Origin: Candidatus Kaiserbacteria bacterium
GTDB taxonomy: Bacteria; Patescibacteriota; Minisyncoccia; Phycocordibacterales; UBA918
NCBI GenBank assembly: GCA_016699245.1
Contig: CP064968.1
Coordinates: forward strand, 283,386 to 347,385
Length of the DNA: 64,000 nucleotides
Reading direction: 5' to 3'
Shown here: positions 1 through 64,000 of the stretch, one piece after another
Layout: every line of letters begins with the position of its first letter
Position numbering within the stretch: position 1 is the first letter of the stretch
Notes under the pieces: model-generated
Told to the model about the DNA's origin: nothing
The model's database searches: none
Seen by the model: only the letters and a program-made list of their open reading frames with translations
Position numbers and translations under genes: made by a program

Positions 1-130
1 TCAGGGTAGCGAATGGTGATGCAAAAAAGTTCTTTCATTTGGGGCAAGTGGGCGACCCTGTAGTTATCACTATGTGATTCATTCTAGCGGTGAGGGGTCG
101 CGTAGCGACTCCTCACACTATAATCCTAGA

Positions 131-153
131 AAAACCGCAACCGCGGTTTTTTT
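131..153. terminator. Hairpin AACCGC-aacc-GCGGTT with an A-run before and a T-run after. Possible bidirectional intrinsic terminator.
   Basis: Perfect 6-bp stem with a 4-nt loop, followed by TTTTT and preceded by AAAA. Confidence 0.35.
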
Positions 154-184
154 GATTAAGTTAATTCATATACACATACAAATT

Positions 185-214
185 TATAAAACCGCAAAGA
201 TTTTGTCTTTGCGG
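185..214 (-). terminator. Intrinsic terminator downstream of the minus-strand ORF 272..616.
   Basis: 9-bp stem CCGCAAAGA/TCTTTGCGG with a 5-nt loop. An A-run on the plus side gives a U-tract on the minus strand. Confidence 0.4.
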
Positions 215-271
215 GTGGCATACTCTTGTGGGGCATGCTGTTTCTTTTCTCTTATGGAGGAGTGTGACTGA

Positions 272-616
272 CTAACCCTTCATGGGCCGATGACTAATCT
301 TGGCTGAACCGAACTTGCACACAATATGAGTTGCTCTGATGACAGCAAGATGGAGCTTTTCGACAGTGATTTCAGCGTCCTTTGTATCGCCATTCACGGT
401 AATGAGTGACTTCGCATGTTGAATCAAAAAGAGCGGTTTGACTGCAGGTTTTCCGAAGACTCCATAGGCAATGACGGTGTGGCTTCTCTTTGTGAGCGTG
501 AGAATTTCATCTCGCGTCATGGTACTGCCGTCAGCCATGAGAAATTTATTTCCAAGCGGTGCATTGGTATCCATTGACTTTCTCCAAAAATGAAAAAATT
601 CAGCAAGTGCTGACAA
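272..616 (-). CDS. Hypothetical protein, 114 aa.
   Basis: Long ORF with a terminator-like hairpin immediately downstream. No recognisable motif. Confidence 0.45.
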   Translation of the reverse strand: MSALAEFFHFWRKSMDTNAPLGNKFLMADGSTMTRDEILTLTKRSHTVIAYGVFGKPAVKPLFLIQHAKSLITVNGDTKDAEITVEKLHLAVIRATHIVCKFGSAKISHRPMKG

Positions 617-657
617 AGCAATACTACATCAGAAAACAGGTGCGTCAAGACTGAAAC

Positions 658-1173
658 TTGACAATATCATTATATGTGACATTATTAATAAACTTTCCTG
701 AATTGTTCGGGTGGGTGTATGGCGAAGCCATACTTGTACCTTCAACTGAGGATACCCTGATGTCAAATACAAAAGTTAGTTTTGCAGAGACTCTCATCAT
801 TAAAGTGGGACGTTTCTTGCGGGAAGAATACCCCAACATTGCCTTCGCGAGTTGTACTGGCATATCATGCCAACAACTGACAACAGAAAGCGCGCTCGGT
901 CTCCTGGATGCTAATTCGGCTCTTCAGCTGAACTGGTGGCAGAAGATTTTTTGCCTCCCTCGCCGCCGGTTCATGGGCGTGCTCTGGTTTTCTAACGAAG
1001 CAAGGAGTGCGACTCATGGCAAATGGGTTCTGGAGGTGTATGGCGACCAAGACATTGACTTCCTGAAGGGAGTCTCTGTCAGGCTCGCTGAGAAGTTCAA
1101 TACTTCCGTGCATCTCAAGTTGATCAGCGAGAACGCTCACTACGAAACGTTCTACTCGGACGACGACATGTAG
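658..1173 (+). CDS. Hypothetical protein. The true start may be an internal Met.
   Basis: 171-aa ORF followed by a strong hairpin plus T-run at 1200-1232. Confidence 0.4.
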   Translation: MTISLYVTLLINFPELFGWVYGEAILVPSTEDTLMSNTKVSFAETLIIKVGRFLREEYPNIAFASCTGISCQQLTTESALGLLDANSALQLNWWQKIFCLPRRRFMGVLWFSNEARSATHGKWVLEVYGDQDIDFLKGVSVRLAEKFNTSVHLKLISENAHYETFYSDDDM

Positions 1174-1199
1174 ATAGCGCCACCCTTCGCCCTGAGAGT

Positions 1200-1232
1200 C
1201 ACCCTCTTGTTTCGGCAGGAGGGTGGTTTTAA
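1200..1232 (+). terminator. Intrinsic terminator after ORF 658..1173.
   Basis: Stem CACCCTC/GAGGGTG with a 12-nt loop, followed by GTTTT. Confidence 0.5.
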
Positions 1233-1233
1233 T

Positions 1234-1515
1234 TTATTTAAATATTTGAGCATGATTTCCAATACTCACGAGTGTTAACACAAGAATTCCGTTATCAATC
1301 TGATAGAGGAGTAAAATATCGGGAGCAATGTGACACTCTCTAAAATCCTTTAAATTTCCTGTGAGTTTATGATCTCTATACTTTTCATTAAGTGCTAAAC
1401 CTGATGCTAATGTGAGAACGATTTCTGCAAATACATCTTCTTTGAAACTGTTTAATTGTTTGACTCTCTTATAAGCAGTTTTGAAGCGTTTTGTTCTGAC
1501 AATCTCGTACACCAT
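1234..1515 (-). CDS. yafQ: Type II toxin, YafQ/RelE family mRNA interferase.
   Basis: 93 aa. The motif RDHKLTGNLKDFRECHIAPDILLLYQ aligns with E. coli YafQ KDHPLQGSWKGYRDAHVEPDWILIYK. Adjacent to a DinJ-like antitoxin with a 3-nt gap. Confidence 0.75.
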   Translation of the reverse strand: MVYEIVRTKRFKTAYKRVKQLNSFKEDVFAEIVLTLASGLALNEKYRDHKLTGNLKDFRECHIAPDILLLYQIDNGILVLTLVSIGNHAQIFK

Positions 1516-1518
1516 ATC

Positions 1519-1794
1519 CTATTTTTCCAAGTCGCTCATGAGAGCATCAACGGTAGCAAAACGTTTTGCAGAATTCTTGGCTAACTCTGTTTCAAGTATA
1601 AGCGCTCGCTCTTGAGCAAGGGTAAAACCATTTTCAGTGAGCAAATCAAGTGGAATTCCTTTTCGATGGACAACATTTGTTAAAAACAATGTAATTGCAC
1701 TCGACATATCAATACCCAACTCATCAAGCGTTGCGCGAGCAGCCTTTTTTGTTTTTGAGTCAATTCTAATTTGTATTGTGTCTTGTGTTTTCAT
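1519..1794 (-). CDS. dinJ: Type II antitoxin, DinJ/RelB family.
   Basis: 91 aa. The N-terminal ribbon-helix-helix-like stretch IQIRIDSKTKKAARATLDELGIDMSSAITLFL matches DinJ. Sits upstream of the yafQ-like toxin. Confidence 0.7.
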   Translation of the reverse strand: MKTQDTIQIRIDSKTKKAARATLDELGIDMSSAITLFLTNVVHRKGIPLDLLTENGFTLAQERALILETELAKNSAKRFATVDALMSDLEK

Positions 1795-1923
1795 AATGCT
1801 ATTATATAGAATGTAGTGACAGTGTCAATACATGAATATATATCAGAAAAATCAATAACTGCTAATTGATTTAAGATTGTTTTGCGAAGGGTAGCCCTTT
1901 GTCAGGCTTGAAGAATCCTGATT

Positions 1924-2496
1924 TTATATTCCCTTTTGTGCGAAAAGGGTAACTTGCTTCAGCCATGATGTGCGCTTTGCGTCATCGACGCGCTCAGTGG
2001 GGCCATATGCTTTGACGGAAGCACTAATGCCTGCAAAGCCCAAGATGCCATGAGCAAGTTCGTTGGTGTAGTCACCAAATTTCCACCAGGTCATAAATGG
2101 GCTATGAGAGCCATTTACAATAAAAACTCGTGCAGTCTTCCCTTTTAAATGCGGGACGACTTTTTTAGTTTGAGGATCAAAGTTGAATGCAAAGCCAGGA
2201 AGCCACATACGATCAAACATACCTTTCATTAAAGCAGGCATAGAGCACCACCAGTTCGGGTATACAAATACAATATGGTCTGCCCATCTGATTGCTTCTT
2301 GTACATGGAGCAGGTCTGGCTCTAATTGTTGTATTTCTTTGTATCCTCGGTGAAGTACAGGGTCGAAGGCAAGGCTCCCTACATTGATCCGCTCTACCTC
2401 ATGTCCCGCGAGACGTGCAGCCTCTTCGTAGGTGTCTGCCACAGTACCGGAGAAAGAACTATTCGTAGGGTTACCTAAGAAGACCAAGATTTTTTT
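1924..2496 (-). CDS. Flavodoxin-like NAD(P)H-dependent oxidoreductase (NAD(P)H dehydrogenase (quinone) / ACP azoreductase-like family).
   Basis: MKKILVFLGNP...HIVFVYPNWW..MPALMKGMFDR is typical of the Flavodoxin_2 fold. Start chosen at MKKIL. Confidence 0.6.
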   Translation of the reverse strand, partial: KKILVFLGNPTNSSFSGTVADTYEEAARLAGHEVERINVGSLAFDPVLHRGYKEIQQLEPDLLHVQEAIRWADHIVFVYPNWWCSMPALMKGMFDRMWLPGFAFNFDPQTKKVVPHLKGKTARVFIVNGSHSPFMTWWKFGDYTNELAHGILGFAGISASVKAYGPTERVDDAKRTSWLKQVTLFAQKGI

Positions 2497-2563
2497 CATT
2501 ACAAATATGGTACCACAGAAAATGCGCCGCTTTGCCACGCGCTTTTATAAACTGTGAAGAAGT

Positions 2564-2863
2564 TTAACGATGAATCGTCCCGTTTGGGTTGAATTTTGCA
2601 GTGGGGCCTTGTGCGCCTCCAGGCATTTTGTCACCCATGAGGGCTTTGAGTTCTGCTTGGTACTTGGGCATCACTTTCATTGCAGCGGCCATCTGTGTTT
2701 TTCCGGACTTAATCTCTGCTTGCATTTCACTCGCAATCTTCTCAAAGAGTTTTGGATCTTTCTCGATGAGCGTCATGATAAGTTCACGCTGTTCTGGAGG
2801 TGCATCCTTGAGTTGCTTTTCAAGCAACTTTTTCATCATAAAACCTTTTGCTTTTTCAAACAT
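2564..2863 (-). CDS. Hypothetical small protein, 99 aa.
   Basis: ORF in a gap between genes. Lys/Glu-rich with no recognisable motif. Confidence 0.35.
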   Translation of the reverse strand: MFEKAKGFMMKKLLEKQLKDAPPEQRELIMTLIEKDPKLFEKIASEMQAEIKSGKTQMAAAMKVMPKYQAELKALMGDKMPGGAQGPTAKFNPNGTIHR

Positions 2864-3010
2864 ACAAATATCTTAAAATAGTAATCAAGAGTCTATCCAA
2901 TAACACCAGATACGAGGCATCGAGGAGAAAAAACATGAGGCGTACTTGATGTACGATGAATGTTTTTACGACGAAGATAACGAAGTAGGTGGGGTTAGTG
3001 GATAGGCTCT

Positions 3011-5594
<2,584 letters not shown>

Positions 5595-5614
<20 letters not shown>

Positions 5615-7181
5615 ACAAAATTACTGGTACAGATGTGCGAACGAAGACTTGAAAGGTGACTATTGCCTCCTTAAGTGTTGCATCAATCTCATCACTGATG
5701 GTGCGCTCTTTTTTGATGAACTCAATCACCTCTGGTTTGTCGCGCTCCATCATGCCGAGAAATTCCTTTTCAATAACACGCACATTAGGAACAGACGCAC
5801 CCTCGAGGATGCCTGCGTTTGCGGCGAAGATAGAAATTGCTTGCAAGTAGAAGGGTTGTGTTTGGTGTTGGTCTTGCTTCAAAAGTTCTGTGTATCTGCG
5901 ACCGCTTTCAATACGCTTCTTTGTATCTTCATCGAGGTCTCCGGCAAACTGCATGAAGGCTTCAAGCTCACGAAATTGTGCAAGCTCAAGGCGAATCTTT
6001 CCGGACACCTTTTTCATTGCCTTTGTCTGTGCAGACGATCCCACACGTGATACTGAGATACCCACATTGAGTGCAGGACGGATACCCTTGTTGAAGAGGT
6101 CGGTCTCTAGGAAAATCTGTCCGTCGGTAATAGAAATCACGTTGGTTGGAATGTACGCGGACACGTCACCCTCCTGTGTTTCAATAATAGGAAGTGCAGT
6201 AAGTGAGCCTCCTCCGAGTTCCTTTGAAAGTTTTGCTGCTCTCTCAAGGAGGCGAGAGTGTAGGTAAAAAATGTCTCCAGGATAGGCCTCGCGTCCTGGT
6301 GGACGCCGAAGGAGGAGCGACATCTGGCGATACGCCACCGCGTGCTTGCTCAAATCATCATACACAATGAGTGCATCTTGGCCTTTCTCCATAAAATATT
6401 CACCAATAGCCGCTCCTGCAAATGGTGCAAGGAACTGGAGTGGTGAGGGATCTGCGGCAGAAGTGGAAACCACAATAGTGTATTCCATTGCCCCCTGCTC
6501 TTCAAGGGTGCGTACGATACGTGCGGTCTTTGACTCCTTCTGTCCGATAGCAACATAGATACAGATAGGGCGCTTCTCCTTTGGCTCGTACTTTTGATTG
6601 ATGATGGTGTCGATAGCCACAATCGTCTTTCCGGTAGCACGGTCACCGATGATGAGTTCGCGCTGTCCGCGGCCGATAGGAATCATTGAGTCGATTGCTT
6701 TGATACCGGTGTGAATAGGCTCGTTCACTGAAGAACGATCCATCACGCCGTACGCAACACGCTCGATAGCCATAGCGCGTGTATTCGTATACGCTCCCTT
6801 TCCGTCAAGAATTTCTCCAAGTGGATTCACCACACGTCCTACGATGTCATCACCCACAGGGATACTGAGAAGTTTCCCCGTGCGGCGCACGAGCATACCT
6901 TCGTGTACGCGCGACGCATCGCCAAGCACCACTACTTTCACAGACTCTTCTTCGAGGTTGAGCACAAGACCAAAAAGAGATCCCGTATGCTCCATACTCT
7001 CTTTGAGTGAGCGTCCTTCAGTGTCATCAAAGAGCACCATTTCCATCATGCGTGCATCTTTAACCCCTTCAATCTCAGCCACGCCGTCGCCTACAGCGAC
7101 CACGGTTCCCATTTCCTCAAGTCCACTCTCGGGCTTGATTGATTCGATTTCCTTCTTTATCCTCTCAATGATTGTGCTCAT
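5595..7181 (-). CDS. atpA: ATP synthase F1 alpha subunit.
   Basis: 528 aa with the P-loop GDRATGKT. Overall AtpA architecture. Confidence 0.97.
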
Positions 7182-7182
7182 A

Positions 7183-7567
7183 TTAATCTACTAGTCTGTG
7201 ATAGGTGTCTAATAATGTGCTTTTGTAACTATGGTCAATCCGCTTTCCTTTTCCTGTGACGATAAATCCTCCGATAATGGTTTCATCAGTCTGTACACTG
7301 TATGTGCCTTCTGGGACTATGCGAGCCACTGCGGCCTCTATTGCACCGCGCTGACGCTCCATATCCACTTCCCGTGCAATCAACACTTTTGGCGTGTCGC
7401 CTGCTTCCCTACGCTCAATTTTTTCAAGTAAACCACGCAATACACGTGGGTACATCTTCCCCAAGCCTCTCCGCGCGAGTAATGCCTCTAGGTTATTGAG
7501 CACAGCCTCAACATCCATACCTTGAGTGATGGATTCGTATGCGGCTTCTGTGTACTCTTTGATGTGC
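7183..7567 (-). CDS. atpH: ATP synthase F1 delta (OSCP) subunit, compact.
   Basis: Sits between atpF and atpA with OSCP-like helical composition. Start taken at MHIKEY, 2 nt after the atpF stop. The longer ORF to 7620 would overlap atpF. Confidence 0.7.
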
Positions 7568-7570
7568 ATA

Positions 7571-8023
7571 TTATTTTGAAAGTTGTGACACGAGAACTTT
7601 TTCTGCAGCAAGGAATGCAACCTTTGCTATTTCCGCCTCACTTTCCTTGAGTGCTTGTGTCTTTAAATCTGCGGCAAGTTGCTTCGCGTTCTGAATATCG
7701 CGAGCGATTTTCTCTCCTGCTTCTCTAAGCATCGCTTTCTCCTTTTCTTCAGCACTCAGCGTTGCGCGTGAGTAAATAGCACCTGCCTCTGTGTGTGCCT
7801 CCTTCACAATCACCGCTTTCTCCGCAAGCGCGTCAGTGCGCGCCTGTGCAGCATGCTCAGCATCTTCTATACCCTTTTTTATTTTTGATTCACGGTCAGC
7901 AAGCATTTTGAGAACCGGTGTATACAAGAAATACCCGAGCAGACCCATGAGGATGCTGAAGTTCAAAATCTGAATGACGATGAGTCGCCAGTCGATGCCA
8001 AATGCGTGGATGATTTCTTCCAT
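7571..8023 (-). CDS. atpF: ATP synthase Fo subunit b.
   Basis: 150 aa with a single N-terminal transmembrane helix and a long charged helix (AEHAAQARTDALAEKA...). Confidence 0.85.
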   Translation of the reverse strand: MEEIIHAFGIDWRLIVIQILNFSILMGLLGYFLYTPVLKMLADRESKIKKGIEDAEHAAQARTDALAEKAVIVKEAHTEAGAIYSRATLSAEEKEKAMLREAGEKIARDIQNAKQLAADLKTQALKESEAEIAKVAFLAAEKVLVSQLSK

Positions 8024-8082
8024 AAATCTAAATAAAATTATAAATTCACCATTTCGAGCAACATGCTCGAAACACTGGATTA

Positions 8083-8355
<273 letters not shown>

Positions 8356-8468
8356 TTAATTATTTCTAATGGACAATACGAGAAGTGAAACCTTCACTGC
8401 TCGAGAGTACCCACTATTCATTCCTGTAGAAACTTTTTCTCCCCTGTGAGAAAAAGTTTCTACCGGAA

Positions 8469-9245
8469 TCAATGCGCCGGTTCTGAAGTTGCTATTTTGA
8501 TAAAGAACAACGTCAAAATCGCAAACACAAATGCTTGAATGAATCCCACAAAGACTTCAAAAGCCATAATAGGTACAGGAACAAAATAGGGTACAAAGAA
8601 AATCACTACCACAAGGAGCGTTTTCCCCGCAAAGATGTTTCCAAAAAGACGGAATGAGAATGAGATAAGGCGCGCTATCTCCGAGATGAGGTCAATGAGC
8701 CCCACGGCAAATGCAAGTGGTGAAGAAAAATTGATAAACTTCCCCGCGTACTTAAAGGCACCAATAGCCGCAATCCCAGAGAATTGAATTGTGAAAAATG
8801 CTATGAGTGCAAAGGCGAGTGTAATATTGAGGTCAGTATTTGCGGGATATAAAAAAGGTACAAGTGTTTGTTCACCATGTAGTTCAAGGTGAATGCCGAT
8901 TGAACTCACGCCAGGAAGTAGTCCAAGCCAATTGAGTGAGAGTATGAAGATGAAGACAGTCATGATAAGCGGAAAATACTTTCGCGCAAGTTCACGACTT
9001 TCAAGTGTCTCTGCAATGTATTCATACGTGCTCCCAATAAGAGCCTCTACAACCACCTGCCCACGAGACGGTACCATCTTCAGTGTGTGCTTTGAATAGA
9101 TTGCAATTCCGATGAGTATAGCCATAACAAACCAGACCATCACAAGAGTGCTCGTAATCGGTATGTCAAAAAAGTGCCCCAAAACAGGCGCACTCAGGTG
9201 AATCGCAATTCCACCCTCAGTTGCTGCATGTGCAATATTCATCAT
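8469..9245 (-). CDS. atpB: ATP synthase Fo subunit a.
   Basis: 258-aa polytopic membrane protein. The conserved Arg helix motif RLFGNIFAG is present. Confidence 0.92.
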   Translation of the reverse strand: MMNIAHAATEGGIAIHLSAPVLGHFFDIPITSTLVMVWFVMAILIGIAIYSKHTLKMVPSRGQVVVEALIGSTYEYIAETLESRELARKYFPLIMTVFIFILSLNWLGLLPGVSSIGIHLELHGEQTLVPFLYPANTDLNITLAFALIAFFTIQFSGIAAIGAFKYAGKFINFSSPLAFAVGLIDLISEIARLISFSFRLFGNIFAGKTLLVVVIFFVPYFVPVPIMAFEVFVGFIQAFVFAILTLFFIKIATSEPAH

Positions 9246-9336
9246 TTTCGCGCATCATATCAGATGTACGTCCTAAAATAAAGGCATTACTTTGGGTATT
9301 TCTTGCCTTTTGAACGCAACTCACCACCCCACCTCC

Positions 9337-9392
9337 TGGGGGGGGAATATCAACAGCAAAAAAGACAAGCCCCCCCCCTTGGCTCACATAAA
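9337..9392. repeat. Two complementary homopolymer tracts, G8 and C8-9, separated by about 28 nt in the atp operon leader. Potential long hairpin or slippage-prone tracts.
   Basis: The sequence reads cctggggggggaat...caagccccccccttgg. Confidence 0.6.
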
Positions 9393-9534
9393 AACCCCCG
9401 CGAATTTTAAAAAGTCAAAAAAGACTCATTCGCAGGGCTTGGCGTTGTGATAATAGAAAGAGGACGGGGAATCGTGGCCACCTGTATTATTACCGGGAAA
9501 GAGATGACAATATTTGGATGATTGGTACTGGTCA

Positions 9535-9804
9535 TTACCACAAGAACACTTTAAACGGATTCCATGGTTTCTTGACGGATGTAGTCGGGGTAGTCAGAGG
9601 TGTGGACTGATCCTTCAAAAGCGTGACCTCGCTACGACGGACGCGTTGCGTCATGCCTTTGATGTGATATGAGGCAGTGCCAGCCCAGGGTGTTTCATAC
9701 CGTTCTTTGATTTCGACTACCTTTGCCGATAAGATGGCAGACGCACCCATTGTTGTCGCCATGGTTACGCGCTTCGCAACTTTTGACTCGAACGCGTTTG
9801 CCAA
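9535..9804 (-). CDS. Hypothetical protein upstream of the atp operon. No similarity to AtpI or AtpZ.
   Basis: 89-aa ORF and the only ORF in a 1-kb gap. Weak support. Confidence 0.25.
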   Translation of the reverse strand: MANAFESKVAKRVTMATTMGASAILSAKVVEIKERYETPWAGTASYHIKGMTQRVRRSEVTLLKDQSTPLTTPTTSVKKPWNPFKVFLW

Positions 9805-9996
9805 TTATTTCGTCATCTTTCTCTCTTTGCACGGTGTAACTCCTTTCTGGGTTTGATTAGTACGTGAGTCAAGCCTAAAATGCTTGCTCTTTTGGCGATG
9901 AAAATAACAAATTTAAAGCAAAAAATACTATACAGTATTTTATATAAAAGTCAAAAAACTTTGCAATATCTTCATTCTCCCTTCCCGACCCCTTCC

Positions 9997-10074
9997 AATA
10001 AAAAATACAAGAAAGAATCTGGTATTTTTTATTGGTGGACCCGACAGGAATTGAACATTACATGTTCGGTACAC
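9997..10074 (-). repeat. Copy A: a degenerate terminator hairpin, 24 nt identical to the tRNA-Ala 3' end (tggtggacccgacaggaattgaac), and an 18-nt junction attacatgttcggtacac.
   Basis: Exact match to the T-arm/acceptor 3' part of the tRNA at 10312-10335. It diverges after gaac. Confidence 0.8.
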
Positions 10075-10159
10075 TTTGTGGATATTTTACTTCGCTTACA
10101 CTCGTAAAATCTCTCACAAAGTCTTCAATTCCAGCCACACCCAGGCAGTTACAAAAATA

Positions 10160-10229
10160 CCTGTCAAGAAGACTGGTATTTTTGTAACTGTGGACCCGAC
10201 AGGAATTGAACATTACATGTTCGGTACAC
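10160..10229 (-). repeat. Copy B: a second partial tRNA-Ala 3'-end copy (21 nt) with the same 18-nt junction.
   Basis: tggacccgacaggaattgaac followed by attacatgttcggtacac, preceded by a degenerate copy of the terminator hairpin. Confidence 0.8.
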
Positions 10230-10276
10230 CTCTCACAGCAACTGTTCGAGGTCTTCAATCCCCCCGACCCCTTCCA

Positions 10277-10310
10277 ATAAAAAATACCAGAAAGAATCTG
10301 GTATTTTTTA
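10277..10310. terminator. Bidirectional intrinsic terminator immediately 3' of tRNA-Ala.
   Basis: Stem ATACCAG/CTGGTAT with loop aaagaat. An A-run before and a T6 run after. Confidence 0.7.
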
Positions 10311-10311
10311 T

Positions 10312-10388
10312 TGGTGGACCCGACAGGAATTGAACCTGCGACCTTCTGAGTGCAAAACAGACGCTCTAGCCAACTGAGCTACGGGCCC
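10312..10388 (-). tRNA. tRNA-Ala (anticodon UGC), with the CCA end encoded.
   Basis: Reverse complement GGGCCCGTAGCTCAGTTGGCTAGAGCGTCTGTTTTGCACTCAGAAGGTCGCAGGTTCAATTCCTGTCGGGTCCACCA folds as a cloverleaf. G3:U70 Ala identity pair, anticodon loop TTTGCAC, T-loop TTCAATT. Confidence 0.9.
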
Positions 10389-10545
10389 AAATGAGGAAGG
10401 GGAAAAGTTTACTTTTCCATTTTCCGAATGCCGGGCACTGCGTCACGAAGTGAGTACAGGCCCGAAATGAGGGGCAAAATAAAAGTTTATTTTTATTTTG
10501 TCCGAATGAGGGCCCGCGTCGCTTTGCGAGTACAGGCCCATTTCC
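10389..10545. repeat. Imperfect tandem repeats of roughly 70 nt in the tRNA-Ala 5' leader. Each carries an A/T-rich palindrome.
   Basis: Units are g(t/c)gagtacaggccc, (g)aaatgagg, a hairpin (GGAAAAGTttACTTTTCC or CAAAATAAAAgtttatTTTTATTTTG) and ccgaatg, repeated two to three times. Confidence 0.55.
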
Positions 10546-10734
10546 TGAAAGATTCAGAACCCGAATATAATACGCATTTTACACGATTTGGTCAACTCGT
10601 TCCCTAGGGTTACCCTCTGGAACTTTCATTAGATATAGCACCTACGAGTGCGAGAACTGCACTTGAGATGAGTATGGGATCAATATATTTGGCAAAATAA
10701 TTAGTCGCTAGGACTAGTGAAAATAATAAGAAGA

Positions 10735-11331
10735 TTACTGCAACCTGTGTTCTTGATAGTTTTTTTGAACTATCGAGAACACTACCACCTTGATGTGGTC
10801 TTTTATTGAAAAAACATTAGCAATAAGTACTTTTCCACCATAGACAAGTGCTGAACGCATTTTGGTATTAAAGCCCAATCCTTCAAAAGAGTCTTGATTA
10901 ATAATACTGTGATTGTTCGTTGCCGGGGTTGGTATAAGCGCAATAATCAAATACACCAGGTATGCGTAAAATTGTAGTGAGATAAAACCATATAACACAC
11001 TTGAAAGGAGACTCAATGTTCCGTCTGCGTGTGACGCATACAGTGTATTGGAGAGAAGAAAAAAGGTTACGATACTCAAAAGCAGAAATGAAACTGAAGC
11101 AATGTATCGAATGATGGCTGAAATAGCAGATCTCCTAATTAAAGAATGTAATGCAATTCCTCCAAATATCACGATTAATAAAGCATATAAAGTCAAAAAC
11201 CACTTATCAAGTATTAGTTGTATTGAGGTGTTTACTAAAAATAAGTAGAGTGCAACTGCCCAAAATACTAAGGAATTGACAATATAGACTCCAGAGAGCA
11301 TTTGTCGAGCGAACATTACCCCAAGAAGCAC
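10735..11331 (-). CDS. Polytopic membrane protein, C-terminal part, in a low-GC islet.
   Basis: 198 aa with about 6 predicted transmembrane helices. Starts at a GTG in a frame +1 relative to the upstream 66-aa transmembrane ORF. Confidence 0.5.
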   Translation of the reverse strand: MLLGVMFARQMLSGVYIVNSLVFWAVALYLFLVNTSIQLILDKWFLTLYALLIVIFGGIALHSLIRRSAISAIIRYIASVSFLLLSIVTFFLLSNTLYASHADGTLSLLSSVLYGFISLQFYAYLVYLIIALIPTPATNNHSIINQDSFEGLGFNTKMRSALVYGGKVLIANVFSIKDHIKVVVFSIVQKNYQEHRLQ

Positions 11332-11516
11332 TGAAACAAAAGGTACGAGATTAATAATCTCAAATCCATTACCTGACTCGGTACTACTATATTGGAAATA
11401 AAGATTGCGATGAATAATCCAATAGCAATGATCTCTTTCCGAAACTTATTAAAGTCGAACTTAATAACAATAAAGGCGCGAAGGAAGATTCCGAGCGTTA
11501 TAAGTATTGATTCCAT
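11316..11516 (-). pseudogene. N-terminal fragment of the same membrane protein. Likely a frameshift at a G4 tract, or two short membrane ORFs.
   Basis: The 66-aa hydrophobic ORF ends 16 nt inside the downstream ORF. The frames would fuse with a 1-nt change near cttggggtaatg. Confidence 0.35.
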
Positions 11517-11873
11517 AATGATTGAAATGTATGATTACAATTTAACTACGCGTTCACTTTTATTTCACTTCAAGGGAACCTGAAAGGGATCCTTACATGT
11601 CCACCCTCTTGGTGGAGTATACGAGATTGGATACCCAGGTATCTCAGTTCTGTATGTAGATACCATCATAATTTCTCCCATGAATGCATCCACGCCTGCA
11701 TCTGCTATCTAGTTTCTTTTGCGTTGTTGCACTTTTGCCTTCCCACACTATAGTTTAATTATCACTAGCAAAATTGTAAATTAACATTTTTTAAGAAAAC
11801 GTTAATTTAGTGCTAAAGTGAGATATATTTATGTTTTTTGTTACCACTCACCTCGTGTAACCTTAGTAAAATA

Positions 11874-12143
11874 TTAAAACTTCCTTTGAAATTTTCGATA
11901 CACGTCACCGTCGTTCCTTTTGCCAATAACGTACACATTAATCATTACATCATCCCAGTTGTAGATAATTCTGTATTCACCACAATCAATTCGGTAGTAC
12001 GGATAGCCTTGCAACTTTTTTGCGTCCTGAGGTAGGTTGTTTTCTTGTAAAGAAATTAATGCAGCAGCAATTTGACGTTGCTGCTTGGGAGGTAGACCGA
12101 CTACGAACTTTGCAACTTGTTTATGAAGCTTTATCTGGTGCAT
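11874..12143 (-). CDS. Type II toxin, RelE/ParE family.
   Basis: 89 aa. KKLQGYPYYRIDCGEYRIIYNWDDVMINVYVIGKRND matches the RelE/ParE core. Overlaps the upstream antitoxin by 23 nt. Confidence 0.75.
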   Translation of the reverse strand: MHQIKLHKQVAKFVVGLPPKQQRQIAAALISLQENNLPQDAKKLQGYPYYRIDCGEYRIIYNWDDVMINVYVIGKRNDGDVYRKFQRKF

Positions 12144-12399
12144 TGAGTATCGTGTTTAAGAAATCTTGACTCTCGGCAGCGGAAATAAATTCATGGGCGC
12201 TCACCCTATTCGCTTGCTCCCCCCAATATGCATCGTCTGATGTAGTGAGTCTGGCGTACTCAGTTGGAGATAGCACAATAGCCACCGGTCTGTCGTTGCG
12301 AGTGATGGTGATTGGCTCTATGCGCGCTAAATCAACCAAATCGGCGAAACGATTTTTTGCCTCTGTTGCAGTAATAGATTTATTAGTCATAATAGCCAT
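12121..12399 (-). CDS. Type II antitoxin, Phd/YefM family.
   Basis: 92 aa. The N-terminus ITATEAKNRFADLVDLARIEPITITRNDRPVAIVLSPTEYARL is the classic Phd/YefM fold signature. Confidence 0.75.
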   Translation of the reverse strand: MAIMTNKSITATEAKNRFADLVDLARIEPITITRNDRPVAIVLSPTEYARLTTSDDAYWGEQANRVSAHEFISAAESQDFLNTILNAPDKAS

Positions 12400-12643
12400 T
12401 TTAGCTAATTTAACTAAAATGTCAATCTATCTCACTAAGTTGGAGTGAGAAAGAGTCTAATCCCTGCCCCTTCATTTTTCCGTATCGTTCATGACTGTCG
12501 CTATTATTCTCGTGCTGTCCTCACTAAGGACATTATTGTAGTGAGAGTAAGTTCGATATTATCTCCATTCACACCAGAAAACATACAAAAAACGGGCTAC
12601 ACAAAACATGTAGCCCGCCACTGGGTATCTTCTTCATTTCATT

Positions 12644-13141
12644 TTATTCTGTGGTTTCCTCAACAAAAGGTCTGAGCCTTCTACGTAAATTTCGCAGCGC
12701 ACCTGCTTCTGGATCTTCAGGATTATCACAATACAAAGAAAGATCAGCCGCCCCAACTGTATGACCAAGCCTTTTTTCCAAAAGATAGAGATGCGTTGGG
12801 TCGCATTTCCAGAGCATTTGTAAAAGCATAAAGACAAAAAAGTCAAAACTCTTCCTTATCTCTTCGTACTGTACAGGGTTCTTCTCCTTAAATTCTGAAT
12901 AGAAGCGATCCACTCCGTCAGAGTCAGAAATCCAAAGATCTTCGAGCGTTGCCAGAGGATGATCATCTGCAAAACCTTTTTCTCTTGCAAAGCGCCCGAT
13001 TGCGTCATTCTGATCATTATAAAGCTTAAAGAGTAAATCGATAATGTGCTCGCATTGCTTACACATATTCTCGATTTCATCCGCTTCTGAAAAGAGGTGA
13101 TGAACCTTTGCAAGACATTCTTGTACCGCAGTCGTAGCCAT
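12644..13141 (-). CDS. Hypothetical protein, 165 aa.
   Basis: Clean ORF with no recognisable motif. Confidence 0.45.
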   Translation of the reverse strand: MATTAVQECLAKVHHLFSEADEIENMCKQCEHIIDLLFKLYNDQNDAIGRFAREKGFADDHPLATLEDLWISDSDGVDRFYSEFKEKNPVQYEEIRKSFDFFVFMLLQMLWKCDPTHLYLLEKRLGHTVGAADLSLYCDNPEDPEAGALRNLRRRLRPFVEETTE

Positions 13142-13276
13142 TGCTTAGTCTCCTAAAAAAATCTATGTAACGAACACTTCCACTCGATAATAGTATGACA
13201 AGTTTTTAATTTGTAAAGGGGTTACTTTGAGACATTTTAATTTCGCGCCCGAGGTCGGACCTCGTGAATACTCCCC

Positions 13277-13660
13277 CTACGCCACATACGGCACAAAAAT
13301 AAGTATTCCTATTACGAGTGCAGTGATGGCGGCTATAAGCACGGCGCCGGCGGCTACGTCTTTGGTGTCTTTGGCGTAGGGGTGGTAATTAGGCGAGGTG
13401 AGATTAATATCAATTTCAATTGCGGTATTAAAGGCCTCTGCAGTGAGTACAAATCCGCCTGCAAGGATGAGGAGTATCCATTCGGTCTTCATAATCCCAA
13501 AATAGAAGCCAAGCCCCAACGCAATACTAAAAACGACCACATGCACCCACGCATTGGGTGTTGTCTTCATCAAAAGCCAAATACCTCGCAATGCATACGT
13601 AAAACTCTTTGCGCGTTGCACTACAAAAAATTCCTCTGGTGTATCGAGTGGTTCTTTCAT
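13277..13660 (-). CDS. dgkA: Diacylglycerol kinase / undecaprenol kinase family (DgkA).
   Basis: 127 aa with 3 transmembrane helices. Motifs SFTYALRGI and AEAFNTAIE are typical of prokaryotic DAGK. Confidence 0.75.
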   Translation of the reverse strand: MKEPLDTPEEFFVVQRAKSFTYALRGIWLLMKTTPNAWVHVVVFSIALGLGFYFGIMKTEWILLILAGGFVLTAEAFNTAIEIDINLTSPNYHPYAKDTKDVAAGAVLIAAITALVIGILIFVPYVA

Positions 13661-13664
13661 AGTA

Positions 13665-13790
13665 AAAGCATAACATGCTTTGATTTTCTAGGGTTACCCC
13701 AGGAAACCCTAGGAAAACAAGACTGTAATCAAAACAGTTATTCCCTAGGGGAACCCTAGGGAATACAGTCCGCGCGAAGCGCGGACTGTA
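13665..13790. promoter_or_regulatory. Cluster of CCTAGG/GGGTTACCC palindromic motifs plus a 10-bp perfect GC hairpin (cagtccgcgc-gaa-gcgcggactg) in a divergent intergenic region.
   Basis: ctagggttaccccaggaaaccctagg and ccctaggggaaccctaggg. Related motifs occur at 10599-10623 and 20261-20297. Confidence 0.5.
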
Positions 13791-13837
13791 TTGTGTACCA
13801 AGGTGTCGCCTTGCTGCTATAGCTCCTCTATTTATGT

Positions 13838-14842
13838 CTACTCAGTAGTGAACTCTCGTACCGCTCCGCATGAGAGGGTGCTGTCGTCATCCTCGTCTTC
13901 ATACTCAACACAGAGTGCAAAAAAGATATCTGTATTGTCGTTTAGACCAGAGATGTCCTCACTCAGTTCATCGAAGTCATCTACATCAGAGTCGACAAGC
14001 ACCTTTTGAAGGTCATCTCCATCCTCATCCACGTCGTCGTATGAGTCAAAGTCGTCTTCAACATCTGAGACAGCGTCCTCATCCTCTCCATACACAAAGA
14101 ATGCACGCCCGTTGTCGAAGTCATTCATGTCGACTGTTCCTCGCAGTTCTGCGCTTTCATCATCAATATCAGTTGCACTCCGTGTTGTAACTACCGGTTC
14201 ATCATCGTCATTGTTGTTGTCGTCTCGATCTCCGTCCGTAGTAAAGTTGTTTGTTGTGCCGTAGTCCCTATCGCCATCTTCATCGACTGCTACTGCTCGA
14301 TAGTAGTAGCGCGTGTCTTCACTCAGATCATCCACTTCTACTTCTATAGTGTCGCCGTCGTCATTGTCATCGAGATTCTCTCGCGAAGTCTTGAGTGAGA
14401 GATTACCTGACGAGCGCCCATACTCAAAGTAGAGCTCCGCTTCGTCTTCATTATTCATATCGACGATTGCACGCAGTGTTGCACTATTTTCATCTACATC
14501 CGTTGCGCTCTGTGTTCGTACGTCTACATCGCTATCATTATTGTTATCACTGTCGCTTGAGGAATACCTGTGTTGCTGATAACTCGCAAGAATCATCATG
14601 AGTTGATGGATCTGCGCTCTGAGGTATTCGGTATTGTTGTCCCCTCGGTATGAACGATTCCACTCCCAATTATTACGATACTCATATCTATTTTCATTTT
14701 GCTCAGAAGAAGAGACACATGCACCGTTGGGGTTATAGTAACTGTTCCAACTGCACGCCGCCTCTGCTGTTTGTGGTGCTCCTACAAATCCGCACGAGAG
14801 TATTGCAACAAAAAATGTACTTACAATGAGAAAGTTTTTCAT
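13838..14842 (-). CDS. Secreted, extremely acidic protein with two FN3-like repeats.
   Basis: Signal peptide MKNFLIVSTFFVAILSCGFVGA. Repeats carry RSATD(V/I)D(E/D)xSAxLRGxVDMN...YG...YYYRAVAVDEDG, with a D/E-rich C-terminus. Confidence 0.6.
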   Translation of the reverse strand: MKNFLIVSTFFVAILSCGFVGAPQTAEAACSWNSYYNPNGACVSSSEQNENRYEYRNNWEWNRSYRGDNNTEYLRAQIHQLMMILASYQQHRYSSSDSDNNNDSDVDVRTQSATDVDENSATLRAIVDMNNEDEAELYFEYGRSSGNLSLKTSRENLDDNDDGDTIEVEVDDLSEDTRYYYRAVAVDEDGDRDYGTTNNFTTDGDRDDNNNDDDEPVVTTRSATDIDDESAELRGTVDMNDFDNGRAFFVYGEDEDAVSDVEDDFDSYDDVDEDGDDLQKVLVDSDVDDFDELSEDISGLNDNTDIFFALCVEYEDEDDDSTLSCGAVREFTTE

Positions 14843-14999
14843 AAAATACTTATTTATGATTAATACTCTTAGTATACGCTTGAATTCACTCTTGTGTATA
14901 GACGATGTACAGTTTGTGTCACGTAATTTTCATTCCCATATCACGCACTCCGAAGCACCTTTCAGCCTTTGGTTATGTATGACCGCATGCTATACATAC

Positions 15000-15641
15000 A
15001 TGATAATGAAAATCGTACCCACACATCCCATGAAGCGGCTTTCTGACATAACGGTAAGCCTTTTGCTTCTCATGCTCCTTTCTCCGCTTATTATACTTTT
15101 TCTCGTTCTTATATTCAGTGAGCACTGCATTCGTATGCGACCATTTGACCCACTTTTTTATTCAGAGGAACGATGGTCAGGGGGGAAACTCTTTACTCTC
15201 TTCAAATTCAATATCTTTAAGCAGGAGGTGATTGATGGTATGCGTGCACGTTCAGAGTTCATATATACAAAAACACTCGAGCGCGATGGCTCCCTAATAT
15301 TAATAGGTTGGATACTCAAGCAAATCTACTTAGATGAACTACCGCAACTGTGGAATGTACTTATGGGGGACATGAGTATCGTCGGTCCCCGACCTGTAAA
15401 TGTTGAAGTGCACAGGGTGCTTGCGCAGAATGGTTTTTGTGAGAAGGACAGAATACGTGCTGGCATGACCGGACACTATCAGGCCACTCATAAATTAGAG
15501 CGTAGTGGAGGAAGCCAAGAAGCGCTTGATCACTACTACATCGAATTTTGCGCACATAATCCTTGGTATAAGGTGTTACTTTTCGATGTACAAATTATGC
15601 TTCGTACCCTAAGGGTGCTTTTTTATGCACGAGGCATATAA
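15000..15641 (+). CDS. Polyprenyl-phosphate glycosyl-1-phosphate transferase (bacterial sugar transferase, PglC/WbaP C-terminal-domain type).
   Basis: N-terminal transmembrane helix followed by LPQLWNVLMGDMSIVGPRP ... RAGMTGHYQ, the Bac_transf signature. The start is uncertain among 15000, 15006 and 15030, and the upstream in-frame extension crosses the divergent promoter. Confidence 0.75.
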   Translation: MIMKIVPTHPMKRLSDITVSLLLLMLLSPLIILFLVLIFSEHCIRMRPFDPLFYSEERWSGGKLFTLFKFNIFKQEVIDGMRARSEFIYTKTLERDGSLILIGWILKQIYLDELPQLWNVLMGDMSIVGPRPVNVEVHRVLAQNGFCEKDRIRAGMTGHYQATHKLERSGGSQEALDHYYIEFCAHNPWYKVLLFDVQIMLRTLRVLFYARGI

Positions 15642-16689
15642 TCAGTGCATGAATACCCTATCCACGAGAGAAGTGCTCACAGAGAAAGCCACAAAAAATG
15701 TACGTGACATGGTTACGGTGGCGCTTCTTCATACACATCCACATAAAGCGCTCGTCGTGTATGACACCGAGAATGAACTTTCAGAGATCATTACTGATGC
15801 ATACAGAAATGTGCTCCCTGATGCGCAGTTTATCGATTTTAATACGCACACCAAAGATGAAATCATAGCCCTCTTTGATGCGCTTGCCCCGCGTGATTTG
15901 GTGATACTTATTCAATCCACAGACTTCCGTCTCAACGAGTTTCGTATTCGTATTCAACTCTTTCAGCGCAAACTAAAAGTGATTGATCATCTCCACTTGT
16001 ATCGCAATACTCCTGACTCATGGGAGACATACATTAATGCGCTTGCATACGACCCAGAGTGGTATCGCGGTGTAGGACGCAGACTGCAGGAAAAACTTGC
16101 AAATACCAACACATTGCGTTTCATCGGTACTGGTGTAGAACTTGTGGTGACGGGAGGGCTTGAGATTCCAAAAGTAAACATTGGTGATTATACAGGTATG
16201 GAAAATATCGGCGGCACCTTTCCTATTGGTGAAGTGTTTACCGAGGCAGTGAATTTGAGCGCGATGGATGGTTCACTCATGGTGTACGCGTATGCAGACA
16301 CCGACTACCACACCGGTATGCACGAGCCCTTTCGCATAGACATACAGGATGGGCTCGTTACAGGATGGAGCGACAATACTCCTGACTCTTTTGTGAAGAT
16401 TGTAGAGTTGGTAAAAAGAAATGAGCGACCCATACTGCGCGAGATTGGCTTTGGGCTGAACCGTGCAATTACTCGTGAGCACTACTTGAAAGACATCACT
16501 GCGTTTGAGCGTATTTTTGGGTTTCACTTCTCTCTCGGTGAAAAGCATACTGTCTATAAAAAGCAAGGGATAACTGCAGACAAAACACGTTTCCACGTAG
16601 ATATATTTCCTTTGATTGAACAGGTATATGCTGACGATGTATGTATTTTTGATAACAATCAGTTCACGAGTGTGCTTTTGGAGTCGTAA
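15625..16689 (+). CDS. Hypothetical protein, 354 aa, translationally coupled to the sugar transferase.
   Basis: Overlaps the upstream gene by 17 nt. No confident family. A possible metallopeptidase-like fold is speculation. Confidence 0.45.
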   Translation: MHEAYNQCMNTLSTREVLTEKATKNVRDMVTVALLHTHPHKALVVYDTENELSEIITDAYRNVLPDAQFIDFNTHTKDEIIALFDALAPRDLVILIQSTDFRLNEFRIRIQLFQRKLKVIDHLHLYRNTPDSWETYINALAYDPEWYRGVGRRLQEKLANTNTLRFIGTGVELVVTGGLEIPKVNIGDYTGMENIGGTFPIGEVFTEAVNLSAMDGSLMVYAYADTDYHTGMHEPFRIDIQDGLVTGWSDNTPDSFVKIVELVKRNERPILREIGFGLNRAITREHYLKDITAFERIFGFHFSLGEKHTVYKKQGITADKTRFHVDIFPLIEQVYADDVCIFDNNQFTSVLLES

Positions 16690-16708
16690 GTATCTTTATT
16701 TTTATGAA

Positions 16709-16741
16709 CCCCCCCGTACGAAGCAAAGCTTCTTACGGGGG
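16709..16741. terminator. GC-rich hairpin between the convergent genes 15625..16689 (+) and 16752..16997 (-).
   Basis: CCCCCGTAcGAAG-caaag-CTTCTTACGGGGG with a T-rich stretch upstream. Confidence 0.55.
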
Positions 16742-16751
16742 CACTTTAGAA

Positions 16752-16997
16752 TCATTCTTCTTCGTCCACATCATCCTCAAAATCAAATTGCTCTCCTAGC
16801 TCCTCAAGTGCATCAGTGATAACTTCCACTTCCTTATCTGAAATCAGCCCTGCAGCAAGTTTTGATAGCACATCATGGATCTCGTTTGGTGCATATCCCT
16901 TGTGAATGAGTTTCTCCGCTTCTTTCAGTACCAAATTTTCTTCTTCATTACTTTTCTTTAGTGCCAACAAAAACATTTTCTCAAAAGGATGTGCCAT
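16752..16997 (-). CDS. Hypothetical small acidic protein, 81 aa.
   Basis: ORF with an acidic C-terminal tail DFEDDVDEEE. Confidence 0.4.
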   Translation of the reverse strand: MAHPFEKMFLLALKKSNEEENLVLKEAEKLIHKGYAPNEIHDVLSKLAAGLISDKEVEVITDALEELGEQFDFEDDVDEEE

Positions 16998-17048
16998 GCG
17001 ACTTTAGACTTATTTGATATGTTGTTACTTTGTTTCTGCTACTTTTCA

Positions 17049-17231
17049 TCAGTGTTTTGTTGGTTCGTCACGTCTAGGTTCAACTAAAGTGTCATCATCT
17101 CCTCCGAAAATGCTTTCTGCTGCAGAAAAATCATATTCTTTTGTTTGTGCATTTTCAGTTGGTAGTTGGGCAAGTTTTTGTTTTTCAGTCATCTTAAATT
17201 CACCGTTCGCACGCTTTTGTTTTTCGGTCAT
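17049..17231 (-). CDS. Possible small protein with a duplicated MTEKQK(R/L)A motif.
   Basis: Only the 3' part of the annotated 162-aa ORF is plausible, because the 5' part runs through tRNA-Pro. Confidence 0.2.
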   Translation of the reverse strand: MTEKQKRANGEFKMTEKQKLAQLPTENAQTKEYDFSAAESIFGGDDDTLVEPRRDEPTKH

Positions 17232-17396
17232 TGCCCAAAGATTTGATTCAAAATGCCCCATAGTGTTATGTGCTAATAGTATGTTAAAAGTATAGCATTT
17301 TGCTATACTGTCCAGCATATGTTCCATAACAAAAGCATTTCTGTCGGGGTGTTGTATAGTAGTAGAACGTATCCATGTCGGGGACAAAAACAAAGT

Positions 17397-17467
17397 CGGG
17401 CTATAGTATACCGGTAGTACGCGTCCATGGGGTGGATGTAGACCGAGTTCGATTCTCGGTAGCCCGA
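17397..17467 (+). tRNA. tRNA-Pro (anticodon GGG), with no encoded CCA.
   Basis: CGGGCTA-TA-GTAT-ACCGGTA-GTAC-G-CGTCC-ATGGGGT-GGATG-TAGA-CCGAG-TTCGATT-CTCGG-TAGCCCG-A. Features are C1:G72, U8, A14, GG in the D-loop, U33, G37 and T-loop TTCGATT. The acceptor stem is extended by a perfect 14-bp flank. Confidence 0.8.
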
Positions 17468-17513
17468 CTTTGTTTTTGTCGGGAAGTGTGGGGCACTTCC
17501 CATATAGACTAAC

Positions 17514-17545
17514 AAAAACCGACGGCGCATTTGCCATCGGTTTTT
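17514..17545. terminator. Bidirectional intrinsic terminator after tRNA-Pro and after the minus-strand gene 17548..17847.
   Basis: AAAAA-CCGACGGC-gcattt-GCCATCGG-TTTTT. Confidence 0.65.
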
Positions 17546-17547
17546 GT

Positions 17548-17847
17548 TTAATGACAGCAGCTGTCTATTTTCTTTGCTAATTCGAAATCGGCACGAGTCA
17601 GTCCTTTTACATCGTGAGTAGTTAACTTTACTTTAATCTTATGATACGAAAGTTCAATTGTGGGGTGGTGCCCCATTACTTCTGCGTGTACTGCGATACG
17701 GGCAATGAGGGAGAGTCCTGCTACAAAAGACGCCGATTCAAAAGACTTTGAGAGTTCAGTACTCTTTGCATTGACTGTCCACTCTGAAATCTGCGATAGT
17801 TTTTTGACTACATCAGTACTTGAAAGTTTTTTTGGTTTTGTTGCCAT
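17548..17847 (-). CDS. Pterin-4-alpha-carbinolamine dehydratase (PCD/DCoH family).
   Basis: 99 aa. E-x-M-x-H-H-P (EVMGHHPTIELSYHKIKVKLTTHD) is the PCD signature. Confidence 0.75.
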   Translation of the reverse strand: MATKPKKLSSTDVVKKLSQISEWTVNAKSTELSKSFESASFVAGLSLIARIAVHAEVMGHHPTIELSYHKIKVKLTTHDVKGLTRADFELAKKIDSCCH

Positions 17848-17864
17848 GGATATACTCTAGTCTA

Positions 17865-18851
17865 TCATTTATACCGACGCTGCATAGTAATTGCATCCTG
17901 AAGTAAGTGGGTAATAAAGTCCGTATATGATGCGCCCACCGCAGTGATTGCCTTAGGAAACGATGATTCCTTCGAAAGCCCTGGGAGTGTGTTGACCTCC
18001 AGAAAATAAATGCCATCGTCTGCAACAATAAAATCGGAACGTGAATACTGAGAAAGACCCAAAGTTTCGTGAACCAGTTGTGCAATGAACTCTAATTCAT
18101 TTTTTGTTTGTCTATCAAATCGTGAAGGGCAATGCTGTTCTGCAAGGCCGCCCAGTTTTATTTCATGTGAAAAATAGTCTGCATTCGGAGGTAGGACAAT
18201 TTCGACTGGGGGTAGTGCGTATACGCGCTTGTCTCGATATCTATCGATAATACCTGCGGTTGCTTCCCTGCCCGGAATTTTAACTTCGACCATCACTTCT
18301 TCGTATGTACTGAGTGCATCAGTGAGTGCCTGCTGCAAAAGGAGTGGATTCTTAACTGACATAGTGCCCACAGACGAGCCGGCGTTCAGGGGCTTTATGA
18401 TGTAGTGCGGTCCAAAGGTATCCACTATTTTTTCTGCGACGCGACCAAGGTCACCGAGCGAATCTCTGGATACTTGAATGTGATGAGGCATCTTGATCCC
18501 CGAGTCTTTTAGAATATGCTTGGTCGTAGGCTTGTTCATGGCAAGTCCTGATGAAAAAGCTTTGCTACCCGTATATGGTACAGAATATCGATCTAAGAGG
18601 CGTTGCACGGTGCCGTCTTCTCCAAAGGTACCGTGAAGTGCATTAAATACTGCATCTACTCCACCAAGGATTTGTTCTGGGAGGCGCACGATGCCATCTA
18701 CAATCCATTCGCCATTCTTAGCAATGACAATATCAAGAGGATCAAACTGCGCACGATCAATATGCTCGAGTACTGAAGCACCCGTCCACAATGAAGCCCG
18801 ATATTCATCCCCAAATCCTCCACGTAAAATAGCAACACGTACTTTCCTCAT
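17865..18851 (-). CDS. ddl: D-alanine--D-alanine ligase.
   Basis: 328-aa ATP-grasp protein. N-terminus VAILRGGFGDEYRASLWTGASVLEHID and C-terminal FLEVNTLPGL motifs. Confidence 0.9.
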   Translation of the reverse strand: MRKVRVAILRGGFGDEYRASLWTGASVLEHIDRAQFDPLDIVIAKNGEWIVDGIVRLPEQILGGVDAVFNALHGTFGEDGTVQRLLDRYSVPYTGSKAFSSGLAMNKPTTKHILKDSGIKMPHHIQVSRDSLGDLGRVAEKIVDTFGPHYIIKPLNAGSSVGTMSVKNPLLLQQALTDALSTYEEVMVEVKIPGREATAGIIDRYRDKRVYALPPVEIVLPPNADYFSHEIKLGGLAEQHCPSRFDRQTKNELEFIAQLVHETLGLSQYSRSDFIVADDGIYFLEVNTLPGLSKESSFPKAITAVGASYTDFITHLLQDAITMQRRYK

Positions 18852-18942
18852 GTGTATTTAGTGTACCACGCCACTTTGAAGCATCTCTGACATTACTCAC
18901 AGCAAAATCAATTTCACCTATATTATTCTTTAGGGAAGTTCA

Positions 18943-19818
18943 CTAAAGATCGGTTTCGTTGATATTTTTCCATACACGATGCCTACTCAAGTTTCCGTAC
19001 ACTCCTTCAAGTAAGTCTAAATCCTTGTTGCTATCGACGAGGAGTTGGACATTTTTATACGCGAGAGATTTTATAAGATGACTGCCTACTTCGTCCTGCA
19101 TATACGTATCATACATATCCCTAAAAGCCTCAAAGTCCTTGATGAAACAATGTCCACCTGCACCACGCCCTGTTTGATGCACGGGCTCTGTATGACTCAC
19201 TCCAATACGTGGATCATGAATAAAGGCATCCTTTACTCGAGTCCAGTCACCACCCATTTTTGTGACGAGGTCATAGAGCATATTCATGTAAATAACCTTT
19301 GTGAAAAGAAAACAGTTACCTGCATATTTCACAAACTCAGCATCCCGAGCGTGCAATATGCTTTCGTATGGAGCTTTCGGTAGCACCTCGAGCACTTGGT
19401 TTGCTTTTTCTGTATATGCTTCGTTTTCAAATGGTATACCGATGATATTTCTGTTTGGATGTGCAGCATCATACGCTGCTGTCTTCTCTACAAGAAATTC
19501 TGGGCTGTGCATGACATAAATATTTGAAAACTCTGTTTGCAGTATTTCTGTAGTACCGGGAAGAATAGTCGACTTTATAACTGCAATTTTTTCTTTTCCT
19601 ACCAGATGAAGCACTCCACGCACTGTATCAATATTAAATCCATTTGGAGTTGTGGGAGTCGGCACGGCAATAAACACGATGTCGCAATCTGCTATAAAAT
19701 CTCTGTTTCGTACATAAGGCTCCTCCAGGCCATAGCGCACGACCTGATACCCACGCTGTTCAAAATCATCAGCATAATTCCTTCCAATCCATCCTTGCCC
19801 GATAAATCCAACTTTCAT
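18943..19818 (-). CDS. UDP-glucose/GDP-mannose dehydrogenase family protein, short form lacking the usual C-terminal UDP-binding domain.
   Basis: Rossmann MKVGFIGQGWIGRNYA and the catalytic Cys motif GGHCFIKD. Total about 290 aa against 390-450 aa typical. Confidence 0.7.
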   Translation of the reverse strand: MKVGFIGQGWIGRNYADDFEQRGYQVVRYGLEEPYVRNRDFIADCDIVFIAVPTPTTPNGFNIDTVRGVLHLVGKEKIAVIKSTILPGTTEILQTEFSNIYVMHSPEFLVEKTAAYDAAHPNRNIIGIPFENEAYTEKANQVLEVLPKAPYESILHARDAEFVKYAGNCFLFTKVIYMNMLYDLVTKMGGDWTRVKDAFIHDPRIGVSHTEPVHQTGRGAGGHCFIKDFEAFRDMYDTYMQDEVGSHLIKSLAYKNVQLLVDSNKDLDLLEGVYGNLSRHRVWKNINETDL

Positions 19819-19860
19819 ATACATGCTAACTTACGAATACTATCAAAAGATACAGATTAC

Positions 19861-19890
19861 AAAACCCCGACGTCTTGGCGCCGGGGTTTG
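19861..19890. terminator. Bidirectional terminator downstream of rpsT.
   Basis: AAAA-CCCCGaCG-tcttgg-CGcCGGGG-TTT. Confidence 0.6.
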
Positions 19891-19898
19891 AATTATAT

Positions 19899-20168
19899 CT
19901 ACTTCACTACTACCTTCCTGAGTGACGCAACAAGACGTGACTTCTTCCTGCTTGCAGTGTTGTCTTTGATGACGCCACGCTTTGCTGCTTTGTCTATTGC
20001 TTTGAATACGCTTGGGAGTAATGCTTCTGCTTCTGTTACTGCTCCTTTGGTTACATTGGTACGGAAGTCTTTGACGACGTCGTGGACGATAGTCTTTGTA
20101 CGGATGTTAAACACGCGCTTATTTTGCGCTGCGCGGTGTGCTTTCTTTGCGTTACGTGTGATAGCCAT
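19899..20168 (-). CDS. rpsT: 30S ribosomal protein S20.
   Basis: MAITRNAKKAHRAAQNKRVFNIRTKT...AEALLPSVFKAIDKAAKRGVIKDNTASRKKSRL has the S20 pattern. Start at the internal Met of the annotated ORF. Confidence 0.85.
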   Translation of the reverse strand: MAITRNAKKAHRAAQNKRVFNIRTKTIVHDVVKDFRTNVTKGAVTEAEALLPSVFKAIDKAAKRGVIKDNTASRKKSRLVASLRKVVVK

Positions 20169-20260
20169 ATTGGGCGCTACTATACTGTATGGAGGGGGTT
20201 TTGGCAATGATTCTAATTCAGCATACGCTTATTGCATTGACAAGCCCCCACTCTTGTTTT

Positions 20261-20297
20261 GTCACAGGGTAACCCTGTGTCACAGGGTTACCCTGTG
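20261..20297. promoter_or_regulatory. Two tandem copies of the perfect palindrome CACAGGGT(A/T)ACCCTGTG upstream of rpsT. Candidate operator.
   Basis: gtcacagggtaaccctgtg and tcacagggttaccctgtg sit directly adjacent, about 90 nt upstream of the rpsT start. Confidence 0.55.
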
Positions 20298-20315
20298 CAG
20301 GGTTGGTGAGGTGGG

Positions 20316-21530
20316 TTAGATTGGTTTTCGCTTTTTTCTGTGGAATGTGATGGCGAAGCGATGTGACTCAGCATTCGCAAGCAAAATGGCGTCCTTGTGC
20401 TCTGCAATCATATTTTTGGGGCCTATACAGTGGTGTGGCTTGTGATGTTCGTCTTTTACCACCCCAACCACAGGAATAACGCTCATATTGCCTTCAAGCA
20501 CTCTGAGTGCCGCATTTCTTTGTGCTGTACTGCCATCTACCACAATAAGATCAGGTAGTGTCCATTCTTCGTGTTTTAAACGTCGTGTGAGTATCTCTGT
20601 AAGGGCTCTTGTGTCATCAGGGCCGTTACACTCTTTGATAATGAACTTGCGGTACTCCGATGGTACAGTTTCGCCTCTATTAACCACCGTCATTACACCC
20701 ACCATTGCATCTCCCTGCATATGAGCCACGTCGTACGCTTCAATGCGCATACTTTTGTTATCACGATACTCACGCACTTCCCGCTTTAAAAGTGACACAT
20801 CCTGTATATGATGTAGTGCAAAAATTTTCTTTTTGAGCACCAGTGCTTCTTCAAACTTTTGTGCGCGAGCTTTGCTGTGCATCTGCTTTTCAAGGTCCGC
20901 AACAATTTTCTCCTTTTTCCCCTCAAAAAACAGTCGAATATGCCGAATAGTCCGAGCATACTCTACTGGTGTACACTGCTCTGGATATAAGCCAATCTGT
21001 CTATTGAAATCCACTTTTCCCTTGTGCATTTTATTCTTATATGTATCGAGAGGAGCAACGATATCATAAAATTGAAAAAGTTTTCGAATAATTTTAAGTG
21101 CTTCTCTGAAAAGTGTACCGTTGGGAAAAGGGCCATACTCATGAGTATACGTATATGACGCCAAGTCTTTCCCCCGTACCACAAGTATACGGGGAAACTT
21201 TTCATCAGTGATGATAACGTGGTTAAAACTTTTATCGTCTTTTGAACGTGTATTGCACACTGGCTTATGTGTACGAATAAGATTGGTCTCGATGAGCATT
21301 GCCTCGAGTACTGAATCGGTCTGCATCCATTCAACCCGTACTGCATCTGCCACCATCTTCTCAATTACAAAACTCCTCTTTTTTGCAATATCATTTCCGA
21401 AATAACTTGCGAGCCGTTGTTTGAGTGACGTCGCTTTTCCTATATACAAAATATCTTTTTTGACACCCAAAAAGAAATACACCCCAGGGGTGTTAGGTAC
21501 ATCTTTCCAATGTATTTTCTCTCTTTGCAT
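20316..21530 (-). CDS. uvrC: Excinuclease ABC subunit C, short form. It has GIY-YIG, UVR and the RNase H-like endonuclease region, but no C-terminal (HhH)2 domain.
   Basis: GIY-YIG is PGVYFFLG...ILYIGKATSLKQRLASYF. The UvrC family region is RIEAYDVAHMQGDAMVGVMTVVNRGE ... ESHRFAITFHRKKR. Length is 404 aa against about 600 aa typical. Confidence 0.85.
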   Translation of the reverse strand: MQREKIHWKDVPNTPGVYFFLGVKKDILYIGKATSLKQRLASYFGNDIAKKRSFVIEKMVADAVRVEWMQTDSVLEAMLIETNLIRTHKPVCNTRSKDDKSFNHVIITDEKFPRILVVRGKDLASYTYTHEYGPFPNGTLFREALKIIRKLFQFYDIVAPLDTYKNKMHKGKVDFNRQIGLYPEQCTPVEYARTIRHIRLFFEGKKEKIVADLEKQMHSKARAQKFEEALVLKKKIFALHHIQDVSLLKREVREYRDNKSMRIEAYDVAHMQGDAMVGVMTVVNRGETVPSEYRKFIIKECNGPDDTRALTEILTRRLKHEEWTLPDLIVVDGSTAQRNAALRVLEGNMSVIPVVGVVKDEHHKPHHCIGPKNMIAEHKDAILLANAESHRFAITFHRKKRKPI

Positions 21531-21537
21531 GCATGAA

Positions 21538-24174
21538 TTAAAGCATTTCTTTCAGATATCTTCCTGTATGTGACTTAGGATTCGCTGCAATTTCCTCGGG
21601 TGTACCTTTTGCAACGAGTTGTCCGCCCCCTTCTCCTCCTTCTGGGCCAATATCAAGTACGTAGTCGGTACATTTGATAAGATCAAGGTTATGCTCAATG
21701 ACCATGACTGTATTACCGCGATTTACCAACTGCTGGAGAATCTCTATAAGTTTTTTCACATCTTCATAGTGAAGACCGATAGTAGGTTCATCAAGAAGGT
21801 ATATTGTTTTTTGAGTGTGTGGCCGATACAACTCAGATGCAATTTTAACACGCTGTGCCTCACCTCCTGAAAGGGTCGTGGCACTTTGTCCCAGTTCAAG
21901 ATAACTCAACCCCACATCGAGGAGTGAGCTGAGTCGCTCATGAATAGAGGGAACATCAATAAAAAATGCATCTGCCTCCTCAATAGTCATATGAAGTACT
22001 TCATAAATATTTTTTCCTTTGTAATACACCTCAAGAGTTTCTTTGGTGAAGCGTCTTCCGTCACATACATCACACGTCACAAAGACGGTAGGTAGAAAAT
22101 GCATCTCAACCGCAATTTCGCCGTTGCCTTGACATGCCTCACAACGTCCTCCTTTCACATTAAATGAAAAGCGTCCTGCCTTCCATCCACGTGCACGCGC
22201 CTCACCGGTGGCCGCAAAGAGGTCACGGATATGCGTAAATGCACCCGTGTACGTGGCGGGATTAGAACGTGGTGTGCGTCCTATGGGAGACTGATCTATG
22301 AGCACGGTGCGTCCAAGGTACTCAGTGCCGGTAAGGCTTGTCGCGTTATAGGTATGTGGTGTGCGAAATTTTTTGTCGAGACGAGAACGTAAATTACGAT
22401 GAAGAATTTCATACATAAAAGTAGATTTTCCACTTCCAGAAACTCCGGTGATAGAAATGAGACGTCCAAGCGGAATATCAACATTTAAATTCTTGATATT
22501 GAATGCCTTCCCCCCACGAATCTTAATGGAGCCCTTTTCACCATCTCGTCGCTCAGCAGGGATTTCTATTGCAGTCTCACGGCGCAAGTAAGAAAGGGTA
22601 AGTGAACCCGATGTATTTTTCTTTTCTGCAAGAAGTGCGTCGAGATAGCCACTGACCACCACTTCCCCACCATGAATACCCGCACCGGGACCAATATCGA
22701 CAAGATAGTCAGCGGCAAAAATAGTATCTTCATCATGTTCTACCACAATGATGGTATTGCCTAAATCACGAAGATGCGTGAGTGTTTGAATAAGCTTTTC
22801 GTTGTCACGTTGGTGAAGGCCGATAGTAGGCTCATCAAGAACATACATTGCACCCACGAGCCCAGAACCAAGTTGTGATGCGAGTCTGATGCGCTGGGCT
22901 TCCCCTCCTGAAAGTGTATTTGCACGACGATTCAAGGTAAGGTATTCAATACCCACATTTATCATAAAGTCGAGTCGTTCAATAACTTCACGAAGCGCGG
23001 GCCATGCGATATCTTGATCCTTCTTTGAAAGCTTTAGTTCAGAAACAAACTTCACGGCTTCGCCAATAGTCATATTGGTAAAATCGACGATATTTTTTCC
23101 AAGATTCTTTTTTCCATCTCCCCCTATATATACACGCATTGCCTCGGGACGAAGACGTGCACCCTTACACACCCCACACTCATCAGTATTGAAAATACCG
23201 GTCGTACCGAGCCCGTTACATTCCGGACACGCACCATATGGGGAGTTAAAAGAAAAGAGACGAGGCTCCACTTCAGGAAATGACGAACCATCAATTGGGC
23301 AGATAAATTTTGCTGAAAGAATTCGCTCCTCGCCATTTGGCGTACGCATTTTCACAAGACCATTCGACTCGCGGAGTGCAAGTTCTACCGCCTCAGAAAG
23401 GCGCTCACGTGCATTCTTTGGTGAATGGGAAAATTCGCTTACGTATATTTCGTCCACGAGCACGTCTATGTCATGACGTTTGTTCTTATTGAGAATGATT
23501 TTCTCACGGAGCATCTTGATTTCACCATCAATACGCACTGTCTCGTATCCTTTTGAGAGTAGGTCATACAGCATTTGGTAGTACTCGCCCTTTCGCCCCA
23601 CCACTACTGGAGAAAAAATTGAAACGCGCGCAGAACTTACCTCAACGCCCATCACATTTTTTGCACTGGGGTCATGCATATGTTTTATTTCACGGTCTTC
23701 AATAGATTTTAAAATAATCCCGAGGATTTCGTCCTGAGACAGTTTTTGTATTTGCACATCAGTGTCGAGGCAATACGGTTGGCCGATGCGCGCATACAGA
23801 ATACGAAGGTAATCGTAGATTTCTGTAATTGTTGCCACAGTTGAGCGAGGGTTCCGCGAGGCTGATTTTTGATCAATAGAGATCGCAGGCGAAAGTCCTG
23901 AAATTTCATCGACGTCGGGCTTTTGCATTTGCTTCAAAAACTGTCGTGCGTATGACGAAAGTGACTCCACATAGCGACGCTGTCCTTCAGCAAAAATAGT
24001 ATCGAACGCGAGCGAGGATTTCCCGCTTCCTGAAAGACCCGTAAAAACAACCATTTTATTACGTGGAATTTCTAAATTGATGTTTTTGAGATTATGCGTT
24101 CTCGCACCACGAATAATGATTTTTGGATCATTTGGTTCCTCCCATGATGTTTTAGTTTGTTTTTTCTGAGCCAT
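21538..24174 (-). CDS. uvrA: Excinuclease ABC subunit A.
   Basis: 878 aa with two ABC modules ([15 protein letters not shown] and [10 protein letters not shown]; LSGGEAQR twice) and zinc-finger Cys clusters. Confidence 0.97.
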
Positions 24175-24234
24175 AGCATGAGGCCATATGTTGGCGCATA
24201 TGGATATGTAGATACGATTATACAGGAAAATATA

Positions 24235-25623
24235 CTATTTTGAAGTGTGTGGTTCCCTGAGATAGGTCACCTTAGGAAGGGTGATTACCACATGAGTGCC
24301 GACACCCTTGATTGATTCCACTGCAATAGAGCCTCCCATGAGTTCAATGAGTTGTTTTGTAATCCACATACCTAAGCCGGTGCCCACGGTATTATCAACT
24401 TCAGCAATTTGCACACGGAAAAATGGGGCAAAAAGATTTTTTTGATTCTCTGCGCTGATGCCCATGCCGGTATCTTTTACACGAATCTCTAAACGATCAT
24501 CTCTATCTTCAATAGAAAGCGTTATAGAGCCTGCTTGTGTATACTTGATAGCATTACTGACAAGATTTGTAAGTGCTTGGTGAAAACGCTTTTTGTCAAT
24601 AAACATCTTAATGGGGTATATTTTGTTTATAGGGTATATTTTTGTATCTTGTGTGAGTGCAATATTTTTTTCTTTTGCAATAGGTTGCATTATCTCTAAA
24701 ACAGCAGACACAACTTCTTGAATATTGGTATCAGAAGATGTAATAGATAATTTTCCTGAGTGAATACGCGCTACATCGAGAAGATCGTTCACCACAAGCA
24801 CAAGCCGTTCTGCAGCGTCTTCAATATTATGCGCATATTTACGCATCTCATCAGAAACGTCTTTGTTTTCAACAATCATACTCGCAAAGCCACGCATCGC
24901 GGTAAGTGGTGCTCTGAGTTCATGCGCAATCATGTTGGTAAACATATCCTTCATTTCATTAGCTTTTTTTGATTCAGCATACAAATACGAATAGTCAATG
25001 AGTCGTACATGACGAAGTACGAGTAGTAACACAACTGCAAGTAGCCCAAAAAGCCAATAATAGGCATTGATGATGCGAGAGGCAAAAAGTGCATCTGTAT
25101 GCACGAGCGATGTCTCGGTAAATATATAATAATCATCACCAGTATCTGCCTTAACGACTCGATAACTTAACCAATAGCGGACTCCATCACGAGCTTGTGG
25201 CTTTGTCGTGGAACGGTTTGGGTCCGCGTTTGCAACACGATACTCAGTTGGATTTTCAACAATGGTTCCTATCTGAGAAATATCAAGCGATGCAACCACA
25301 TCAAGATATGGGCCATTTTCGCGGGCAACGACAAAATTAATTATGTCTTCATTGAGTTGTGCAATGCGTGTTAATTCACTTTGCATGACATTCTGATCAT
25401 ACTTCGCAGTATCCATAAGTGATTTATAGACGTCATGCATCATACCAATCCTGTCCTTTTCAAGTCTTTCTTGATTGTCGCGAGCAGCATTCAAAAATTG
25501 CAATCCACTCGCTACAAATGCGATTGGTATGACACACATCAAAACAATAGTCATGAGTAATTCAGGATGTTTTCGCACATATCGGTAACCACTTATAATG
25601 AGTGAGAAAGCAGATTGAATCAT
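24235..25623 (-). CDS. Sensor histidine kinase. Orphan, with no response regulator in the window.
   Basis: Two transmembrane helices flanking a sensor domain of about 150 aa. HisKA is MIAHELRAPLTAMRGF. The HATPase_c domain has DTGMGIS and GTGLGMWI motifs. Confidence 0.9.
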   Translation of the reverse strand: MIQSAFSLIISGYRYVRKHPELLMTIVLMCVIPIAFVASGLQFLNAARDNQERLEKDRIGMMHDVYKSLMDTAKYDQNVMQSELTRIAQLNEDIINFVVARENGPYLDVVASLDISQIGTIVENPTEYRVANADPNRSTTKPQARDGVRYWLSYRVVKADTGDDYYIFTETSLVHTDALFASRIINAYYWLFGLLAVVLLLVLRHVRLIDYSYLYAESKKANEMKDMFTNMIAHELRAPLTAMRGFASMIVENKDVSDEMRKYAHNIEDAAERLVLVVNDLLDVARIHSGKLSITSSDTNIQEVVSAVLEIMQPIAKEKNIALTQDTKIYPINKIYPIKMFIDKKRFHQALTNLVSNAIKYTQAGSITLSIEDRDDRLEIRVKDTGMGISAENQKNLFAPFFRVQIAEVDNTVGTGLGMWITKQLIELMGGSIAVESIKGVGTHVVITLPKVTYLREPHTSK

Positions 25624-28298
25624 GAAGTACGTGAAGTTTTTAAGACTGTTTTTTTACTGCGGGTAAATGCACCAATGAGCAACAACACTAAGCCGAGTGA
25701 AACAATAATAACCGATGCAATAAAAATCATATTGTTTTTATTTGTAAAACTAGGTTGTGCATTTTGTGCCTCGAGGGCAGCACTCATTGCGTCTGCTCTG
25801 GTAAACGCATCTGCAGTTTTTACAAATGGTAGTGGGTTACTTTTTGCAATGACACTACCTGCATTGTCAATGATTGTTAAATATATTTCATGCTCACCAT
25901 TTTCGAGTTCTTTGTCAAAAATGTAATTCCAACTTCCGTCACTTCGTGTCTTAACCGTAACCATGATAGGTGTGCTATAGACATAAAGTGTAACAAAACT
26001 ATTTGGCAGAGCAGACCCTGAAATAAATGCTCGTGTTTTTTGCTCTGGAGTATCGGGTGTAAGAGTGGTCAAGGTATCAATAGTGAGCAAGTCTTCACGG
26101 ACAATACCTGTTTCTTTTGGAGATTGATATGCAACGAGAGCTTCAGGATTGCTATTGTGAGGATTATACCCTAGAGTAATTTCTGAACTGTCAATGAATC
26201 CATCACCATCGGTATCTGCAGCAAATGGATTTGTTTTATACAGACTTATCTCATCATAGTCGGTAATGCCATCTTTATCGGAATCGTTCGTAATAGCATC
26301 ACCCACACGTTCTTTTATAATAGCTTCATTTTTTAATGTAAACTCTTGTAGCTCATTCGTTATTTGAGAAAGATAGGTATTAATTTGATCGATAAGTTCT
26401 TTTTTCTTAATACTTTCAGGAAGTTCTTGCACTGTATCATTTTTAAGTTTTTCAATATCCTCCTTTGCTTTAAAAACTCCATCAACATTTCCCGAACGTT
26501 GCGCGCTTGCAAGGGCATCCAAGTAAATATTGAGTTTCTTGCGATGCTGTTTTAAAATAGTACTTACATTTGAACGTGAACCTTCGTCAGGTTGAATTCT
26601 TGTTATAAACACATCAACTGGTTCAACATAAATAGTTGAACCATCAACCACATCATCCAGACCATCACTCAACGATGGTAAGTCTGATGCAATGTTCTTA
26701 AGCCCATCAATGACATCCTCTTGTTCAGGAGTAAATGCATCCATTACCTGATTACGTACAACTACTTCAAAACGAGAACTTTCAGTAAAGCCAAATGCTG
26801 TCTTAACACGTGAATGAATAATATAGGTACCATTTGGAGTTTGTGATGTGTCCCATTCGTACGACCAACTTGTTTCAGAAAGCTTCGTCGCTAGACCAAG
26901 AAAATATGTTGAAAAAGAATTACTAGAATTACTGTAGAACTCAACCCAATCAACGGGTGACGTAGAGACGTTAATGTATACAAAACCTGATACAGGGGAT
27001 GTTTCACTAAGTGAGAGTAGAATTATTGGCGCTATTGGTTTTTCTTCTGTCGTAGTAGCGAGGGGAGGTGGTACCACAGGATGGTTTGCAATTATCAAAT
27101 TTACTCGTGAACTTTCGACTATCTTACCATTCACGATAGCGCGTATAAAAAAGTCATATTCGCCATCAGGTAAAAGTTCTGACTTCCAGTTGAGCCCCCA
27201 TTCATTGCCATTACGGTTTGTTGCAAGCCCAACGTAATACAACGCTCTTGATTTGATATTGTGTGCATGTATGGTTATTCGAGTAGCGTTATCGACAACA
27301 ACCTTAAACTCCATCGCTTTTGTAATTATTCCTGTTTTTGAAGTTGTGAACTTGATTGATGATTCACTTTCGTTTATAGGTGAGTCCTCGCTTGTGCTCG
27401 CTATCGCTCCAATATCATTCGCATTTGTCTCGGAATCTTTTGATATTTCTGGAGTATTATTTCGAACATCATAAACTTCAAGACCGGTATAGTCATATGT
27501 TGTGTCATGATTCATTACGACTACTTTGATACGGTATTCGGCATTGTTGAATTTTGTTGTATCCCAATAAATCCTCCATGTGTTTTCGTCTACCTTCTGT
27601 GCACTGCCGAGAACGATAGACTGTGTCGAATTCCGATTATCAAGAATTACTTTAACACTTGAACTTTGTGGTACGGTAATTGTAATGGGGACGGTTCCAC
27701 TGAGAAGTGGGCCACCTTCTATGAAAATGTTTGGTATTGGAGTTATATCCGTGAATCCAGCATCTGTTGCAGCATTTGTAGTAGAAGTTGCAGGTGTCTG
27801 AGTGAGAGCAGCGGTCTGTGAGCTACCGATAAAAGTTAGCATTGCATCGCTACTTGCTGGAGCACTAAGAAGTGAGAAAAATGTACCGACAAACATAAGG
27901 AAAAAACCAGCAATACGCGCGACAATCGGAAGCCTCTTTTCAGTAAGAATCGGAAAACGGAATGGTGATTGTATGGCTGGCTTCTCAAGTACAGAGGTAG
28001 AAATTACGGATACTGCTTGCTTGGAAGGTTTTTTAGTTTCTACTATCTTCGCTTTTAACACGGATTGGGCTATGGGTGCCTTTGATTTTTTAGTATTATT
28101 AGTTATGAGAATATGCAAATTTTTCGGCTCAGAATTTTTTTTGAGTTTTATAATTGTGGATTTCGGCTTAATGGGTAGCTTCATTACATTACTGGAGATT
28201 ATTTTTTTCTCCTCTTTTTTTTTAGATGCAGTAAGACGTCCTGGTGCTTTCACCGGGACTTTTGTTTTTGCTGTCGGTTTCATCACGCGGGCAGCCAT
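25620..28298 (-). CDS. Large surface protein, 892 aa. Lys-rich N-terminus, transmembrane helix, Ig-like beta domains, thrombospondin-type-3-like calcium-binding repeats and a C-terminal transmembrane anchor.
   Basis: DSDKDGITDYDE and DTDGDGFIDSSE are Dx(D/N)xDG repeats. Transmembrane helix near residue 130 (IAGFFLMFVGTFFSLL) and a C-terminal IFIASVIIVSLGLVLLLIGAF. The stop overlaps the histidine kinase start (ATGA). Confidence 0.6.
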   Translation of the reverse strand: MAARVMKPTAKTKVPVKAPGRLTASKKKEEKKIISSNVMKLPIKPKSTIIKLKKNSEPKNLHILITNNTKKSKAPIAQSVLKAKIVETKKPSKQAVSVISTSVLEKPAIQSPFRFPILTEKRLPIVARIAGFFLMFVGTFFSLLSAPASSDAMLTFIGSSQTAALTQTPATSTTNAATDAGFTDITPIPNIFIEGGPLLSGTVPITITVPQSSSVKVILDNRNSTQSIVLGSAQKVDENTWRIYWDTTKFNNAEYRIKVVVMNHDTTYDYTGLEVYDVRNNTPEISKDSETNANDIGAIASTSEDSPINESESSIKFTTSKTGIITKAMEFKVVVDNATRITIHAHNIKSRALYYVGLATNRNGNEWGLNWKSELLPDGEYDFFIRAIVNGKIVESSRVNLIIANHPVVPPPLATTTEEKPIAPIILLSLSETSPVSGFVYINVSTSPVDWVEFYSNSSNSFSTYFLGLATKLSETSWSYEWDTSQTPNGTYIIHSRVKTAFGFTESSRFEVVVRNQVMDAFTPEQEDVIDGLKNIASDLPSLSDGLDDVVDGSTIYVEPVDVFITRIQPDEGSRSNVSTILKQHRKKLNIYLDALASAQRSGNVDGVFKAKEDIEKLKNDTVQELPESIKKKELIDQINTYLSQITNELQEFTLKNEAIIKERVGDAITNDSDKDGITDYDEISLYKTNPFAADTDGDGFIDSSEITLGYNPHNSNPEALVAYQSPKETGIVREDLLTIDTLTTLTPDTPEQKTRAFISGSALPNSFVTLYVYSTPIMVTVKTRSDGSWNYIFDKELENGEHEIYLTIIDNAGSVIAKSNPLPFVKTADAFTRADAMSAALEAQNAQPSFTNKNNMIFIASVIIVSLGLVLLLIGAFTRSKKTVLKTSRTS

Positions 28299-28355
28299 AT
28301 CGTTCTACTAGTATACCGTGAAGAAGACCTGTGCAGGTGTGTGGACTGTCAATAA

Positions 28356-30410
28356 CTATTTCTTTTTCTTAAGTGCCTCAAGTGATAGGATTTCGTCGCG
28401 CAGGATTGCTGCAGTTTCAAAATCGAGCTCTTTCACTGCTTCCGCCATTTGCGCTTGTTTCTCCTTAATTACTGCTTTTGGGTTCTTCAAATAGAGTTCA
28501 GTATCTATAGTGAGGAGTGTTGATACTGCTTTACTATGCTCGCTGCGCATTTCTGCAGTAATATCTTTAATTTCTTTTGCTATTGTAACGGGGGTAATGT
28601 TGTGCTTTTTGTTATATGCAAGTTGAATTTCTCTGCGACGATTAGTTTCACTGATGGCATAGGTAAGTGCGGGGGTCATTTCGTCTGCATAGAGGAGTAC
28701 ACGCCCATTCACATTCCGCGCGGCGCGACCAATAGTCTGAATGAGCGATGTTTCCGAACGAAGAAAGCCGGATTTATCTGCATCAAGAATCGCAACGAGC
28801 TCTACTTCAGGAAGGTCGAGACCTTCACGAAGAAGGTTTACCCCCACCACACAATCAAACACACCCCTCCGGAAATCAGTAAGTATTTCAATACGTTCAA
28901 TAGTTTTTACATCACTATGAAGGTACTTAGAATTCACCCCACGCTCTGTGAGAAACTCGGAGAGGTCTTCAGCCATCTGTTTGGTAAGTGTAGTAACGAG
29001 AACGCGTGTCCCTTTTTTGATAGTCTTAACCGATTCTTCAATAAAATCTTTTACCTGCCCCGGATAGTCACCACGCTCAGTCACTGGACGTAAATCAATC
29101 ATAGGGTCAATCAACCCTGTAGGTCGAATAATTTGCTCTACAATTTGTCCTCCATTTTCAGGACCATGCGCGAATTCAAATTTCCCTGGTGTTGCTGATG
29201 TATATATACACTGCCCAACATTCTTTGAAAACTCGTCAAAAGTCAGTGGACGATTATCAATAGCGCTTGGTAGACGAAATCCATGCTCTACGAGCGTATT
29301 TTTACGAGAGCGGTCACCAGCGTACATTCCACCGATTTGCGGAATGGTGACATGTGATTCATCAATAATGGTAAGAAAATCAGGTGTACCATCTTGTGCA
29401 CGCGGAAAATAGGAAAGAAGTGTGTATGGCGGCTCCCCTGCTACGCGACCATCAAAATGTCGTGAGTAGTTTTCGATACCATTGCAGTATCCAACTTCAC
29501 GTATGAGGGCGAGGTCGTGGTCACTACGGCGCTTTAAACGCTGAGCCTCAAGCAGTTTCCCCTCTCTTTCAAACACCTTGAGTTGTGCATTGAGTTCATC
29601 TTGAATATCTTTGATTGCACGCTTCCTCTCTGCTTCAGGTGTCACAAAGTGTTTTGCAGGAAAAAGGAAAAATGACTCACAGATTTCAATAATGGAGCGC
29701 GAAAGCGCATCAATTTTTGTAATGTGTTGAATAGTATCTCCTGCAAACTCAAGACGATAAATCACCCGTTCGTTTGTCGGCATTATTTCTACAGTATTCC
29801 CTACTGAACGAAAATGCGCTGGCGTGAGGTCAGCATTGGTTCGTTCAAAATACATTCCCACAAGAAGTCTAAGTGCATCACCACGAGAAAGTATTGCCCC
29901 AACCTCAATCTTTTTATGAACTTTCTCATATTCGATAGGAGAACCGAGACCATAGATACATGACACTGATGCAACGATGATTACATCTTTGCGGGTGAGC
30001 AGTGCCTGCGTGGATGCATGGCGGAGTCTATCAATCTCATCGTTAATCATCGCCTCCTTTTCAATGTAGGTGTCAGAAATAGGCATGTACGCCTCAGGTT
30101 GGTAATAATCGTAGTATGAAACAAAGTAATGCACCGCATTGTTGGGAAAAAAGTCTCGATACTCCTGTGCGAGTTGTGCAGCGAGCGTTTTATTGTGTGC
30201 AATCACCAACGAGGGCTTTTGAATTTGGGCAATCACATTTGCTGCGGTGTACGTCTTCCCTGAGCCGGTCACACCCAAGAGCGTCTGGTGGCGCATACCA
30301 GACTTGATTCCCTGCACAAGCTTTTTAATAGCCTCCGGCTGATCGCCTGCAGGCGTTTTGTCAGTTGCTAATTCAAATTCCATATCTGTGAGTATACATT
30401 CAGATTGCAC
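28356..30410 (-). CDS. uvrB: Excinuclease ABC subunit B.
   Basis: 684 aa. GVTGSGKTYT Walker A, the beta-hairpin region YFVSYYDYYQPEAY and a C-terminal UVR domain. Confidence 0.97.
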   Translation of the reverse strand: MQSECILTDMEFELATDKTPAGDQPEAIKKLVQGIKSGMRHQTLLGVTGSGKTYTAANVIAQIQKPSLVIAHNKTLAAQLAQEYRDFFPNNAVHYFVSYYDYYQPEAYMPISDTYIEKEAMINDEIDRLRHASTQALLTRKDVIIVASVSCIYGLGSPIEYEKVHKKIEVGAILSRGDALRLLVGMYFERTNADLTPAHFRSVGNTVEIMPTNERVIYRLEFAGDTIQHITKIDALSRSIIEICESFFLFPAKHFVTPEAERKRAIKDIQDELNAQLKVFEREGKLLEAQRLKRRSDHDLALIREVGYCNGIENYSRHFDGRVAGEPPYTLLSYFPRAQDGTPDFLTIIDESHVTIPQIGGMYAGDRSRKNTLVEHGFRLPSAIDNRPLTFDEFSKNVGQCIYTSATPGKFEFAHGPENGGQIVEQIIRPTGLIDPMIDLRPVTERGDYPGQVKDFIEESVKTIKKGTRVLVTTLTKQMAEDLSEFLTERGVNSKYLHSDVKTIERIEILTDFRRGVFDCVVGVNLLREGLDLPEVELVAILDADKSGFLRSETSLIQTIGRAARNVNGRVLLYADEMTPALTYAISETNRRREIQLAYNKKHNITPVTIAKEIKDITAEMRSEHSKAVSTLLTIDTELYLKNPKAVIKEKQAQMAEAVKELDFETAAILRDEILSLEALKKKK

Positions 30411-30412
30411 AT

Positions 30413-30446
30413 AAAAAAAGCCGGTCTGTTATGCGGACCGGCTTTT
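30413..30446 (-). terminator. Intrinsic terminator for the HD-domain gene.
   Basis: AAAAAAA-GCCGGTCT-gttatgc-GGACCGGC-TTTT. Confidence 0.7.
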
Positions 30447-30453
30447 GAAGCCA

Positions 30454-31101
30454 CTACTTGTTCCAAGATTTTTCAACCTCTCGTATAGCACATTCAAGTT
30501 CGTGGATGAGAATGGTGTGCTCTTCAGCAAGAGGTATATAGAAATCATATGTTTCTTGAATCTTCCTTTGTTGCTTTTCCGTTTCATGAGCCCAAAGTGT
30601 CATGATGTTGTGGAGTCGATCGGCCAGTTTGATCATTATGGGTCGTCGTGGTGCAGATTGTAAATGCACGTGATACAGTGCATTCCGCTTCTTTTTATCT
30701 CCACCAAAGTCTACAATGTCAAACTTTGTGACCCACCACACAAGTTCCGCGATATCTTTATTATACGCAAATTGGATATATTCATCATTCCACCCAAGAT
30801 GGGGCAAGTCCTCAACATTGTCATGCAAAATTGCAGCAGCGATTACATGTGGGTCACGAATGCGTAAATGTTCCAAAAGTATGATTGCTACCGCTTCAGG
30901 GTGCCCAAAGTAGGGTGAACCACCGTCACGTTTGATATCTTCAAAAGCGCACATCGTTTCGTCGTACGCTTTTTCAATTAGACTGTATCCAATACTCCCT
31001 TTGAGGAAATACAGGCGAAGACGTCTGAAGAATTCATCTTTTGACTGATACATCAAAATCAGATTGCGAATACCTTCGAGCATGGAAGTTCCTTTCGTCA
31101 A
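30454..31101 (-). CDS. HD-domain (p)ppGpp pyrophosphohydrolase-like protein (small alarmone hydrolase, SpoT/Mesh1-type HD domain only).
   Basis: FGHPEAVAIILLE...AAILHDNVEDL...LIKLADRLHNIMTL corresponds to the RelA/SpoT HD hydrolase motifs. 215 aa with no synthetase domain. Confidence 0.7.
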   Translation of the reverse strand: MTKGTSMLEGIRNLILMYQSKDEFFRRLRLYFLKGSIGYSLIEKAYDETMCAFEDIKRDGGSPYFGHPEAVAIILLEHLRIRDPHVIAAAILHDNVEDLPHLGWNDEYIQFAYNKDIAELVWWVTKFDIVDFGGDKKKRNALYHVHLQSAPRRPIMIKLADRLHNIMTLWAHETEKQQRKIQETYDFYIPLAEEHTILIHELECAIREVEKSWNK

Positions 31102-31153
31102 AAATCAACCGAATGGATTAAACCATAGAATGCGTTAAACGTACATACAGGTA

Positions 31154-32353
31154 CTACGCTGAAAGCAAAATGTGTTCGCGAAGTTTTTTTGTAAAATTGA
31201 CGATGAAATAGAGGTTATGGAGTGATGCGAGATGGGGCCCAAGCATCTCATGTGCACGAAAAAGATGAGCGAGGTAGGCACGCGTGTAGTGGGTGCATAC
31301 GTAGCAATCGCAGCCCTCATCTGGCTTTCCTAAATCTGTTTGATATTGTGAATTTTTTAGTGAGATGCGCTTAATCCCCTCGTGTGTATGTGTATAGATA
31401 CTACCAGTGCGCCCTAGGCGTGTCGGTAATACGCAGTCAAACGTGTCGCACCCCATCTGGACACCATCTACAATGTCCGCAGGCTCACCAATACCCAAAA
31501 GATGTCGTGGTTTATTCTCGGGTAGAATATCATTCACCACCGCTAGTGCATCCCCGAGATCTTCTTTTGAAAATGAACCGCCAATGCCAAAACCATCAAA
31601 ATCCATAGCGGCAAGTGTACGAGCGCTTTCCTGTCGCAAATCTAAGTAGCGTCCACCTTGCACGACTCCATAAAGTCCTTGCTTCTGTAGTGCTTCATAA
31701 TTACGTTTATGCGCAAGGAGCGAGCGCTTGGCCCAACGGTGCGTGCGTTCCATTGCTTCTTGTTGATACTCTCGGGGTGCGGTGGGTGATGTACACTCAT
31801 CAAAGGCAACGATAATATCTGCACCAATACTATGCTGGATCTCAATTGAGCGCTCTGCAGTGAAGCGATGCATGCCACCATCAATATGTGACGTAAATGT
31901 CACTCCATCTTCATCAATGACACAGAGTTTCCCTTGACTCTCAGCAAGCTCTTCTGAATACACCGCAAGTCCTGCGTCTTCCGGTACCACAACATCTTCT
32001 TTTGCAAATTTTGTCACCCCTTTTCCAAAGGCTGCCCCAAGCGAAAACACCTGAAATCCCCCTGAGTCTGTCATGGTGGGTGTCTGCCAATTTGCAAACC
32101 TATTGAGCCCCCCTGCTCTCTCAATAATATCGGTTCCTGGCTGGAGGTAGAGATGGTAGGTGTTTGCAAGTGTTACTTGATTACCTACATATTCTTTCAA
32201 ATCTTCCCCCTTCACTGATTTCACACTTCCCTTTGTACCCACCACCACAAAAGCTGGTGTTTCAATATCACCATGGGGAGTACGAATAACGCCAGCCCGG
32301 GCACGTGTCCCCGACTGGCGCTTCACAATGTCAAAAGTAATAGGATTTGCCAT
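31154..32353 (-). CDS. tgt: Queuine tRNA-ribosyltransferase (tRNA-guanine transglycosylase).
   Basis: 399 aa. N-terminal TPHGDIETPAFVVVGTKGSVK, LGIGEPADIV, and the zinc site CDCYVCTHYTRAYLAHL. Confidence 0.92.
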   Translation of the reverse strand: MANPITFDIVKRQSGTRARAGVIRTPHGDIETPAFVVVGTKGSVKSVKGEDLKEYVGNQVTLANTYHLYLQPGTDIIERAGGLNRFANWQTPTMTDSGGFQVFSLGAAFGKGVTKFAKEDVVVPEDAGLAVYSEELAESQGKLCVIDEDGVTFTSHIDGGMHRFTAERSIEIQHSIGADIIVAFDECTSPTAPREYQQEAMERTHRWAKRSLLAHKRNYEALQKQGLYGVVQGGRYLDLRQESARTLAAMDFDGFGIGGSFSKEDLGDALAVVNDILPENKPRHLLGIGEPADIVDGVQMGCDTFDCVLPTRLGRTGSIYTHTHEGIKRISLKNSQYQTDLGKPDEGCDCYVCTHYTRAYLAHLFRAHEMLGPHLASLHNLYFIVNFTKKLREHILLSA

Positions 32354-32402
32354 TACACTTTCTTACACATAATGACGGACATCGGATGTCCGTCATTATG
32401 TG

Positions 32403-32948
32403 TTATTTGATTTCGAGGAGTTCTACGGCGAAGACGAGGGTTGCGTTTGGAGGGATGGCACCCACTTGCATGTTGCCGTATGCCATACTGCCAGGAATCA
32501 CCAAGATGCGCTGACCACCTACTTTCATACCAATAAGCCCCTTCTCCCACCCTTCAATTACCTTGCCATCACCTACGGTAAATATAAATGGTATTCCTCG
32601 GTCATATGAGGAATCAAACTTAACACCATCCTGAGTCGTACCGATGTAGTGCACGGTAACTGCATCACCTTCTTTTACAACAGCATCACCCGTACCTATG
32701 CGAACGTCGTCAGTAACCATCTCAACAAGAGTGCCCCCTGCTGAATGTGCATCCTTCAGTGCGTCTTCAAGTTCTACTGAATTCTTTTCTTCTTGACTTA
32801 CCGCTATCACCGCTCCTTGTGTAGCACCGTCTACCGCGTTATTAACCACAAAAACATCAGTCTGAAAACGCATGACGCCGAGAGCAAGCGCCATTACTCC
32901 GATACTAAAAAAAATTCCTATTGCTTCTGTTTTATTGAATGGATTCAT
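32403..32948 (-). CDS. FKBP-type peptidyl-prolyl cis-trans isomerase, membrane-anchored or secreted.
   Basis: N-terminal transmembrane/signal segment. The FKBP core is GDAVTVHYIGTTQDGVKFDSSYDRGIPFIFTVGDGKVIEGWEKGLIGMKVGGQRILVIPGSMAYG. Confidence 0.88.
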   Translation of the reverse strand: MNPFNKTEAIGIFFSIGVMALALGVMRFQTDVFVVNNAVDGATQGAVIAVSQEEKNSVELEDALKDAHSAGGTLVEMVTDDVRIGTGDAVVKEGDAVTVHYIGTTQDGVKFDSSYDRGIPFIFTVGDGKVIEGWEKGLIGMKVGGQRILVIPGSMAYGNMQVGAIPPNATLVFAVELLEIK

Positions 32949-33004
32949 AGATTACATTATTTATTCTTCACTATAATAGCGGTGTTCAGAAAACATGCAA
33001 GCAA

Positions 33005-34072
33005 CTACCGTGGTACCGTGATGGTACCGAAGGTAACGTCCACATGCGAATCGTTCCCTAGATTGCTTAAAATACGTTCACGGAGTCCACTTGCAGTCAT
33101 TTCATCTGCGTGGTGTGGTTGGCTTTCTGTATCAACACTTGAAAACGGCATCAGTGTGTATGTAATCTCTGCTTTGTCTATCTTCATGTGTACACCCAAC
33201 ATTTCTTGCACATTTTTACTAAAAAATTGATCGAATACAAAATTGCCCAGAGAGTAGAAAATGGGTTTATCTTTATAGAGTTCGACATCCTGCACAACAT
33301 GTGGATGATGTCCGATCACTACATCAATTCCCTCGTCAATAAGTGTTTTAGCAAGTTCTTCCTGAACGTCATTATGGATAAGTTCATACTCTTCACCCCA
33401 ATGCACGTATGCTACTTGTATATCACTTTGCTGATTCAATTCAGTAATGGATGCTCTGAGCGTATTTGAGGCTGGTGCGCCAAAGAGAGTGTGCACAAAA
33501 AGTATCCCAACGTGATGTGTTCCCACTTCTACTACTTTAATGCTTTTTTCGGTAAGTCCCTTTGGGTCACCACCGCAGATAAGTCCGTATTCTTCACAGA
33601 GCGTGCGTGTGTGCGTGAGTGACGCTTTCCCATAGTCGAGAGCATGATTATTCGCAAGTGAAAGTACGTCAAAACCAACCGTTTTTAAGTGTGCAAGGTA
33701 TACTGGTTCGACTGAGAACTGAAACGTATAATTTGGGGTTGGGTAATGCACCTTCGATACAACACCTTCGAAATTTCCTATGGTAGCATCGGGTGACGAA
33801 AGAGTGCTCTCGAGTGCTTCAAATGGATACCTCATGCCTGATTTCTTCATGCGAGATTCCACTGCGCGCGCAAGCATGATGTCACCCACAAAAAGTAAAG
33901 TCCCGGGTCTGGCCACTGGTGCAAATAATGGAAGCGTATCCTTCTCTTCTGCATTCGACATTTTGTTTTTCCACGTATCCTGCATAATGGAAGCACTTTC
34001 AACAAAAGGAGTTATCCCTGTTATAAAAACGAAGCACACAAATACAGTAATACAAAAAAATCGCGTTTTCAT
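33005..34072 (-). CDS. CapA/PGA_cap family metallophosphatase-like capsule biosynthesis protein.
   Basis: Signal peptide followed by LLFVGDIMLARAVE ... HWGEEYE ... VVIGHHPHVVQ, the PGA_cap family motifs. Confidence 0.75.
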   Translation of the reverse strand: MKTRFFCITVFVCFVFITGITPFVESASIMQDTWKNKMSNAEEKDTLPLFAPVARPGTLLFVGDIMLARAVESRMKKSGMRYPFEALESTLSSPDATIGNFEGVVSKVHYPTPNYTFQFSVEPVYLAHLKTVGFDVLSLANNHALDYGKASLTHTRTLCEEYGLICGGDPKGLTEKSIKVVEVGTHHVGILFVHTLFGAPASNTLRASITELNQQSDIQVAYVHWGEEYELIHNDVQEELAKTLIDEGIDVVIGHHPHVVQDVELYKDKPIFYSLGNFVFDQFFSKNVQEMLGVHMKIDKAEITYTLMPFSSVDTESQPHHADEMTASGLRERILSNLGNDSHVDVTFGTITVPR

Positions 34073-34079
34073 ATATCTC

Positions 34080-35168
34080 TTATGTTCCCTGCTGAGAAGT
34101 TTTTATGTGTGAGTGATAGATTTCGAGGAGCACGAGAAAAAGGCTCAAAATAACGGGGCCAAGAATAAAGCCAAGTGGTCCAAAGAACACAATTCCTCCG
34201 AGCACTGCAATAAGAATTAAAAATGGATGCATCTTGTTTCCCCTGCCCATTACATAGGGACCAAGGAGATTATCAATTAATCCCACTGCGAGTAGCCCCC
34301 AAATAGTAAGGAGGAGGGCTGGCAGTTGTGCCCCCATAATGAGAAGGTACGCCACTGCAGGAATAAACACAATCGCTGTACCCACCCCAGGCACCAAAGC
34401 ACCAATAGCTGCAACGCAGCCCCAGAGAATTGCTCTATCGAAGCCAAAGAGTGTAAGACCCACTGCAGTGAGTGTCCCTTGTACCATTGCAACAAGCACC
34501 GTTCCAAGAGCGACTGCACGTATCGCTCGGGCAAGACGCGCGATAATTTGCTCATCATAACTATCACGAAGCGGACTCAACTTGATAAGATATGTTGTGA
34601 AGTAGCGTCCATCGCGAAAAAAGTAAAATGCTGCAATCAGACTAATAAAAAACTGAAACACTGTCGCCGCTGTAGTTGTAAAAATGGTGACGAAATGATT
34701 GACAATAAATGTCGCTGCTTGCTGAATCATCATGGCGATGTTCAACGTGAAATTGGGTATCACCTTTTGCACTACTTGTTCAATAGATGCAATTGAATTA
34801 AAAAAACTGATATTGTCAGATGTACCTATGAGTGAATATACCGAAACTGCCTCGTGTAAAATAAGTGATGCAAGAATACCCAGGGGGAGCACAACCACCG
34901 TAAGCACAAATGCAAGAGAAATAAATGCAGCGAGCGTTTGGTTGCGTCGTGGGGTTTTAAGAATAATACGTTCATGAATGGGATAACACACAGTTACCAC
35001 AATAGCAGCAAGAGAAAGCGCTCCGACAAAAGGTACAAACAAACCCCATACAAGGTATGCACTCGCTCCTAAAATTCCAAAAAAGAAAATGTGTTCAACC
35101 AATTTTTGTGGTGTAATGCTCATAGGTATATTGTATAGTGAAAATATGTATGAATAAAGGCCAGACAT
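34080..35168 (-). CDS. AI-2E family transporter (PerM/UPF0118).
   Basis: 362 aa with about 8 transmembrane helices. Typical N-terminus with a short charged loop IHERIILKTPRR and a Gly-rich C-terminal transmembrane region. Confidence 0.7.
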   Translation of the reverse strand: MSGLYSYIFSLYNIPMSITPQKLVEHIFFFGILGASAYLVWGLFVPFVGALSLAAIVVTVCYPIHERIILKTPRRNQTLAAFISLAFVLTVVVLPLGILASLILHEAVSVYSLIGTSDNISFFNSIASIEQVVQKVIPNFTLNIAMMIQQAATFIVNHFVTIFTTTAATVFQFFISLIAAFYFFRDGRYFTTYLIKLSPLRDSYDEQIIARLARAIRAVALGTVLVAMVQGTLTAVGLTLFGFDRAILWGCVAAIGALVPGVGTAIVFIPAVAYLLIMGAQLPALLLTIWGLLAVGLIDNLLGPYVMGRGNKMHPFLILIAVLGGIVFFGPLGFILGPVILSLFLVLLEIYHSHIKTSQQGT

Positions 35169-35463
35169 GCTGTCTGGCCTTTTATCTAATACACAAAGCG
35201 TTGCTGTGATGCAGTTGCCGTGGCTTCGAGAAGTCCAAACGAAGCACTGAGAGCTGAATCTGCAGAACTAAACGTTTGCGAAAAAAGTGAGGAGATGTAC
35301 CAAAGAATGATAACAAATCCAATTGCTCTAAACATAGTGAATGCGCTGCGACATATACCGTATGGGACGAACATACGGCGCAAAATAAAGATGCATGACG
35401 CGAGCGAGAGCGGAAGAACTCTACATTTATACTATAACACGCTTCACAACAAAAGTACAGTGA

Positions 35464-36015
35464 TTAGTCGAGTAGTGCTTCAGCAGAGATTTTGAGATCT
35501 TCCGGTGCAAGCACTCCGCGGGTGTGTACGGTTATGACGCCATCTGTAGCATAAAAGACGGTTTCGGGCATTGCATATCCCCCTACCCCTTTGTAGAAAG
35601 TGTCGGCAGGGTCAACAAGGAAAATAATCTTAGAATCATCAATGCTATATGTCGCTAGATATGCACGGATGACCGCTTTATCCTCCATGCGATTAATAGC
35701 AAGAATCGTAAGTGCGTCACCCTTTGACTCTTTCAGAGTACTGAGTGCTTCGAGTTCTTCTTTAGAAAACGGCATCCATGTGGCCCAAGAATTGATGATA
35801 AGTGGTTTCCCTCTAAAATCAGAAAGTTTCACTGGATTACCGTCTAAGTCTGTGTATGACTGTTCCACTGGAGGTTCGATTGTTTTAAGGTCGTTATGAA
35901 GACCTGAAAATGGACTGAGTGGAGAGCGCAGTGCAAAGAGTACTGCTCCGCACATGAGCACTATTCCAATAAGTAGACCGAGACCAATCTTTTGTTTTAC
36001 TGTGAGGGTAATCAT
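35464..36015 (-). CDS. TlpA/redoxin-like thioredoxin-fold protein lacking the CxxC active site.
   Basis: N-terminal transmembrane helix. FRGKPLIINSWATWMPFSKEEL aligns to the redoxin motif LVNFWASWCGPC, with Cys replaced by M-P-F-S. Confidence 0.5.
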   Translation of the reverse strand: MITLTVKQKIGLGLLIGIVLMCGAVLFALRSPLSPFSGLHNDLKTIEPPVEQSYTDLDGNPVKLSDFRGKPLIINSWATWMPFSKEELEALSTLKESKGDALTILAINRMEDKAVIRAYLATYSIDDSKIIFLVDPADTFYKGVGGYAMPETVFYATDGVITVHTRGVLAPEDLKISAEALLD

Positions 36016-36017
36016 TC

Positions 36018-36503
36018 TTAGCCCTTCATGAAAAGTTCAAAGTTTTCAGGTGTCTCACCTTCTGCTGCGGGAATAAGATTCAATTCTACAGGGCGACCCT
36101 CGAAGGTTGCTTTAATCGTTGCATCTTTATGTGCGTCGAAGGTCACCATAAAACGTTGTGGTGTGACGGTCTGTGCGCACGTTTCAGCGTGATTCACAAC
36201 TTTGAAATTTACTATCACGGTTTCGGGCGATGATTCTTGAATAACAACATCTGAGTACTCGAGAAGGTCACAGGGGGTTGGCATGAGAATCTCCCCGGCG
36301 AGTGTATGTGTGGGTGCTATAAAGAAATGCTTTGCGTCGATGCGGGTAATATTGGCATACGGTCCTTCTCCTGGAATCTGTGTGCCTGGAGTTACCGAAG
36401 GCGCCTCAGCGATCTCACTTTTCTTAAGGTATGCAAAAACAAACATGCCAACGACCACGAGTGCAAGGATAATAAACGCTACGGTCATATGTCGGTGTTC
36501 CAT
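36018..36503 (-). CDS. Hypothetical membrane-anchored protein, 161 aa.
   Basis: N-terminal transmembrane helix followed by a Cys-containing soluble domain. Ends 3 nt before the next gene. Confidence 0.45.
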   Translation of the reverse strand: MEHRHMTVAFIILALVVVGMFVFAYLKKSEIAEAPSVTPGTQIPGEGPYANITRIDAKHFFIAPTHTLAGEILMPTPCDLLEYSDVVIQESSPETVIVNFKVVNHAETCAQTVTPQRFMVTFDAHKDATIKATFEGRPVELNLIPAAEGETPENFELFMKG

Positions 36504-36567
36504 AATACAAAATGCTTAGCGACTAATTTCGTTTATTATACCACTAAGTATGGGGTGTGTGTACATT

Positions 36568-37863
36568 TTATTCAACAGCAGCACTCGTAGTTACTGTTTC
36601 TTCTATCGTCACCTCGTAGTCTTGGTTTTGCTTGGTGGCATGGCTAATATAGAGCGTAATCGCAACAAAAATAGTAATAAGTGCAACTATCGAAATAAAG
36701 AACCACTTATAACTAAGCATAAAACGCCATATAGTAGTAATGACATCAAGTGACTCCTCTGCAGTAGTAAGTCGTGTACGCAGATCGAGGACGCCATCAC
36801 GAATTGGAGCTGCAACTGCATGATACGTATGAAGTGTTCGTGGAGTTTTATTTGAGAGACTTTCTTTCTTCGCTTCTTCGCGTTCTTTCTTGTCGACATC
36901 CACACCTGCAAGCATGAGCATGCGTCGCACATACGCCTTTACCATGAGCGTAATGAGTGTGATAAAAATGCCAAGAATAGTAAGTACGATAAGTGTCCAC
37001 TTAATAGGTATCACCCAAAAGTATGCCACGGCTGTCACATTTTTGATTTCATTTTCACCGTAGCCAAGAGTCGCTATAGCTTTATACCGTCCAATATCAG
37101 TCATTTTAAACTCACTTTTCCATGAGAAATTAAAATCACGAATAGTGCCGGGGAGTACATTGCCGTAGTGTGTCTGGTAATTCACAGGAATAGTACCTCG
37201 TTCAGTACCCCACATGTTGGTAATCTGAATATCTCCTTTTGGTTGAAGATGAACGTTGCCCTTGTTTTCAAAGCGAAGTGAAAACGTGGCGTCAGGCACA
37301 TCAAGAAACGCATCGAGAGCACGAAACTCACGGATAGTTGCAGCCTCATGCATATCTCCTTCTACCCGCATAAAAAGAAGTGACGTCACCACTTGTGAGG
37401 TGAGCACCGCAAGTTCATTGGTGTTTTTAGGTGGCTCCGTAGAAATTTGAATCGCAGCGTAGTGTCCGCCCGGTGAAGCATTCTCGGGCACCTCAACAAA
37501 AAATGACACGTCGGCAGTTTGTTCCGGGGGAATAACGTATGGACCTGAAGGGAGTGTAATCCACTCAGCAAGTGTAGCATTATCCCCACCAGCTTCACCA
37601 AGAGGTATGAATCTCCCCTGTCCTGCTTCACCCACGGCTTTAAAATTGAATAACTCAGCATACACCGTAAGCGGATAGGGATTTCCATTTACTACTTTCA
37701 CACTACTTTGCCAAATATCACCTGGGTTTATCGAAAGTTGAAAGAGCGGCGGTGTCACACTCATCACCTGTTTTTCTTGCGCATACGAAAACGATACACA
37801 GAGACAAAACAGAACAAGTGACAGGAAGACATACACACTATTTTTGTGAATTCGAGTCATCAT
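36568..37863 (-). CDS. Signal peptide, beta-rich ectodomain and C-terminal transmembrane anchor surface protein. Paralog family A. The architecture resembles CscA/DUF916-type anchors.
   Basis: Signal peptide ending at SYAQE with a VTPPLF motif. Transmembrane helix WTLIVLTILGIFITLITLMV, then a charged tail and a second C-terminal transmembrane helix. Confidence 0.5.
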   Translation of the reverse strand: MMTRIHKNSVYVFLSLVLFCLCVSFSYAQEKQVMSVTPPLFQLSINPGDIWQSSVKVVNGNPYPLTVYAELFNFKAVGEAGQGRFIPLGEAGGDNATLAEWITLPSGPYVIPPEQTADVSFFVEVPENASPGGHYAAIQISTEPPKNTNELAVLTSQVVTSLLFMRVEGDMHEAATIREFRALDAFLDVPDATFSLRFENKGNVHLQPKGDIQITNMWGTERGTIPVNYQTHYGNVLPGTIRDFNFSWKSEFKMTDIGRYKAIATLGYGENEIKNVTAVAYFWVIPIKWTLIVLTILGIFITLITLMVKAYVRRMLMLAGVDVDKKEREEAKKESLSNKTPRTLHTYHAVAAPIRDGVLDLRTRLTTAEESLDVITTIWRFMLSYKWFFISIVALITIFVAITLYISHATKQNQDYEVTIEETVTTSAAVE

Positions 37864-38921
37864 GGTGTTTTAGACGGATGTGTGAGATCGACATCATGAT
37901 GCTTTGGTTCACTTTGTGAGTCACGCACATGGACCGTAAGTCGCTCACTGTGGTCATCTAAATCGTCTTCACCAAAATATTTTTTGTGGACATACCAGGC
38001 AAGTACGGCTACAAGCAGGATACATCCAGCCAAAAATATCAAAAGTAGTTTAAGTGGGAAGACATAGAAAAAGGAAGTATCCTGAATCGATGCACGCTGT
38101 GTAGTTCCATATTCTACAGAGAGAAATGCCTTATACTTTCCGAATAATCCTTTCGTAGGCACTGCTCCCGTAAACGTATACTCACCCCCCGGACTAATGC
38201 TTACATTTTCATTATTTACAGGCATGGTACCCACTTCTTTTCCAGTGCTATCATAGAGAATGATTTCACCCTGTGGGACTAATACTTCATCTCCTGGGTT
38301 CGTAAAAGTAAACACAGCGGCTTGGTTGTCAACCTTGGTCACAAAGCGACTCACAATAAATTTTGAGAGTTTTAGAAACTCATTTGTATCATCAGCAATC
38401 GTGAGCGTCACAACAATGCCCGGTGCTTGGCCATTCACTACCTGTTTTTCAGCTTCATCGCGATTACCACCGTTACCAAAACCGATGAACGCATGATACG
38501 TACCGGGAACAGGATTGGGCGTTACACGAACGGTGAGTTTCACTGTCTTCGCTGCGCCAGATTGTAAATCAATACCGAGACGACTGATTTCAAGCCACGA
38601 AGCAAGCGAAGTAGTACGGTCGCTTTCTACGGGCGCAAGAAACTTATCAATCGTACCTCCCTCCTGTAGTGAGATATTGTTGACTGATGGATATATAGTG
38701 ACGGGTGCTGTACCTGTGTTGGTGATAGTAATTTCTTTTTCGACAATATCACGCGCCTCTGACTTGAGGTCGATGACCATAGGACTCACCGTGTACGATG
38801 TAGTTGCGTGTGCGTTTGCACCTCCGCACAAAAAGAGCATGGGTAATAAAAGTCGGAATATGAGTGCTTTAAAAGATTGGAACTGAAACATAGCGAATTC
38901 TTGATTCATATACTCCTGCAT
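37860..38921 (-). CDS. Same architecture as the protein at 36568..37863. Paralog family A.
   Basis: The start probably lies at a Met downstream of the giant-gene stop (38909 or 38891). Has a YTVSPMV motif, a C-terminal transmembrane helix LLLIFLAGCILLVAVLAWYV and an acidic/His tail. 4-nt overlap with the downstream gene. Confidence 0.5.
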   Translation of the reverse strand: MQEYMNQEFAMFQFQSFKALIFRLLLPMLFLCGGANAHATTSYTVSPMVIDLKSEARDIVEKEITITNTGTAPVTIYPSVNNISLQEGGTIDKFLAPVESDRTTSLASWLEISRLGIDLQSGAAKTVKLTVRVTPNPVPGTYHAFIGFGNGGNRDEAEKQVVNGQAPGIVVTLTIADDTNEFLKLSKFIVSRFVTKVDNQAAVFTFTNPGDEVLVPQGEIILYDSTGKEVGTMPVNNENVSISPGGEYTFTGAVPTKGLFGKYKAFLSVEYGTTQRASIQDTSFFYVFPLKLLLIFLAGCILLVAVLAWYVHKKYFGEDDLDDHSERLTVHVRDSQSEPKHHDVDLTHPSKTP

Positions 38922-41900
38922 CTTGTAATCCTCGAATCAAAATGCGGTATATCACATCGGTGGTCTCACCCGCGACTGGCTGTGAACTATATGATACCTC
39001 ATCAAGCGTTGAAGTGCTCACGCGAGCGAATGTATCAGGTGCCAAAAAGCGTGCTGTAGAAACTCCGTCTAGCGTATCATCACTTGTGTGATATCCAAAA
39101 CAGCTTGCAGCACTCACACTACAACCTGTAGTCCACGCTGCAGGTACTGCATTGGTGCTCGTAAGCGGCTTCATAGTAGCGCCCATTCCACTCGTGAGTT
39201 CGCTATCCATAACCATGAATATCTGATACCCCTCAGTGCCATTCGTATCAATAGTGAGTCTGTGTGCACCTTCTTTGATACCATCAGGAACAAGTTTACC
39301 AAATGGTAGTGTCGTGGGAGTGGTATTGATATCAAGTGTTATTCCTCCTTCTACAACGGTAGATGAAGCAATACCTTCCATGGTGAAGTCGAGACTGGCA
39401 CCCTCGGTCACGAGTGAGGGGTATGATTCACCTATATTTGTGGTCACCGGAATACCCTGCACTAAGTCAAAAAGCCTGAAGTAGTAGACGCGATTAACGC
39501 GTGGACCTGCTGACTTAAGTGTAAATTCGTATTCTGCAGCAGTATTACGGTTGTGGCGGAACCCAGTAAGTGGCAATGGCGAGAGGTTGTGAGTACCACA
39601 ACCATCTCCCACACTACTCACACACGAATCTGCATCAGAAAGTGTCTTGGTAGTGATCTTCACGTTATCTGCCCCATTACTGTCGTCATAGCACCATGTA
39701 GAGGAAGCGGTACAGGTCGATGATGCAGTGAGATCGAATGCAGTACTGAAATTAGGGGATTCAGAGTACTGCAGTTTAAAACGCACGTCGTCACGTGAGA
39801 TATTCTCTGTTTCCTTTACGGTCACACGAAGTTTCGTCGTGCTCCCGTTTACAAAGTCGATAGGTGCGGTATTTTCACTTGCAAGCGCGCTTACGGGAGT
39901 TTCGTTCAGAACATCATCATACCAACGCCAATTTTGTGTCTTTGGGGTAAAACTTGCAGTGCGAATTTGTGGGTAATTTGCATAGTTACCCATCAATGTC
40001 CCATTAGATTCCACGAGTCTGAAGCAATAGAATGTTTCAGCACTTGCACCATTTTGTTCAATAAGCCAATCATACTCGATATCATCACCCTCAGGGACTG
40101 CATACGCATTCACAGCACTATCATTCATCTCTTCAAAGGTACCCGCAACATCTGAAACACTCAGTACCGTTGTTGTTGGACTCCCCACGAGTTGTGTACC
40201 GTCCGCTAGATTGGTTGCATCAGCACCACGCCATATAGTACTTGAACTCATGTCGCCGAGTGTATTCCAATTGGTTTCATCTATTGCACTACATGTGGTA
40301 AGCATTTGTCCATATTGAAGTTTCCACGATTTAGTCTCAGCAGGAAATGTTGCATTTATGGCACGCACGGACATACGTATGCGAATTGTTTCAGCTTCTC
40401 CGAGAGGCTCATCTAATCCAGTAAGTGCTTCATTTTCGCCAAGCGCACTATCCCCTATAGGCCACGCATCGAGCGGCAGTAGCGCATTGTTGTCAACATA
40501 CAATCGATAATAATTTTGACGATAGGTAAGTCCGGCTGTTGGCCACTCGACTATAATCGTACGATACGCGAGTTGTGCACCCGTGTCAGAGCGCCACAAT
40601 TCATAGTGTGTCGATGAGGCGATGGTTGCTCCTGCTATCGGTCGAGGAAAGGATCCGTCTGTTCCCGCGACACGTGAATTTACAAAAATAGATGCATTAG
40701 TGATGTCAGTGAGTGTCTTACCTATAGGAACACTGAGGGTAAATGGTTCTGCACCGTTTAACGAATCCCCATTTGAGTAGGTCACATCCATGGCTCCCGC
40801 AGACGTCTGCATATTTTCGATAATCCATGCCACAGAGGTCTGATTTCCTGGTGTTGTCGCTCCTGTTTGCAGGAAGTATGAGACGTAGCCAATGCTTGAA
40901 AGCCACACTTCATGGCCAAATTCGTCAATTCCTGCAAGACCGCCCCCCACACGCTTCTGTGCGTGAAGCATAGTACGTGCGAGACTGTTAACTGCTGTAA
41001 TTGATTCTGTTTCTGTTGTACCCGCAGCACTATATGTATGCTCACTTCGTTGTATTGCCCAATTTAAACCAGTAAATTCTACAACTGCGTAACTCAACAC
41101 CACAGCATCACTACCCGCTTCACCACGAGTAAATGCTGCTTGATCACTTGCTGAAAGCCACTCAGATGTAGATTGCATAGTATTGTAATCAGCAGTTCCC
41201 GTATCTGGACTACCAACTCCGGTAATAAACACGACGACATCAGTATCATTACCAATATCGCTGATGACTGATGTGGTTGCTGTGAGGCTCGTTGTGGTAT
41301 ATGCAATAGTACCCTGACTTCGTACAATCATTTCATTATCTGCCCCTATAGAACCGATATATTCAACTATTTCCCACGACACTCTCGTGGTTGTCGCCGC
41401 TGCAGTTGCGGGACGCTGGATGGTAAACGATGTTGTAATATTTGATGGATCTAAAATATATGCTGTTACATCGTCTGCATTTTGATTACCACCCGCGGAA
41501 CTATCCCCAGCACCGGTATGGTGTGAATTCGTGATACGGACGAACGCACTTGTTGATGCAGATGGTGCAATGTAGTCAACACCGGCTACCAGAGTGATTG
41601 CATTTGTAGAAAAATTAACTGTTCCTCTTTGAATTTCAAAATCTCGTTCAGGAGAAGTAGTGAGTTCAGGATATATAGGATATGCATTGAGTGGTGTTCC
41701 TCCATTTGAGACACGGAAGCAATAGGTAATATCGTATCCCGCATCAACCGTGGGCTTCATAGAGAACTCAGCCTCAATAAATTGAATTGGGGAAAGAGTC
41801 GTTGTTGCAACTGTTGAGAGTAATTCCTTAACGGCGCTATTTGGGCTCACAAAATTTGTATTTTCATCAGTGACTGCACCTTCCGCAGATCCAAAAATAT

Positions 41901-44900
41901 TCGTGGTATCGCTTTCATCAGTAAGATTTGACGTGGTTGCCATATTCCATGCACCACCCAAAGCACCCACATCAGTCCAAGAGCCAACGTCACTGCATGT
42001 TGTAATCTTTGTTCCGTATTCTACGCGTAGCGCTGTGTCACCAGAAGTAACCGCGCCTTCATTTGAAACCTGTAGTCGAAGACGAACAGGTGACGTGAGT
42101 GCAATGTTTGCCGCAGGAGAATCCTCATTTCCTCCCGTGAACGATGTTGCGGTGGTCTCATCTCCATTGTCGTTTCTCCAGTGGTAGTGTGTCTGTGTGA
42201 GTACTGCTCCGAGCAGTGTCGTCTCACCACTCAGGTCACGAGTGATGGTTGGACTTACTGAGCCAACTGAGACGGTAAGATTCATAGATGGATTCTCCAT
42301 CACAATATTGATTGTCTCACCATTTTGCGCCGACGAGGTCACATCAAGCACTGGATACAGACAGAGCGTCGAGGTCGTACTTACGGTGACAGACCCTGTG
42401 AAGGTGGATGTTCCATTGAGAGATGAAAAACCATCGGTGTCAGTGGAGCCAAACTGGTCGTCGCCCACAGTATAGGATTCTCCAGCACAATCGTATGGTG
42501 CAGTAACATCAAGATCATACCTGAGTTCAATGTTATCGAGACCTGTCTCAGCATTCACGGTTCCATTTTCTGTAATAGTAATACTCGTAACGTCACGAGA
42601 GTCGACATTCTCTGTAATCACAAAACCTGTCCCAATATATTGGGTTGTCGTGGGAATAGTGAAATTGACCATCTGCGATGAGGTGGCAACGGTTACAAGT
42701 ATGTCAGCGGAAATGTTGGCTCGAGGATATACGCGATATTCAGAGAGTGGACTTCCCTGATCACTGACCCTAAAGCAGTATGTGTTCCCTTCAATAGCAG
42801 TTGTTGACGCAACAATGGAATATTCGAATTCAACAAACTCTGTAGTGGTGAGGACAATTGGACCTGTCTCCGACGATGTGGTTTTGACTGCGTAGTTCGG
42901 TGAGTGGAAAAGCGCATTTTCATCACTCACGGCTCCGTTTCCCTCTACAGTTATGTTTGTGGTACTATCCCCGTCATTTAAATTCCCTGATACTGACATA
43001 TCAAAGTCTCCACCAATAGCCCCCACATCTACCCAGCCTGTAGCAGCGTCACAGGTACTCGGGTTTGGAGCGTACTCAAGCCGGTACTGTATAGCAGGTG
43101 TCGAACTACTTCCTTCATTTGATACCTCAACACGCAGACGTGTTGTGGACCCCTGTCGCATTGTGGTGAGTGATGTGTCTTCGACACCGGCCGTTTTTGA
43201 TGTTGCATTTACCTCATCACCATCATCATTTCTCCAGTGATAATGCATAAGTGTCGGAGCGTCATTGTAAATTGTCGTCGTTCCAGGAATATCTTGAGAA
43301 GATACGGGGCCAGCCGTACCTCCCGTAACAAAAATATCAGATCCTGGGTTTTCAATAGATATTTCGATAGTAGAATCTCCATCAGCAGTATCCAGCACAT
43401 CAAAAACTACGTACACACAGAGGGTCCCCGTATCACTCACGGAGACAGTACTACCCGTAAAAGAAGACACTCCATCGGCGCCTGAGAAGCCATTCACATC
43501 TGTTGAACCAAAGCGACTCTCGGAACCATCATATGATTCGCTTGTACAGGTGTAGGGAGACGAGGTGTCCATTTCATAATACAATTTCACATTCGCAATA
43601 TCAGTTGATGCATCGACACTTCCGCTTTCCGTAAGGGTAATCCCTGTCACATTATACGAGTTTAAAACATCCGTATTGTATATAACAAACGTACCTCCAA
43701 TGTACACATTACTTGTACTTGCATTGACTGTTGCAACCTGATTATCAAGCGTCGGAATCGTAGGACTCGGGAGATCAATGAGTGTCGCCCCGTATACATC
43801 ATCAGTGACATCACCAAACCAAGTTGCATAAATCCTATCGCTACTTACTTGATTAAGGTCCATACCGTAGATACTCGTAGGGCTCGTGTTTACTGGGCCT
43901 TGTATAAATCCCCAACTCGCCATATCATCCGTTGACTTTCTCCAGAGTACACTCGCTGTATTAGCACTGTTTGCTATACCCTGCGCACTGTACGCAACAT
44001 ACACGTCATCATTGCTCGCATCGAGTGCGATGGCGACGTTCGTAAGTCCTGATACTGTCGATGCGACTACGTCAGTAGTAGCCGTCCAAACACCGCCCGA
44101 GTATTTGGCAGTGCGAATTTGGTCGTCACTGCCGGGTGTGGCATTTCGCGCAATGTATGCAAGATACACATCCCCTGTCGTTGGACTCACGGTAACTGCC
44201 ATACCTATGTCGTACGTTGTGTTATCAGGAGCATCAGAATCAATCGTCGTCGACGCAGCGTCCCACGTATTGGTGCCACTATCATATACTTTACTTTCGA
44301 TATTTTCTGCAGATGCGCCTATGTCACGATGTATCGCTATGATGTCGCCACCAGAGAGTGGTGCAAGTATTGCATAGTTGTTTGTACGTCCAAACGGATC
44401 TGTTCCTGCCTCATCCCAGCTTGCAGCGAGATTACAATTTGCAGTGCACATGAGGACAACAGAATCTGAAGCATCAATACTACTCGCGTACAGCGTTCCG
44501 TCTGTGGCTTTTGTTATTGAAATGGAGTTTGATCCAGCAGTAAGTGTCCCCCCTTGTGCAGGTGGACCTATGAATACACTCACGGGAGATGTACCCATAA
44601 GAAGAGTGTCCCCAGCAGTATCGAGACGGTTATACCAGACATCATCTGGATTCTCATCGAATGTTGCAATATGAATGTAGGTACCCGTGTCCCCTGGCGT
44701 CCACTGGTCGTACCATACCGTTACCATGGCACAATCAGTCTGTGCATCCACAGTGGTCGTTGCACTCCATGTCGTTCCGCCATCGGTAGTTTTTCTGTAC
44801 ACACAGTAGCCAGGAGCGTCGCGGAAGAATTTATACCCTGTCTGATCGTCGGTAAAAACAGTTTGTGATCCTGAAATATGGTGTGACGTCCCTGTTATAA

Positions 44901-46266
44901 ATGCGTCACTGTCGATAGTGTCCATAGTATACGCATCAGTATCATTTACTCCATCAGGACTCACCGTCGTAACCTGTATCCCTGGATGAATGTCTGCAAT
45001 GGTGTCCCCCATAATATCGTCTCCTGTGTTTTGAAACCATGATGCATAGATTCGCTCACGATTGCTTATATTTAGGTCCACCCCATAAATGTCGTTGGGG
45101 GCATCATTCATGGGACCCTCTTCATACGTCCATGTACTCATACCATCAGCGGATTTTTTCCAGTACACATTTGCACTTGCTAAGGTTGTGGGGACAGTAA
45201 GAGCACTGTATGCAACATATACATCATCATTGCTCACATCGAGCGCAATTGCGACGTTTGTGACGCCATACTCACTGTATCGCACAACCTCTTTCTTTAG
45301 AGTCCATACACCCCCCGAGTACACTGCGGTACGAATCTGATCGTCGTTGCCTAATGCAGCGTTCTGAGCAACGTACGCAAGATATATATCTCCTGTTGTT
45401 GGACTTACCGTGAAAGCCATCCCCGCATCATAGGTTGTGTTATCGGGGGCGTTCGTATCAAATGTTGTCGTAGCCGCGTCCCAGGTTCCGCCCGTATTGT
45501 TCCATACTTTACTTCCCATATCCTCAGCTGCTGCGGCAATATCTCGATGAATCGCGAGAATATCACCACCAGGAAGTGGCGCTAGAATTGCATAATTTGC
45601 CGTAAGGCCAAAGGGATTCGTACCAGTCTCAATCCAACTTCCAGCGATGTTACAATTTGCAGAACACTCAACCACATACGAATCGGAGCCATCAATGTTA
45701 CTTACATAAATTGTCCCATCTGTTCCCTTCGTTATTGAGGCAAGGTTTGATCCTTCAGTAATAGTACCTCCTTGCCCAATTGTCGTACTTACCGGCGCGG
45801 AACCCATCAACAAACTATCACTGGATGTATCAAGGTTGTTATACCAGACGTCGTCCGGGTTTGTGTCAAGTGTCGCAATATGAATTATCGTACCAGTGTC
45901 TCCGGGAGTCCATCGGTCATACCATACGGATATCTGGATACAGTCAGCCTGCCCATCCACAGTAGTCGTCGCACTCCATGTCGTTCCACCGTCGGTTGTC
46001 TTTCTGTACACACAGTAGCCAGGGGCATCGCGGAAGAACTTATACCCTGTCTGATCGTCGGTAAAGACAGTCTGCGAACCTGATATAAGATGTGCGGTAC
46101 CGTTAATGTGTGCATCGGGATCAATGGTTGCTTCGGCAGCCTCTGCAATGTGTGTGGGATGAAAAATAAGTCCATCACCAAAACTCCCGACAAGAATTAC
46201 GGCAAGCAAATACAGGGAAATAGCGACTCTAATACCCCGGAGTTTTTTAAAAATTCCTCCATGCAT
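38869..46266 (-). CDS. Giant secreted surface protein, 2465 aa. Two tandem Asp-box (BNR) motif-containing domains of about 405 aa each, three WR(N/W)DDG-type repeats, and a conserved C-terminal domain shared with ORF 53744..54880.
   Basis: Signal peptide with a cleavage-site-like HIAEAAEA. The Asp-box TDGGTTWS occurs twice. Repeats read YHWRNDDGDE...RLRVEVSNEG. The C-terminus is TTLPFGKL...RIRYVSVPIF. Confidence 0.7.
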   Translation of the reverse strand: MHGGIFKKLRGIRVAISLYLLAVILVGSFGDGLIFHPTHIAEAAEATIDPDAHINGTAHLISGSQTVFTDDQTGYKFFRDAPGYCVYRKTTDGGTTWSATTTVDGQADCIQISVWYDRWTPGDTGTIIHIATLDTNPDDVWYNNLDTSSDSLLMGSAPVSTTIGQGGTITEGSNLASITKGTDGTIYVSNIDGSDSYVVECSANCNIAGSWIETGTNPFGLTANYAILAPLPGGDILAIHRDIAAAAEDMGSKVWNNTGGTWDAATTTFDTNAPDNTTYDAGMAFTVSPTTGDIYLAYVAQNAALGNDDQIRTAVYSGGVWTLKKEVVRYSEYGVTNVAIALDVSNDDVYVAYSALTVPTTLASANVYWKKSADGMSTWTYEEGPMNDAPNDIYGVDLNISNRERIYASWFQNTGDDIMGDTIADIHPGIQVTTVSPDGVNDTDAYTMDTIDSDAFITGTSHHISGSQTVFTDDQTGYKFFRDAPGYCVYRKTTDGGTTWSATTTVDAQTDCAMVTVWYDQWTPGDTGTYIHIATFDENPDDVWYNRLDTAGDTLLMGTSPVSVFIGPPAQGGTLTAGSNSISITKATDGTLYASSIDASDSVVLMCTANCNLAASWDEAGTDPFGRTNNYAILAPLSGGDIIAIHRDIGASAENIESKVYDSGTNTWDAASTTIDSDAPDNTTYDIGMAVTVSPTTGDVYLAYIARNATPGSDDQIRTAKYSGGVWTATTDVVASTVSGLTNVAIALDASNDDVYVAYSAQGIANSANTASVLWRKSTDDMASWGFIQGPVNTSPTSIYGMDLNQVSSDRIYATWFGDVTDDVYGATLIDLPSPTIPTLDNQVATVNASTSNVYIGGTFVIYNTDVLNSYNVTGITLTESGSVDASTDIANVKLYYEMDTSSPYTCTSESYDGSESRFGSTDVNGFSGADGVSSFTGSTVSVSDTGTLCVYVVFDVLDTADGDSTIEISIENPGSDIFVTGGTAGPVSSQDIPGTTTIYNDAPTLMHYHWRNDDGDEVNATSKTAGVEDTSLTTMRQGSTTRLRVEVSNEGSSSTPAIQYRLEYAPNPSTCDAATGWVDVGAIGGDFDMSVSGNLNDGDSTTNITVEGNGAVSDENALFHSPNYAVKTTSSETGPIVLTTTEFVEFEYSIVASTTAIEGNTYCFRVSDQGSPLSEYRVYPRANISADILVTVATSSQMVNFTIPTTTQYIGTGFVITENVDSRDVTSITITENGTVNAETGLDNIELRYDLDVTAPYDCAGESYTVGDDQFGSTDTDGFSSLNGTSTFTGSVTVSTTSTLCLYPVLDVTSSAQNGETINIVMENPSMNLTVSVGSVSPTITRDLSGETTLLGAVLTQTHYHWRNDNGDETTATSFTGGNEDSPAANIALTSPVRLRLQVSNEGAVTSGDTALRVEYGTKITTCSDVGSWTDVGALGGAWNMATTSNLTDESDTTNIFGSAEGAVTDENTNFVSPNSAVKELLSTVATTTLSPIQFIEAEFSMKPTVDAGYDITYCFRVSNGGTPLNAYPIYPELTTSPERDFEIQRGTVNFSTNAITLVAGVDYIAPSASTSAFVRITNSHHTGAGDSSAGGNQNADDVTAYILDPSNITTSFTIQRPATAAATTTRVSWEIVEYIGSIGADNEMIVRSQGTIAYTTTSLTATTSVISDIGNDTDVVVFITGVGSPDTGTADYNTMQSTSEWLSASDQAAFTRGEAGSDAVVLSYAVVEFTGLNWAIQRSEHTYSAAGTTETESITAVNSLARTMLHAQKRVGGGLAGIDEFGHEVWLSSIGYVSYFLQTGATTPGNQTSVAWIIENMQTSAGAMDVTYSNGDSLNGAEPFTLSVPIGKTLTDITNASIFVNSRVAGTDGSFPRPIAGATIASSTHYELWRSDTGAQLAYRTIIVEWPTAGLTYRQNYYRLYVDNNALLPLDAWPIGDSALGENEALTGLDEPLGEAETIRIRMSVRAINATFPAETKSWKLQYGQMLTTCSAIDETNWNTLGDMSSSTIWRGADATNLADGTQLVGSPTTTVLSVSDVAGTFEEMNDSAVNAYAVPEGDDIEYDWLIEQNGASAETFYCFRLVESNGTLMGNYANYPQIRTASFTPKTQNWRWYDDVLNETPVSALASENTAPIDFVNGSTTKLRVTVKETENISRDDVRFKLQYSESPNFSTAFDLTASSTCTASSTWCYDDSNGADNVKITTKTLSDADSCVSSVGDGCGTHNLSPLPLTGFRHNRNTAAEYEFTLKSAGPRVNRVYYFRLFDLVQGIPVTTNIGESYPSLVTEGASLDFTMEGIASSTVVEGGITLDINTTPTTLPFGKLVPDGIKEGAHRLTIDTNGTEGYQIFMVMDSELTSGMGATMKPLTSTNAVPAAWTTGCSVSAASCFGYHTSDDTLDGVSTARFLAPDTFARVSTSTLDEVSYSSQPVAGETTDVIYRILIRGLQDAGVYESRIRYVSVPIF
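43665..46095 (-). repeat. Intragenic tandem duplication, two units of about 1215 bp, with stretches of 100% identity. Encodes the duplicated Asp-box (BNR) domains.
   Basis: Antisense ORF pairs in the provided six-frame ORF track are offset by about 1215 nt (44554 vs 45772; 43886 vs 45089). The 44-aa stretch SGSQTVFTDDQTGYKFFRDAPGYCVYRKTTDGGTTWSATTTVD is identical in both copies. Confidence 0.8.
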
Positions 46267-46485
46267 TTCCTCTCTATTATCGCGTACTTACGAGTGTAAA
46301 ACAATTGCTCACCTGTGTGAAAACACCTTATAATATCAACACAAATAGCCACACCTCTCTCCTTTCACTTGAGAAATGTGCCACATCGTACGTTCTACAT
46401 TTTCCACGTATGACATTCTCTGCATGCTATATGTGCAACGTACTATATTGCACATTTCGGAGTGGAGTTGGAGTTTAGGTGTGCC

Positions 46486-48276
46486 CTAGATTTTAATTTC
46501 CTCGTTCAGAACATCCTCCAATGGTACATATGGCTCAACTACTAAGTCCTCAATTGATATTACTTCGTCTGTTGTAGTACCCTCACTGAAAGAAGGAATG
46601 ACTACATCACTCACTTCTACTGCCACTTCAGGTGTGCTTGAACTACTTTCATCCTCAGTAAAGACTGGTATCACTAAATCACCCTCATCGAGACCATCAT
46701 CAGTCGTAGTGCCTACGTCATCATTCTCGTCGGAGTCGGTCTTTGGCTTAGGCTGCGTAACAGGAGCAACAAGTGCGCGCTCCTCACCAGTTTGCTCGGG
46801 ATTAGGAATCTCTTCGGGAACAGGTGTAGGTCTTGATGCAAGATTGAGTACCTCACCACTCTTGAGGTCGTATCCACGAGTTTCTATATCTCCCGTGTCC
46901 ATTTTTGCATCATATACTAATACAAAGCGTGGATTTTCAATCGATCCACCGTCGGCGTCTTCGATGGTATGAGTGGCACCAGAGCGCATATCGTATACCT
47001 GCATACGCCATGCATCTTCTTCGAATGACTGCCACACGACATGGGTACCATTCACACTCGGAGCAATATCATGAGTGGTATTGTCAGTGAGCATTGTACG
47101 TTCTCCGTCTGTCTCAAGGAAAATCTCCCAGTCATTCCCTACCCACCCTTGCCATACTACCGCATCACCAAAGACACTTGGCTGCATGTTGTTATACCTA
47201 TCATCGGTGAGTTGTGTCTCTTCTCCAGTTTCAAAATCAAATTGAATGATTTGATATCGGCCATCTATAAGCCTGTGCCATACAGCAGTATTAGAGACTT
47301 CATCAAAGTATGGCGCCTCATCATCCAACTGATTATCAGTAAGTGTTACTAACTCTGCATTTTTTTCGGCATATATCTCTTTGTCACCCTCGGCGTCAAC
47401 TGCAGAAAAAATTCTGTCGTTGTTCTGAACACGAGGAGCATCTTTCGAAGTTGCACAGTAAAAACTACCATCACCAACCGTAGTACACTCATCTTTTGAA
47501 AATGAAAACTTGTTTTCATCATTTGTGACTACATGCACTATTGGCTCTTCCATAGTTGTGCTAGATGTAGTTTCTAGGGTAGCAGAGACTTCTTCTCCTA
47601 TATTTTCTGGGTCAGGTGTAACATCCTCAAGAGGAAGTACTTCCTCAGGCAAAGTGACCTTAGGGATTACTTCTTCTTGTGGGGTTTCAATTTCAACTAC
47701 TTCCTCAGTAGTACTTCCACGTTCAGACAAGACTTCATCAACAGTCACTTCGATAGGGGTTTTTGGCAACGATTCTGCTTTTTCTTCAGTGGCTGCCTCG
47801 GACAATTGTTTTGTTGTGTCCTCTATTACTTCTTCATATAGTGAATTAATTGTTTCCTCGAGTAGTGGTTCAGATGATGATTCTGTAACTTCCTCTATTA
47901 CGAATACAGGAGTTGCTTCTGGTTCTTCAAGTATAGACCCATTAGTGACATTTTCTGTCCCTTCAGTGACAATACTTGCTTCAATTGGTGTCAATGGAAC
48001 CTCTTCTGTGTCTGACACCTCAAGAGCATCATCTGCAATATCAACTACATCAGTGATACCGACTTCTTCTTGTTCTACTTCTGTATCTTGATCTCGTAAA
48101 ACTAATTCTCCATTATCCATAACAACCTCATCTGCAAATACAGGGGCGAGAGGCAGGAATACAAGTACAACGAGTAGCACAAGAGAAAAAGCACTGTATA
48201 CCAGATACTCTAAACCCCGCATTTCTTTATGCGCTCCTATCATTATATACCGTTGTTTCATTGCTCTACGTTCCAT
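46486..48276 (-). CDS. Membrane-anchored acidic protein with an E/T/V-rich low-complexity stalk and a C-terminal beta-propeller-like domain.
   Basis: N-terminal transmembrane helix LVYSAFSLVLLVVLVFLPL. Repeated ...VVWQ... blades (AVWHRLIDGRYQ, DAVVWQGWVGNDWEIFL, THVVWQSFEEDAWRMQVY). Confidence 0.5.
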   Translation of the reverse strand: MERRAMKQRYIMIGAHKEMRGLEYLVYSAFSLVLLVVLVFLPLAPVFADEVVMDNGELVLRDQDTEVEQEEVGITDVVDIADDALEVSDTEEVPLTPIEASIVTEGTENVTNGSILEEPEATPVFVIEEVTESSSEPLLEETINSLYEEVIEDTTKQLSEAATEEKAESLPKTPIEVTVDEVLSERGSTTEEVVEIETPQEEVIPKVTLPEEVLPLEDVTPDPENIGEEVSATLETTSSTTMEEPIVHVVTNDENKFSFSKDECTTVGDGSFYCATSKDAPRVQNNDRIFSAVDAEGDKEIYAEKNAELVTLTDNQLDDEAPYFDEVSNTAVWHRLIDGRYQIIQFDFETGEETQLTDDRYNNMQPSVFGDAVVWQGWVGNDWEIFLETDGERTMLTDNTTHDIAPSVNGTHVVWQSFEEDAWRMQVYDMRSGATHTIEDADGGSIENPRFVLVYDAKMDTGDIETRGYDLKSGEVLNLASRPTPVPEEIPNPEQTGEERALVAPVTQPKPKTDSDENDDVGTTTDDGLDEGDLVIPVFTEDESSSSTPEVAVEVSDVVIPSFSEGTTTDEVISIEDLVVEPYVPLEDVLNEEIKI

Positions 48277-48397
48277 AAACCAAGTATATTAGCCGTATTT
48301 TGATTTACTCTGATACCTCCACCAACTTAAATACAAAAGGTACCTATGACTAATAATAACAGTGTATCCCACTCTTATCCACATTATTATCAACAGT

Positions 48398-49138
48398 TTA
48401 GCGTGTGAATGAGTCGGCAAGAATAATTGAAAAATCTCTAAATGTCATGCGTCCATCGCCATCAAAATCGTATGTTTTCGCCTTAGTAAACCACGCAGCC
48501 ATGAAGGTACTAATATCCTTCAAGTCCACCTTCCCGTCACCATCCATGTCAGTAATGATAGAAATAGTTGCTTCAGCAGAAAGAACCCCATCCTCACCCA
48601 ACACCGCAATCTTAACTTCATTCTTTCCGTCATTTTCGGTTACGGGGATAGGCGTACCCTTACCATCCCCCGCCACCAACGCAGACTCACTAACAAAAAT
48701 ACGTGCACTCCCTGATTCAATTGCACGCAGTTTCACACGAGCAATGGAGTGTTCTCCAATGAAGCCTTTACGAAAAGTACCCCCACGAAGATATATTTTT
48801 CCGTCTTTGAAATAGGGTGTTTCTGTCCACAGTGTAATCACTGAGGTTCCTGTATCAATCCCCACCACCTCGATTTTATCTTCGGGGTACGAGAGCACAA
48901 GATCAACTGCATTAATTGCAACATGTACTGTAGCTGAGACTGTTACAAAAAATTCTTGATCACGAGTAACCGATGTCTCACTAGTTGCAATGGTGATATA
49001 TGAACTATTTTCTGATATAACTGAAGCAAGACTTGCAAAAAGCGCTGCAATCACTACTGCAGGGAAAGCATATTTGATGGTAGTAAACTGCTTTCCTGTA
49101 TACTTTGGGAAAAAAAGTTGCCAGAGTTTTTCAAACAT
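48398..49138 (-). CDS. Cohesin-like domain protein with a C-terminal dockerin-type (EF-hand-like) repeat pair.
   Basis: N-terminal transmembrane/signal segment. The cohesin-like beta-sandwich is FFVTVSATVHVAINAVDLVLSYPEDKIEVVGIDTG..ITLW. The dockerin is DMDGDGKVDLKDISTFMAAWF...YDFDGDGRMTFRDFSIILA. Confidence 0.6.
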   Translation of the reverse strand: MFEKLWQLFFPKYTGKQFTTIKYAFPAVVIAALFASLASVISENSSYITIATSETSVTRDQEFFVTVSATVHVAINAVDLVLSYPEDKIEVVGIDTGTSVITLWTETPYFKDGKIYLRGGTFRKGFIGEHSIARVKLRAIESGSARIFVSESALVAGDGKGTPIPVTENDGKNEVKIAVLGEDGVLSAEATISIITDMDGDGKVDLKDISTFMAAWFTKAKTYDFDGDGRMTFRDFSIILADSFTR

Positions 49139-49141
49139 ATA

Positions 49142-49801
49142 TTAGGGTGCCACTCGTGAACGAATCTCGTCAATACGTTTATTGTATACAACCAGAAGTT
49201 CGCCAATTTCTTGCGCATCGCGTGCAAGGGTTGTTACCTTCACACTTTGTACCGATTCTCCGGAAATGAGTGCTGTAACAATTTCACTCTGAAGACGCTC
49301 TTGATCACGAAGTGCTGTACTGCGTGATTTCTCAAGTGATACGATTTCTTCCCACTCCTTTTTGTAATACGATTCTATGTCACGTTCACTGAGTGTTGCA
49401 AGGAGTGTGAGTAATTTTGTGTATTGAGTAAATTCGCGCTCAAGTTTTGAGACCATGAGCGCTTTCCTTTCCGAGTAAAATCTACCGCAACTCTCTCTGA
49501 GAGTCTGTACCGCAATCAAATCACGTTTGGTGAGTGTTGCAAGTGAATTGAGAAGTTCTTCATACTCGCTTCTACGCGGACAATCACTAATAATAATTTC
49601 AGTAATATCATCGGCCCCATTTTGATCAGTAATTTCAGCAAGAGTTCGCATGTACTCTAGCTCCTCTGTAAGCATGGTATGCACCTCAGCCTCCATTGCA
49701 CGCTGATTATGATGCACAAACCATGCACCACCAACAAACACAAGTGCGATTCCCAAAAGAATAAATGAAATCAAAATGTGTATATGTATATTTTTTTTCA
49801 T
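49142..49801 (-). CDS. Hypothetical membrane-anchored coiled-coil protein, 219 aa.
   Basis: N-terminal transmembrane helix ILISFILLGIALVFVGGAWFV followed by a charged helical region. Confidence 0.45.
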   Translation of the reverse strand: MKKNIHIHILISFILLGIALVFVGGAWFVHHNQRAMEAEVHTMLTEELEYMRTLAEITDQNGADDITEIIISDCPRRSEYEELLNSLATLTKRDLIAVQTLRESCGRFYSERKALMVSKLEREFTQYTKLLTLLATLSERDIESYYKKEWEEIVSLEKSRSTALRDQERLQSEIVTALISGESVQSVKVTTLARDAQEIGELLVVYNKRIDEIRSRVAP

Positions 49802-49807
49802 AAATAA

Positions 49808-51553
49808 CTATTTCAGTACGTTTTCAATATCTTCAATTTCTTTACCAATCTTACTTTGTGCATTCTTTAGGTCATTCTCAATACGCTCAATGAGCGTTGC
49901 TTCTGCTTTCGTTAGTTTACCCTTTCGTGATTCTTTGAGCTCTGCAATACTCACATCTAAGTTTTGTATAATACTCGTAAATTCAAGCGAGAGACGTTCT
50001 TCTGCCTCAATGGTTTCCTTACGCACTTTTCGTTTCCTGAGTGCAAGACGATGCCAAAGATACCACGAGCCAAAGATAAGTACGATGAGAAGTGCAACAA
50101 TAGGCACAAGTACCGAGAGAATATTAATCACGATAGTTCCTGCAGCGACATAGCCTGGAATTTCAACAATAATTTTAATCGCATCAGATTTTTCACTGAC
50201 ACTTCCAAATGCATCACGGGCAACTGCGGTAATGGAATATACACCTGTTTCGAATTTGTTGTCCGGGATAAAACTAAACTCACCATCTGCATTACTCTGT
50301 ATTACATACGGATTTTTGTCAGAGTCACCTTCTGCTACGCTTACGATGGTATTGTCACTTGTACGTATCACTTCAATAGCAACTGTTGCATTCGGACGTG
50401 TCTTTCCTTTAATAACAGGAATGACTTCAGTATTTATGCGCGAGGGAAACTCGACAAAAGTAGGTTTTTCAAATGCATCAATAGTAAATGAATGACTCGC
50501 AATAGCAGTATTTCCTGCACTATCGAATGCTTCTACTGAAATAGTGTGGTACCCCGGCATAAGGGACTCGAGTGTATACTTTTTTAATCCCTCGGCGTCC
50601 TTGAAGATGATTGGCTCTTTGCCATCTATCTGAATTTTATATTCACGTAAAGGCGATACATCCTCAAAGGCAAAAAGAAGAGTTTTATTTGGATTATCCG
50701 CACGTGGTGTCTCTTCAGAAATTGTAAAGTTCTTTGGTGTTTCAGTATCTACACGCAATATATATTCAGCAATGCGTCCCCATCCGTCAGCATTTTTGAA
50801 TTGCAAATGAAAATATGAAACCCCCTCAGGAAGGTCTTCAAGTTTTTTTGAGGTAAGGGGTTCATCGTAAACCTTTGTAGGTATGGTACCCGACGTATTA
50901 TCAAGGAGCATGCGTACTGCAGTCACGCCAGCAGGCAAAGTCCAACTGAGTGCCGCATTCTTTTCCTTGTACCATACTGATGAATCAGGATGTGTACTTG
51001 AAACAATTTTTGGTGCTGAGGGTGTGTTTGCGGGCGGGATGTATTCTGGTGCTGGTGACTCACCTTTTGCTGCAATAGTAAATGTTCCTCCGTTCATCGA
51101 GGTGAGTACGTTGGTGCCCATGCCATCTGCAGCAAGCACGGAGCCACTTTTAAAAGTCACTTTGGGAGTGCCTGCGGCGAGTGGCTTAAAGGTAATAGAA
51201 ATAATAGTACCTGCAGCACCTTTGTAGCCCGTTGGTGAACCTCCGCCAAAAGAGATTGTTCCAGCGGTATTTGAGAATGTCGGCTCTTCAGTCCAGAGAT
51301 TAAAAATCGAACCACCACGAGTGACATTCGTCACCGTGAGTTCACGCGGATTAAAAGAAAGTTGCCCATCCGCTGCATTGACTGACTTTCCTTCAGTATT
51401 AAGCACGACCGAAACAGTAAAGATTGTACCTGCTGTATATACGCCTGTGTTTGGGCTTACTTTAAGTATTGCAGCCTCAACATGTTGAGTACCACCAATG
51501 TAACATCCAAGAAGAAGAGTTAATCCGAGTATGTACTTTTTAAATAAATTCAT
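49808..51553 (-). CDS. Cohesin-like domain surface protein with Ig-like domains, a C-terminal transmembrane helix and a cytoplasmic coiled-coil tail.
   Basis: Signal peptide. The cohesin-like N-domain is ILKVSPNTGVYTAGTIFTVSVVLNTEGKSVNAADGQLSFNP...GSIFNLWTEEP...ISFGGGSPTGYKG. Transmembrane helix IVINILSVLVPIVALLIVLIF. Confidence 0.6.
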   Translation of the reverse strand: MNLFKKYILGLTLLLGCYIGGTQHVEAAILKVSPNTGVYTAGTIFTVSVVLNTEGKSVNAADGQLSFNPRELTVTNVTRGGSIFNLWTEEPTFSNTAGTISFGGGSPTGYKGAAGTIISITFKPLAAGTPKVTFKSGSVLAADGMGTNVLTSMNGGTFTIAAKGESPAPEYIPPANTPSAPKIVSSTHPDSSVWYKEKNAALSWTLPAGVTAVRMLLDNTSGTIPTKVYDEPLTSKKLEDLPEGVSYFHLQFKNADGWGRIAEYILRVDTETPKNFTISEETPRADNPNKTLLFAFEDVSPLREYKIQIDGKEPIIFKDAEGLKKYTLESLMPGYHTISVEAFDSAGNTAIASHSFTIDAFEKPTFVEFPSRINTEVIPVIKGKTRPNATVAIEVIRTSDNTIVSVAEGDSDKNPYVIQSNADGEFSFIPDNKFETGVYSITAVARDAFGSVSEKSDAIKIIVEIPGYVAAGTIVINILSVLVPIVALLIVLIFGSWYLWHRLALRKRKVRKETIEAEERLSLEFTSIIQNLDVSIAELKESRKGKLTKAEATLIERIENDLKNAQSKIGKEIEDIENVLK

Positions 51554-52626
51554 GATTGTGTTTCTTCTTCGATTGTTTCTTCGTTCAGTAATCGTTGTTT
51601 ACGTCTCCAGAGTGCATAAAATACAAGCGCGGTTATAAGTATAATAGTCCCCGTTACGATTATAGTGGTAATGAGCATGTCACGAGACATACTACGAAGT
51701 GCAGTATCAGGAACCAGAGTTACAACACGAATGTTACCTGCCTTATCAATAGCTTTTACACGAATCGTGCTATTCAGGGTTTGATCCTTGAGTACATAGG
51801 GACTTTCAGTTTCAATCCACGGCGCGTCTGCACGTCCCCATCTGAATGCACTGAACTCTGCAAATGGTTCTTCCATTACTTCATAGTGATCAATACCAGA
51901 TTGTTTGTCGTTTGAATTAAAGACTATGAAGTATTCATTATTAAATGCAACATCGTCTTTGGTAAGAGTAATGGTAAAGTCTGAAGGAATTTCGTTGTCA
52001 CTGCGCACATCATCCTTCCACGTGTCTTGGATTTGGGTACCTGCGGTATCTGCTAGATTAATACGTGCTTCTTGGAGTTTGAGTGGTGCTGGAGTACCGC
52101 TCCCATCATGTAAGAGCACTTGTGAACTTTCATCGAGCCAAATACGAGGCGATTTATTATCGCTTCCGCTACCAATCGTGAAGCCTGGTGATTGAAAAAC
52201 GATTTCAAGTACCATATTGGTAAGACTTGGATCACCCGCGATACGTCCACAATAGCCACCAGGCAATCCTCCAGCAAAACGAATGGTGTGGTTTATCTCA
52301 TCAATTTTTGGAGATTCAACCCAGAGGTTCAAAATAGAATCACCGCGAGAAATATCGACAGCGTTGAGTGCTGCATCATAATGAATAGTAGCATCGACAG
52401 TATTAACACACTCTCCTTCATCAGTATCAAGGCGAAGTCCTACCGTGACACTATTTCCCCGAAAAATATCAGCGCTTCCAGGATCAAAGTACAATGTTGC
52501 AGCGTGCGCATGTGTGGCAATCACCCCAAAAAATAATACAGCAAAAAAAGCAATACGCACTCGTATATCCATCATATAACTAAAAGTATACCAAATCGTA
52601 ACCTTAAAAGGAGGGGGACTGTACAC
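51550..52626 (-). CDS. Cohesin-like domain surface protein with a C-terminal transmembrane anchor. Paralog of the gene at 49808..51553.
   Basis: ATLYFDPGSADIFRGNSVTVGLRLDTDEGECVNTVDATIHYDAALNAVDISRGDSILNLWVESP...RFAGGLPGGYCG. Transmembrane helix LITTIIVTGTIILITALVFYALW. 4-nt overlap with the downstream gene. Confidence 0.6.
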   Translation of the reverse strand: MYSPPPFKVTIWYTFSYMMDIRVRIAFFAVLFFGVIATHAHAATLYFDPGSADIFRGNSVTVGLRLDTDEGECVNTVDATIHYDAALNAVDISRGDSILNLWVESPKIDEINHTIRFAGGLPGGYCGRIAGDPSLTNMVLEIVFQSPGFTIGSGSDNKSPRIWLDESSQVLLHDGSGTPAPLKLQEARINLADTAGTQIQDTWKDDVRSDNEIPSDFTITLTKDDVAFNNEYFIVFNSNDKQSGIDHYEVMEEPFAEFSAFRWGRADAPWIETESPYVLKDQTLNSTIRVKAIDKAGNIRVVTLVPDTALRSMSRDMLITTIIVTGTIILITALVFYALWRRKQRLLNEETIEEETQS

Positions 52627-52685
52627 AGACCGAGAAGGCTTTCGTTATTCTTAACTTCAATATCAAAGACTCAGAAAATAAGTCT

Positions 52686-53024
52686 CTACAGAACCAACTC
52701 ACCTTCTTTTGGCTTAGTGGCATCCACATCAGTAGGGTGTAATTGACATTTTTGGAGACATTTATCTCTAAAGTAGATTGCTCCAATCCGTCTAATAGTC
52801 TCAATATTCATCCCTTGGGTGTAGGCAAAATCTTTAAATATTTTATCTGTTTCTTTATCAAATTCTATGTCATCAAACAGATCAAAGACTTTCTCTTGAA
52901 TTTCGTATGCTGAAATGTCGCAATTATAACCGCATTTTTGATGCAGTTCATTCTCATGGGAATCAATATAGGTTTTCATGCCACTATCTTTCAGAACACG
53001 TTCACCTTCTGTAAGTAAACGCAA
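52686..53024 (-). CDS. Hypothetical protein, 112 aa, with a TTG start. The frame is open a further 141 nt upstream without an ATG.
   Basis: ORF with Cys/His spacing HQKCGYNCD...CLQKCQLH. The alternative start is an internal ATG at 52979. Confidence 0.35.
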   Translation of the reverse strand: MRLLTEGERVLKDSGMKTYIDSHENELHQKCGYNCDISAYEIQEKVFDLFDDIEFDKETDKIFKDFAYTQGMNIETIRRIGAIYFRDKCLQKCQLHPTDVDATKPKEGELVL

Positions 53025-53261
53025 CGGGGAGGCATTACCAATCAGTGTTAATCTCTTATTATCTTTGGCAATACTCTGATTGTTAGCAATATCTTTAATA
53101 CCATCTTTTATTTCACCAATACTTTTTGTTAGCCAATCAACATTTGTTTTCCTTAAACTCGCTTACCGCTACAATTCTTTCCAAACCCCCCACCCAACCT
53201 GTGGTAATTATACTTTATTTTATAAATTATTTCTTTGAACTTGTATATAACTAAAATATTT

Positions 53262-53660
53262 GGAGACAGAATCCGAAATTATTGTCGCTTCGCTCTGTAA
53301 TTTCGGGTCACGGCCTCAGAAAATATAGGGGCTTGGGAAATTGATTCCGTCTTCGCGCAAAAATTTTTAGGAAAATGCGCGGCCTCAGAAAATATTGGGG
53401 CTTGGTATATAGATTCGCTACGGGGTCTTACGACGTCACTTTTTCTTCCGGGGGGAAGAAAAGGTCTCCTTTTTCATTATGAGAGAAAAAGGAGACAGGC
53501 TCCAAAATTATTGTCCTTACAGGACCTGTCCACTCATTGGGTCTTTTGTTTCACTTCATTCACAAAAGCCCTCAATGAGTCTTGCAAAGTGACATTTAGT
53601 CCTGTCACGCGGCGTGGGCCGGCCTCCAGAAAATATAGGGGCTTGGATATAGGATTTTCC
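53262..53660. repeat. Composite dispersed repeats in a 700-bp intergenic region. Two S-units are 5' ggagacagNNtccRaaattattgtc, and three R-units are ggcctc(c)agaaaatatWggggcttgg.
   Basis: S1 is at 53262-53292 and S2 at 53491-53520. R1 is at 53312-53336, R2 at 53381-53405 and R3 at 53621-53646. A 12-bp perfect hairpin GTCTCCTTTTTC/GAAAAAGGAGAC lies at 53464-53496, and the palindrome CTGTGACgaaGTCACAG at 53679-53695. Confidence 0.7.
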
Positions 53661-53743
53661 TTTTTCTGTGACGAAGTCACAGAAAAAAGGAAAAACCCTT
53701 CTCGTGGTGGGAGATAGGGTTTTCCTTATTCTTGTACTGTTGC

Positions 53744-54880
53744 TTAGAACGTCGGAGTTGCTACATAGCGCAGTGTCGTAGTGTAGTCGTCACCTGCTTC
53801 TTGCAAAGCCGAAATTTGAATCTGATAGCCGACACGTGCAGCACCGGAGTTTATTGTTGTTCCATCAGAGGGACCATTATGGCCCATGATAGCAATCGGT
53901 GTTGTACTTCCAGAAACCCACTCATTCGAGCCGAACTGTACAGATCGGGCAAGAATTGCTGTGTCATTTGAGGTTAATCCCCAATGACCATAGGAATTTG
54001 GATTTGCAATCAGACCTCCTGGACCCTGCCATGCCGAAGGCGTAACAGTGTTTGTCCCATCGATGAAGCCATCGATAGTCGCACCAGTTGTAGATTGCAA
54101 GCTGCCTGCTTGTTGAACTGTTACGGTGTAGCCTACTGAGGCGTTCGTCGAAACAGAGAGATCATGCGCAAGTGTACGTGATACTCCGATTGGCAAATTG
54201 CCAAAAGGAAGTGTTGTTGGGGTTGAGGTTGCAATAGTGGTCGTGGGACTACCGTTTACTGTTGAACTGGAATTTACTCCAGTGACCGTAAAGGTGAGTG
54301 ACGTATCCACATTTGCCGAAACCGTAACCTGGTCAACAATTGCAACACGCATCTCTCCTGAATCTTGCATCGTACCCGCAATTGTAATTGGGTATGATGT
54401 CGTAGCAGATGGATTTACAATTTTTATAGCACCGCCAGTAGCATTTGAACCAATCTTAATTATCATATCTGATGATGAAGCGGTTCCGCCGTCTGTTGGT
54501 GTCTCGAATGTAATCGCATCTGTACCAATACCAGTCACTCCCCATGTACCTGCCCCACTCGCACCCGCAAGCGTTTGATCAACCGTATTAACACTGAGGT
54601 CAATATCGCCGATTAAAACTCCTGAAGTGTCGAATTGTGAAGCAAAAGTAACAGTAAAGTTTGAGCTTGTTGCCATACCATTTGGTAGTTCAAAAGCTAT
54701 TGTGTGGTTTGATGTTACAGAAGGTGCTGAGTTGCTCAGCGTATCACTTGCGTTGGTGATTGATGCCGCCTCCGCAAAGCGGAAGAATGTTGGAAGACCA
54801 GTACTCCAAAGGAATAAGGCAAGTCCAACCGTCATCGCAACAGCCTGAAGAGTTCGCACGGTTCTTGCCGTGTGAGTCAT
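53744..54880 (-). CDS. Secreted protein, 378 aa. Its N-terminal leader and C-terminal domain of about 150 aa are homologous to the termini of the 2465-aa giant protein.
   Basis: N-terminus ...FFRFAEAAS (giant: HIAEAAEA). C-terminus SLTFTVTGVNSSSTVNG..TTLPFGNL...VGYTV...HWGL...TLRYVATPTF, against the giant's SLDFTMEGIASSTVVEG..TTLPFGKL...EGYQI...AAWTT...RIRYVSVPIF. Confidence 0.6.
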   Translation of the reverse strand: MTHTARTVRTLQAVAMTVGLALFLWSTGLPTFFRFAEAASITNASDTLSNSAPSVTSNHTIAFELPNGMATSSNFTVTFASQFDTSGVLIGDIDLSVNTVDQTLAGASGAGTWGVTGIGTDAITFETPTDGGTASSSDMIIKIGSNATGGAIKIVNPSATTSYPITIAGTMQDSGEMRVAIVDQVTVSANVDTSLTFTVTGVNSSSTVNGSPTTTIATSTPTTLPFGNLPIGVSRTLAHDLSVSTNASVGYTVTVQQAGSLQSTTGATIDGFIDGTNTVTPSAWQGPGGLIANPNSYGHWGLTSNDTAILARSVQFGSNEWVSGSTTPIAIMGHNGPSDGTTINSGAARVGYQIQISALQEAGDDYTTTLRYVATPTF

Positions 54881-55175
54881 AGGCTTTTCGTTGTATTAAT
54901 CAATACATTGACTCTAATAATGAGTAGTGCGTAGTTGGTGCTCTTTCCAACATAAAATTGCACTCCGCAAACACGAAAGTCTCCACCTCTCTAATGTTCA
55001 CTTTCAATGTATTACGCCTACCCAACAATGCCCGGCTGTGAGCATTTGCAGTAGAGACGTATTACTACCTCCTACAAGCGATATACACTCCTCACATGTG
55101 TGGACTGCATACCTCAAGTAGGCGTAACTTCATTGTAGCGTATGAGAAAATAATTTGCGTGAGTTATACACAAGA

Positions 55176-55350
55176 TTGAAATAGAGAATAGAAAATATGG
55201 AATATGGAATAGGACAACACTTCGTGTTGATTTTATATTCCATATTTTCTATCTTCTATTCTCTATTTTCTATTCCCTATCTTCTATCTTCTATTCCCTA
55301 TTTTCTATTTTCTATTCTCTATCTTCTATCTTCTATTCTCTATTCACTAT
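55176..55350. repeat. Palindromic microsatellite element E1. Arrays of the 8-mer AGAA(A/T)ATA / TTCTAT(C/T)T in inverted orientation around a GC core caacacttcgtgttg.
   Basis: Lies directly downstream of the stop of gene 55352..56479. The two arms are (agaataga/aatatgga)n and (ttctatct/ttctattc)n. Confidence 0.8.
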
Positions 55351-55351
55351 T

Positions 55352-56479
55352 CTACCCCGTCCAGTTGAACAAAAGGATTGAAAAGTCCTCGAGGCCTACT
55401 TTGCCGTTTTGATTGATGTCAGCGGGTGGGTTTGAATTGCCACCGGGGGTTCCCCACCAGAAAACAAGGATAGAGAAGTCTATAAGATTTACTTTTCCAT
55501 CACGATTGAGGTCGGCGTTACTTGTTGCTTTCCCTTCTACACCCACAAAAAGTGAAAGTACAGTGCCGTAGGGGCTTTCTATTTTTAAGGCTCCCGTACC
55601 AGAGACAAATCGCGCTTTGAGCGTATGTGTATCTACTGATACAGTACCCGTATTAAACGGTATAGACCATGCACCAAGTGCGTCTGAAGTAGTAGTGAGC
55701 ATCTTCTTTCCATTATCAATGGAAACTTCTACGGTGACACTGGGCATAGTTTGCCCACTGAGCGTAATGGTATCACCCGGATTTACATTCACCGTAGATG
55801 CACGGAGTGTTGGTGGCACCATGATGCCATTAAGACTTGTTACAGCCCCCTGCGTTACATCAAACGTCGTGTTCACCGTGAGTGAGCGGGTTCCCGATGA
55901 GTCTGTCGCCCAGAAACTAAATGATGCAGTACCGGGATCAGTCGTCACATTAAACTGAAACTCACCCCTGCTGTTGGTACGCACAGTTCCTACCGTGTCA
56001 CCGTCAATCAAAATATTTACTGTAGCGTTCGGAAATGCTTTTCCAGTGATGGTTACTTGTGTTTCACCCAATGGCTCATCGCGACCACCGCTCCCTGAAC
56101 TACCGCCTCCTCCCGTAGACCCTCCTCCACTATCAGCTGTTTGGCGACTACAGTCACCAGCACAAAAGTCTCCATCATCATTATTTCCATCGTCACATAC
56201 TTCTCCTTCAAGTGTCTGTAAAATGGCGTCACCGCAGTAATTACCATAAAGACAATCTGTGCCACACTGCCTACCTGCAATAGTCGTACTATATGTCCCA
56301 ATCTCTCCCGGAACATCACATTCCTCACCTTCATTAACAAGAGTGTCTCCACAAATGCTAATACGAACTGTCGTTGTGGAAACACTAATATTTGCAAATA
56401 CATCTGATGCACAACTAAAGATAATTATTGCATAAAACACTGGTACAAATAGCCGCATTGAGACGCATAGCATATGCAT
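55352..56479 (-). CDS. Secreted protein with Cys-rich CxxC/ECD repeats, a Gly-rich linker, Ig-like domains and C-terminal dockerin repeats.
   Basis: Signal peptide. The Cys-rich region is CGDTLVNEGEECDVPGE...CGTDC...YCGDAILQTLEGEVCDDGNNDDGDFCAGDCS, followed by GGGSTGGGGSSGSGG. The dockerin is DLNRDGKVNLIDFSILVFWW...DINQNGKVGLEDFSILLFNW. Confidence 0.6.
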   Translation of the reverse strand: MHMLCVSMRLFVPVFYAIIIFSCASDVFANISVSTTTVRISICGDTLVNEGEECDVPGEIGTYSTTIAGRQCGTDCLYGNYCGDAILQTLEGEVCDDGNNDDGDFCAGDCSRQTADSGGGSTGGGGSSGSGGRDEPLGETQVTITGKAFPNATVNILIDGDTVGTVRTNSRGEFQFNVTTDPGTASFSFWATDSSGTRSLTVNTTFDVTQGAVTSLNGIMVPPTLRASTVNVNPGDTITLSGQTMPSVTVEVSIDNGKKMLTTTSDALGAWSIPFNTGTVSVDTHTLKARFVSGTGALKIESPYGTVLSLFVGVEGKATSNADLNRDGKVNLIDFSILVFWWGTPGGNSNPPADINQNGKVGLEDFSILLFNWTG

Positions 56480-56485
56480 AGCGAA

Positions 56486-57409
56486 TTACTTTCTTCTTCG
56501 TGTCCGAATGAATATAAGGAATGGTACGAAGAGTATAAAGAGCACTGGGATGATTACTGAAAGTTGATGGGGGAGTGAAAGACCAAGGAATCCGAATCCC
56601 GCAGTTTGTAAAGTACCATATGGCAATACACTAAGATTGACCTCACCACTGAGCTTTACATCTTCTTCATTCAAAATTTCAAAACGAGCGAGGTAACTCC
56701 CTGCTGGAAGTTTCGTGGGGATTTCAGCAAAAATAGATTCAGTTGCAAATGGATCTACAGTATCAATACTTCCCTTTTTATGAGCTTCTTCAAGAAGCAC
56801 ATTACCTGTCTTATCGTAAATTCTAAACACAACATCAGACGGTGCAATCTCTACGTTACCTATGTTCTCAATAAGCATTTCGAATCGAATTTTTCCCGGG
56901 AAATATAGCCAGCCAACTTTGTGTCCTTCGTTTAAGTCAGATACACCAATTTTACGAACTTTGAAGTCCTTAATTTTTTTATCAATAACAGTGAGGTCGA
57001 CATCGAGTTGAGCACCAAGAGAAATACTCACCGCACCTCCAGCAACCTGATCATCAGGGGCACCAGTTTTGATGCGAATATTCCCTTTATATTGTTTAAA
57101 ATCAGCATCCTTTGGAACAGTCACTTTAACGGTCATTGGAACTTTTTGAACACCTTGTGGCAAGAGAAATTCGTTACCTTCATTGATAACTATCCATCCA
57201 TTTATTTCAGGAACATCAACATTCACTGTTGCTTTGAGGGCGGTGGTAGGATCACTACGGACAAGATAAATAGTCTGTTCGTATACAGAATTACGGGTGA
57301 GACTTACGTTCGTTACATATGGTGGCGTTACACCAAAACCTGCATACGTAGTATGCACAAAAACAAAAAGTACCGCTACTGAAAAAATGATTGAGCGAAA
57401 CAGTGCCAT
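56486..57409 (-). CDS. Signal peptide, beta-rich domain and C-terminal transmembrane anchor surface protein. Paralog family A, third member.
   Basis: Signal peptide ending TTYAG, a GVTPPYV motif, and a C-terminal transmembrane helix IIPVLFILFVPFLIFI followed by RTRRRK. Confidence 0.5.
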   Translation of the reverse strand: MALFRSIIFSVAVLFVFVHTTYAGFGVTPPYVTNVSLTRNSVYEQTIYLVRSDPTTALKATVNVDVPEINGWIVINEGNEFLLPQGVQKVPMTVKVTVPKDADFKQYKGNIRIKTGAPDDQVAGGAVSISLGAQLDVDLTVIDKKIKDFKVRKIGVSDLNEGHKVGWLYFPGKIRFEMLIENIGNVEIAPSDVVFRIYDKTGNVLLEEAHKKGSIDTVDPFATESIFAEIPTKLPAGSYLARFEILNEEDVKLSGEVNLSVLPYGTLQTAGFGFLGLSLPHQLSVIIPVLFILFVPFLIFIRTRRRK

Positions 57410-57520
57410 TATATATATGCAGGCGCTAATGCACCATAACTATAATTATCGTGTACTTACTCTATAAACGCAAGAACCCGCGCTGTATAACGCGGGTTCA
57501 ATGAATCTATGTTTAGAGGA

Positions 57521-59389
57521 CTACCACTGTAATGGTTCACCGACGAGTGCTGTAAATGTGTTCTGACCGGTATATGCCCCTGCAAAAGTAATAGTTCCTG
57601 GAACGCGTATACCCCAATATGCATCACGTTGCGCTGGAGTTGAAGTTGATGTCGACTTAGGTATGTTAATTTCAATCTCCTTTGGAGTCGTTGAGGAAAG
57701 TGTATTTCCAAGGCCTTCAGCGGTAGTATACGCTACACTCGAAGTAGCAAACACTTGCTCGTACTCTGGAATAGTTGCGGTGAGTGATGGAATACAAGGT
57801 GACGCATTTGTGTAGGTACTACACATCGACGATCCTGTAACATCCTTGTCGAGACCAACATTACCTGTTGCTACCATAGTTGTCGTTGCTGTAAGGACTT
57901 CATTTTTCTGTCCCGGTTCGAGTGCTCCGTATGGAATTTGAATTGTAGTGAGATTAAAGGCGAGAAGAGGTAATACATCAACTCCTACAGTACTTTCAGC
58001 ATATGCTCCTACAGCAGTATCATCATCTATACCTTGCACTTGAGCACGCCAGTCGTCTGTGGTGTAGAAGGACGCCGTTGTACTTCCTGTTGGGTCAGCT
58101 ATGTACCACATCGGGAATGTACATTCATAAAGAATATCTGAGTCAGATGAACCGGAACAGGTTGTTGATGAGGCGGTACACACAAGATTCCATGAAGTCG
58201 GTGCAATGTCACTTGGATAACAGTCATTGGGATCGAAGATTGAAGATGATGTACACGTTGTAGAACTATTTCCTGTAGGTGTTCGGTAAATTGATAGGTT
58301 GTAATCAGTAATTTCATCGTCATCTAGACCACCAAATGCATCACAACTATTATTATCTGAGGCTACAAATGATAGAGTAAATCCAGTTGTCTCACTTGAT
58401 TCATTAATCAAAACAATGTCATTTGTGATTGGTTGGGTGAGAGAAATACTAGTTCCACTCACTGTTGGAGCAACGTTGTTTACCGTAAGCGTATTCACTT
58501 GACCTTGTTCACCTCCCGATGCTTCAAATCCATGATTGTCAATGATGTACGGGTATACTCCAAAGTCAGTGTCCTGGGTTGGAATAATTATGGTATACGA
58601 TGCTGAAGCATCATCATCTACATATATGGTTGACGTTGCAAGTGTTACAGCAAGTGGACCATTACATGAGTTTGTTGTTGTTGAAAAGCCAGCCACAGAA
58701 CAAACGGTGAGAAATACTTGGTCGAATTGAGCACCACCAGAACTGTCGTTATCTGTTGAGGTACTATAGAAAGTTACCGCTTGACCAGGGATGCCAGTTA
58801 CAGGATCAGAGAATGCGGTGAAAGTTGGACGATGATTGACTTCAAATGGCGATGAGTTCGTAGCGTTTACACCTTGAGAATATGAGACGCTACATCGTGG
58901 GTTACCAGCGTTTCCGTCACAAATCCAGGAATACCATGCATTTGATTCAGCCCAGCCATCAAGAGTCGTTGTTGCTGCTACTGCTAGTGAACCACTCGTT
59001 GTGGTGCCTGACACTGCCCATTGGACACCAGAGGTACATCGCGGTGCACCGCCTGACGTAGATGTTGGCATAGCGCTGGTATCACAGATGAGAAGCCAGT
59101 AGTCTTCAGAGTTTGAGTCGGTGCCGATTGCTTTCCAAGAAATTACGTCGCCAGCGTTAGTTGGGTTTGTAATGGAGGATTCTATTATTTCAGTAGTTGA
59201 TGCCGTCCATGCAGGAGGGGTATTTACAACAATAACCGTCGTGCTCGCAGTACTTTGCGCATCTGCTTGCTTTATCTGGCTTTCACCAAGATTAAAAATG
59301 AATACTATTGCAAAAACTACTACACCAATGAATGTGGTATACACAGTAATTTTACCTGCCGTACGTAAATGATCTGTGTTATATGACAT
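57521..59389 (-). CDS. Large secreted Thr/Ser-rich beta-domain protein, 622 aa, N-terminally anchored.
   Basis: N-terminal transmembrane helix ITVYTTFIGVVVFAIVFIF followed by repetitive T/S-rich Ig-like regions. No catalytic motif. Confidence 0.45.
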   Translation of the reverse strand: MSYNTDHLRTAGKITVYTTFIGVVVFAIVFIFNLGESQIKQADAQSTASTTVIVVNTPPAWTASTTEIIESSITNPTNAGDVISWKAIGTDSNSEDYWLLICDTSAMPTSTSGGAPRCTSGVQWAVSGTTTSGSLAVAATTTLDGWAESNAWYSWICDGNAGNPRCSVSYSQGVNATNSSPFEVNHRPTFTAFSDPVTGIPGQAVTFYSTSTDNDSSGGAQFDQVFLTVCSVAGFSTTTNSCNGPLAVTLATSTIYVDDDASASYTIIIPTQDTDFGVYPYIIDNHGFEASGGEQGQVNTLTVNNVAPTVSGTSISLTQPITNDIVLINESSETTGFTLSFVASDNNSCDAFGGLDDDEITDYNLSIYRTPTGNSSTTCTSSSIFDPNDCYPSDIAPTSWNLVCTASSTTCSGSSDSDILYECTFPMWYIADPTGSTTASFYTTDDWRAQVQGIDDDTAVGAYAESTVGVDVLPLLAFNLTTIQIPYGALEPGQKNEVLTATTTMVATGNVGLDKDVTGSSMCSTYTNASPCIPSLTATIPEYEQVFATSSVAYTTAEGLGNTLSSTTPKEIEINIPKSTSTSTPAQRDAYWGIRVPGTITFAGAYTGQNTFTALVGEPLQW

Positions 59390-59461
59390 ATACTAATATG
59401 AACTGATTACCATAATTCTACTTTATTCAAGCTCAACAAAACCTTAGTTATACACAGTTTG

Positions 59462-60670
59462 TTATTCATAACGAATAGCATCGAGTGGATTAAGTAAGGA
59501 CGCACGACGTGCGGGAAAAATTCCTGTTAAATACCCCACTGAACCCGAGAATAAAGCAATGAATACAAGGAATCCTATAGGAAACTGGAAGAGATCAACA
59601 CTCTTCCCTCCGAACTGACTCGCTGCAACATTCAACATGATATTCACAACAAATCCCAAGGTTACCCCCATGAGTATCCCACTTACTCCACCAAGAAAAC
59701 CCACAATGATTGACTCGGACACAAACAAAAACTTAATATCGCGTGGTGAAGCGCCTATAGTACGCATGATACCAATCTCTTTGGTTCGCTCCAAAAGAGT
59801 CACTGTCATGGTATTAAACATACCAATAGCAGATACAAGAAGTGCAATACCACCAAACGTCGCCAAAACAACTTGAATTCCTTGGAAAATCTTGGATGCT
59901 TGCTCTACTGTCTTTGAAAGCGCAGTCACGCGATATCCTTCTTCAATAAGTGATTTTTCAACGTCTGCCAAAAATTCGTTCGATACAACCTTCACTTGTG
60001 CTCTGTCGTACTCCTCTATTCCTACATAGTTACGGAGTTCAGGAAGCATCATGAGTACATTAAGCACACCTTCTTCTTTGGTAATTCCTTTTACACGGTA
60101 TTTTTTCTCAATATTGATTTCCGTAACTAGGTCTGTGCCATCATCTGTAGGAACAAGGAGTCTAAAGGACACCTCCTGTCCAATAAAAGATTCAGCATCT
60201 TCAACACCGAAGAGTTTAAGAACGGCTGGTGAGAGCATGACTTCGCCCGTATTAGCAATATCTTCCTCAACAAAGGTGTCTCCGAAGGATGCAGTAATAC
60301 CAGCATATCGTAGATATGCTGGTTCAGCGCCCTGGATAAAGATATTTCCCGTAAGACCCTTGTAGGTAATCAGAGCGGGAAAACGGGCTAACGGCGCTGC
60401 ATCTTCAATATTTACATTTTTTTCAAAGCCTTGAATCACTTCGTCTGTAATTGAAAGGTTACGTGCACCAGTAGCAGACACACCAAGTGAAAGAAGGCTG
60501 TCTCCAAAGACGATTTGTTCAAGAATGATTTGCTGAAGTCCAAAACCAAGACCCACCAAAATCACCACAGCACCTGTACCAACACCCATACCAAGGATAG
60601 TCAGCCAGGTACGCATCGGATTCGTTTTAAACATGCGCGTTGAAAGACGCGCGAGATCCGCTACTTGCAT
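59462..60670 (-). CDS. ABC transporter permease, FtsX-like (MacB/LolCE family).
   Basis: 402 aa. N-terminal transmembrane helix, a large extracytoplasmic domain and three C-terminal transmembrane helices (TVTLLERTKEIGIMRTIGAS...). Confidence 0.8.
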   Translation of the reverse strand: MQVADLARLSTRMFKTNPMRTWLTILGMGVGTGAVVILVGLGFGLQQIILEQIVFGDSLLSLGVSATGARNLSITDEVIQGFEKNVNIEDAAPLARFPALITYKGLTGNIFIQGAEPAYLRYAGITASFGDTFVEEDIANTGEVMLSPAVLKLFGVEDAESFIGQEVSFRLLVPTDDGTDLVTEINIEKKYRVKGITKEEGVLNVLMMLPELRNYVGIEEYDRAQVKVVSNEFLADVEKSLIEEGYRVTALSKTVEQASKIFQGIQVVLATFGGIALLVSAIGMFNTMTVTLLERTKEIGIMRTIGASPRDIKFLFVSESIIVGFLGGVSGILMGVTLGFVVNIMLNVAASQFGGKSVDLFQFPIGFLVFIALFSGSVGYLTGIFPARRASLLNPLDAIRYE

Positions 60671-60683
60671 ATACTACATATAG

Positions 60684-60880
60684 TAATAGAAAATTGAGAA
60701 TATGGAATAGAGAATATAGGATAGAAAATAGAAGATAGAAAATAATAGGAAATAGAGAAGATATAGATAAATATTCAACCATCTCTATCCTCTATCCTCT
60801 ATCTTCTATCTTCTATTATCTATTATCTATTTTCTATTTTCTATCTTCTATCTTCTATTCTCTATCTTCTATCTTCTATA
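60684..60880. repeat. Palindromic microsatellite element E2. Same 8-mer inverted arrays. The core is atattcaacc, not a GC palindrome.
   Basis: Fills the entire gap between the ABC ATPase stop (60883) and the permease start (60670). Confidence 0.8.
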
Positions 60881-60882
60881 TA

Positions 60883-62205
60883 TTACGTCTTATAACTCAC
60901 ATCCACACCAAGAGCGATGAGTTTTTCCATATACCGTGCTAAGTCATCACTTGTCTTTTCATCGAGATGGAGCCCGCCATTTTTATATGTAGCCATGAGT
61001 TGTGCATGAAACTCTTTTTCGCCATGAATACCCGATAATCGGTCTGCAATCATTGTCGTAAGATTGGCTTCAGTGACTTTTGTAAGCGGAACACTGTGGT
61101 GTTGAAGAAGATACTCACGAACACGTTCAGCAAACTTATGCTGAGAGAAAAAGGCCGCATCAGAATCATTGTCATTGCGAAAACGCTTGATATCAGTTGA
61201 CTGTTTAACAATCGATACCGACACATTAGCCATATGTTCTGCGATTTTTCTGTCGACACCCACTCCCCCTTCATCATATTTTTTCACGAGTGCATCGACA
61301 AATAGTTTTTTATGTATCTTACCCATGATGAGTAAGTGGATTGCTTTTTCAATACGCGAAAGCTGACTAAAGGTATACTCTTGTGTAAGAAAGTTGGTGA
61401 GACTCTTCACACGTAATGTATCAACCGAGTCATACGGGAAAAGACGTGCGAGTTCCTCTAACTCAGTAACGATGGTCTCCCCTTCTCGTACCGGCTTTAT
61501 TTGTTTGCGCTGTGGATTGACCACTTCTCGCACAATAAAACCATCTTTAAGGTAATAGACTCGATGTGCATAAGAAAGGTGTGCGGCGTTGTGTGACACC
61601 ATGATAATGGTGCGCATATCAAACGTATTGATCTCATCAATCTTATCCATAACCTGTTGAGTAGAAATACTGTCAAGGTTACCGGTAGGCTCGTCAGCAA
61701 GAAGTATCTGTGGGTCGTTAACCATTGAACGAGCTACCGAAACACGCTGCTGTTGACCTCCTGAGAGCATAGAGGGGATCTTGTGAGATACCGCACCCAC
61801 ACCAAAACGGTCAAGGAGCATCTGCGCACGACGCTCACGAGTTGCCTTGTTCGCATCACAAAAAATCATGGGGAGCGCTACGTTGTCGAGTACGGAGAGA
61901 GAGCCAATGAGGTTGAAAGACTGGAAAATAATACCCATCACATACCGTTGAAAATACACACGCTCCTGAGGTGGATATGCATAAATATCATCGCCACGAA
62001 TAAGAAGTGTCCCATCACCCGGTGGCAAAGAGCCCTGTATGGCATACATGAGTGTCGACTTACCACATCCAGAAGGACCGAAGAGAATAATGTATTCCCC
62101 TTCATAGATGTCGGTATTGACGTGCTGGAGCGCTTTAAACTCATTCGACTTCCCTTTGTTGTAGGTAATCGTGAGGTCACGGCATGTGATAAGTGGTTTT
62201 GCCAT
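60883..62205 (-). CDS. ABC transporter ATP-binding protein (MacB/LolD-like) with a C-terminal extension of about 210 aa of unknown function.
   Basis: Walker A GPSGCGKST, signature LSGGQQQRVSVARSM, Walker B LLADEPTGNLD and H-loop MVSHN. Residues about 230-440 show no recognisable motif. Confidence 0.85.
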   Translation of the reverse strand: MAKPLITCRDLTITYNKGKSNEFKALQHVNTDIYEGEYIILFGPSGCGKSTLMYAIQGSLPPGDGTLLIRGDDIYAYPPQERVYFQRYVMGIIFQSFNLIGSLSVLDNVALPMIFCDANKATRERRAQMLLDRFGVGAVSHKIPSMLSGGQQQRVSVARSMVNDPQILLADEPTGNLDSISTQQVMDKIDEINTFDMRTIIMVSHNAAHLSYAHRVYYLKDGFIVREVVNPQRKQIKPVREGETIVTELEELARLFPYDSVDTLRVKSLTNFLTQEYTFSQLSRIEKAIHLLIMGKIHKKLFVDALVKKYDEGGVGVDRKIAEHMANVSVSIVKQSTDIKRFRNDNDSDAAFFSQHKFAERVREYLLQHHSVPLTKVTEANLTTMIADRLSGIHGEKEFHAQLMATYKNGGLHLDEKTSDDLARYMEKLIALGVDVSYKT

Positions 62206-62212
62206 AAGCTAT

Positions 62213-62400
62213 GAAATAGAAAATATGGAATAGAAAATGTATGAGATAGAAAATAGAAGATAGAAAATAGAAGATAGAACAACGCTTCGCGTTGTTTCAA
62301 GATTTTCAATTTTTACTATTCTATATTCCATATTTTCTATTTTCTATTCTATATTATCTATCTTCTATCTTCTATTTTCTATTCCATATCTTCTATCTTC
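62213..62400. repeat. Palindromic microsatellite element E3. Same 8-mer inverted arrays around a GC core gaacaacgcttcgcgttgtttc.
   Basis: Fills the gap between the stop of gene 62400..63959 and the ABC ATPase start (62205). The core is similar to that of E1. Confidence 0.8.
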
Positions 62401-63959
62401 TAACCATTTATATTTTTAACCCAACCGAAGGTGCTCTCGAAGTTTTCAATAATAATGTCGATGATATTCTTTTCTTGAATAGGCGTAAAAAGCACAAAGT
62501 TTTCTGACTTCACACTATTCTTAGATTCGTCTGCACAATCAAGCCAAAACTGATACACCGTTGCTGGTGCAAAATCGACAATCACCTCTACATGCTGCAT
62601 AGCGAAACCAGTGTCTTTTGAATCAATAACCGTAGGTTCAATACCACCGGTAATACCTTCACGATACGAGAGAGCACAATGGGCTGGTTCATCCGTAATC
62701 CATTCTATAATTGTTTGAATACGTGACTCCCCGCCCGGGAAGAGTGTGGATTCGTTCGTCACATTACTGATGATTGGTGGTGCTGTGTCCTTTACCGTAA
62801 TAAAAGTAATTGGATTGCTCTTTACACGGTCGCCACCTGCGTTTTCTGCAATAACAAAAGCAACATACCGTGTACCTAATGTAAGGTCAGAAATACGCAT
62901 TTGATGATTGGTGGCGAGGGTAGGACGACCTATTGAGTTTTGGGTACCCTTCGTCAAGTCTTGATACTCGACGAGTGCTTTTGCTGGAACTGTAGTGTCC
63001 CACGCGAGTGTTGCGGAGTTTTCCTCCACTTTCAAAATACGAAGATTTTTTATATCAGGGCGTGATGCCTTTGTCTTGAATGTATAATCACGGCTCTTCC
63101 CCTCAATACCGTATGTGTCTTTCGAACGCACTTGGAAATGATACTCGGTATATGGATCAAGACCAATCACGCGTACCTCGTGGTCAGTGGTATTACCACC
63201 CGTACTTGCTTGAGAGAAGGCATATTGACCTTCGGTATATGTATCTGATGGAGAAAAAAGAACTTCAGAACTAGATTCACGGTCGGTAGTCCATTTTACG
63301 AGTGCACTTGTGGTTTCTACAATCACCGTCGGAGGACCCACAATAGTGAGATCTTCGGTAATACCTTGAATTGCTTTTACCGTTTCATTGAGAATTTCTT
63401 GGAGTTTTTCTGGCGAATTGATTTGTTTAATTTGTTCGAGCACTTCTTGCACGGTCTGTGATTCAGATTGTGACTGTGATTGTGATTCAGACTGAGACTG
63501 GCTTTCACTCTGCACTGTTTGGCTCGTCTCAGTCTGCGTTTCTTTACCCTCCCCTGCTTCAGCGCCAGATTGTGGGTCACCGTCAGTGACTACTTTATAG
63601 TTTGCAGAAATGCCCTGATTCCCATCAGCATCTGAAGAAACAACGCGAAAATAGTAGGTACGACCAGGTTCAAGGGTATTCAGCGTTACAGAATGCTCAG
63701 TACGAATCGCTTCAGGAATACGTACGGTACCGTAATCTTCTTGAAGTCCATAATTAATAGTTGAATCAGCATCTTCATCAGTCTGCCAGGTAATCGTCAC
63801 TGTATCTTCCGCAACGTTGGTGATTTGCACATTCGTGATATCAGGCGGTACCGTGTCTGCAGCATGCACAAGAGGAGAGACCTGTGCAAAGTACACAATA
63901 CAAAAAAGCGTTACTACCGCTGTTGAAAGCGCTCGAATCATGTACAGTAAGTGTACCAC
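62400..63959 (-). CDS. Secreted protein with 3-4 fibronectin type III-like domains and an SQSESQ low-complexity linker.
   Basis: Signal peptide. The FN3 pattern is PPDITNVQITNVAEDTVTITWQTDEDADSTINYG...LEPGRTYYFRVVSSDADGN, repeated (KNLRILKVEENSATLAWDT...). Confidence 0.6.
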   Translation of the reverse strand: MVHLLYMIRALSTAVVTLFCIVYFAQVSPLVHAADTVPPDITNVQITNVAEDTVTITWQTDEDADSTINYGLQEDYGTVRIPEAIRTEHSVTLNTLEPGRTYYFRVVSSDADGNQGISANYKVVTDGDPQSGAEAGEGKETQTETSQTVQSESQSQSESQSQSQSESQTVQEVLEQIKQINSPEKLQEILNETVKAIQGITEDLTIVGPPTVIVETTSALVKWTTDRESSSEVLFSPSDTYTEGQYAFSQASTGGNTTDHEVRVIGLDPYTEYHFQVRSKDTYGIEGKSRDYTFKTKASRPDIKNLRILKVEENSATLAWDTTVPAKALVEYQDLTKGTQNSIGRPTLATNHQMRISDLTLGTRYVAFVIAENAGGDRVKSNPITFITVKDTAPPIISNVTNESTLFPGGESRIQTIIEWITDEPAHCALSYREGITGGIEPTVIDSKDTGFAMQHVEVIVDFAPATVYQFWLDCADESKNSVKSENFVLFTPIQEKNIIDIIIENFESTFGWVKNING

Positions 63960-64000
63960 CTGTTTGGTACAGACTCGGTGTGTGTTATTAACACACTAGT

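Follow-up and report, generated by a model that had tools for sequence, protein, structure and literature searches.

A conserved envelope locus in CPR bacteria related to Kaiserbacteria that may display surface proteins through two anchor/ligand pairs

Little is known of how CPR bacteria construct their surface or attach to hosts, and a run of genes for exported proteins in the genome of a Candidatus Kaiserbacteria bacterium, an ultra-small member of the CPR/Patescibacteria, raises the question of whether such bacteria carry a dedicated system for this purpose. The run lies at positions 35464..63959 of the 64,000-nucleotide stretch of DNA that was analysed (the window). The ORF listing and translations give 17 credible genes, all on the minus strand, as are all features described below; an additional 112-aa ORF (52686..53024) is absent from relatives. 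A hydrophobicity scan and AF2 model assign an N-terminal signal or anchor and/or a C-terminal transmembrane (TM) segment to 16 of the 17 products, the exception being a cytoplasmic ABC ATPase. This agrees with an earlier sequence-only reading, which described a one-strand block of secreted and anchored proteins, and the 4-nt ATGA gene overlaps that it reported are seen at 37860-37863 and 51550-51553. The shared strand itself is nothing special, however, because the minus-strand run reaches down to ~17865 and includes, among others, the housekeeping genes uvrABC, tgt and FKBP. As argued below, the locus is on balance probably a non-covalent surface-display system of two anchor/ligand pairs, all parts of which would be exported by Sec.

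The first pair would consist of WxLIP-like type I membrane proteins with two Ig-like ectodomains, holding secreted proteins that end in a domain termed dom2. Three genes in the block encode such anchors, each with a signal peptide, two beta domains and a TM segment: a 307-aa protein (56486..57409), a 353-aa protein (37860..38921), and a 431-aa protein (36568..37863) that also has a conserved cytoplasmic tail and a second TM segment and whose gene shares one of the 4-nt overlaps with that of the 353-aa protein. The claim that these are three paralogues is clear for the last two (blastp E 1e-16; E 3.6e-33 for the 353-aa protein against the 431-aa family profile), whereas the 307-aa protein is only a remote paralogue (core profile of the 431-aa family, hmmsearch E 2.8e-4; hhalign E 6e-5 with 65% probability for the 353-aa family, E 1.3e-3 for the 431-aa one). 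The 431-aa protein has 1242 homologues at 54-100% identity. The expected DUF916 similarity is weak but consistent: PF06030 (WxLIP_PGBD) is matched by 21/29 family members (best E 3.2e-6), with the window copies of the 431-aa and 353-aa proteins at E 0.021, under the cut-off, and E 0.12. The companion expectations of DUF3324 and WxL domains failed, since PF11797 was not detected in the WxLIP-like family search and PF13731 matched none of 104 members of the dom2 family. Two further genes lie next to the anchors. A 161-aa N-terminally anchored protein without a family match (36018..36503) travels with the WxLIP-like pair and has an orthologue in the same position in another lineage (locus L012). 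The terminal gene (35464..36015) encodes a 183-aa membrane-anchored thioredoxin-fold (TlpA/ResA-like) protein (Redoxin E 8.6e-12) from which the CxxC motif is absent, WATWMPFS standing in place of WxxWCxxC in this protein and in its L012 orthologue alike; the block is free of metabolic genes, as had been proposed.

The secreted partners are one small and one very large protein. The 378-aa protein (53744..54880) has a signal peptide, likely cleaved after AEA, an Ig-like dom1 (about 40-185) and the beta-sandwich dom2 (about 186-378). Its conservation is very high and is concentrated in dom2, where 28/193 columns are at least 90% conserved, compared with 5/146 in dom1; this distribution fits a role of dom2 as a docking module. 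The predicted 2465-aa giant is indeed present (38869..46266), the 3' end of its gene being overlapped by the gene for the 353-aa anchor. After a signal/anchor it contains two sialidase-like BNR modules (47-426 and 450-832; 67% identical to each other; BNR_2 E 3e-9), two repeated modules of ~345 aa (843-1188 and 1198-1540), further jelly-roll-like modules, and at its C-terminus (2291-2465) a dom2 with 34-36% identity to the 378-aa protein (dom2 profile E 3.7e-26). This ~190-aa beta-sandwich also ends a 495-aa protein in L012, placed directly before a WxLIP-like pair, and a 996-aa protein in L015. That the small and the giant protein have dom2 in common, each paired with a WxLIP-like anchor, had gone unnoticed. 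Docking would likely occur by beta-strand complementation, as predicted for WxLIP-WxL. In such an arrangement the giant might serve as an adhesin or binding arm from which sialidase-like propellers and jelly-roll modules project, and the 378-aa protein would probably be an abundant structural subunit with dom1 facing outwards.

The layout of the 378-aa gene bears on that abundance. Directly 5' of the gene lies a structured leader RNA of ~200 nt (54881..55113; helices H1-H6 at 54902..55104), which the earlier reading had also missed. In a 16-sequence alignment 27/49 of its pairs are compensatory and 92% of cells are paired, as against 31-45% with slid partners, and 0/500 shuffles reach the observed values; in a 24-sequence model-fitted alignment compensatory changes are found in 42/44 pairs. 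The leader has no Rfam match at E<=1, and its covariance model finds matches in 30/69 sources, always directly 5' of a type-1 gene (type 1 being the orthologous version of the locus and type 2 the paralogous one). Farther upstream, directly after the stop codon of gene 55352, a purine-rich array of 7-nt repeats and the complementary sequence after it (55165..55351; TRF period 7, 14.6 copies) form a long hairpin (-43.3 kcal/mol, z -5.85) that is probably a terminator or insulator. Downstream of the 378-aa gene is an intrinsic-terminator-like hairpin with a U-run (53681..53732; -20.6 kcal/mol, z -4.6), and short contigs with a 378-family gene end uniformly, at a median of 27 nt past the stop codon. 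Because of the leader covariation, the terminator hairpin and these uniform ends, the gene is predicted to be a separate transcription unit with its own leader RNA and terminator. Conservation, gene layout and the short transcript-like contigs suggest that the protein is highly abundant, making it a candidate for the major surface subunit.

These same properties could be read differently. If the 378-aa protein polymerised, for instance by donor-strand exchange, into an S-layer-like coat, sheath or pilus-like fibre, the WxLIP-like proteins would be PapD-like chaperones or assembly platforms, the MacB-type ABC transporter of the locus would supply energy, and the giant would be a tip or inserted adhesin. 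The extreme conservation and apparent single-gene transcripts are compatible with this, as is the composition of the mature protein, which is acidic, Cys-free and rich in Thr/Ser/Gly; the two-Ig architecture of the WxLIP-like proteins and their weak DUF1573/ASH-type matches recall PapD-like folds, and the ABC pair is always found in type-1 loci. However, AF2 predicts a complete two-domain monomer (pLDDT 97-98, N-terminal strand included) with no open groove apparent, the window contains no usher, sortase or SipW-like gene, and the paralogous cassettes lack an ABC transporter. We regard polymerisation as an unlikely alternative to the display of dom2 proteins on WxLIP-like anchors.

The case for display as an integrated system draws on comparison with relatives, many of which keep the gene order; this substantiates the idea of a dedicated, conserved cell-surface locus. 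A four-part cassette recurs: a dom2 secreted protein, a WxLIP-like anchor, a dockerin protein and a membrane-anchored cohesin-like protein. Of the 34 metagenomic loci that span 8 kb or more, a WxLIP-like gene lies near the dom2 gene in 32, and the other two are cut off upstream. In 19 orthologous loci a 56486-type gene precedes the 378-family gene by 1.4-2.0 kb, and the 37860/36568-type pair comes after a dom2 protein in L012 and L062 too. It could be argued that there is no such system, only a row of envelope genes that are independent of one another and stay adjacent through the general collinearity of small CPR genomes. The housekeeping genes beside the block are likewise syntenic in one relative, so part of the conserved order may indeed be general collinearity, as the shared minus-strand run also allows; modules occur apart in other lineages (the WxLIP pair with the redoxin-fold gene in L012, cassettes without ABC in L013 and L015), and unrelated genes are inserted between ATPase and permease in L001 and L003. 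Set against this, a single genome can carry the cassette in both of the paralogous locus types (L027 and L063; L039 and L053), and distant lineages have it too, with cohesin and dockerin genes in both types; the WxLIP-like gene follows the dom2 gene immediately, by 8-247 nt, in 13/13 type-2 loci; genes overlap by 4 nt at two junctions; and in one lineage (protein P0238 of L015) a WxLIP-like ectodomain (E 7e-75) is fused to dom1 and dom2 in a single protein. Mere collinearity seems distinctly improbable, and Kaiserbacteria-like CPR bacteria have in this block a conserved envelope locus.

Type-1 loci always contain three further components. The first gene of the locus visible in the window encodes a 519-aa N-terminally anchored protein with at least three fibronectin type III domains (62400..63959; fn3 E 1.6e-22, three stretches), in line with the earlier report of an FN3 protein, and its orthologue keeps this position in 12 metagenomic loci. 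A 622-aa protein (57521..59389), N-terminally anchored, rich in Thr/Ser and containing 14 Cys, has no Pfam or NCBIfam match and no significant C-terminal similarity to dom2; its position is conserved, and because relatives sometimes carry a second copy upstream of the FN3 gene, the block probably extends past the window end. Between them lie the reported ABC ATPase (440 aa, 60883..62205; ABC_tran E 6.5e-31) and FtsX-like permease (59462..60670; MacB_PCD E 5e-16, FtsX E 1.3e-16), a MacB-type (type VII ABC) protein with TM1, a large extracytoplasmic domain and then three TM segments. The pair is present in 17/17 type-1 loci testable by virtue of at least 6 kb of upstream sequence (46-76% identity to the 378-aa protein). 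We also considered a housekeeping transporter of the FtsEX (cell division) or LolCDE type that happens to sit beside the surface genes. No substrate can be named, the best NCBIfam matches of the ATPase are DarD, LolD and FtsE, with 166-169 bits against the FtsE and LolD models, and the permease reaches 78.5 bits against LolCE; but all scores are far under the cut-offs (FtsE 166 against 265, LolCE 78.5 against 362, FtsX_Gpos 43.5 against 225, MacB likewise). Moreover, the periplasmic domain of the permease is of the MacB type; the ATPase ends in a conserved helical extension of ~205 aa, which looks like two repeats, occurs in 14 related loci and is not seen in FtsE or LolD; the position is fixed; and a release of lipoproteins to an outer membrane would be meaningless in a monoderm. 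A housekeeping role is therefore very improbable. For the suggestion that the transporter energises assembly or release, synteny is the one argument, and the paralogous cassettes work without a neighbouring ABC transporter; most likely it would aid maturation or extraction of a locus product. Another conserved member (14 loci) is a 596-aa N-terminally anchored protein (46486..48276) with an acidic low-complexity region followed by a beta-propeller-like domain (TIGR04275 repeat 46.5 bits, cut-off 85; weak TolB match); with BNR_2 in the giant, this partly bears out the beta-propeller proteins foreseen.

The second pair would bring together membrane-anchored cohesin-like proteins and dockerin proteins through calcium-dependent cohesin-dockerin binding. 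The candidate anchors are a 358-aa protein (51550..52626) with a signal peptide, a cohesin-like domain and a C-terminal TM anchor (318-336), and its 581-aa paralogue (49808..51553; E 3e-14), in which a signal peptide and cohesin-like domain are followed by Ig-like domains (Big_13 E 7.6e-13), a TM segment (474-492) and a cytoplasmic coiled-coil tail. Their ligands would be a secreted 375-aa protein (55352..56479) with a Cys-rich DUF4215 repeat, two Ig-like domains (Big_6 E 9e-12) and a C-terminal dockerin, and a possible adaptor, a 246-aa N-terminally anchored protein with a cohesin-like domain, C-terminal dockerin and EF-hand matches (48398..49138). The cohesin-like domains of 48398, 49808 and 51550 resemble one another (blastp E 1e-7 to 1e-14). 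The three cohesin-like proteins proposed earlier are upheld at the family level, PF00963 being matched by 7/10 window copies and orthologues (best E 3.2e-8), but the window copies fall under the Pfam cut-off or are missed: Cohesin E 0.1 for 51550, whose orthologues match; 17.8 bits for 48398; and no match for 49808, whose L001 orthologue has one. Similarly, of the two dockerin proteins, 55352 exceeds the cut-off (Dockerin_1 33.3 bits against 22.9) and 48398 does not (18.1 bits), although its orthologues support both of its domains and Dockerin_1 is matched by 7/7 dockerin-type proteins scanned (best E 5.8e-9). A 219-aa N-terminally anchored, coiled-coil-like protein without a family match (49142..49801) keeps its position among these genes in 15 loci. 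Such modules, and the BNR modules of the giant, might bring to mind a cellulosome-like polysaccharide-degrading complex, a reading that is hardly credible given that no dockerin protein carries a glycoside hydrolase, CBM or other catalytic domain and that every cohesin protein is attached to the membrane itself and bears just one cohesin, with no multi-cohesin scaffoldin.

Taken together, the architecture of the locus mirrors that of the WxL (Csc) clusters of Bacilli, which follow a logic of small WxL, large WxL and WxLIP proteins (PMC9772566, PMC10599100). A homologous relationship between dom2 and the WxL domain is not supported by hhalign, whose result (P 0.032, probability 1.6%) is no better than that of a dom1-versus-cohesin background pair. 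Structural matches of the AF2 model of the 378-aa protein are no more than generically Ig-like, which also counts against this parallel. The composition may also suit an episymbiont attachment apparatus, as first suggested. We infer that the locus functions as a new variant of known surface-display systems, one in which a WxLIP-like pair would operate beside a cohesin-dockerin pair.

All 17 credible genes between 35464 and 63959, as recovered by ORF listing and translation, lie on the minus strand, and 16 of the 17 products have a signal peptide or membrane anchor by hydrophobicity scan and structure model, the ABC ATPase being the exception. The sequence-only reading had described this block as a single-strand, candidate cell-surface or attachment system with cohesin, dockerin and an FtsX-type ABC exporter, and had pointed to ATGA gene overlaps, which occur at two junctions; its observation stands, and its interpretation is supported in part and sharpened here. 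(It should be noted that the minus-strand run reaches about 17865, past the housekeeping genes uvrA/B/C, tgt, FKBP, PGA_cap and an AI-2E transporter, so that strand alone cannot delimit the block.) With genes named by their start coordinate, the Pfam/NCBIfam matches are fn3 in 62400; ABC_tran, followed by an extension of ~205 aa, in 60883; MacB_PCD and FtsX in 59462; DUF4215, Big_6 and Dockerin_1, over cut-off, in 55352; Big_13 in 49808; Cohesin and Dockerin, both sub-threshold, in 48398; a weak BNR_2 in the 2465-aa giant protein (38869..46266); and Redoxin in 35464. Genes 57521, 56486, 53744, 51550, 49142, 46486, 37860, 36568 and 36018 have no Pfam match better than E 0.01. An all-against-all blastp within the block reveals similarity between 36568 and 37860, among the N-domains of three cohesin-like proteins and between the two dockerins; it also aligns the final ~185 residues of the giant with the C-terminal half of the 378-aa protein encoded at 53744..54880 (-), at 34-36% identity.

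The product of 35464..36015 is a membrane-anchored, TlpA/ResA-like protein that reads WATWMPFS (WASWIPFS in the copy at 11870..12430 of the related locus L012); because the CxxC motif has been lost, both copies are probably redox-inactive. This gene accompanies a 161-aa anchored protein and a pair of WxLIP-like genes. Outside the block, 25620..28298 encodes a secreted protein of 892 aa that has Big_13, Big_7 and TSP3 repeats; it adjoins a histidine kinase gene (24235..25623) and has a similarly placed orthologue in L012.

A Candidatus Kaiserbacteria MAG encodes a hypothetical protein identical to the 378-aa protein, which places the window in CPR/Patescibacteria. The 378-aa protein has 881 detectable homologues, the best 120 of which are 63-100% identical to it and contain no Pfam domains. 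A family profile search extends this to 2056 representatives of 50%-identity clusters; members bearing a source name are Patescibacteria, Peregrinibacteria included, and 104 diverse members give no consistent match to any Pfam family. With 28 close homologues as input, AF2 leaves the C-terminal domain below pLDDT 50; the 104-sequence alignment mends this and gives a model of pLDDT 95. The model comprises an N-terminal helix (the signal peptide), an Ig-like domain (dom1, residues ~40-185) and a larger beta-sandwich (dom2, residues ~186-378), and it is in dom2 that conservation within the family is concentrated. Searched against the window, a dom2 profile finds the C-terminus of the giant (E 3.7e-26) and no further match. 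Similarity of the C-terminus of the 622-aa protein to dom2 was not significant, and that protein was rejected as a third carrier. The mature 378-aa protein is acidic, with a pI of 4.1; it lacks Cys and has a high content of Thr, Ser and Gly. PDB sequence searches with the 378-aa, 431-aa, 581-aa and giant proteins and with family profiles returned only noise. Exact-sequence look-ups of the 378-aa and FN3 proteins of the window yielded no record, and context was drawn from homologues.

The signal-peptide region of the family (54767..54880 in the window; L017-L095 among related loci) is conserved like the mature part, with the pattern A..AL.LW..G...F..AEAA, and equally so in orthologues and paralogues. 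Such conservation is unusual for a Sec signal, and it hints at a dedicated processing or recognition step. It is not a marker of ABC-transporter loci, since paralogues without an ABC transporter conserve the signal to the same degree. In a contig from a Candidatus Peregrinibacteria (L014, 8001..17234), a 3077-aa protein has at least 10 tandem copies of dom1; dom1 therefore also serves as a repeat module in giants of another CPR lineage.

Three proteins of the block, 56486 (307 aa), 37860 (353 aa) and 36568 (431 aa), share a signal peptide, two beta domains and a C-terminal TM helix, placed by hydrophobicity scan at residues 283-301, 290-308 and 290-308, respectively; 36568 has an additional TM at 388-406. 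The 431-aa protein has 1242 homologues (54-100% identity), which lack Pfam annotation. When 29 family members were scanned individually, PF06030 (DUF916, now WxLIP_PGBD) was the top family in 21, with a best E of 3.2e-6. The window copies themselves are sub-threshold: 36568 matches nearly the whole profile at E 0.021 (15.3 bits vs a cut-off of 27.3), 37860 scores E 0.12, and 56486 has no match. Alignment of the anchors with a single B. cereus WxLIP by hhalign is colinear but weak (E 0.05-0.09). They also have a second beta domain, similar in size, but PF11797 (DUF3324/WxLIP_HBD) has no match at E<=1 in the 29 members. Within the block, 37860 is a clear paralogue of the 431-aa protein (E 3.6e-33), and 56486 is a remote one (hhalign E 6e-5) with the common motifs VTPP..., VP.DA..G.Y, I+DF+ and ENxGNV. 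Residues ~273-340 of 36568..37863, which cover the TM and juxtamembrane segment, show weak PspC-type matches (NF007973, E 5e-4; PF22571 in one homologue). The cytoplasmic tail and second TM of the 431-aa protein are highly conserved, and this suggests a tie to a cytoplasmic partner.

The cohesin and dockerin assignments proposed from sequence gain HMM support once orthologues from related loci are scanned alongside the window copies, both domains then being significant at the family level. PF00963 matches 7 of 10 cohesin copies from the window and orthologues (best E 3.2e-8); the three cohesin-like copies in the window are sub-threshold or missed, yet they are mutually homologous. Dockerin_1 matches all seven dockerin-type proteins (best E 5.8e-9, with EF-hand co-matches), and 55352 scores 33.3 bits against PF00404 (cut-off 22.9) over two stretches. 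A cellulosome can be dismissed, since the locus has neither dockerin-bearing enzymes nor a multi-cohesin scaffoldin with a CBM, only single cohesins and Ig-like or Cys-rich modules.

The permease contains the MacB periplasmic core (PF12704, E 5e-16) and an FtsX-type bundle (PF02687, E 1.3e-16), and its hydrophobicity pattern shows four TM segments, the first two of which flank a large extracytoplasmic domain; the cognate ATPase matches PF00005 at E 6.5e-31. The possibility raised beforehand, that this pair might be a cell-division or lipoprotein-release system with unrelated neighbors, is rejected on scores far below the equivalog cut-offs for both FtsEX (FtsX_Gpos 43.5 vs 225, FtsX_actino 41.5 vs 250, FtsE 165.9 vs 264.9) and LolCDE (LolCE 78.5 vs 362, LolD 169.2 vs 307.8). 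The pair is also far below the curated MacB cut-off and is a generic type VII ABC transporter. Residues 236-440 of the ATPase (60883..62205) form a helical extension, apparently two ~75-aa repeats, which is conserved in 14 related loci and has no family match. The ATPase and permease genes are separated by a 212-nt gap in the window. In relatives, unrelated genes come between the two: Fic/RhuM in L001 (2644..3615) and, in L003 (1107..3988), a gene for a trypsin-like protease, another permease-like gene and one for a sugar transferase.

The window gene order is kept in related long contigs. In L012, a 495-aa protein ending in dom2 immediately precedes the WxLIP-like pair, which is followed by the 160-aa and CxxC-less redoxin-fold genes. 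In L013, a WxLIP-like gene comes directly after a 378-family gene; next are the genes for a dockerin protein that begins with dom1, for a cohesin protein and for a giant of 5507 aa. L015 contains a natural fusion, a 666-aa protein in which a WxLIP-like ectodomain (E 7e-75) is joined to dom1 and dom2; its neighbors are a 996-aa dom2 protein, a second WxLIP-like gene and a second dom1-dom2 gene. A metagenome scan with a 19-sequence alignment returned 80 loci (45-84% identity), and the 34 of at least 8 kb define two types. Type 1, orthologous to the window locus, has the order [622-like], FN3, ABC ATPase, MacB, 622, 307 WxLIP-like, dockerin, 378, cohesin, cohesin, 219, cohesin+dockerin, 596. Every one of the 17 type-1 loci with at least 6 kb of upstream sequence contains MacB, and in L054 and L082 the genes for ATPase and permease lie next to each other or overlap. 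Type 2, a paralogous cassette that is sometimes found in the same genome as type 1, consists of a 378-paralogue, a WxLIP-like gene, one further gene, a dockerin protein and a cohesin protein; the first two are separated by 8-247 nt in 13 of 13 loci, and no type-2 cassette contains an ABC transporter. In L062, a giant-type module (a dom2 protein and two WxLIP-like genes) is joined to a type-2 cassette. What recurs is thus a combination of dom2 protein, WxLIP-like anchor, dockerin protein and cohesin anchor, to which type 1 constantly adds the ABC, FN3, 622, 219 and 596 genes.

The 5' regions of short contigs with a 378-family gene alone (see below) align well and fold into six helices. In the window, this leader of ~220 nt occupies 54881..55113 (-), with its helices within 54902..55104. 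Compensatory changes are seen in 27 of 49 pairs, and 92% of cells are paired vs 31-45% with slid partners, values that none of 500 shuffles reached. Searches with a covariance model detect the element in 30 of 69 sources, always directly 5' of a type-1 gene and never at a paralogue; among 24 diverse matches, 42 of 44 pairs are compensatory, in an alignment that is model-fitted and hence favors structure. The 4227 Rfam covariance models identify only one tRNA, at gathering score, in the whole window and nothing at E<=1 over 54850..55160. The leader, with its strong covariation, is a candidate for a new cis-regulatory RNA.

Other noncoding features flank the 378-aa gene. A terminator-like hairpin lies 3' of it, and between it and the upstream dockerin gene there is a second hairpin, built from repeats. 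The latter (55165..55351; -43 kcal/mol, z -5.9) starts directly after the dockerin gene stop and consists, on the coding strand, of purine-rich 7-nt repeats (~15 units of the AGAAAAT/AGAAGAT type) followed by their complement. The 1.1-kb gap past the 378-aa gene (52627..53743) contains three copies of a 25-nt repeat, CCAAGCCCCTATATTTTCTGAGGCC (at 53312, 53381 and 53622; zero expected by chance), and a 112-aa ORF (52686..53024); it looks like an insertion, because the corresponding gap in relatives is only ~200-330 nt. In addition, 25 independent contigs of 1.3-1.4 kb (L021-L047 and others) hold a 378-family gene alone, with near-uniform ends (median extensions of 219 nt 5' and 27 nt 3'). These look like assembled monocistronic transcripts, which would imply high expression.

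Composition, topology signals, paralogy, adjacency and fusion are observed directly in these loci; all functional statements are inferred from sequence, predicted structure and synteny. On this basis, the products would be exported by Sec, after which the WxLIP-like anchors would retain dom2 proteins at the membrane or wall surface and the cohesin anchors would retain dockerin proteins. The 378-aa protein would be an abundant structural partner, and the giant would display its binding modules through the socket that it has in common with the 378-aa protein. The MacB-type transporter may act on some product of the locus; transporters of its family are established to act by extraction of signal-anchored precursors or by mechanotransmission.

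A live rival is that the 378-aa protein is itself a polymer, coat or fibre. Its predicted fold resembles those of the biofilm coat proteins BslA/YweA, of Gram-positive pilins and of donor-strand-exchange fibres (TasA; TLP-1 fibrils, PDB 9ikk), a similarity that is at the fold level only, at 7-15% identity. It differs from them in having no isopeptide or sortase motif, and the AF2 model gives no sign of an incomplete fold that would need a donor strand. Identity with the TLP-1b 'CryoSeek' fibril was rejected, because the likeness is again one of fold and the best sequence relatives of that fibril are Flavobacteriales. That the block reflects pure collinearity of independent genes is unlikely because the cassette is repeated and a natural fusion exists.

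The reading of the locus as an anchored display system can be carried further, with considerable doubt as to the whole: it might encode the main scaffold on the outside of Paceibacteria-type CPR cells. In that case the coat or fibre seen on ultra-small bacteria would consist of the 378-aa protein, secured by two orthogonal sets of anchors (WxLIP-like/dom2 and cohesin/dockerin); giant adhesins would fit the same sockets by their dom2 and make contact with host cells; subunit extraction or assembly would be powered by a MacB-type ABC machine dedicated to it; and a new class of structured leader RNA would set the dosage of the major subunit. In the literature on CPR, two observations are leads, not tests: a dockerin-domain protein is among the essential envelope proteins in Saccharibacteria Tn-seq (PMC10633639), and Ig-like and thioredoxin-like secreted proteins are among the most highly expressed genes in a Paceibacteria metatranscriptome (PMC10936435). 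A literature search found, among the papers that it covered, none tying WxL, DUF916 or the 378-aa family to CPR.

CPR/Patescibacteria account for a substantial part of bacterial diversity, and most live attached to other cells. To our knowledge, little has been established of their surface machinery except type IV pili in Saccharibacteria, and we know of almost no cis-regulatory RNAs in CPR. The locus provides a concrete, widely conserved and testable parts list for this surface. On it are a protein family that has no Pfam match and spans >2000 clusters at 50% identity, the membrane anchors dedicated to this family, a pair of cohesin and dockerin, an adhesin-like giant with the same docking domain and a linked MacB-type transporter. 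Surface-display machinery of this type has so far been undescribed in CPR, and the WxL/WxLIP design principle, hitherto described almost only in Bacilli, would extend to a distant phylum.

How the parts compare with known systems can be stated for each. Like MacB, LolCDE and FtsEX, the ABC pair combines a MacB_PCD and FtsX permease with a separate ATPase of LolD/FtsE/MacB-like sequence; unlike them, it falls below every curated family cut-off and has a unique 205-aa C-terminal extension on the ATPase, and it has no membrane-fusion adaptor or TolC, the organism being a monoderm. As in non-cellulosomal cohesin-dockerin complexes and anchoring scaffoldins, PF00963 and type I PF00404 domains belong to different secreted proteins whose genes are neighbors, the dockerins have EF-hand-like calcium loops and the cohesin proteins are cell-bound. 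The cohesin proteins differ in having one cohesin each and a C-terminal TM helix as anchor rather than SLH domains or sortase, and the dockerin proteins bear Ig-like and Cys-rich modules, not enzymes.

The architectural counterpart is the WxL (Csc) cluster, described in Siezen 2006 (PMC1534035) and by Hassan & Williamson (PMC9772566, PMC10599100). According to the latter two papers, the clusters of Bacilli always combine a small WxL protein with a large one that ends in a WxL domain and with a WxLIP (DUF916-DUF3324-TM), for which insertion of a strand into the WxL domain is predicted. Firmicutes account for 91% of known WxL proteins. The locus likewise has one small and one large secreted protein with a common C-terminal beta domain of ~190 aa, the large one with adhesin-like N-terminal modules, and neighboring genes for proteins with a signal peptide, two Ig-like domains and a C-terminal TM, the first Ig domain giving PF06030 matches at family level, with the window copies below the cut-off; all products are secreted, and adjacency defines the cluster. 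The WxL cluster rule (at least one WxLIP and at least two proteins with a common C-terminal domain within a few genes) holds by analogy, with dom2 replacing WxL, for the giant with two anchors and the small protein with one anchor in the window, for L012, L013, L015 and L062, and for 32 of 34 metagenomic loci. Unlike WxL clusters, the locus has no PF13731 or PF11797 match (none for PF13731 at E<=1 in 104 378-family members), no LPXTG protein and no sortase; its small protein has the additional dom1, its cassette adds cohesin and dockerin partners, type-1 loci add the MacB ABC transporter and leader RNA, and its host is a CPR bacterium. With B. cereus pBc10987 BCE_A0044-46 (AE017195), confirmed by Pfam, as the reference cluster and 29 WxL homologues gathered, hmmsearch of the dom2 profile against Bacillus WxL loci was negative, and, in a scan of contigs with the Bacillus WxLIP as query, the only loci recovered were near-identical ones from Bacillus. 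By hhalign, dom2 against a 20-sequence WxL alignment scores 20.1 (P 0.032, probability 1.6%; reached by 0 of 60 column shuffles), and the unrelated pair dom1 and cohesin attains the same P-value, so that homology of dom2 to WxL is not claimed. In this alignment all conserved motifs, the FG motif included, are colinear: TNAxxG[YF]xV lies opposite DxxGxGxGWxV, and the C-terminal DYTTTLRYVATP opposite YxSxLTYSIVTGP. Two dom2 strands stand out as the most conserved, TNAxxG[YF]xV and the C-terminal LxYxATP; these are colinear with the two WxL-motif strands of the B. cereus family, with [YF]xV and YxA in place of the WxL motifs, and sequence conservation is far above the norm for WxL proteins. The likeness that is claimed is architectural, backed by weak homology of the anchors. 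By sequence, then, the locus appears to be a variant of known surface display, WxL-type plus cohesin-dockerin, with a linked MacB-type transporter and a candidate new structured RNA alongside.

Follow-up and report, generated by a model that had tools for sequence, protein, structure and literature searches.

The window, as we term the 64,000-nucleotide stretch of DNA analysed here, carries a single unbroken open reading frame at positions 38869..46266 of the reverse strand, the 2,465 amino acid product of which is probably a surface adhesin with a variable and exchangeable glycan-recognition head and a C-terminal docking domain, this being the best overall explanation of the locus. It represents an uncharacterised example of an already known kind of surface protein, and what sets the locus apart is a tip region swapped between related genomes. 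The protein is predicted to be secreted and displayed in modular form on the cell surface of a Paceibacteria/Minisyncoccia (Patescibacteria) bacterium, and would comprise, from the N- to the C-terminus, a signal peptide, two paralogous Asp-box β-propellers that form the distal head, a stalk of Ig-like β-sandwich domains broken by a middle domain of ~410 aa, and a C-terminal domain. The translation and open reading frame list leave the frame of this giant gene intact, as had been read from the letters alone. The parts of the gene and the neighbouring genes discussed below, all on the reverse strand, are as follows:

46129..46266 (-), aa 1-46: N-terminal signal peptide or anchor, in which a basic n-region (KKLRGIR) precedes a hydrophobic core, with AEAAEA immediately ahead of the first propeller
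44920..46128 (-), aa 47-449: propeller unit A1, supported by self-BLAST, AF2, Foldseek and Asp-boxes
43708..44919 (-), aa 450-853: propeller unit A2, a paralogue of A1 found by self-BLAST
42676..43707 (-), aa 854-1197: stalk module B1, two Ig-like β-sandwich domains (AF2 pLDDT 93.7)
41644..42675 (-), aa 1198-1541: stalk module B2, a paralogue of B1 (self-BLAST; 44% amino acid identity)
40402..41643 (-), aa 1542-1955: middle domain with no Pfam or PDB sequence match, with the mosaic breakpoint near its start
39583..40401 (-), aa 1956-2228: two degenerate HW-type β-sandwich domains
38872..39582 (-), aa 2229-2465: C-terminal region, containing a ~175-aa domain that ends in RIRYVSVPIF and is the candidate for docking or anchoring
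37860..38921 (-): 353-aa WxLIP-like membrane protein downstream of the giant gene, with a signal peptide, β-rich ectodomain and C-terminal transmembrane segment
36568..37863 (-): 431-aa WxLIP-like membrane protein, likewise downstream, with which the giant protein may pair in the envelope
53744..54880 (-): 378-aa secreted protein sharing a C-terminal domain with the giant protein, conserved in syntenic loci

The putative signal peptide cleavage site was placed from the translation and from the AEAAQ-TID junction, which is kept in the consensus of the family alignment. A1 and A2 follow as consecutive units of ~403 aa each, with an in-register DNA spacing of 1209-1218 nt; the ~1.2-kb tandem duplication seen in the sequence-only reading thus exists, and its boundaries lie at most ~40 nt from those given there (44880-46095 and 43665-44880). 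The motif scan located one canonical Asp-box (TTDGGTTW) per unit, at aa 90 in A1 and aa 493 in A2, and one relaxed copy per unit, at aa 372 and aa 778, respectively. The Asp-box (BNR) assignment made earlier is upheld by a Pfam BNR_2 match above threshold (37 bits; cut-off: 31.4), of which the best stretch, aa 655-787, lies in A2, together with the structural evidence below. Both units are under strong purifying selection, and 98-99% of the family-invariant residues (n=44) are retained in both copies (99% in A2), among them H129, R241, R405 and four Cys that make up two pairs, which suggests that both propeller copies are functional. By unit position, R195 and R359 are invariant and R266 is present in >90% of the sequences, while H83 and several Asp residues are also conserved.

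Structure prediction readily detects a β-propeller, the AF2 model of A1 (pLDDT 92.3; pTM 0.91) showing seven B-C hairpins. The unit is apparently seven-bladed, a blade count taken from the DSSP string and TM ranking rather than from coordinates. Foldseek comparison against the PDB returned the lowest E-values for GH145 structures (5mum, 5mul and 5mvh; about 5e-13 to 1e-12), with further matches to a 'putative neuraminidase' (4irt), PL24, PL25 ulvan lyase, PL42 and pseudaminidase; sialidases superimposed with TM-scores of 0.46-0.50 and seven-bladed PHL/PLL lectins with 0.58-0.72. TM-scores to all solved structures are modest (0.4-0.7), at 11-15% identity. A sialidase-like six-bladed fold, as implied by the sequence-only reading, does not agree with the seven blade hairpins of the model, the best superposition on seven-bladed propellers and the absence of a FRIP motif from the propeller units. 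Its suggestion of glycan binding or cleavage is nevertheless a reasonable one, given the BNR_2 match, the predicted propeller and the GH145, neuraminidase, sialidase and lectin matches. The propellers may recognise, and possibly cleave, glycans of a partner or host cell envelope; if so, the head would be the specificity determinant, diversifying by divergence, propeller gain or loss and cassette exchange.

Exchange of the tip is suggested by the phylogenetic affinities along the gene. The genes flanking it are 79-95% identical to those of genomes P0019 (one unit) and P0007 (two units) and 42-84% identical to those of P0001. Residues 100-1400 of the giant protein, in contrast, share 66-81% identity with P0001 and only 46-64% with P0019, while over residues 1500-2465 the order is reversed, with P0019 above P0001; sliding identity places the switch point at ~aa 1450-1500. 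In bootstrapped neighbor-joining (NJ) trees of the units, the window protein was placed only with two-unit proteins (100% of replicates), while for backbone columns 800-1200 it grouped with P0015, P0018, P0019, P0021 and P0022 (82%). The gene thus appears to be a recombinant mosaic, in which aa ~100-1400, covering the head and the first stalk modules, stem from shared ancestry with a distant genome and the C-terminal ~1000 aa and the flanks resemble close relatives. The proteins behind this call, made from NJ trees and identity profiles, are diverged (45-85%), and unequal lineage rates could mimic part of the signal.

The 266 homologues found are all unnamed proteins from Patescibacteria MAGs, and are widespread in the Paceibacteria/Minisyncoccia at a syntenic locus. 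Among 121 compared proteins (the top 120 homologues and the window protein), 96 carry one unit, 23 carry two and two are truncated, and the gene order is the same around one-unit and two-unit genes. The orthologous syntenic gene therefore carries one or two propellers across related genomes, while the wider propeller family, of 885 representative clusters, has one to four copies per protein. The comparison of unit number proposed in the sequence-only reading thus reveals variation, and its idea of variation tied to the partner finds support in that no other part of the protein varies as much as the head, which fits a role in partner specificity.

Below the head, the second domain of B1 carries the motifs HWRNDDG, RLRVEVS and YCFRV, and the Foldseek matches of B1 are weak and generically Ig-like (PrgB Ig domains, integrin legs and transglutaminase barrels; E ~5e-4). 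Between B1 and B2, dN is 0.56 and dS is saturated. The domains at aa 1956-2228 share 26-30% identity with the second sub-domains of B1 and B2 by self-BLAST and contain the motifs RIRMSVR, QNWRWYDD, KLRVTVK, YCFRL and YYFRL. Three further repeats with an HW...RLRVxVS signature had been read here; repeats are indeed present, but they number four β-sandwich domains, two canonical (HWRNDDG at aa 1010 and HWRNDNG at aa 1362) and two degenerate (RIRMSVR at aa 1962 and QNWRWYDD at aa 2111), all closing with a Y(C/Y)FR(V/L) motif. No Pfam family was matched by the stalk domains. The middle domain, for which neither a Pfam nor a PDB sequence match was obtained, is the sole part of the giant protein with homologues outside the Patescibacteria.

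The C-terminal region is the part best conserved with close relatives (80-83%). It matches neither Pfam (including WxL) nor PDB sequences, and shares 34% identity (E-value: 2e-13) with the C-terminal domain of the 378-aa protein. The gene for the 353-aa membrane protein overlaps the 3′ end of the giant gene by 53 nt and is syntenic in 5/5 loci examined. This protein and the 431-aa protein are paralogues (hhalign probability: 99.2%; E-value: 8.7e-20). Their matches to Pfam WxLIP_PGBD, as most in this comparison, fall under the gathering threshold: E 0.12 for the 353-aa protein, and E 0.021 for the 431-aa protein over profile positions 19-120 of 121, with 46/66 members of the family of the latter matching at best E 3.2e-6. 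We suggest that the C-terminal domain may dock the giant protein non-covalently to the envelope via both of these downstream membrane proteins.

The sequence-only reading had described the propeller units as near-identical, with long stretches of 100% identity, and had taken this to indicate that the duplication is very recent or that gene conversion is ongoing; extended, such a view would make the units a contingency or antigenic-variation locus that expands and contracts, which is highly improbable. A1 and A2 are 67% identical in amino acids (265/395) and 66% in nucleotides, with a dN of 0.25, a dS of 3.76 (synonymous sites saturated) and third-position identity of 43% against a chance expectation of 27%. 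The only long protein run identical in both units, of 44 aa (aa 61-104), speaks for recency, but its DNA is 89% identical with a dS of 0.69. The first ~2/3 of A2 is closest to unit-1-type sequences (the last ~1/3 to unit-2-type), and in P0001 a tract covering this same region is 82-95% identical, which suggests past partial conversion, but dS is 1.3-3.0 even in the 90%-identical tract of P0001. Tandem units of 96-100% identity do occur in some wider-family proteins (P0246 and P0177), but only one or two units are found in the top 120 homologues. DNA repeat pieces between the window's units are 70-86% identical, no exact match exceeds 26 nt, and Tandem Repeats Finder reported no repeats. For both unit 1 and unit 2, the nearest sequence is mostly the unit of the same position in another genome. 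The units are hence the product of an old tandem duplication and are too diverged to recombine readily or confuse an assembler, contrary to the recombinational expansion and contraction and the assembly hazard foreseen earlier. A false expansion of a single unit by the assembler, for which no supporting point was found, has practically no probability, as the units differ at 1/3 of nucleotides within an intact reading frame and 22 independent assemblies from different sources repeat the two-unit architecture. With a dS of ~3.8 overall, 0.69 even in the identical run, and a 26-nt maximum match, recent duplication, ongoing conversion and artefact are all unsupported, and the synonymous divergence largely refutes the first two.

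Alternatively, the propellers could be cell-tethered enzymes, whether sialidase, pseudaminidase or one of the GH145, PL24, PL25 or PL42 types, digesting uronic- or nonulosonic-acid polysaccharides of a host envelope or scavenging sugars. The lowest Foldseek E-values do belong to enzymes, BNR_2 exceeds its cut-off, and the conserved R195, R359, R266, H83 and several Asp could bind a sugar carboxylate. We consider this reading rather unlikely, however, since identity to those enzymes is 12-15% and TM just 0.39-0.57, TM to non-catalytic lectins is higher (0.58-0.72), no catalytic residues are mappable, FRIP is lacking, and the giant stalked build is typical of adhesins. It is improbable that the protein, rather than an adhesin for a partner cell, is a structural, S-layer-like envelope component or a cohesin-dockerin scaffold for polymer degradation, its two propellers forming a GH74-like clamshell. 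The cluster around the gene is indeed conserved and encodes secreted proteins that bear cohesin-like, Big_13, Big_6 and Dockerin_1 domains, the family is kept across many Paceibacteria lineages, and GH74 enzymes, with two tandem seven-bladed Asp-box propellers, are among the fold matches (6p2l and 5fkr). These matches are weak, however (TM 0.27-0.40), a clamshell of two propellers cannot hold as a mechanism for the family in general because 96/121 orthologues have one propeller, and a hypervariable, recombining head on a conserved base is the pattern to be expected of recognition and not of a lattice.

An adhesin with a glycan-recognition head can be set beside several known systems. The WxL/Csc clusters of low-GC Gram-positive bacteria, which combine WxL-domain proteins with DUF916/WxLIP membrane proteins, are mirrored by two adjacent membrane proteins of WxLIP layout (signal peptide, β-rich ectodomain, C-terminal transmembrane segment) and by the ~175-aa C-terminal domain common to two secreted proteins. 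The motifs of this domain may resemble those of WxL domains, with GY in place of GW and a terminal ...Y-x-x-x-I-R-Y-V-x-V-P. The window system differs in its phylum, in that its C-terminal domain gives no Pfam WxL match, and in that no LPXTG partner was identified. With GH145 (BT3686 and relatives), the PL24/PL25/PL42 lyases, sialidases and pseudaminidase (best Foldseek E-values: 5e-13 to 1e-9), the units share an all-β propeller with Asp-box turns, and the extracellular, carbohydrate-directed action of these proteins is that proposed for the window propellers. The apparent seven blades agree with GH145 and PL25, whereas GH33 sialidases are six-bladed; beyond the low identity and TM-scores given above, the window propeller differs from all of these in tipping a 2465-aa stalked protein, twice in tandem. 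The highest superposition is on the Photorhabdus lectins PHL and PLL2/4/5 and the fungal fucose lectins AFL/FleA and AOL (TMq 0.57-0.61; TMt up to 0.72; ~390 columns), non-catalytic and multivalent sugar binders that would suit an adhesin head. These lectins are, however, only 11-14% identical, small and soluble, with internally repetitive blades and one site between blades, whereas the blades of the window unit, unlike those of the seven-bladed lectins, are not sequence repeats and Asp-boxes are present. RTX, LPXTG, autotransporter and T1SS signals were not seen in the giant protein, and to our knowledge its Patescibacteria lineage has no characterised adhesins of this type. The giant modular adhesins of bacteria nevertheless resemble the window protein in their signal peptide, long run of Ig-like domains, ligand-binding-type domain and attachment domain at opposite ends, and variable, mosaic ligand-binding end.

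The giant protein is the 2465-aa product of a single uninterrupted open reading frame on the minus strand (38869..46266). Its N-terminus is a typical signal sequence, which ends in AEAAEA directly before the first of two tandem units; these were resolved by chunked self-BLAST, while whole-protein self-BLAST gave the self match alone.

44920-46128, minus strand: unit A1 (unit 1), aa 47-449 of the giant protein
43708-44919, minus strand: unit A2 (unit 2), aa 450-853 of the giant protein

The sequence-only reading of this gene had described a near-identical, very recent tandem duplication of about 1.2 kb. The duplication is real, with bounds that differ by about 40 nt from those first proposed and an in-register DNA spacing of 1209-1218 nt, but the two units are far from identical, with 265 of 395 residues shared in a global alignment (67%) and 66% nucleotide identity across the aligned codons. 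A DNA repeat finder recovers pieces that are 70-86% identical, and Tandem Repeats Finder, run on window positions 38000-47000, reports no repeat. The long stretches of complete identity that had been described come down to a single stretch of 44 aa (aa 61-104), after which none exceeds 8-11 aa. Synonymous sites are saturated (Nei-Gojobori dN 0.25, dS 3.76), with third-position identity of 43% against 27% expected from composition. The 44 identical codons are themselves only 89% identical in DNA (dS 0.69), and exact nucleotide matches between the units reach 26 nt at most. These values argue that the protein similarity of A1 and A2 reflects purifying selection on an old duplication and not recent copying. 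Single-propeller relatives share 44 positions with a conservation of 95% or more, among them the cysteine pairs C85/C109 and C201/C205 (and their equivalents in unit 2), H129, R241 and R405; both copies keep 98-99% of these, and neither is decaying.

Recombinational instability and an assembly hazard had also been anticipated for this repeat. Homologous unequal crossover requires stretches of exact homology, and as such we infer that A1 and A2 offer it almost no substrate. Judged from their divergence, the units cannot have been collapsed or falsely expanded by an assembler, and an artefact as the source of the duplication is ruled out by that divergence, by the shortness of the longest exact match and by the existence of two-unit homologues. 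The central picture of a recent, near-identical, unstable and assembly-prone repeat is thus wrong.

In the clade of the window protein, each unit is usually nearest to its counterpart in other proteins (unit 1 to unit 1, unit 2 to unit 2), which argues that the duplication is older than the lineages of this clade. Ongoing gene conversion, the other explanation offered earlier, is not supported by the synonymous divergence, but this grouping has exceptions. In the window protein and the homologues P0001-P0003, the first two thirds or so of unit 2 are nearest to unit-1-type sequences and the last ~130 alignment columns are of unit-2 type; over the same tract the two units of P0001 are 82-95% identical, yet their dS is 1.3-3.0. 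The unit-1-like tract therewith looks like the product of an ancient, partial conversion within the gene, with purifying selection acting over a long time since. In a second, more distant clade of two-propeller homologues (P0073 and P0078-P0082; 45-46% identical), the two units group with one another at 79% bootstrap and not with units 1 and 2 of the window clade, pointing to an independent duplication or to concerted evolution. It is unlikely that one-propeller orthologues were derived by unequal crossover of unit 1 with unit 2: when the propeller endings of the family consensus are compared with the A1/A2 alignment, the last blade of the one-propeller proteins ends in the unit-1-type GDTIADIxPG and not the unit-2 GATLxDLPS.

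The assignment of the repeat unit to the Asp-box propellers is upheld. Pfam BNR_2 matches the giant protein with 37 bits against a gathering score of 31.4, with the short Pfam BNR repeat model remaining sub-threshold. Canonical Asp-boxes (pattern S/T-x-D-x-G-x-T/S-W in blade turns) occur as TTDGGTTW at aa 90 in A1 and aa 493 in A2, with relaxed versions at aa 372 (SADGMSTW, A1) and aa 778 (STDDMASW, A2), and the family shows no variation at T44, G48 and W51 of the unit. From 75 aligned sequences, AlphaFold2 models A1 with confidence as an all-beta structure (pLDDT 92.3, pTM 0.91), and the DSSP string of this model contains seven tight B-C hairpins (28-34/39-44, 81-89/92-100, 140-145/150-155, 190-196/204-210, 248-254/263-271, 288-297/302-310 and 359-366/371-379), which indicates a seven-bladed propeller, the blade count being taken from secondary structure and not from coordinates. 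Foldseek comparison of the model against the PDB returned 631 propeller matches at E <= 1e-3, with identities of 11-15% throughout. The lowest E-values belong to the GH145 hydrolases 5mum, 5mvh and 5mul/5muk and the 'putative neuraminidase' 4irt; GH145/PL25-type structures reach best E-values of 5e-13 to 7e-12, yet TM-scores of only 0.39-0.57 at 12-14% identity. The best superpositions are with the seven-bladed Photorhabdus lectins PHL and PLL (TM 0.58-0.72), and further matches include PL24, PL25 and PL42 lyases, a pseudaminidase and sialidases (TM 0.46-0.50). A propeller search of the viral structures in BFVD yielded generic propellers alone (among them phage G gp424-427 and tail fibre or spike proteins). 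The predicted fold and the motifs together place the unit in the Asp-box (BNR) beta-propeller superfamily. The likeness to sialidases that had been drawn holds at this level of Asp-box propeller and sialidase fold matches, but GH33 sialidases have a six-bladed propeller, whereas the A1 model has seven hairpins by secondary-structure count. GH33 sialidases further have an F/YRIP motif with an arginine triad and a Tyr-Glu/Asp catalytic set; the RIP motif is absent from the translation of both units, though the unit does have three conserved arginines (R195, R266 and R359). Other conserved polar residues of the unit are H83, N97, D71 and D104, and in protein numbering the seven are H129, N143, D117, D150, R241, R312 and R405, with H83 first and R359 last.

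In a collection of 5.8 billion proteins, 266 homologues of the giant protein were found, all unnamed and derived from Patescibacteria metagenome-assembled genomes (MAGs; source names Minisyncoccia and Patescibacteria group), the best being 67% identical. Among the best 120 of these and the window protein, 96 of 121 carry one propeller (~2060 aa) and 23 carry two (~2460 aa), while two are truncated. Unit number was compared across relatives, as the sequence-only reading had recommended: the same gene order surrounds the giant gene at the homologous loci L001 (one propeller), L002, L003 and L004 (two) and in the window, which makes the loci orthologous in spite of their different numbers of propellers. 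A scan of GTDB with the C-terminal half of the protein found it in Kaiser-, Nomura-, Azam-, Harrison-, Yanofsky-, Adler-, Jorgensen- and Sungbacteria MAGs. The propeller itself is more widely placed: a full HMMER scan with A1 matched 885 representative clusters, 222 of them at E <= 1e-30, and the proteins concerned are 300-2800 aa long and carry it at varying positions. A single copy is present in 116 of the top 148, two copies in 23, three in three and four in three. The tandem copies of P0246 and P0177, both representative-library matches of A1, share 100% and 96% protein identity, respectively; recent duplication or conversion of this module happens elsewhere, not in the window gene. No family is assigned to the giant protein in NCBIfam, PDB sequence searches with the protein alone and with a whole-family profile gave no match, and a literature search found no description of the family, nor of WxL-like systems in Patescibacteria. 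It is an uncharacterised giant modular surface protein of Paceibacteria with a carbohydrate-recognition-type head, whose two-propeller form is, from its sequence history, old and conserved.

The C-terminal part of the protein appears not to share the history of this head. A tree built from the last 1600 aa intersperses two-propeller with one-propeller proteins and places the window protein with the one-propeller homologues P0015, P0018, P0019, P0021 and P0022 (75.5% bootstrap). In bootstrapped neighbour-joining trees, by contrast, it nests solely with two-propeller proteins for the propellers (100% of replicates) and for the first 400 backbone columns (78%), but joins the one-propeller group for backbone columns 800-1200 (82%). 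Pairwise identities follow the same division, with aa 100-1400 sharing 66-81% identity with P0001 against 46-64% with P0019, and aa ~1500 to the end sharing 65-83% with P0019 against 49-73% with P0001. For the flanking genes (UvrB, TGT, FKBP, AI-2E transporter, redoxin and the membrane proteins downstream), identity is 79-95% with the genomes of P0019 (one unit) and P0007 (two units), but only 42-84% with the P0001 genome. Where flanks are 80-95% identical, propellers are only 55-65% identical; conservation within the protein is highest in the C-terminal domain. The head thus appears clearly mosaic, and the simplest reading is that a cassette of head and proximal stalk was exchanged by recombination between lineages, with fast divergence of the head in addition.

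The stalk begins with module B1 (aa ~843-1188), which recurs as B2 (aa ~1198-1540) at 44% identity, and the second half of these modules recurs weakly at aa ~1961-2104 and ~2108-2224. A confident model of B1 (aa 854-1197) consists of two beta-sandwiches (pLDDT 93.7), with weak, generic Ig-like fold matches to PrgB Ig domains, integrin legs and transglutaminase barrels. The HW...RLRVxVS signature, for which three further repeats had been reported, is a marker of the second sandwich; the repeats exist, but number four, two canonical and two degenerate. The middle domain of ~410 aa has no match in Pfam at relaxed thresholds or among PDB sequences. This domain alone (40402-41643, minus strand; aa 1542-1915) has homologues beyond Patescibacteria, 32-43% identical, in Verrucomicrobia, Lentisphaerae/Victivallales, Gemmatimonadota, a Nitrosopumilus contig and a Thorarchaeota MAG (loci L066, L067, L072-L074, L076, L078 and L079). 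The last ~175 aa share 34% identity (E 2e-13) with the C-terminal domain of a 378-aa secreted protein encoded upstream, and this domain may represent a common docking module of the gene cluster. Pfam at relaxed thresholds gave no match to it, and a PDB search with its profile gave chance-level matches only.

Upstream of the giant gene lie a 596-aa ORF and a conserved cluster of secreted proteins with cellulosome-type modules (48398-57409, minus strand):

46486-48276, minus strand: 596-aa ORF, directly upstream of the giant gene
48398-49138, minus strand: 246-aa protein with an EF-hand/dockerin-like C-terminus
49808-51553, minus strand: Big_13 protein, with Cohesin matches in orthologues
51550-52626, minus strand: protein with a weak Cohesin match
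53744-54880, minus strand: 378-aa secreted protein, whose C-terminal domain, as that of the giant protein, ends ...RYV-x-x-P-x-F
55352-56479, minus strand: protein with Big_6 and Dockerin_1

Few genes of the locus vary as much as the 596-aa ORF, which has a highly acidic, low-complexity N-terminal half and is 42-76% identical to its orthologues of 541-578 aa; neither it nor the 378-aa ORF matches Pfam at relaxed thresholds. Cohesin- and dockerin-type modules here occur together at a Patescibacteria surface locus.

Directly downstream of the giant gene, ORFs of 353 aa (37860..38921) and 431 aa (36568..37863) on the minus strand encode paralogous proteins (hhalign probability 99.2%), each with a signal peptide, a beta-rich ectodomain and a C-terminal transmembrane segment. 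Both match Pfam WxLIP_PGBD/DUF916 over nearly their full length at sub-threshold scores (E 0.12 and 0.021, respectively), and 46 of 66 family members scanned singly match this model, mostly below the gathering score (best E 3.2e-6). In Patescibacteria, the family represented at 36568-38921 numbers more than 1200 homologues. As annotated, the 353-aa ORF starts within the giant ORF, and the two overlap by 53 nt at the 3′ end of the latter (38869-38921); an identical overlap is called at locus L004 (17319 against 17371), which suggests translational coupling or a true start further downstream (Met5 or Met11).

By itself, the tandem duplication of a domain in a large surface protein is ordinary; any importance of this one would lie in its context, a widespread Paceibacteria family encoded among secreted and membrane proteins at a conserved locus. 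The Patescibacteria are believed to live attached to other microbes, but to our knowledge type IV pili are nearly the only means of partner recognition described for them, and we know of almost no experimentally characterised surface proteins in the group. A conserved base with a hypervariable, mosaic head of glycan-recognition type is what one would expect to see in a specificity determinant, and the variation between one and two propellers and the mosaic head fit such a determinant of partner choice in an episymbiotic lineage, with function and anchoring as we infer them here. As such, the family offers concrete, testable candidates for host recognition.

With regard to anchoring, WxLIP_PGBD (DUF916) is known from the WxL/Csc surface-protein clusters of Firmicutes, in which several secreted proteins with a common C-terminal wall-binding domain are encoded beside DUF916 membrane proteins. 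The layout of the window is suggestive of this, with its WxLIP-like neighbours and a shared C-terminal domain, the motifs of which we take to be WxL-like, but Pfam WxL matched none of 25 C-terminal domains at E <= 5, nor the 378-aa protein. By this analogy, the giant protein could dock through its C-terminal domain to the WxLIP-like proteins. We further put forward, as a speculative and rather improbable proposal, that a conserved envelope apparatus of Paceibacteria/Minisyncoccia displays the giant stalked protein. The apparatus would comprise the WxLIP-like membrane proteins, the cohesin/dockerin-type proteins and the small and giant proteins with the common docking domain, and its horizontally exchangeable head cassette of one or two propellers would set the partner-cell glycan that the episymbiont recognises. 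If true, such an envelope apparatus with a swappable head would be a cellular analogue of receptor-binding-protein swapping in phages.

Follow-up and report, generated by a model that had tools for sequence, protein, structure and literature searches.

CPR bacteria are uncultured, and to our knowledge their transcription signals and mobile DNA are almost undescribed. Among described systems, intrinsic terminators, which may be bidirectional or arranged in tandem, consist of a stable GC-containing stem-loop followed by a U-rich tract. Stem-loops at the 3' end can also stabilize mRNA: these "retroregulators," such as the B. thuringiensis cry terminator and the malE-malF REP, stand behind a highly expressed gene, halt exonucleases arriving from the 3' end and govern the ratio between neighboring genes. 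In tandem sRNA arrays, such as LhrC1-5 and PrrF1/2, the RNA body is repeated together with its terminator. The REP/BIME elements that occur with RAYT transposases in Enterobacteria and Pseudomonas are described as short imperfect palindromes that combine into modular, strand-specific mosaics 3' of genes, with tens to hundreds of copies spread through the genome (PMC3116915, PMC3337134). Finally, DNA mini-hairpins of the form GCGNAGC are found at ssDNA priming sites and in the hairpin promoters of phage N4, and this tip is known to have a much greater stability in DNA than in RNA (PMC13037366).

The locus compared with these systems lies in a 64-kb window, the whole stretch of DNA that was analyzed, of a Candidatus Kaiserbacteria (CPR) chromosome. 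It is a repeat-rich region in the 3' flank of a highly conserved gene for a 378-aa secreted protein, whose stop is at 53744; the minus strand, the sense strand below, carries all genes around the spacer (Table 1). The region may best be read as a mosaic of terminator-derived hairpins with a putative function, assembled at an insertion hot spot behind this surface-protein gene, and we give this reading a probability of roughly 0.45.

Table 1. Features of the spacer and its flanks, in window coordinates.
Feature	Coordinates	Strand	Remarks
Extended -10 promoter of next gene	52585..52595	-	TTTGGTATACT; ATG at 52575; far end of variable spacer
Truncated small gene	52686..53150	-	5'-truncated; from a CPR family of membrane proteins of 170-191 aa
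AT-rich stretch	53151..53261	-	between S1 and truncated gene
S1 hairpin (hpA)	53271..53309	-	CCGAAATTA-cagaGCGAAGCgacaa-TAATTTCGG
R1	53312..53336	-	exact R; orphan 3' arm
hpB	53354-53381		hairpin of module B
R2	53381..53405	-	1 mismatch; orphan 3' arm
Hairpin ACTTTTTCTTCC-GGGG-GGAAGAAAAGGT	53438..53465	.	inverted repeat I9; includes cttccggggggaag
hp12	53464..53496	-	inverted repeat I6; perfect 12 bp, GTCTCCTTTTTC-N9-GAAAAAGGAGAC
S2	53491..53515	-	orphan S-type 3' arm GACAATAATTTTGG + CCTGTCTCC; runs into hp12
Three hairpins	53513..53608	-	unrepeated in window; MFE structures
Hairpin GTCCTGTAAGGAC	53513-53525	-	look-alike GTCCCTGTAAGGGAT in L038
47-nt imperfect hairpin	53533-53579	-	MFE
Hairpin GTGAC..GTCAC	53589-53608	-	MFE
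R3	53621..53646	-	one extra C; orphan 3' arm
hp2 hairpin	53655..53693	-	inverted repeat I2; tip CTGTGACgaaGTCACAG
T1 terminator hairpin	53689..53725	-	directly behind stop codon of 378-aa gene

The 378-aa gene is presumably strongly expressed. It is preceded by a conserved extended -10 promoter, TTGTGyATAACT, and has a conserved and structured 5' leader at 54881-55160. More than 880 homologues of its product were retrieved, with no relatives found in viral contigs. Neither this protein nor the small ORF beyond the spacer has a match in Pfam, PHROGs, NCBIfam or PADLOC, and the low-confidence structure predicted for the 378-aa protein (pLDDT 58) matches only generic Ig-like adhesin or pilin folds. 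Many homologues of the gene are on contigs some 1.3 kb long, that is, the assemblies break on both sides of it.

A first, sequence-only reading had taken all of 53040-53743 as intergenic. This holds for 53151-53743, where all frames carry stops, while 53040-53150 is the 5' part of a gene copy that has been truncated. A coding role for the non-coding stretch was rejected on account of these stops; mini-ORFs starting from module A or hp12 (described below) are not conserved in the related locus L032. In the truncated copy, residues 37-187 of the homologue P0121 align by tblastn at 83% identity, and residues 1-36, which include a TM helix, have no counterpart. The frame of this small ORF is indeed open far upstream, as had been noticed, because the gene lost its first 36 codons and not because its start is unusual. 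All related loci lack the gene at this position, and its intact homologues are found in contexts that have nothing in common with this one, such as between nusG and rplK. The copy reads as an insertion remnant. The idea that R and S mark the ends of a mobile cassette carrying the small ORF was dropped, as no R or S lies close to the intact homologues in three other contexts. The neighboring AT-rich stretch has no equivalent among the related loci; within it are a TATAAT and an ATG, out of frame and preceded by AAGGA, with the product MLIG-stop.

The part of the spacer nearest the 378-aa gene is fixed. T1, GGAAAACCCTATCTC-CCACCAC-GAGAAGGGTTTTTCC with 14 pairs, has an A-tract upstream and the U-tract TTTTTTCT downstream (53681-53688), so that it could work in both directions. 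In its GC-containing stem, its flanking tracts and its position behind a gene, T1 resembles known intrinsic terminators, and it possesses the stable stem-loop and U-rich tract that define them. Unlike them, it is nearly invariant across genomes saturated at silent sites, which terminators have no need to be: the 34-nt core is identical in three related loci and differs by one base in the others. In three loci T1 contains a G-U pair that is valid on the sense strand only. Its U-tract also forms the 5' arm of hp2 and is thereby sequestered, a further departure from ordinary terminators. In 8 of the 10 loci compared, hp2 forms a perfect or near-perfect stem of 12-20 bp, and its apical pairs vary by locus (GTGAC/GTCAC, GGGAC/GTCCC, CTCGATGGC/GCCATCGAG, CCGGTGC/GCACCGG and TTTGT/ACAAA). 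Going by these alignments, the stem covaries, its structure being apparently kept by compensatory changes. In the window hp2 has 18 bp, and its tip is a palindrome already singled out from the letters.

Behind hp2 lies the variable part. The three R and two S repeats that had been described were all located, together with about ten hairpins. The R copies are 88-100% identical over 25-37 nt, with similarity reaching 37 nt (53311-53347, 53380-53416 and 53621-53657), and the sequence between them is unrelated; shuffles of the window gave zero matches to R. The two S copies (53262-53286 and 53491-53515) share 88% identity where chance would give none. The sense strand of R3 reads CCAAGCCCC-TATATTTTCTG-GAGGCC, and the R core is sense-oriented in all nine instances from four genomes. 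These are intergenic direct repeats in one orientation, as in sRNA and CRISPR arrays. A CRISPR array, already dismissed in the sequence-only reading for its irregular spacing, would have identical repeats at regular spacing with variable, unique spacers, usually together with cas genes; the R copies start 69 and 241 nt apart (the latter had been given as 240), and the would-be spacers are hairpins that other genomes conserve as well. Spacing and sequence likewise led to the rejection of integron attC, dif and iteron readings. A plus-strand hairpin inside R (GGCCUC/GGGGCU, with two G-U pairs) exists in the window variant only, is missing in relatives, and was treated as coincidence.

R and S are the 3' arms of one hairpin family, built of an A-rich arm, a GCGNAGC tip (GCGAAGC or GCGCAGC in every member) and a T-rich arm. 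The relatives keep the family intact; the window has one intact member, S1, and the orphan arms R1-R3 and S2. At the position of R3, the related locus L030 has the complete hairpin CCCAGAAAATAAGGGGC-GAA-GCCCCTATATTTTCTG (-19.1 kcal/mol, z = -3.9), of which R is the 3' half, and L032 and L038 carry the same hairpin with the tip GAGCG(A/C)AGCGAC. In the window the 5' arm has been deleted along with the preceding T1-like hairpin T3. The L030 form, GGGGC-GAA-GCCCC followed by UAUAUUUUCU, with a matching A-rich arm and a position behind the gene, has the stem-loop and U-rich tract of an intrinsic terminator, as does hp12 on the sense strand. The three R copies of the window, which lack the 5' arm, have no such stem (folded with 20 nt of upstream sequence, z = -0.1 to -0.9).

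The S repeat at 53262-53286 consists of the 3' arm of S1 plus CTGTCTCC. Compared with L032, S1 shows one compensatory A-T to G-C change and a conserved tip, GAGCGAAGCGAC, and these two S hairpins align column by column with the R hairpins of L030, L032 and L038 (alignment A7). A single covariance model recovers all family hairpins; the covariance model named R1 finds S1 at 55 bits (E = 2.5e-11) as its sole match in the window. In L032 hp12 directly adjoins the S hairpin. hp12, on the sense strand followed by CTTTTCTTCC, is identical to L032 5340-5375 at 34 of 36 positions, with differences in the loop only; it had been reported as a perfect 12-bp hairpin at these coordinates, and it is one.

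Larger modules can also be recognized. Module A, R1 with the S1 hairpin 3' of it on the sense strand, is about 85% identical to L032 5262-5347, at 50% identity of 4-fold codon sites. Module B, R2 followed on the sense strand by hpB, aligns with L032 5459-5525 and L038 3732-3798 and has a conserved R core. Its stems change compensatorily (GCGCA/TGCGC, GTCGC../..GTGAC and GTCTG../..CAGAC) around the conserved loop TTCCTAA, and in hpB two pairs are changed on both sides between L032 and L038; with 2-3 sequences per module, this covariation is descriptive and not statistical. As a whole, 53250-53745 folds far better than shuffled sequence (z = -6.9 on the minus strand and -6.7 on the plus strand). 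The hairpin at 53438-53465, which has 12 pairs and contains the other palindrome noted earlier, CTTCCGGGGGGAAG, is called terminator-like on the plus strand. It stands back to back with hp12, each serving as the other's U-rich tail. Of the three hairpins in 53513-53608, only 53513-53525 has a look-alike in L038.

Nine related loci were compared with the window (ten loci for hp2), and this comparison brings out the orthology of the modules and the behavior of the spacer as an insertion hot spot. R/S modules are present in the window and in L030, L032 and L038. At the same position other relatives have nothing, a RAYT-like Y1_Tnp gene with flanking palindromes of its own (L031, L036 and L037) or an IS1595 transposase (L034). 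The spacers of L039 (190 nt) and L041 (100 nt) are minimal, containing T1 with or without hp2, the next promoter and nothing else, so the R/S part is dispensable. L032, L031 and L044 are 85% identical at 4-fold sites, yet they have three different spacers. Conversely, conserved blocks are about 85-100% identical between genomes that share only 50-63% of 4-fold sites, so that these conserved elements are probably functional or mobile; between orthologous modules of those genomes the R core is identical at 14-16 of 16 positions. Module order is shuffled between L032 and L038, T1 is partly duplicated around a 100-nt insert in L038, and the flanks between shared modules are not similar across loci.

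These observations might also be explained by non-autonomous mobile or recombining DNA units of REP/BIME or MITE type, which would be recognized as folded ssDNA by a transposase or recombinase and accumulate at a landing site, with R as the conserved recognition or junction sequence beside variable hairpins. The differing presence of modules in close relatives and their near-identity in distant genomes, the shuffled order, the duplicated T1 and the transposase genes at the same site all speak for such units, as do the GCGNAGC tips, a DNA mini-hairpin motif of ssDNA priming sites and N4 hairpin promoters, and the contigs of about 1.3 kb that carry many homologues of the 378-aa gene. However, neither the remaining 63 kb of the window nor 72 kb of related loci outside the spacer contain a second copy of R, S or the hairpin family. 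The window has no Y1 homologue (best tblastn E = 0.31), the RAYT-like genes of L031 and L036 are flanked by palindromes that bear no relation to R or S, and neither terminal inverted repeats nor target duplications can be defined. We consider mobile units of this kind unlikely. An apparent RAYT pseudogene remnant at 53519-53593 (tblastn E = 2.4) lies inside a hairpin and was treated as chance.

Searches beyond the locus, which had been proposed from the start, yielded no copies outside it in the window nor, for the window-specific R variant, in GTDB representatives, JGI metagenomes or IMG/VR; other Kaiserbacteria carry R/S copies at the orthologous locus. Exact-pattern scans for the window-specific R variant gave 27 matches in GTDB representative genomes, nearly all due to the coding motif PENMGAW or to chance, two chance matches in JGI metagenomes and none in IMG/VR. 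The shorter conserved 16-nt R core was scanned in IMG/VR only, with 27 single matches attributable to chance, and BLAST of the region against phage genomes found nothing relevant. The R/S mosaic resembles the REP/BIME elements described above in lying in a 3' flank, in combining modularly, in being strand-specific and in having, in relatives, a RAYT-like Y1 gene with inverted palindromes at the site. It differs from them in being known from one locus (window and 72 kb of related loci searched), and the window lacks a RAYT, while the palindromes beside the relatives' RAYT genes are not those of R or S. The likeness to N4 early-promoter hairpins lies in the 5-bp stem and GAA loop of the L030 copy; nothing points to an ssDNA replicon, a primase signal or an N4-type RNA polymerase here, and the resemblance comes to 7 nt.

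The -10-like core of R had led to the proposal of a multi-promoter region or a candidate sRNA. TATATT is indeed present in R, but the R sequence forms a U-rich hairpin 3' arm and tail in relatives. If each R were a weak -10-only promoter, a short sense transcript with a protective 5' hairpin would follow, as part of an sRNA array or as an extra promoter for the next operon. Consistent with this, the two critical -10 positions are kept in every copy (TATATT or AATATT), the orientation of R is always sense, and in several modules a hairpin with conserved loop and compensatory, RNA-like stem begins right behind GGCC. In addition, T1 should stop read-through, so that sense transcripts of the modules would have to be initiated separately. 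The promoter evidence itself points the other way. R is preceded by GCCCC or GCGAC and has neither a TTGACA-like -35 hexamer at 16-18 nt nor a TGn extension, unlike both conserved promoters of the locus (TGnATAACT and TGnTATACT), which are extended -10 promoters; the second of these, TTTGGTATACT, stands at the same distance in L030, L031, L032, L038, L039 and L041. A promoter scan called no site at R. The succession of R and hairpin is not significant against a hairpin-dense background (p ~0.09), the R sequence is paired inside a hairpin in L030, L032 and L038, and the putative RNAs are closed by no terminator, which leaves no promoter-terminator pair to delimit a small RNA. Rfam 15 found only a tRNA in the window at gathering score and no family for the region at E <= 10; the best match in 53000-53800 reached 25 bits against a threshold of 88. 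Unlike in tandem sRNA arrays, only a 16-37-nt piece is repeated here. Promoter or sRNA activity of R is thus distinctly improbable, and the multi-promoter and sRNA proposals were not upheld.

The modules might instead act in RNA of the 378-aa gene, either its 3' UTR or a read-through transcript. They would be sites of processing or regulation in which a U-rich single strand and a hairpin serve as a site for an RNase or RNA-binding protein, as a source of small RNA or as a partner of the 5' leader. G-U pairs valid only in the sense orientation, found in T1, in the outer stem of module A (GAGGC/GUCUC) and in module B of L032 and L038, would suit this, as would the conserved single-stranded blocks beside covarying stems, and the conserved, structured leader makes RNA-level control of the gene plausible. 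However, a strong terminator precedes the modules, and many relatives keep the gene, leader and T1 yet lack the modules. The covariation, from 2-3 sequences per module, has little statistical weight, and no covarying partner sequence emerged. This role appears improbable.

At the other extreme, the R/S part could be functionless debris, similar between genomes because the whole spacer was recently replaced horizontally by way of the conserved genes on either side. The patchy distribution, the minimal spacers, the orphan arms that do not fold and the adjoining truncated gene agree with debris. Against it, stems in modules A and B and in hp2 change compensatorily while their loops are conserved, which points to structural selection after divergence, and since the flanks between shared modules are dissimilar, whole-spacer transfer is not what is seen. 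We regard this explanation as very improbable.

According to the terminator-mosaic reading, which we prefer, T1 would be an intrinsic terminator capable of acting in both directions, and hp2 would fold its U-tract back on itself. The spacer behind them has been rebuilt often in evolution and here consists of copies and fragments of one family of terminator-like hairpins, sharing a design of A-rich arm, short GC stem with GCGNAGC tip, and T-rich arm with tail. R, the T-rich 3' arm, would have been triplicated after loss of the 5' arm, and S is the 3' arm of a sister hairpin that is still intact in its S1 copy. In the sense transcript the intact hairpins may serve as extra terminators or as stem-loops protecting the 3' end, and they would insulate the operon downstream, which is served by a promoter of its own; for the orphan R arms alone, little or no activity is probable. 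The mosaic may have arisen by local duplication, deletion and insertion at the hot spot, which in this genome would also have received the accessory gene, since truncated, and in relatives the transposase genes. Like 3' stem-loop stabilizers, the stable hairpins stand behind a (presumed) highly expressed gene, with an activity that is putative here; unlike them, several units are fragments unable to fold.

Several points count against the terminator mosaic. Most family members have A/U-rich stems and mismatched tips, making them weak terminators on paper, unlike described intrinsic terminators. Moreover, the conservation appears too high for relics: the values for the R core, hp12 and module A imply that some modules at least are selected or were recently exchanged. 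Simple tandem duplication and decay also does not explain orphan arms that remain so similar while the intervals between them are unrelated. A role at the level of DNA is hinted at by the strict conservation of the GCGNAGC tip, a motif whose stability is much greater in DNA than in RNA. It is therefore conceivable, though doubtful, that units of R core and hairpin form a new, locus-bound class of element in Kaiserbacteria, either as folded-ssDNA sites for recombination or landing (cassette exchange) or as structured RNAs derived from the 3' UTR and working with the 5' leader.

For Kaiserbacteria, the conserved terminator and the two extended -10 promoters provide reference signals. The locus exemplifies how terminator hairpins may multiply, break up and change order where insertions are frequent, and it cautions that a TATA-like core in short spacer repeats need not mean a promoter. 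If the modules are mobile or active as RNA, they would be the first such elements described in this lineage.

Every gene around the repeat region lies on the minus strand, so the region is read on that strand as the 3' flank of the 378-aa surface-protein gene. The window has a bacterial gene content that includes the alpha and beta subunits of F-type ATP synthase, UvrABC, TGT, an ABC/FtsX transporter, and many Ig-domain proteins. The 378-aa protein has a 100% identical counterpart, a hypothetical protein, in Candidatus Kaiserbacteria, and its more than 880 homologues (63-90% identity) are almost constant in length. It possesses a hydrophobic helix at the N-terminus and beta-rich domains, and the low-confidence structure model gave only generic fold matches, to Ig-like adhesins or pilins. 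A large share of the homologues in the match list lie on contigs of 1.2-1.4 kb. Therefore, metagenome assemblies break on both sides of the gene, which fits strain-variable or repeated flanks.

Our preferred reading of this flank, to which we assign a probability of about 0.45, has three parts. Two hairpins, T1 after the stop codon and hp2 next to it, would form the terminator region of the 378-aa gene. The short repeats R and S would belong to hairpin modules and module fragments that derive from terminators and form a mosaic behind T1 and hp2, and the spacer as a whole would be a hot spot of insertion and recombination.

The spacer was compared among nine usable orthologous loci (protein identity 76-90%), in which the order of genes is kept: 614 aa, 308 aa, 373 aa (Big/dockerin), 379 aa, spacer, 338 aa, and 580 aa (cohesin/Big_13). 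Across these loci the spacer consists of a fixed and a variable part. T1, GGAAAACCCTATCTC-CCACCAC-GAGAAGGGTTTTTCC followed by a T-run, has a 34-nt core that is identical or one base off in every locus; for comparison, identity of the window to L032 or L038 is only 50-63% at 4-fold codon sites of the 378-aa gene. The U-tract of T1 is also the 5' arm of hp2, and 8 of the 10 compared loci have this second hairpin; its apical sequence varies among them, and pairing in its stem is perfect or nearly so. An extended -10 promoter, TTTGGTATACT, 10 nt upstream of the next gene's ATG, is conserved and delimits the spacer at its far end. About 35-60 nt upstream of this promoter is a palindrome, CTGTGTACAG, that could be an operator and is kept in the window, L030, L039, and L041. 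In L038 (3385-3500), the 3' half of T1 (CACCACGAGAAGGGTTTTTCATTT) is partly duplicated on both sides of an insert of ~100 nt, which resembles the trace of an insertion within the terminator.

Features of the spacer, its relatives, and nearby structured regions (window coordinates unless a locus is named)
Feature	Position	Strand	Remark
Small ORF, 5'-truncated	52686-53150	minus	residues 37-187 of a CPR membrane-protein family (170-191 aa), 83% identity
R repeats (R1-R3)	53312, 53381, 53621		+ strand sequence GGCCTC(C)AGAAAATAT(A/T)GGGGCTTGG
S repeats	53262, 53491
S1 hairpin	53271-53309		sole intact hairpin-family member in the window
Palindrome CTGTGTACAG	52619-52628	minus
12-mer TTTTAGTTATAT	53245-53256, 52574-52585	minus
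Leader of 378-aa gene with promoter-like element	54881-55173	minus
Arrays of 7-nt units	55230-55351, 60685-60879, 62210-62402
Y1_Tnp (RAYT-like) gene, 219-221 aa	L031 5294-5953; L036 4303-4968; L037 1880-2545		own flanking inverted GC-rich palindromes
IS1595-family DDE transposase	L034 1555-2238		terminal inverted repeats; same spacer

The R and S repeats are present where the sequence-only reading had placed them, as are a 12-bp hairpin (hp12, 53464-53496) and two palindromes, each of which is part of a longer hairpin. That reading had taken 53040-53743 as intergenic, which holds except for 53040-53150, where the truncated small ORF lies. Neither R nor S has a copy elsewhere in the 64-kb window, and none would be expected by chance. 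The stretch 53250-53745 (496 nt) has a far better fold than shuffled sequences (z = -6.9 and -6.7 for the two strands). The R sequence of L030 (90% protein identity) makes up the 3' half of a strong hairpin, CCCAGAAAATAAGGGGC-GAA-GCCCCTATATTTTCTG (-19.1 kcal/mol, z = -3.9); L032 and L038 share this hairpin, at the same place and with GAGCG(A/C)AGCGAC as its tip. Because the S hairpin (CCGAAATTA-cagaGCGAAGCgacaa-TAATTTCGG in the window, CCTAGAAGTTA-..-TAACTTCTGG in L032) aligns column by column with the R hairpins of these three loci, R and S are 3' arms of one hairpin family, whose members run from an A-rich arm over a GCGNAGC tip to a T-rich arm with a tail. In the window, R1-R3, which are without a fold, and S2 are orphan 3' arms. 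Searched with a covariance model of the family, the window yielded no additional member, and 72 kb of related loci yielded none beyond the spacer. All nine occurrences of the 16-nt R core, TATATTTTCTG(A/C)GGCC, which come from four genomes, are in sense orientation.

R/S-type sequences occur in the spacers of the window, L030, L032, and L038, and the spacers of L039 and L041 hold the fixed elements only (190 and 100 nt). In the spacers of L031, L036, and L037 the variable part is the Y1_Tnp (RAYT-like) gene, and in that of L034 it is the IS1595-family transposase. The main rival explanation is that the modules, which are units of an R core plus hairpin, are mobile or recombining ssDNA-hairpin elements. 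Their patchy distribution supports this, as do the transposases that relatives carry at the same site and the GCGNAGC tips, a motif whose stability as DNA is much above that as RNA (PMC13037366); it is weakened by the absence of any dispersed copy in the 64-kb window and 72 kb of related loci. A literature search found no report of RAYT-like genes in CPR bacteria.

R1 with the S1 hairpin is ~85% identical to L032, and hp12 matches the same locus at 34 of 36 positions. R2 and its hairpin align with L032 and L038, keeping the TTCCTAA loop as well as the R core and showing compensatory changes in the stem. The identity of the modules is well above the neutral level given by the 4-fold codon sites of the 378-aa gene, and several G-U pairs are valid on the sense strand only. 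Together, the identity, the compensatory stems, and the sense-only pairs suggest that the modules may be functional. A simple vertical, essential role appears doubtful, given that three different spacers are found in L032, L031, and L044 despite their close relationship (85% identity at 4-fold sites), that the modules of L032 and L038 are in different order, and that L039 and L041 are without any modules though closer to the window. With hairpins so dense in the background, the pattern of each R being directly followed by one did not reach significance (p about 0.09).

Nothing specific supports the R repeats as promoters or sRNA starts. The proposal of a multi-promoter region is made unlikely by the repeat itself, which holds a -10-like TATATT without a -35 or TGn, by a promoter scan that called none at R, and by the two promoters conserved at the locus, both of extended -10 type. 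The candidate sRNA likewise found no backing, as an Rfam scan of the repeat region gave no match and no small RNA bounded by a promoter and a terminator is seen there.

The neighbouring small ORF is missing its first 36 codons. Its family, which has an N-terminal TM helix and conserved cysteines, has no match in Pfam, PHROGs, NCBIfam, or PADLOC. CPR genomes carry intact homologues (L045, L046, and L047) at unrelated intergenic sites; one Nomurabacteria copy, for instance, sits between nusG and rplK. Neither R nor S occurs near these homologues. The copy in the window is an insertion remnant, in agreement with the hot-spot picture, and the family behaves as a small accessory or mobile gene would. 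Two copies of the 12-mer TTTTAGTTATAT, one right after S1 and the other between the downstream promoter and the ATG, bracket an AT-rich stretch and the truncated gene; they could be insertion-junction microhomology or chance (E = 0.34).

Other structured regions lie nearby. Upstream of the 378-aa gene, an invariant promoter-like TTGTG(T/C)ATAACT precedes a leader of ~280 nt that is conserved in 10 Kaiserbacteria loci. Its consensus structure covaries strongly and comprises 71 pairs in 9 helices, with 98.4% of cells paired compared to 28-49% in slid controls, and 17 pairs are changed on both sides, which was reached by 0 of 500 shuffles. Several loops are invariant, and there is no Rfam match even at E <= 10. 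As a possible new cis-regulatory RNA, the leader is a strong candidate. The CCACCAC loop of T1 (53689-53725) is complementary to an invariant GGUGG in the leader loop GAGGUGGAGAC (~54995-55005), and a contact between the 5' and 3' UTRs is conceivable; neither side varies. Three intergenic regions are built of 7-nt units (AGATAGA or GAATAGA). In each, the array leads through a short GC hairpin, whose loop is often GAA, to a complementary TCTATCT array, and the whole makes an imperfect giant hairpin of 80-100 pairs located behind a gene.

Overall, the finding in the spacer is real and so far undescribed, and it is best understood as a variation on known things.

Follow-up and report, generated by a model that had tools for sequence, protein, structure and literature searches.

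The 64-kb window analysed here (the whole stretch of DNA, 64,000 nucleotides) comes from the genome of Candidatus Kaiserbacteria (Patescibacteria/CPR) and contains a strongly syntenic cluster of cell-surface genes spanning ~26 kb. This cluster hosts the genes for two secreted proteins, one of 378 aa (hereafter p378) and one of 2465 aa (hereafter the giant), for which both coordinates and minus-strand orientation were confirmed. The features of the locus are as follows.

36568..37863, minus strand: o36568, putative WxLIP-like anchor 2, 431 aa; architecture as in o37860 plus an extra hydrophobic helix (388-406); transmembrane (TM) helix 290-308
37860..38921, minus strand: o37860, putative WxLIP-like anchor 1, 353 aa; signal peptide, two beta-sandwich domains, TM 290-308, charged tail
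38869..46266, minus strand: giant, 2465 aa, secreted; signal peptide (aa 1-43), repeats, C-domain
38872..39444, minus strand: C-domain of the giant, aa 2275-2465, ending ...LQDAGVYESRIRYVSVPIF
46486..52626, minus strand: o51550, o49808, o49142, o48398 and o46486, the five conserved genes that separate p378 from the giant
53681..53726, minus strand: terminator-like hairpin with U-run, directly 3' of the p378 stop codon
53744..54880, minus strand: p378, 378 aa, secreted (NCBI: hypothetical protein IPH92_01615, Candidatus Kaiserbacteria); signal peptide, BslA/YweA-like Ig domain, C-domain
53747..54325, minus strand: C-domain of p378, aa 186-378, a WxL-like C-terminal module ending ...LQEAGDDYTTTLRYVATPTF
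54341..54751, minus strand: N-terminal Ig-like domain of p378, aa 44-180
54767..54880, minus strand: signal peptide of p378, aa 1-38, read from the sequence; predicted helix 2-26, predicted cleavage between AEA and AS
55352..56479, minus strand: Big_6/dockerin secreted protein, between p378 and the family A5 anchor (Pfam Dockerin_1, E=5.8e-8; Big_6, E=9e-12)
56486..57409, minus strand: o56486, putative divergent WxLIP-like anchor of family A5, 307 aa, one gene upstream of p378; TM 283-301, tail RTRRRK
57521..62205, minus strand: o57521 and a MacB-type ABC transporter, located upstream and conserved in the cluster
59462-60670 and 60883-62205, minus strand: permease and ATPase, respectively, of the MacB-type ABC transporter

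Among the five genes between p378 and the giant, o51550 and o49808 encode a cohesin-like N-terminal domain with a TM helix, and o48398 combines cohesin and dockerin. The product of o57521 is a 622-aa secreted protein assigned to no family. The Big_6/dockerin gene is part of the conserved cluster, as judged by synteny, and lies outside the pairing of C-domain and WxLIP-like genes described below. The stop codon of the giant is overlapped by the o37860 ORF, and the start of o36568 overlaps the stop of o37860 by 4 nt; these overlaps suggest co-translation of the giant with o37860 and of o37860 with o36568. The hairpin behind p378 has a predicted folding energy of -22.8 kcal/mol (z=-4.4; 0/200 shuffles equally stable), and it was not flagged by a scan for consensus terminators because its loop exceeds 8 nt. 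An Rfam scan of the whole 64-kb window returned one tRNA and nothing else.

The p378 monomer was modelled by AF2 as a complete fold (pLDDT >95) from a deep alignment, and a shallow alignment left its C-domain at a pLDDT of about 45, which is unusable. The fold matches BslA/YweA and the tandem Ig folds of MSCRAMMs and pilins at the fold level only, with about 10% identity, and this likeness is generic for Ig-like sandwiches; unlike the BslA/YweA biofilm coat and the MSCRAMM/pilin proteins, p378 shows no LPXTG, isopeptide or thioester motifs and no evident hydrophobic cap. The giant (257 kDa) contains two ~400-aa BNR/Asp-box repeats, two ~355-aa repeats and further repeats, and matches Pfam BNR_2 with E=3e-9. 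Several details of the first-pass annotation required revision. What had been described as a variable middle of ~200 aa in p378 is instead a single Ig-like domain of ~140 aa. The proposed homology of the N-terminal modules was not borne out, the first 50-55 residues scoring 22 versus 18.8 +/- 3.6 in shuffled controls (z=0.9), so that the two proteins have only signal peptides in common there. Of the leader motif F-x-AEAA ascribed to both proteins, the common signal-peptidase-type site (A-E-A before A) stands, but the giant reads H-I-AEAA; cleavage of p378 at this site is predicted from the AxA rule.

The C-terminal homology, by contrast, was upheld. In composition-adjusted BLASTP, p378 aa 194-378 align with aa 2291-2465 of the giant at 36% identity (E=1e-15), and the Smith-Waterman score of the two C-termini is 195 versus 40.5 +/- 6.9 in 1000 shuffles (z=22.4). 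The shared C-domain is a beta-sandwich of ~190 aa, with 14 invariant columns in a 20-sequence family alignment and a typical ending ...Y-x-x-x-[LIV]-x-Y-[IV]-x-x-P-x-F/Y. It is also present in other proteins: a profile search retrieved at least 2722 protein clusters (50% identity) at E<=1e-3, 495 of them at E<=1e-30. Of the 150 best cluster representatives (250-3762 aa), those that are complete proteins carry the match through to their last residue; the exceptions among these 150 are a few truncated fragments and P0250. The C-termini of p378 and the giant carry neither LPXTG nor a TM helix, both ending in ...P-x-F. No Pfam or NCBIfam model matched the C-domain, the family profile found no PDB sequence at E<=10, and no SLH or CWB2 match was obtained in Pfam scans of the cluster proteins and 102 diverse family members. 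The ending of o57521, ...AGAYTGQNTFTALVGEPLQW, raised the possibility that the C-domain occurs there a third time; we rejected this, as BLASTP returned nothing and hhalign remained at noise level (score 22.2, P=0.049). The C-terminal 'AG.Y...' strand motif is common across many beta-sandwich surface proteins, which counts against the WxL-type reading proposed below.

We compared the C-domain with the WxL domain, which is characterized by two Trp-x-Leu motifs ~68-106 residues apart, the second near the C-terminus. The reference sets of WxL and WxLIP proteins were drawn from 11 annotated plasmid loci, and a homology search with the WxL domain of BCE_A0044 gave 6 proteins. The Pfam WxL model (PF13731) matched neither p378 nor the giant at E<=0.1 and none of the 102 diverse family members at E<=1; as positive controls, BCE_A0046 and BCE_A0044 from the WxL cluster of plasmid pBc10987 were recovered at 2.6e-13 and 4.4e-10. 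Trp-x-Leu motifs are absent from the C-domains of both proteins, Tyr or Phe replacing each Trp and Val or Ala standing at the 'Leu' positions (Tyr/Phe-x-Val and Tyr-x-Ala). Thus, the C-domain falls outside the definition of WxL. Nevertheless, equivalent positions can be located in p378 (G-Y251-T-V and L-R-Y372-V-A, 121 residues apart) and in the giant (G-Y2347-Q-I and I-R-Y2459-V-S, 112 apart), and the motifs FG, G-aromatic-x-hydrophobic and, near the C-terminus, Y-x-x-x-L-T-aromatic are collinear in the two families. Tyr variants of the GY-x-V and LTY types also occur in some bona fide WxL proteins (GYTVTV, GYRVNV, LTYSIVTGP and 'YESKLTYSIVTGP-COOH').

Profile comparison by hhalign yielded two collinear, sub-threshold matches covering both WxL motif regions (P=0.023 and 0.034), with scores of 21.0 and 19.9 that exceed the column-shuffle maximum of 15.5 (150 trials) but not the scores of unrelated beta-rich families of the cluster (~22). 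When an HMM built from Firmicutes WxL domains was run with hmmsearch --max, the top 24 of 2191 sequences were all C-domain proteins (best E=0.006, first decoy 0.85). The solved WxL structure was absent among the fold matches listed. Taken at the sequence level, these matches are no more than suggestive of homology between the C-domain and WxL, from which the C-domain may have descended. This bears on the earlier proposal of a novel surface-display family: the domain indeed lacks a Pfam or NCBIfam model, but novelty is overstated if the C-domain is a divergent WxL domain, in which case a more fitting description is that of a WxL/WxLIP system in a new variant specific to this phylum.

The features previously noted in the flanking membrane proteins are all present: each has a signal peptide and an ectodomain rich in beta structure, followed by a hydrophobic helix at the C-terminus and a basic tail. 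The o36568 and o37860 proteins are paralogues (E=1e-20) and belong to family A4; o56486 (family A5) is a distant paralogue found with profiles only (hhalign A5 versus A4: probability 98%, E=8e-14). In A4, 29/30 members match PF06030, WxLIP_PGBD (DUF916), at E<=1, with a best value of 2.1e-9; o36568 itself gives E=0.021, below the gathering score, aligning aa 41-141 with profile positions 19-120 of 121. Against 11 annotated Firmicutes WxLIPs, A4 reached a probability of 98% by hhalign (E=1.9e-13), the alignment spanning template columns 26-285 and covering both domains, and A5 gave 53% (E=1.3e-4) with a second collinear match. Furthermore, an HMM built from Firmicutes WxLIPs only matches the neighbour of a C-domain gene in a further locus, L096 (E=4e-8). 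The WxLIP layout of a signal peptide, two tandem Ig-like domains and a C-terminal TM helix, typically about 320-380 aa in total, is found in the anchors of 353, 431 and 307 aa, although for o56486 the link is indirect, via A4. The N-terminal NQIDKxxxYFDLK strand of Firmicutes WxLIP (PMC10599100) is missing from the CPR family, the profile alignment having an 11-column gap there. By these profile matches, the three flanking TM proteins are classified as divergent homologues of WxLIP (DUF916-DUF3324-TM).

The C-domain and WxLIP-like genes are consistently paired. In 51/53 cases, the C-domain gene has a WxLIP-like gene no farther than 3.5 kb away, immediately downstream in 22, and in further diverse loci it is immediately downstream in 5/5, including one that encodes a 3762-aa protein. 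In the Kaiserbacteria cluster, two WxLIP-like genes come directly after the giant, and a third is one gene from p378; o56486 is syntenic in 25 loci. The lineages appear cognate, type-A p378 occurring with A5, and both the type-B p378 paralogues and the giants with A4. WxL clusters comprise a small and a large WxL protein together with a WxLIP, the WxL domain being always C-terminal (PMC9772566, PMC10599100). Given the conserved pairing, the gene logic at this locus (small protein, large protein, WxLIP) matches that of Csc/WxL clusters. By the definition of Hassan 2023, such a cluster contains one or more WxLIP genes and two or more WxL genes, spaced by 4 genes at most; five genes separate p378 from the giant, one beyond this limit. 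Thus, the suggested likeness to WxL/DUF916 (Csc) complexes holds for the anchors and their pairing but not for the C-domain as WxL is currently defined.

We therefore propose, with a probability of roughly 60%, that Patescibacteria have a WxL/WxLIP-type non-covalent surface display, in which C-domain proteins dock on membrane-anchored WxLIP-like partners. Under this model, p378 and the giant would be exported via Sec, and the anchors, with their DUF916-like and DUF3324-like domains, would be held by the TM helix and a basic cytoplasmic tail. The exported C-domain would then dock non-covalently on the ectodomain of its cognate WxLIP-like protein, and possibly on peptidoglycan too, so that the variable N-terminal cargo would be shown on the cell surface. 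The small p378 could occur abundantly at the surface, with the giant serving as an adhesin or as an arm that binds glycans. Both the physical contact and the location of the two proteins are inferred.

A different role for the C-domain, which we consider unlikely, is that of a self-assembly or polymerisation module, so that p378 subunits would build an S-layer-like coat or a fibre (for example, by donor-strand exchange), with the WxLIP-like proteins as an assembly platform or chaperone rather than a stoichiometric anchor, and the giant as a minor tip or adhesin subunit incorporated through the same module. The properties of p378 are compatible with such a role: it is unusually conserved (63-90% identity over the best 120 matches), acidic (34 kDa, pI 4.1), Cys-free, rich in T/S/G/A and apparently monocistronic, having a terminator of its own and an upstream region of 470 nt, and its C-domain alone was not folded by AF2 from the shallow alignment. 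However, the deep-alignment monomer folds fully, its secondary structure shows no open groove, and Pfam scans of the cluster revealed no sortase, usher or pilin-type signals. A specific candidate, the donor-strand-exchange fibril of TLP-1b (CryoSeek), was rejected, as it ranked 51 among the matches, with a generic Ig-like fold only. Anchoring is at least an equally good explanation of why the C-domain genes stand strictly one to one beside genes for TM-anchored WxLIP homologues.

Still less probable, in our assessment, is that the C-domain is an independent binder of peptidoglycan or a glycopolymer, unrelated to WxL and making no contact with the WxLIP-like neighbours, which would be surface proteins that simply share operons and regulation with it. 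The C-domain lacks a significant sequence or fold match to WxL, the WxL domain of Bacilli itself is reported to bind peptidoglycan (PMC9772566), and the cluster encodes numerous further surface proteins, among them cohesin/dockerin and Ig-like types, all of which would accord with this possibility. It is at odds with the overlapping ORFs, with the retention of the pairing across very divergent loci and cargo of 373 to 3762 aa, and with the distinct WxLIP-like lineage that accompanies each paralogous C-domain lineage. Finally, the idea that p378 and the giant resemble each other only through the composition of low-complexity surface proteins rich in Thr/Ser, with no real domain behind it, can be dismissed for practical purposes, since, although both are T/S/G-rich, the z of 22 was obtained against composition-preserving shuffles and the BLAST E-value was composition-adjusted, and the invariant columns, the clusters at E<=1e-30 and the confident AF2 fold are hard to reconcile with such an origin.

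The proposed WxL/WxLIP-type display can be set against known systems. As in the Firmicutes WxL/Csc clusters, a small and a large secreted protein have a common beta-rich domain of ~160-200 aa at the extreme C-terminus, and the adjoining gene encodes a signal-peptide/two-Ig/C-terminal-TM protein, here a WxLIP homologue; the order WxL, WxLIP, large WxL in reference clusters on plasmids resembles that of C-domain gene followed by WxLIP-like gene. In contrast to the Firmicutes systems, the host belongs to Patescibacteria rather than Lactobacillales or Bacillales, the 'small' protein p378 has an additional BslA-like Ig domain, an LPXTG partner gene was not noticed in the Kaiserbacteria cluster, and this cluster adds cohesin/dockerin genes and a MacB-type ABC transporter. 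Large WxL proteins have 500-1000 aa (PMC9772566), or up to 1514 aa in the reference plasmid clusters, versus 2465 aa for the giant and up to 3762 aa elsewhere in the family. A parallel can also be drawn with SLH/CWB2 anchoring of S-layers in monoderm bacteria, where a conserved terminal module likewise holds variable surface proteins non-covalently, and p378 is S-layer-like in composition; the partner proposed here, however, is a membrane protein and not a secondary cell-wall polymer.

To conclude, two secreted proteins with a common, unannotated C-domain, encoded beside relatives of WxLIP, suggest a widespread and undescribed mode of holding proteins at the surface of CPR bacteria. Envelope building and host attachment in CPR/Patescibacteria are poorly understood, and most of their large surface proteins are unannotated; the C-domain and its conserved link to WxLIP-like proteins offer an anchoring mechanism that can be put to the test and, as a simple sequence tag, a way to catalogue the displayed surface proteins, giants included. 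The WxL/WxLIP system, described almost only in Lactobacillales and Bacillales, would be extended to a distant phylum, and, with respect to the debated location of the WxLIP TM helix, the basic C-terminal tails found here fit the bacterium's own membrane. A broader and more doubtful proposition is that the C-domain/WxLIP-like pair is the general protein-to-envelope anchoring system of Paceibacteria/Kaiserbacteria-type Patescibacteria and a deep-branching sister of Firmicutes WxL, with p378 as the long-sought major surface-layer or coat protein of such ultra-small cells and the BNR-repeat giants as host-attachment arms. If true, the ~190-aa C-domain would be a sortable tag by which every protein displayed on the surface of these uncultured episymbionts could be recognised.

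Two of the open reading frames confirmed in the window encode secreted proteins:

53744..54880, minus strand: p378, 378 aa, identical to an NCBI entry (hypothetical protein IPH92_01615), which places the window in a CPR/Patescibacteria genome
38869..46266, minus strand: the giant, 2465 aa

The C-terminal homology proposed for these proteins in the first-pass annotation is real: residues 194-378 of p378 match residues 2291-2465 of the giant (BLASTP, E=1e-15, 36% identity), with a Smith-Waterman score of 195 against 40.5 ± 6.9 for 1000 shuffles (z=22), and a compositional artefact is excluded. By contrast, the N-terminal modules, also held to be homologous, are not (z=0.9); they are signal peptides, both with an AEA/A cleavage-type site, although the F-x-AEAA ending claimed for both leaders reads H-I-AEAA in the giant. 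Among the window's ORFs, this C-domain is confined to these two. The C-terminus of o57521 (ORFs are named by their lower coordinate) appeared similar by eye, but its scores are at noise level.

The annotation had named absence of the C-domain from relatives as refuting. When 1.84 billion cluster representatives were searched with the profile, 2722 proteins scored E<=1e-3, of which 495 reached E<=1e-30. The 150 matches listed come from proteins of 158 to 3762 aa; where the protein is complete, the match runs to the final residue (Phe or Tyr). P0250 and a handful of truncated fragments depart from this C-terminal placement. An alignment of both window domains with database relatives has 14 invariant columns and the conserved ending ...LQEAG.(D)Y.T.[LI].Y[IV]..P.F. 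Pfam yielded no consistent family across 102 diverse members (WxL in 0/102), and neither NCBIfam nor a PDB sequence search gave a match to the C-domain. Mature p378 is a Cys-free protein of 34 kDa (pI 4.1), rich in T/S/G/A, and its AlphaFold2 model, built with a deep alignment, is confident (mean pLDDT 95.2), with a signal helix that precedes an Ig-like domain (aa 44-180) and a beta domain of nine strands (aa 195-376); Foldseek matches include SdrD, ClfA, integrin calf domains and other tandem-Ig proteins. The giant is made up of long segments repeated within the protein: aa 46-440 resemble aa 449-845 (both carry a TTDGGTTW Asp-box), aa 841-1195 resemble aa 1196-1570, and related modules lie near aa 1957-2104 and 2108-2267.

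The flanking proteins o37860, o36568 and o56486 all display the predicted N-terminal signal peptide, beta-rich ectodomain (~250 aa), C-terminal hydrophobic helix and basic tail. The first two are paralogues (E=1e-20), to which o56486 is related at the profile level only (hhalign 98%, E=8e-14). As a single sequence, o36568 matches WxLIP_PGBD (DUF916) weakly (E=0.021), and PF06030 is matched by 29 of 30 anchor-family members drawn from related loci (best E 2.1e-9). As an independent reference, we used Pfam-verified BCE_A0044 to A0046 of pBc10987 and ten further plasmids from Bacillus, Listeria, Enterococcus, Lactobacillaceae and Terribacillus. Compared by hhalign with these 11 plasmid WxL-interacting proteins (WxLIPs), the CPR anchor family reaches 98% probability (E=1.9e-13) across DUF916 and DUF3324, and the o56486 family 53% (E=1.3e-4) with a second collinear match. 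Thus, judged from sequence, all three anchors are divergent WxLIP homologues, although they lack the NQIDK...YFDLK segment of the Firmicutes proteins.

Two arrangements are conserved among 80 related loci from Kaiserbacteria/Paceibacteria MAGs. Type A, that of the window, lies on one strand in the order MacB-type ABC permease, o57521, o56486, o55352 (dockerin), p378, o51550, o49808, o49142, o48398, o46486, giant, o37860, o36568, redoxin and further genes; in the window, the giant overlaps o37860, which overlaps o36568 by 4 nt. In type B, found elsewhere in type-A genomes, a p378 paralogue is followed at once by an o36568-type gene. Many sampled genomes carry such a second paralogue (40-56% identical; L014-L080, e.g., L016:9986-12321), and beyond the WxLIP-like gene type-B loci encode a dockerin-type protein of ~620 aa and one resembling o49808. 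A WxLIP-like gene lies <=3.5 kb from 51 of the 53 C-domain genes with >=3.5 kb of sequence on both sides (directly downstream in 22, further downstream in 4, two genes upstream in 25). Five additional C-domain proteins (373-3762 aa; four differ in size or domain layout from the p378 family, and the fifth is a giant whose MAG had been sampled already) occupy six loci; in all five with downstream sequence the next gene is WxLIP-like (E=1e-30 to 1e-102), one being matched also by a Firmicutes-only WxLIP HMM (E=4e-8).

WxL clusters, nearly restricted to Bacilli, combine small and large WxL proteins with a WxLIP; the WxL domain, which spans 160-190 aa and carries two Trp-x-Leu motifs, is always C-terminal (PMC9772566, PMC10599100). 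The likeness to WxL/DUF916 (Csc) systems thus stands for cluster logic, namely small and large C-terminal domain proteins paired with WxLIP homologues, but the C-domain itself fails formal tests, with neither a Pfam WxL match nor a Trp-x-Leu motif. Aligning 144 C-domains with 21 reference WxL domains (hhalign) gave two local, collinear matches in the regions of both WxL motifs (FG...G-W/Y-x-L/V and, near the C-terminus, Y-x-x-x-L-T-W/Y), whose scores of 21.0 (P=0.023) and 19.9 (P=0.034) exceed all 150 column-shuffled controls (maximum 15.5) but not those of unrelated beta-rich families against these same profiles (~22). A Firmicutes-only WxL HMM, run with filters off on 2191 local sequences, placed C-domain proteins in the top 24 positions with the expected region aligned (best E 0.006; first decoy E=0.85). 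Some verified WxL proteins have Tyr at the Trp positions ("GYTVTV"; C-terminal "YESKLTYSIVTGP"), the p378 counterparts being "GYTVTV" and "YTTTLRYVATPTF". Taken together, these results leave homology of the C-domain to WxL suggestive but unproven.

With the homologies and gene pairing established, a WxL/WxLIP-type non-covalent display system is the best-supported reading (probability about 0.6). The C-domain would dock onto the ectodomain of its cognate membrane-anchored WxLIP-like protein, keeping variable cargo at the cell surface: a BslA-like Ig domain in p378, BNR propellers and repeats in the giant. Docking, localisation and any peptidoglycan binding we infer. It is unlikely that the C-domain is instead a self-assembly module for an S-layer or fibre, and slightly less likely still that it binds the wall independently, with neighbours merely co-regulated.

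The p378 gene is preceded by 470 nt of intergenic sequence and followed, past the stop codon, by a strong hairpin resembling a terminator (-22.8 kcal/mol, z=-4.4). For the 720 nt downstream (53024-53744), the sole ORF (52686-53024, 112 aa, TTG start) is poorly supported, with homologues in 0/80 related loci, and Rfam revealed no RNA family. Within 55180-55352, directly 3' of the o55352 stop codon and ~360 nt upstream of p378, begin ~15 tandem copies of a 7-nt unit (TATTTTC on the plus strand); a short, partial, inverted copy (55180-55212) lies next to a small hairpin, CAACAC-gaag-TGTTG (55215-55229). This region could be a terminator or regulatory element.

Within the cluster (48398-52626), o48398 has weak Cohesin and Dockerin_1 matches and shares a cohesin-like N-domain with o49808 and o51550, both of which terminate in a TM helix; o55352 (55352-56479) has a clear dockerin plus Big_6. 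These modules point to a second surface assembly of the cohesin-dockerin type in a CPR bacterium, one conserved in >60 related loci. Directly upstream of the cluster lies a transporter with a possible role in export or assembly, its permease gene syntenic with the cluster in 24 related loci:

59462-62205: MacB-type ABC transporter; ATPase 60883-62205, permease (MacB_PCD + FtsX) 59462-60670

Among the reference plasmids, WxL/WxLIP clusters adjoin conjugation genes (T4SS ATPase, VirD4-like, TrbL, thioester-domain adhesin) on pBc10987, pT1, pCFSAN074383, pCH_187-b and pLGUG1 (L081, L085, L088, L090, L091; Bacillus, Terribacillus, Listeria), which may reflect a role in contact between mating pairs besides host adhesion.

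Full-text literature searches found no paper tying WxL or DUF916 to Patescibacteria/CPR. The anchors belong to a family known already, WxLIP, of which the CPR members are divergent; the partner domain is unannotated, and the host phylum is new.
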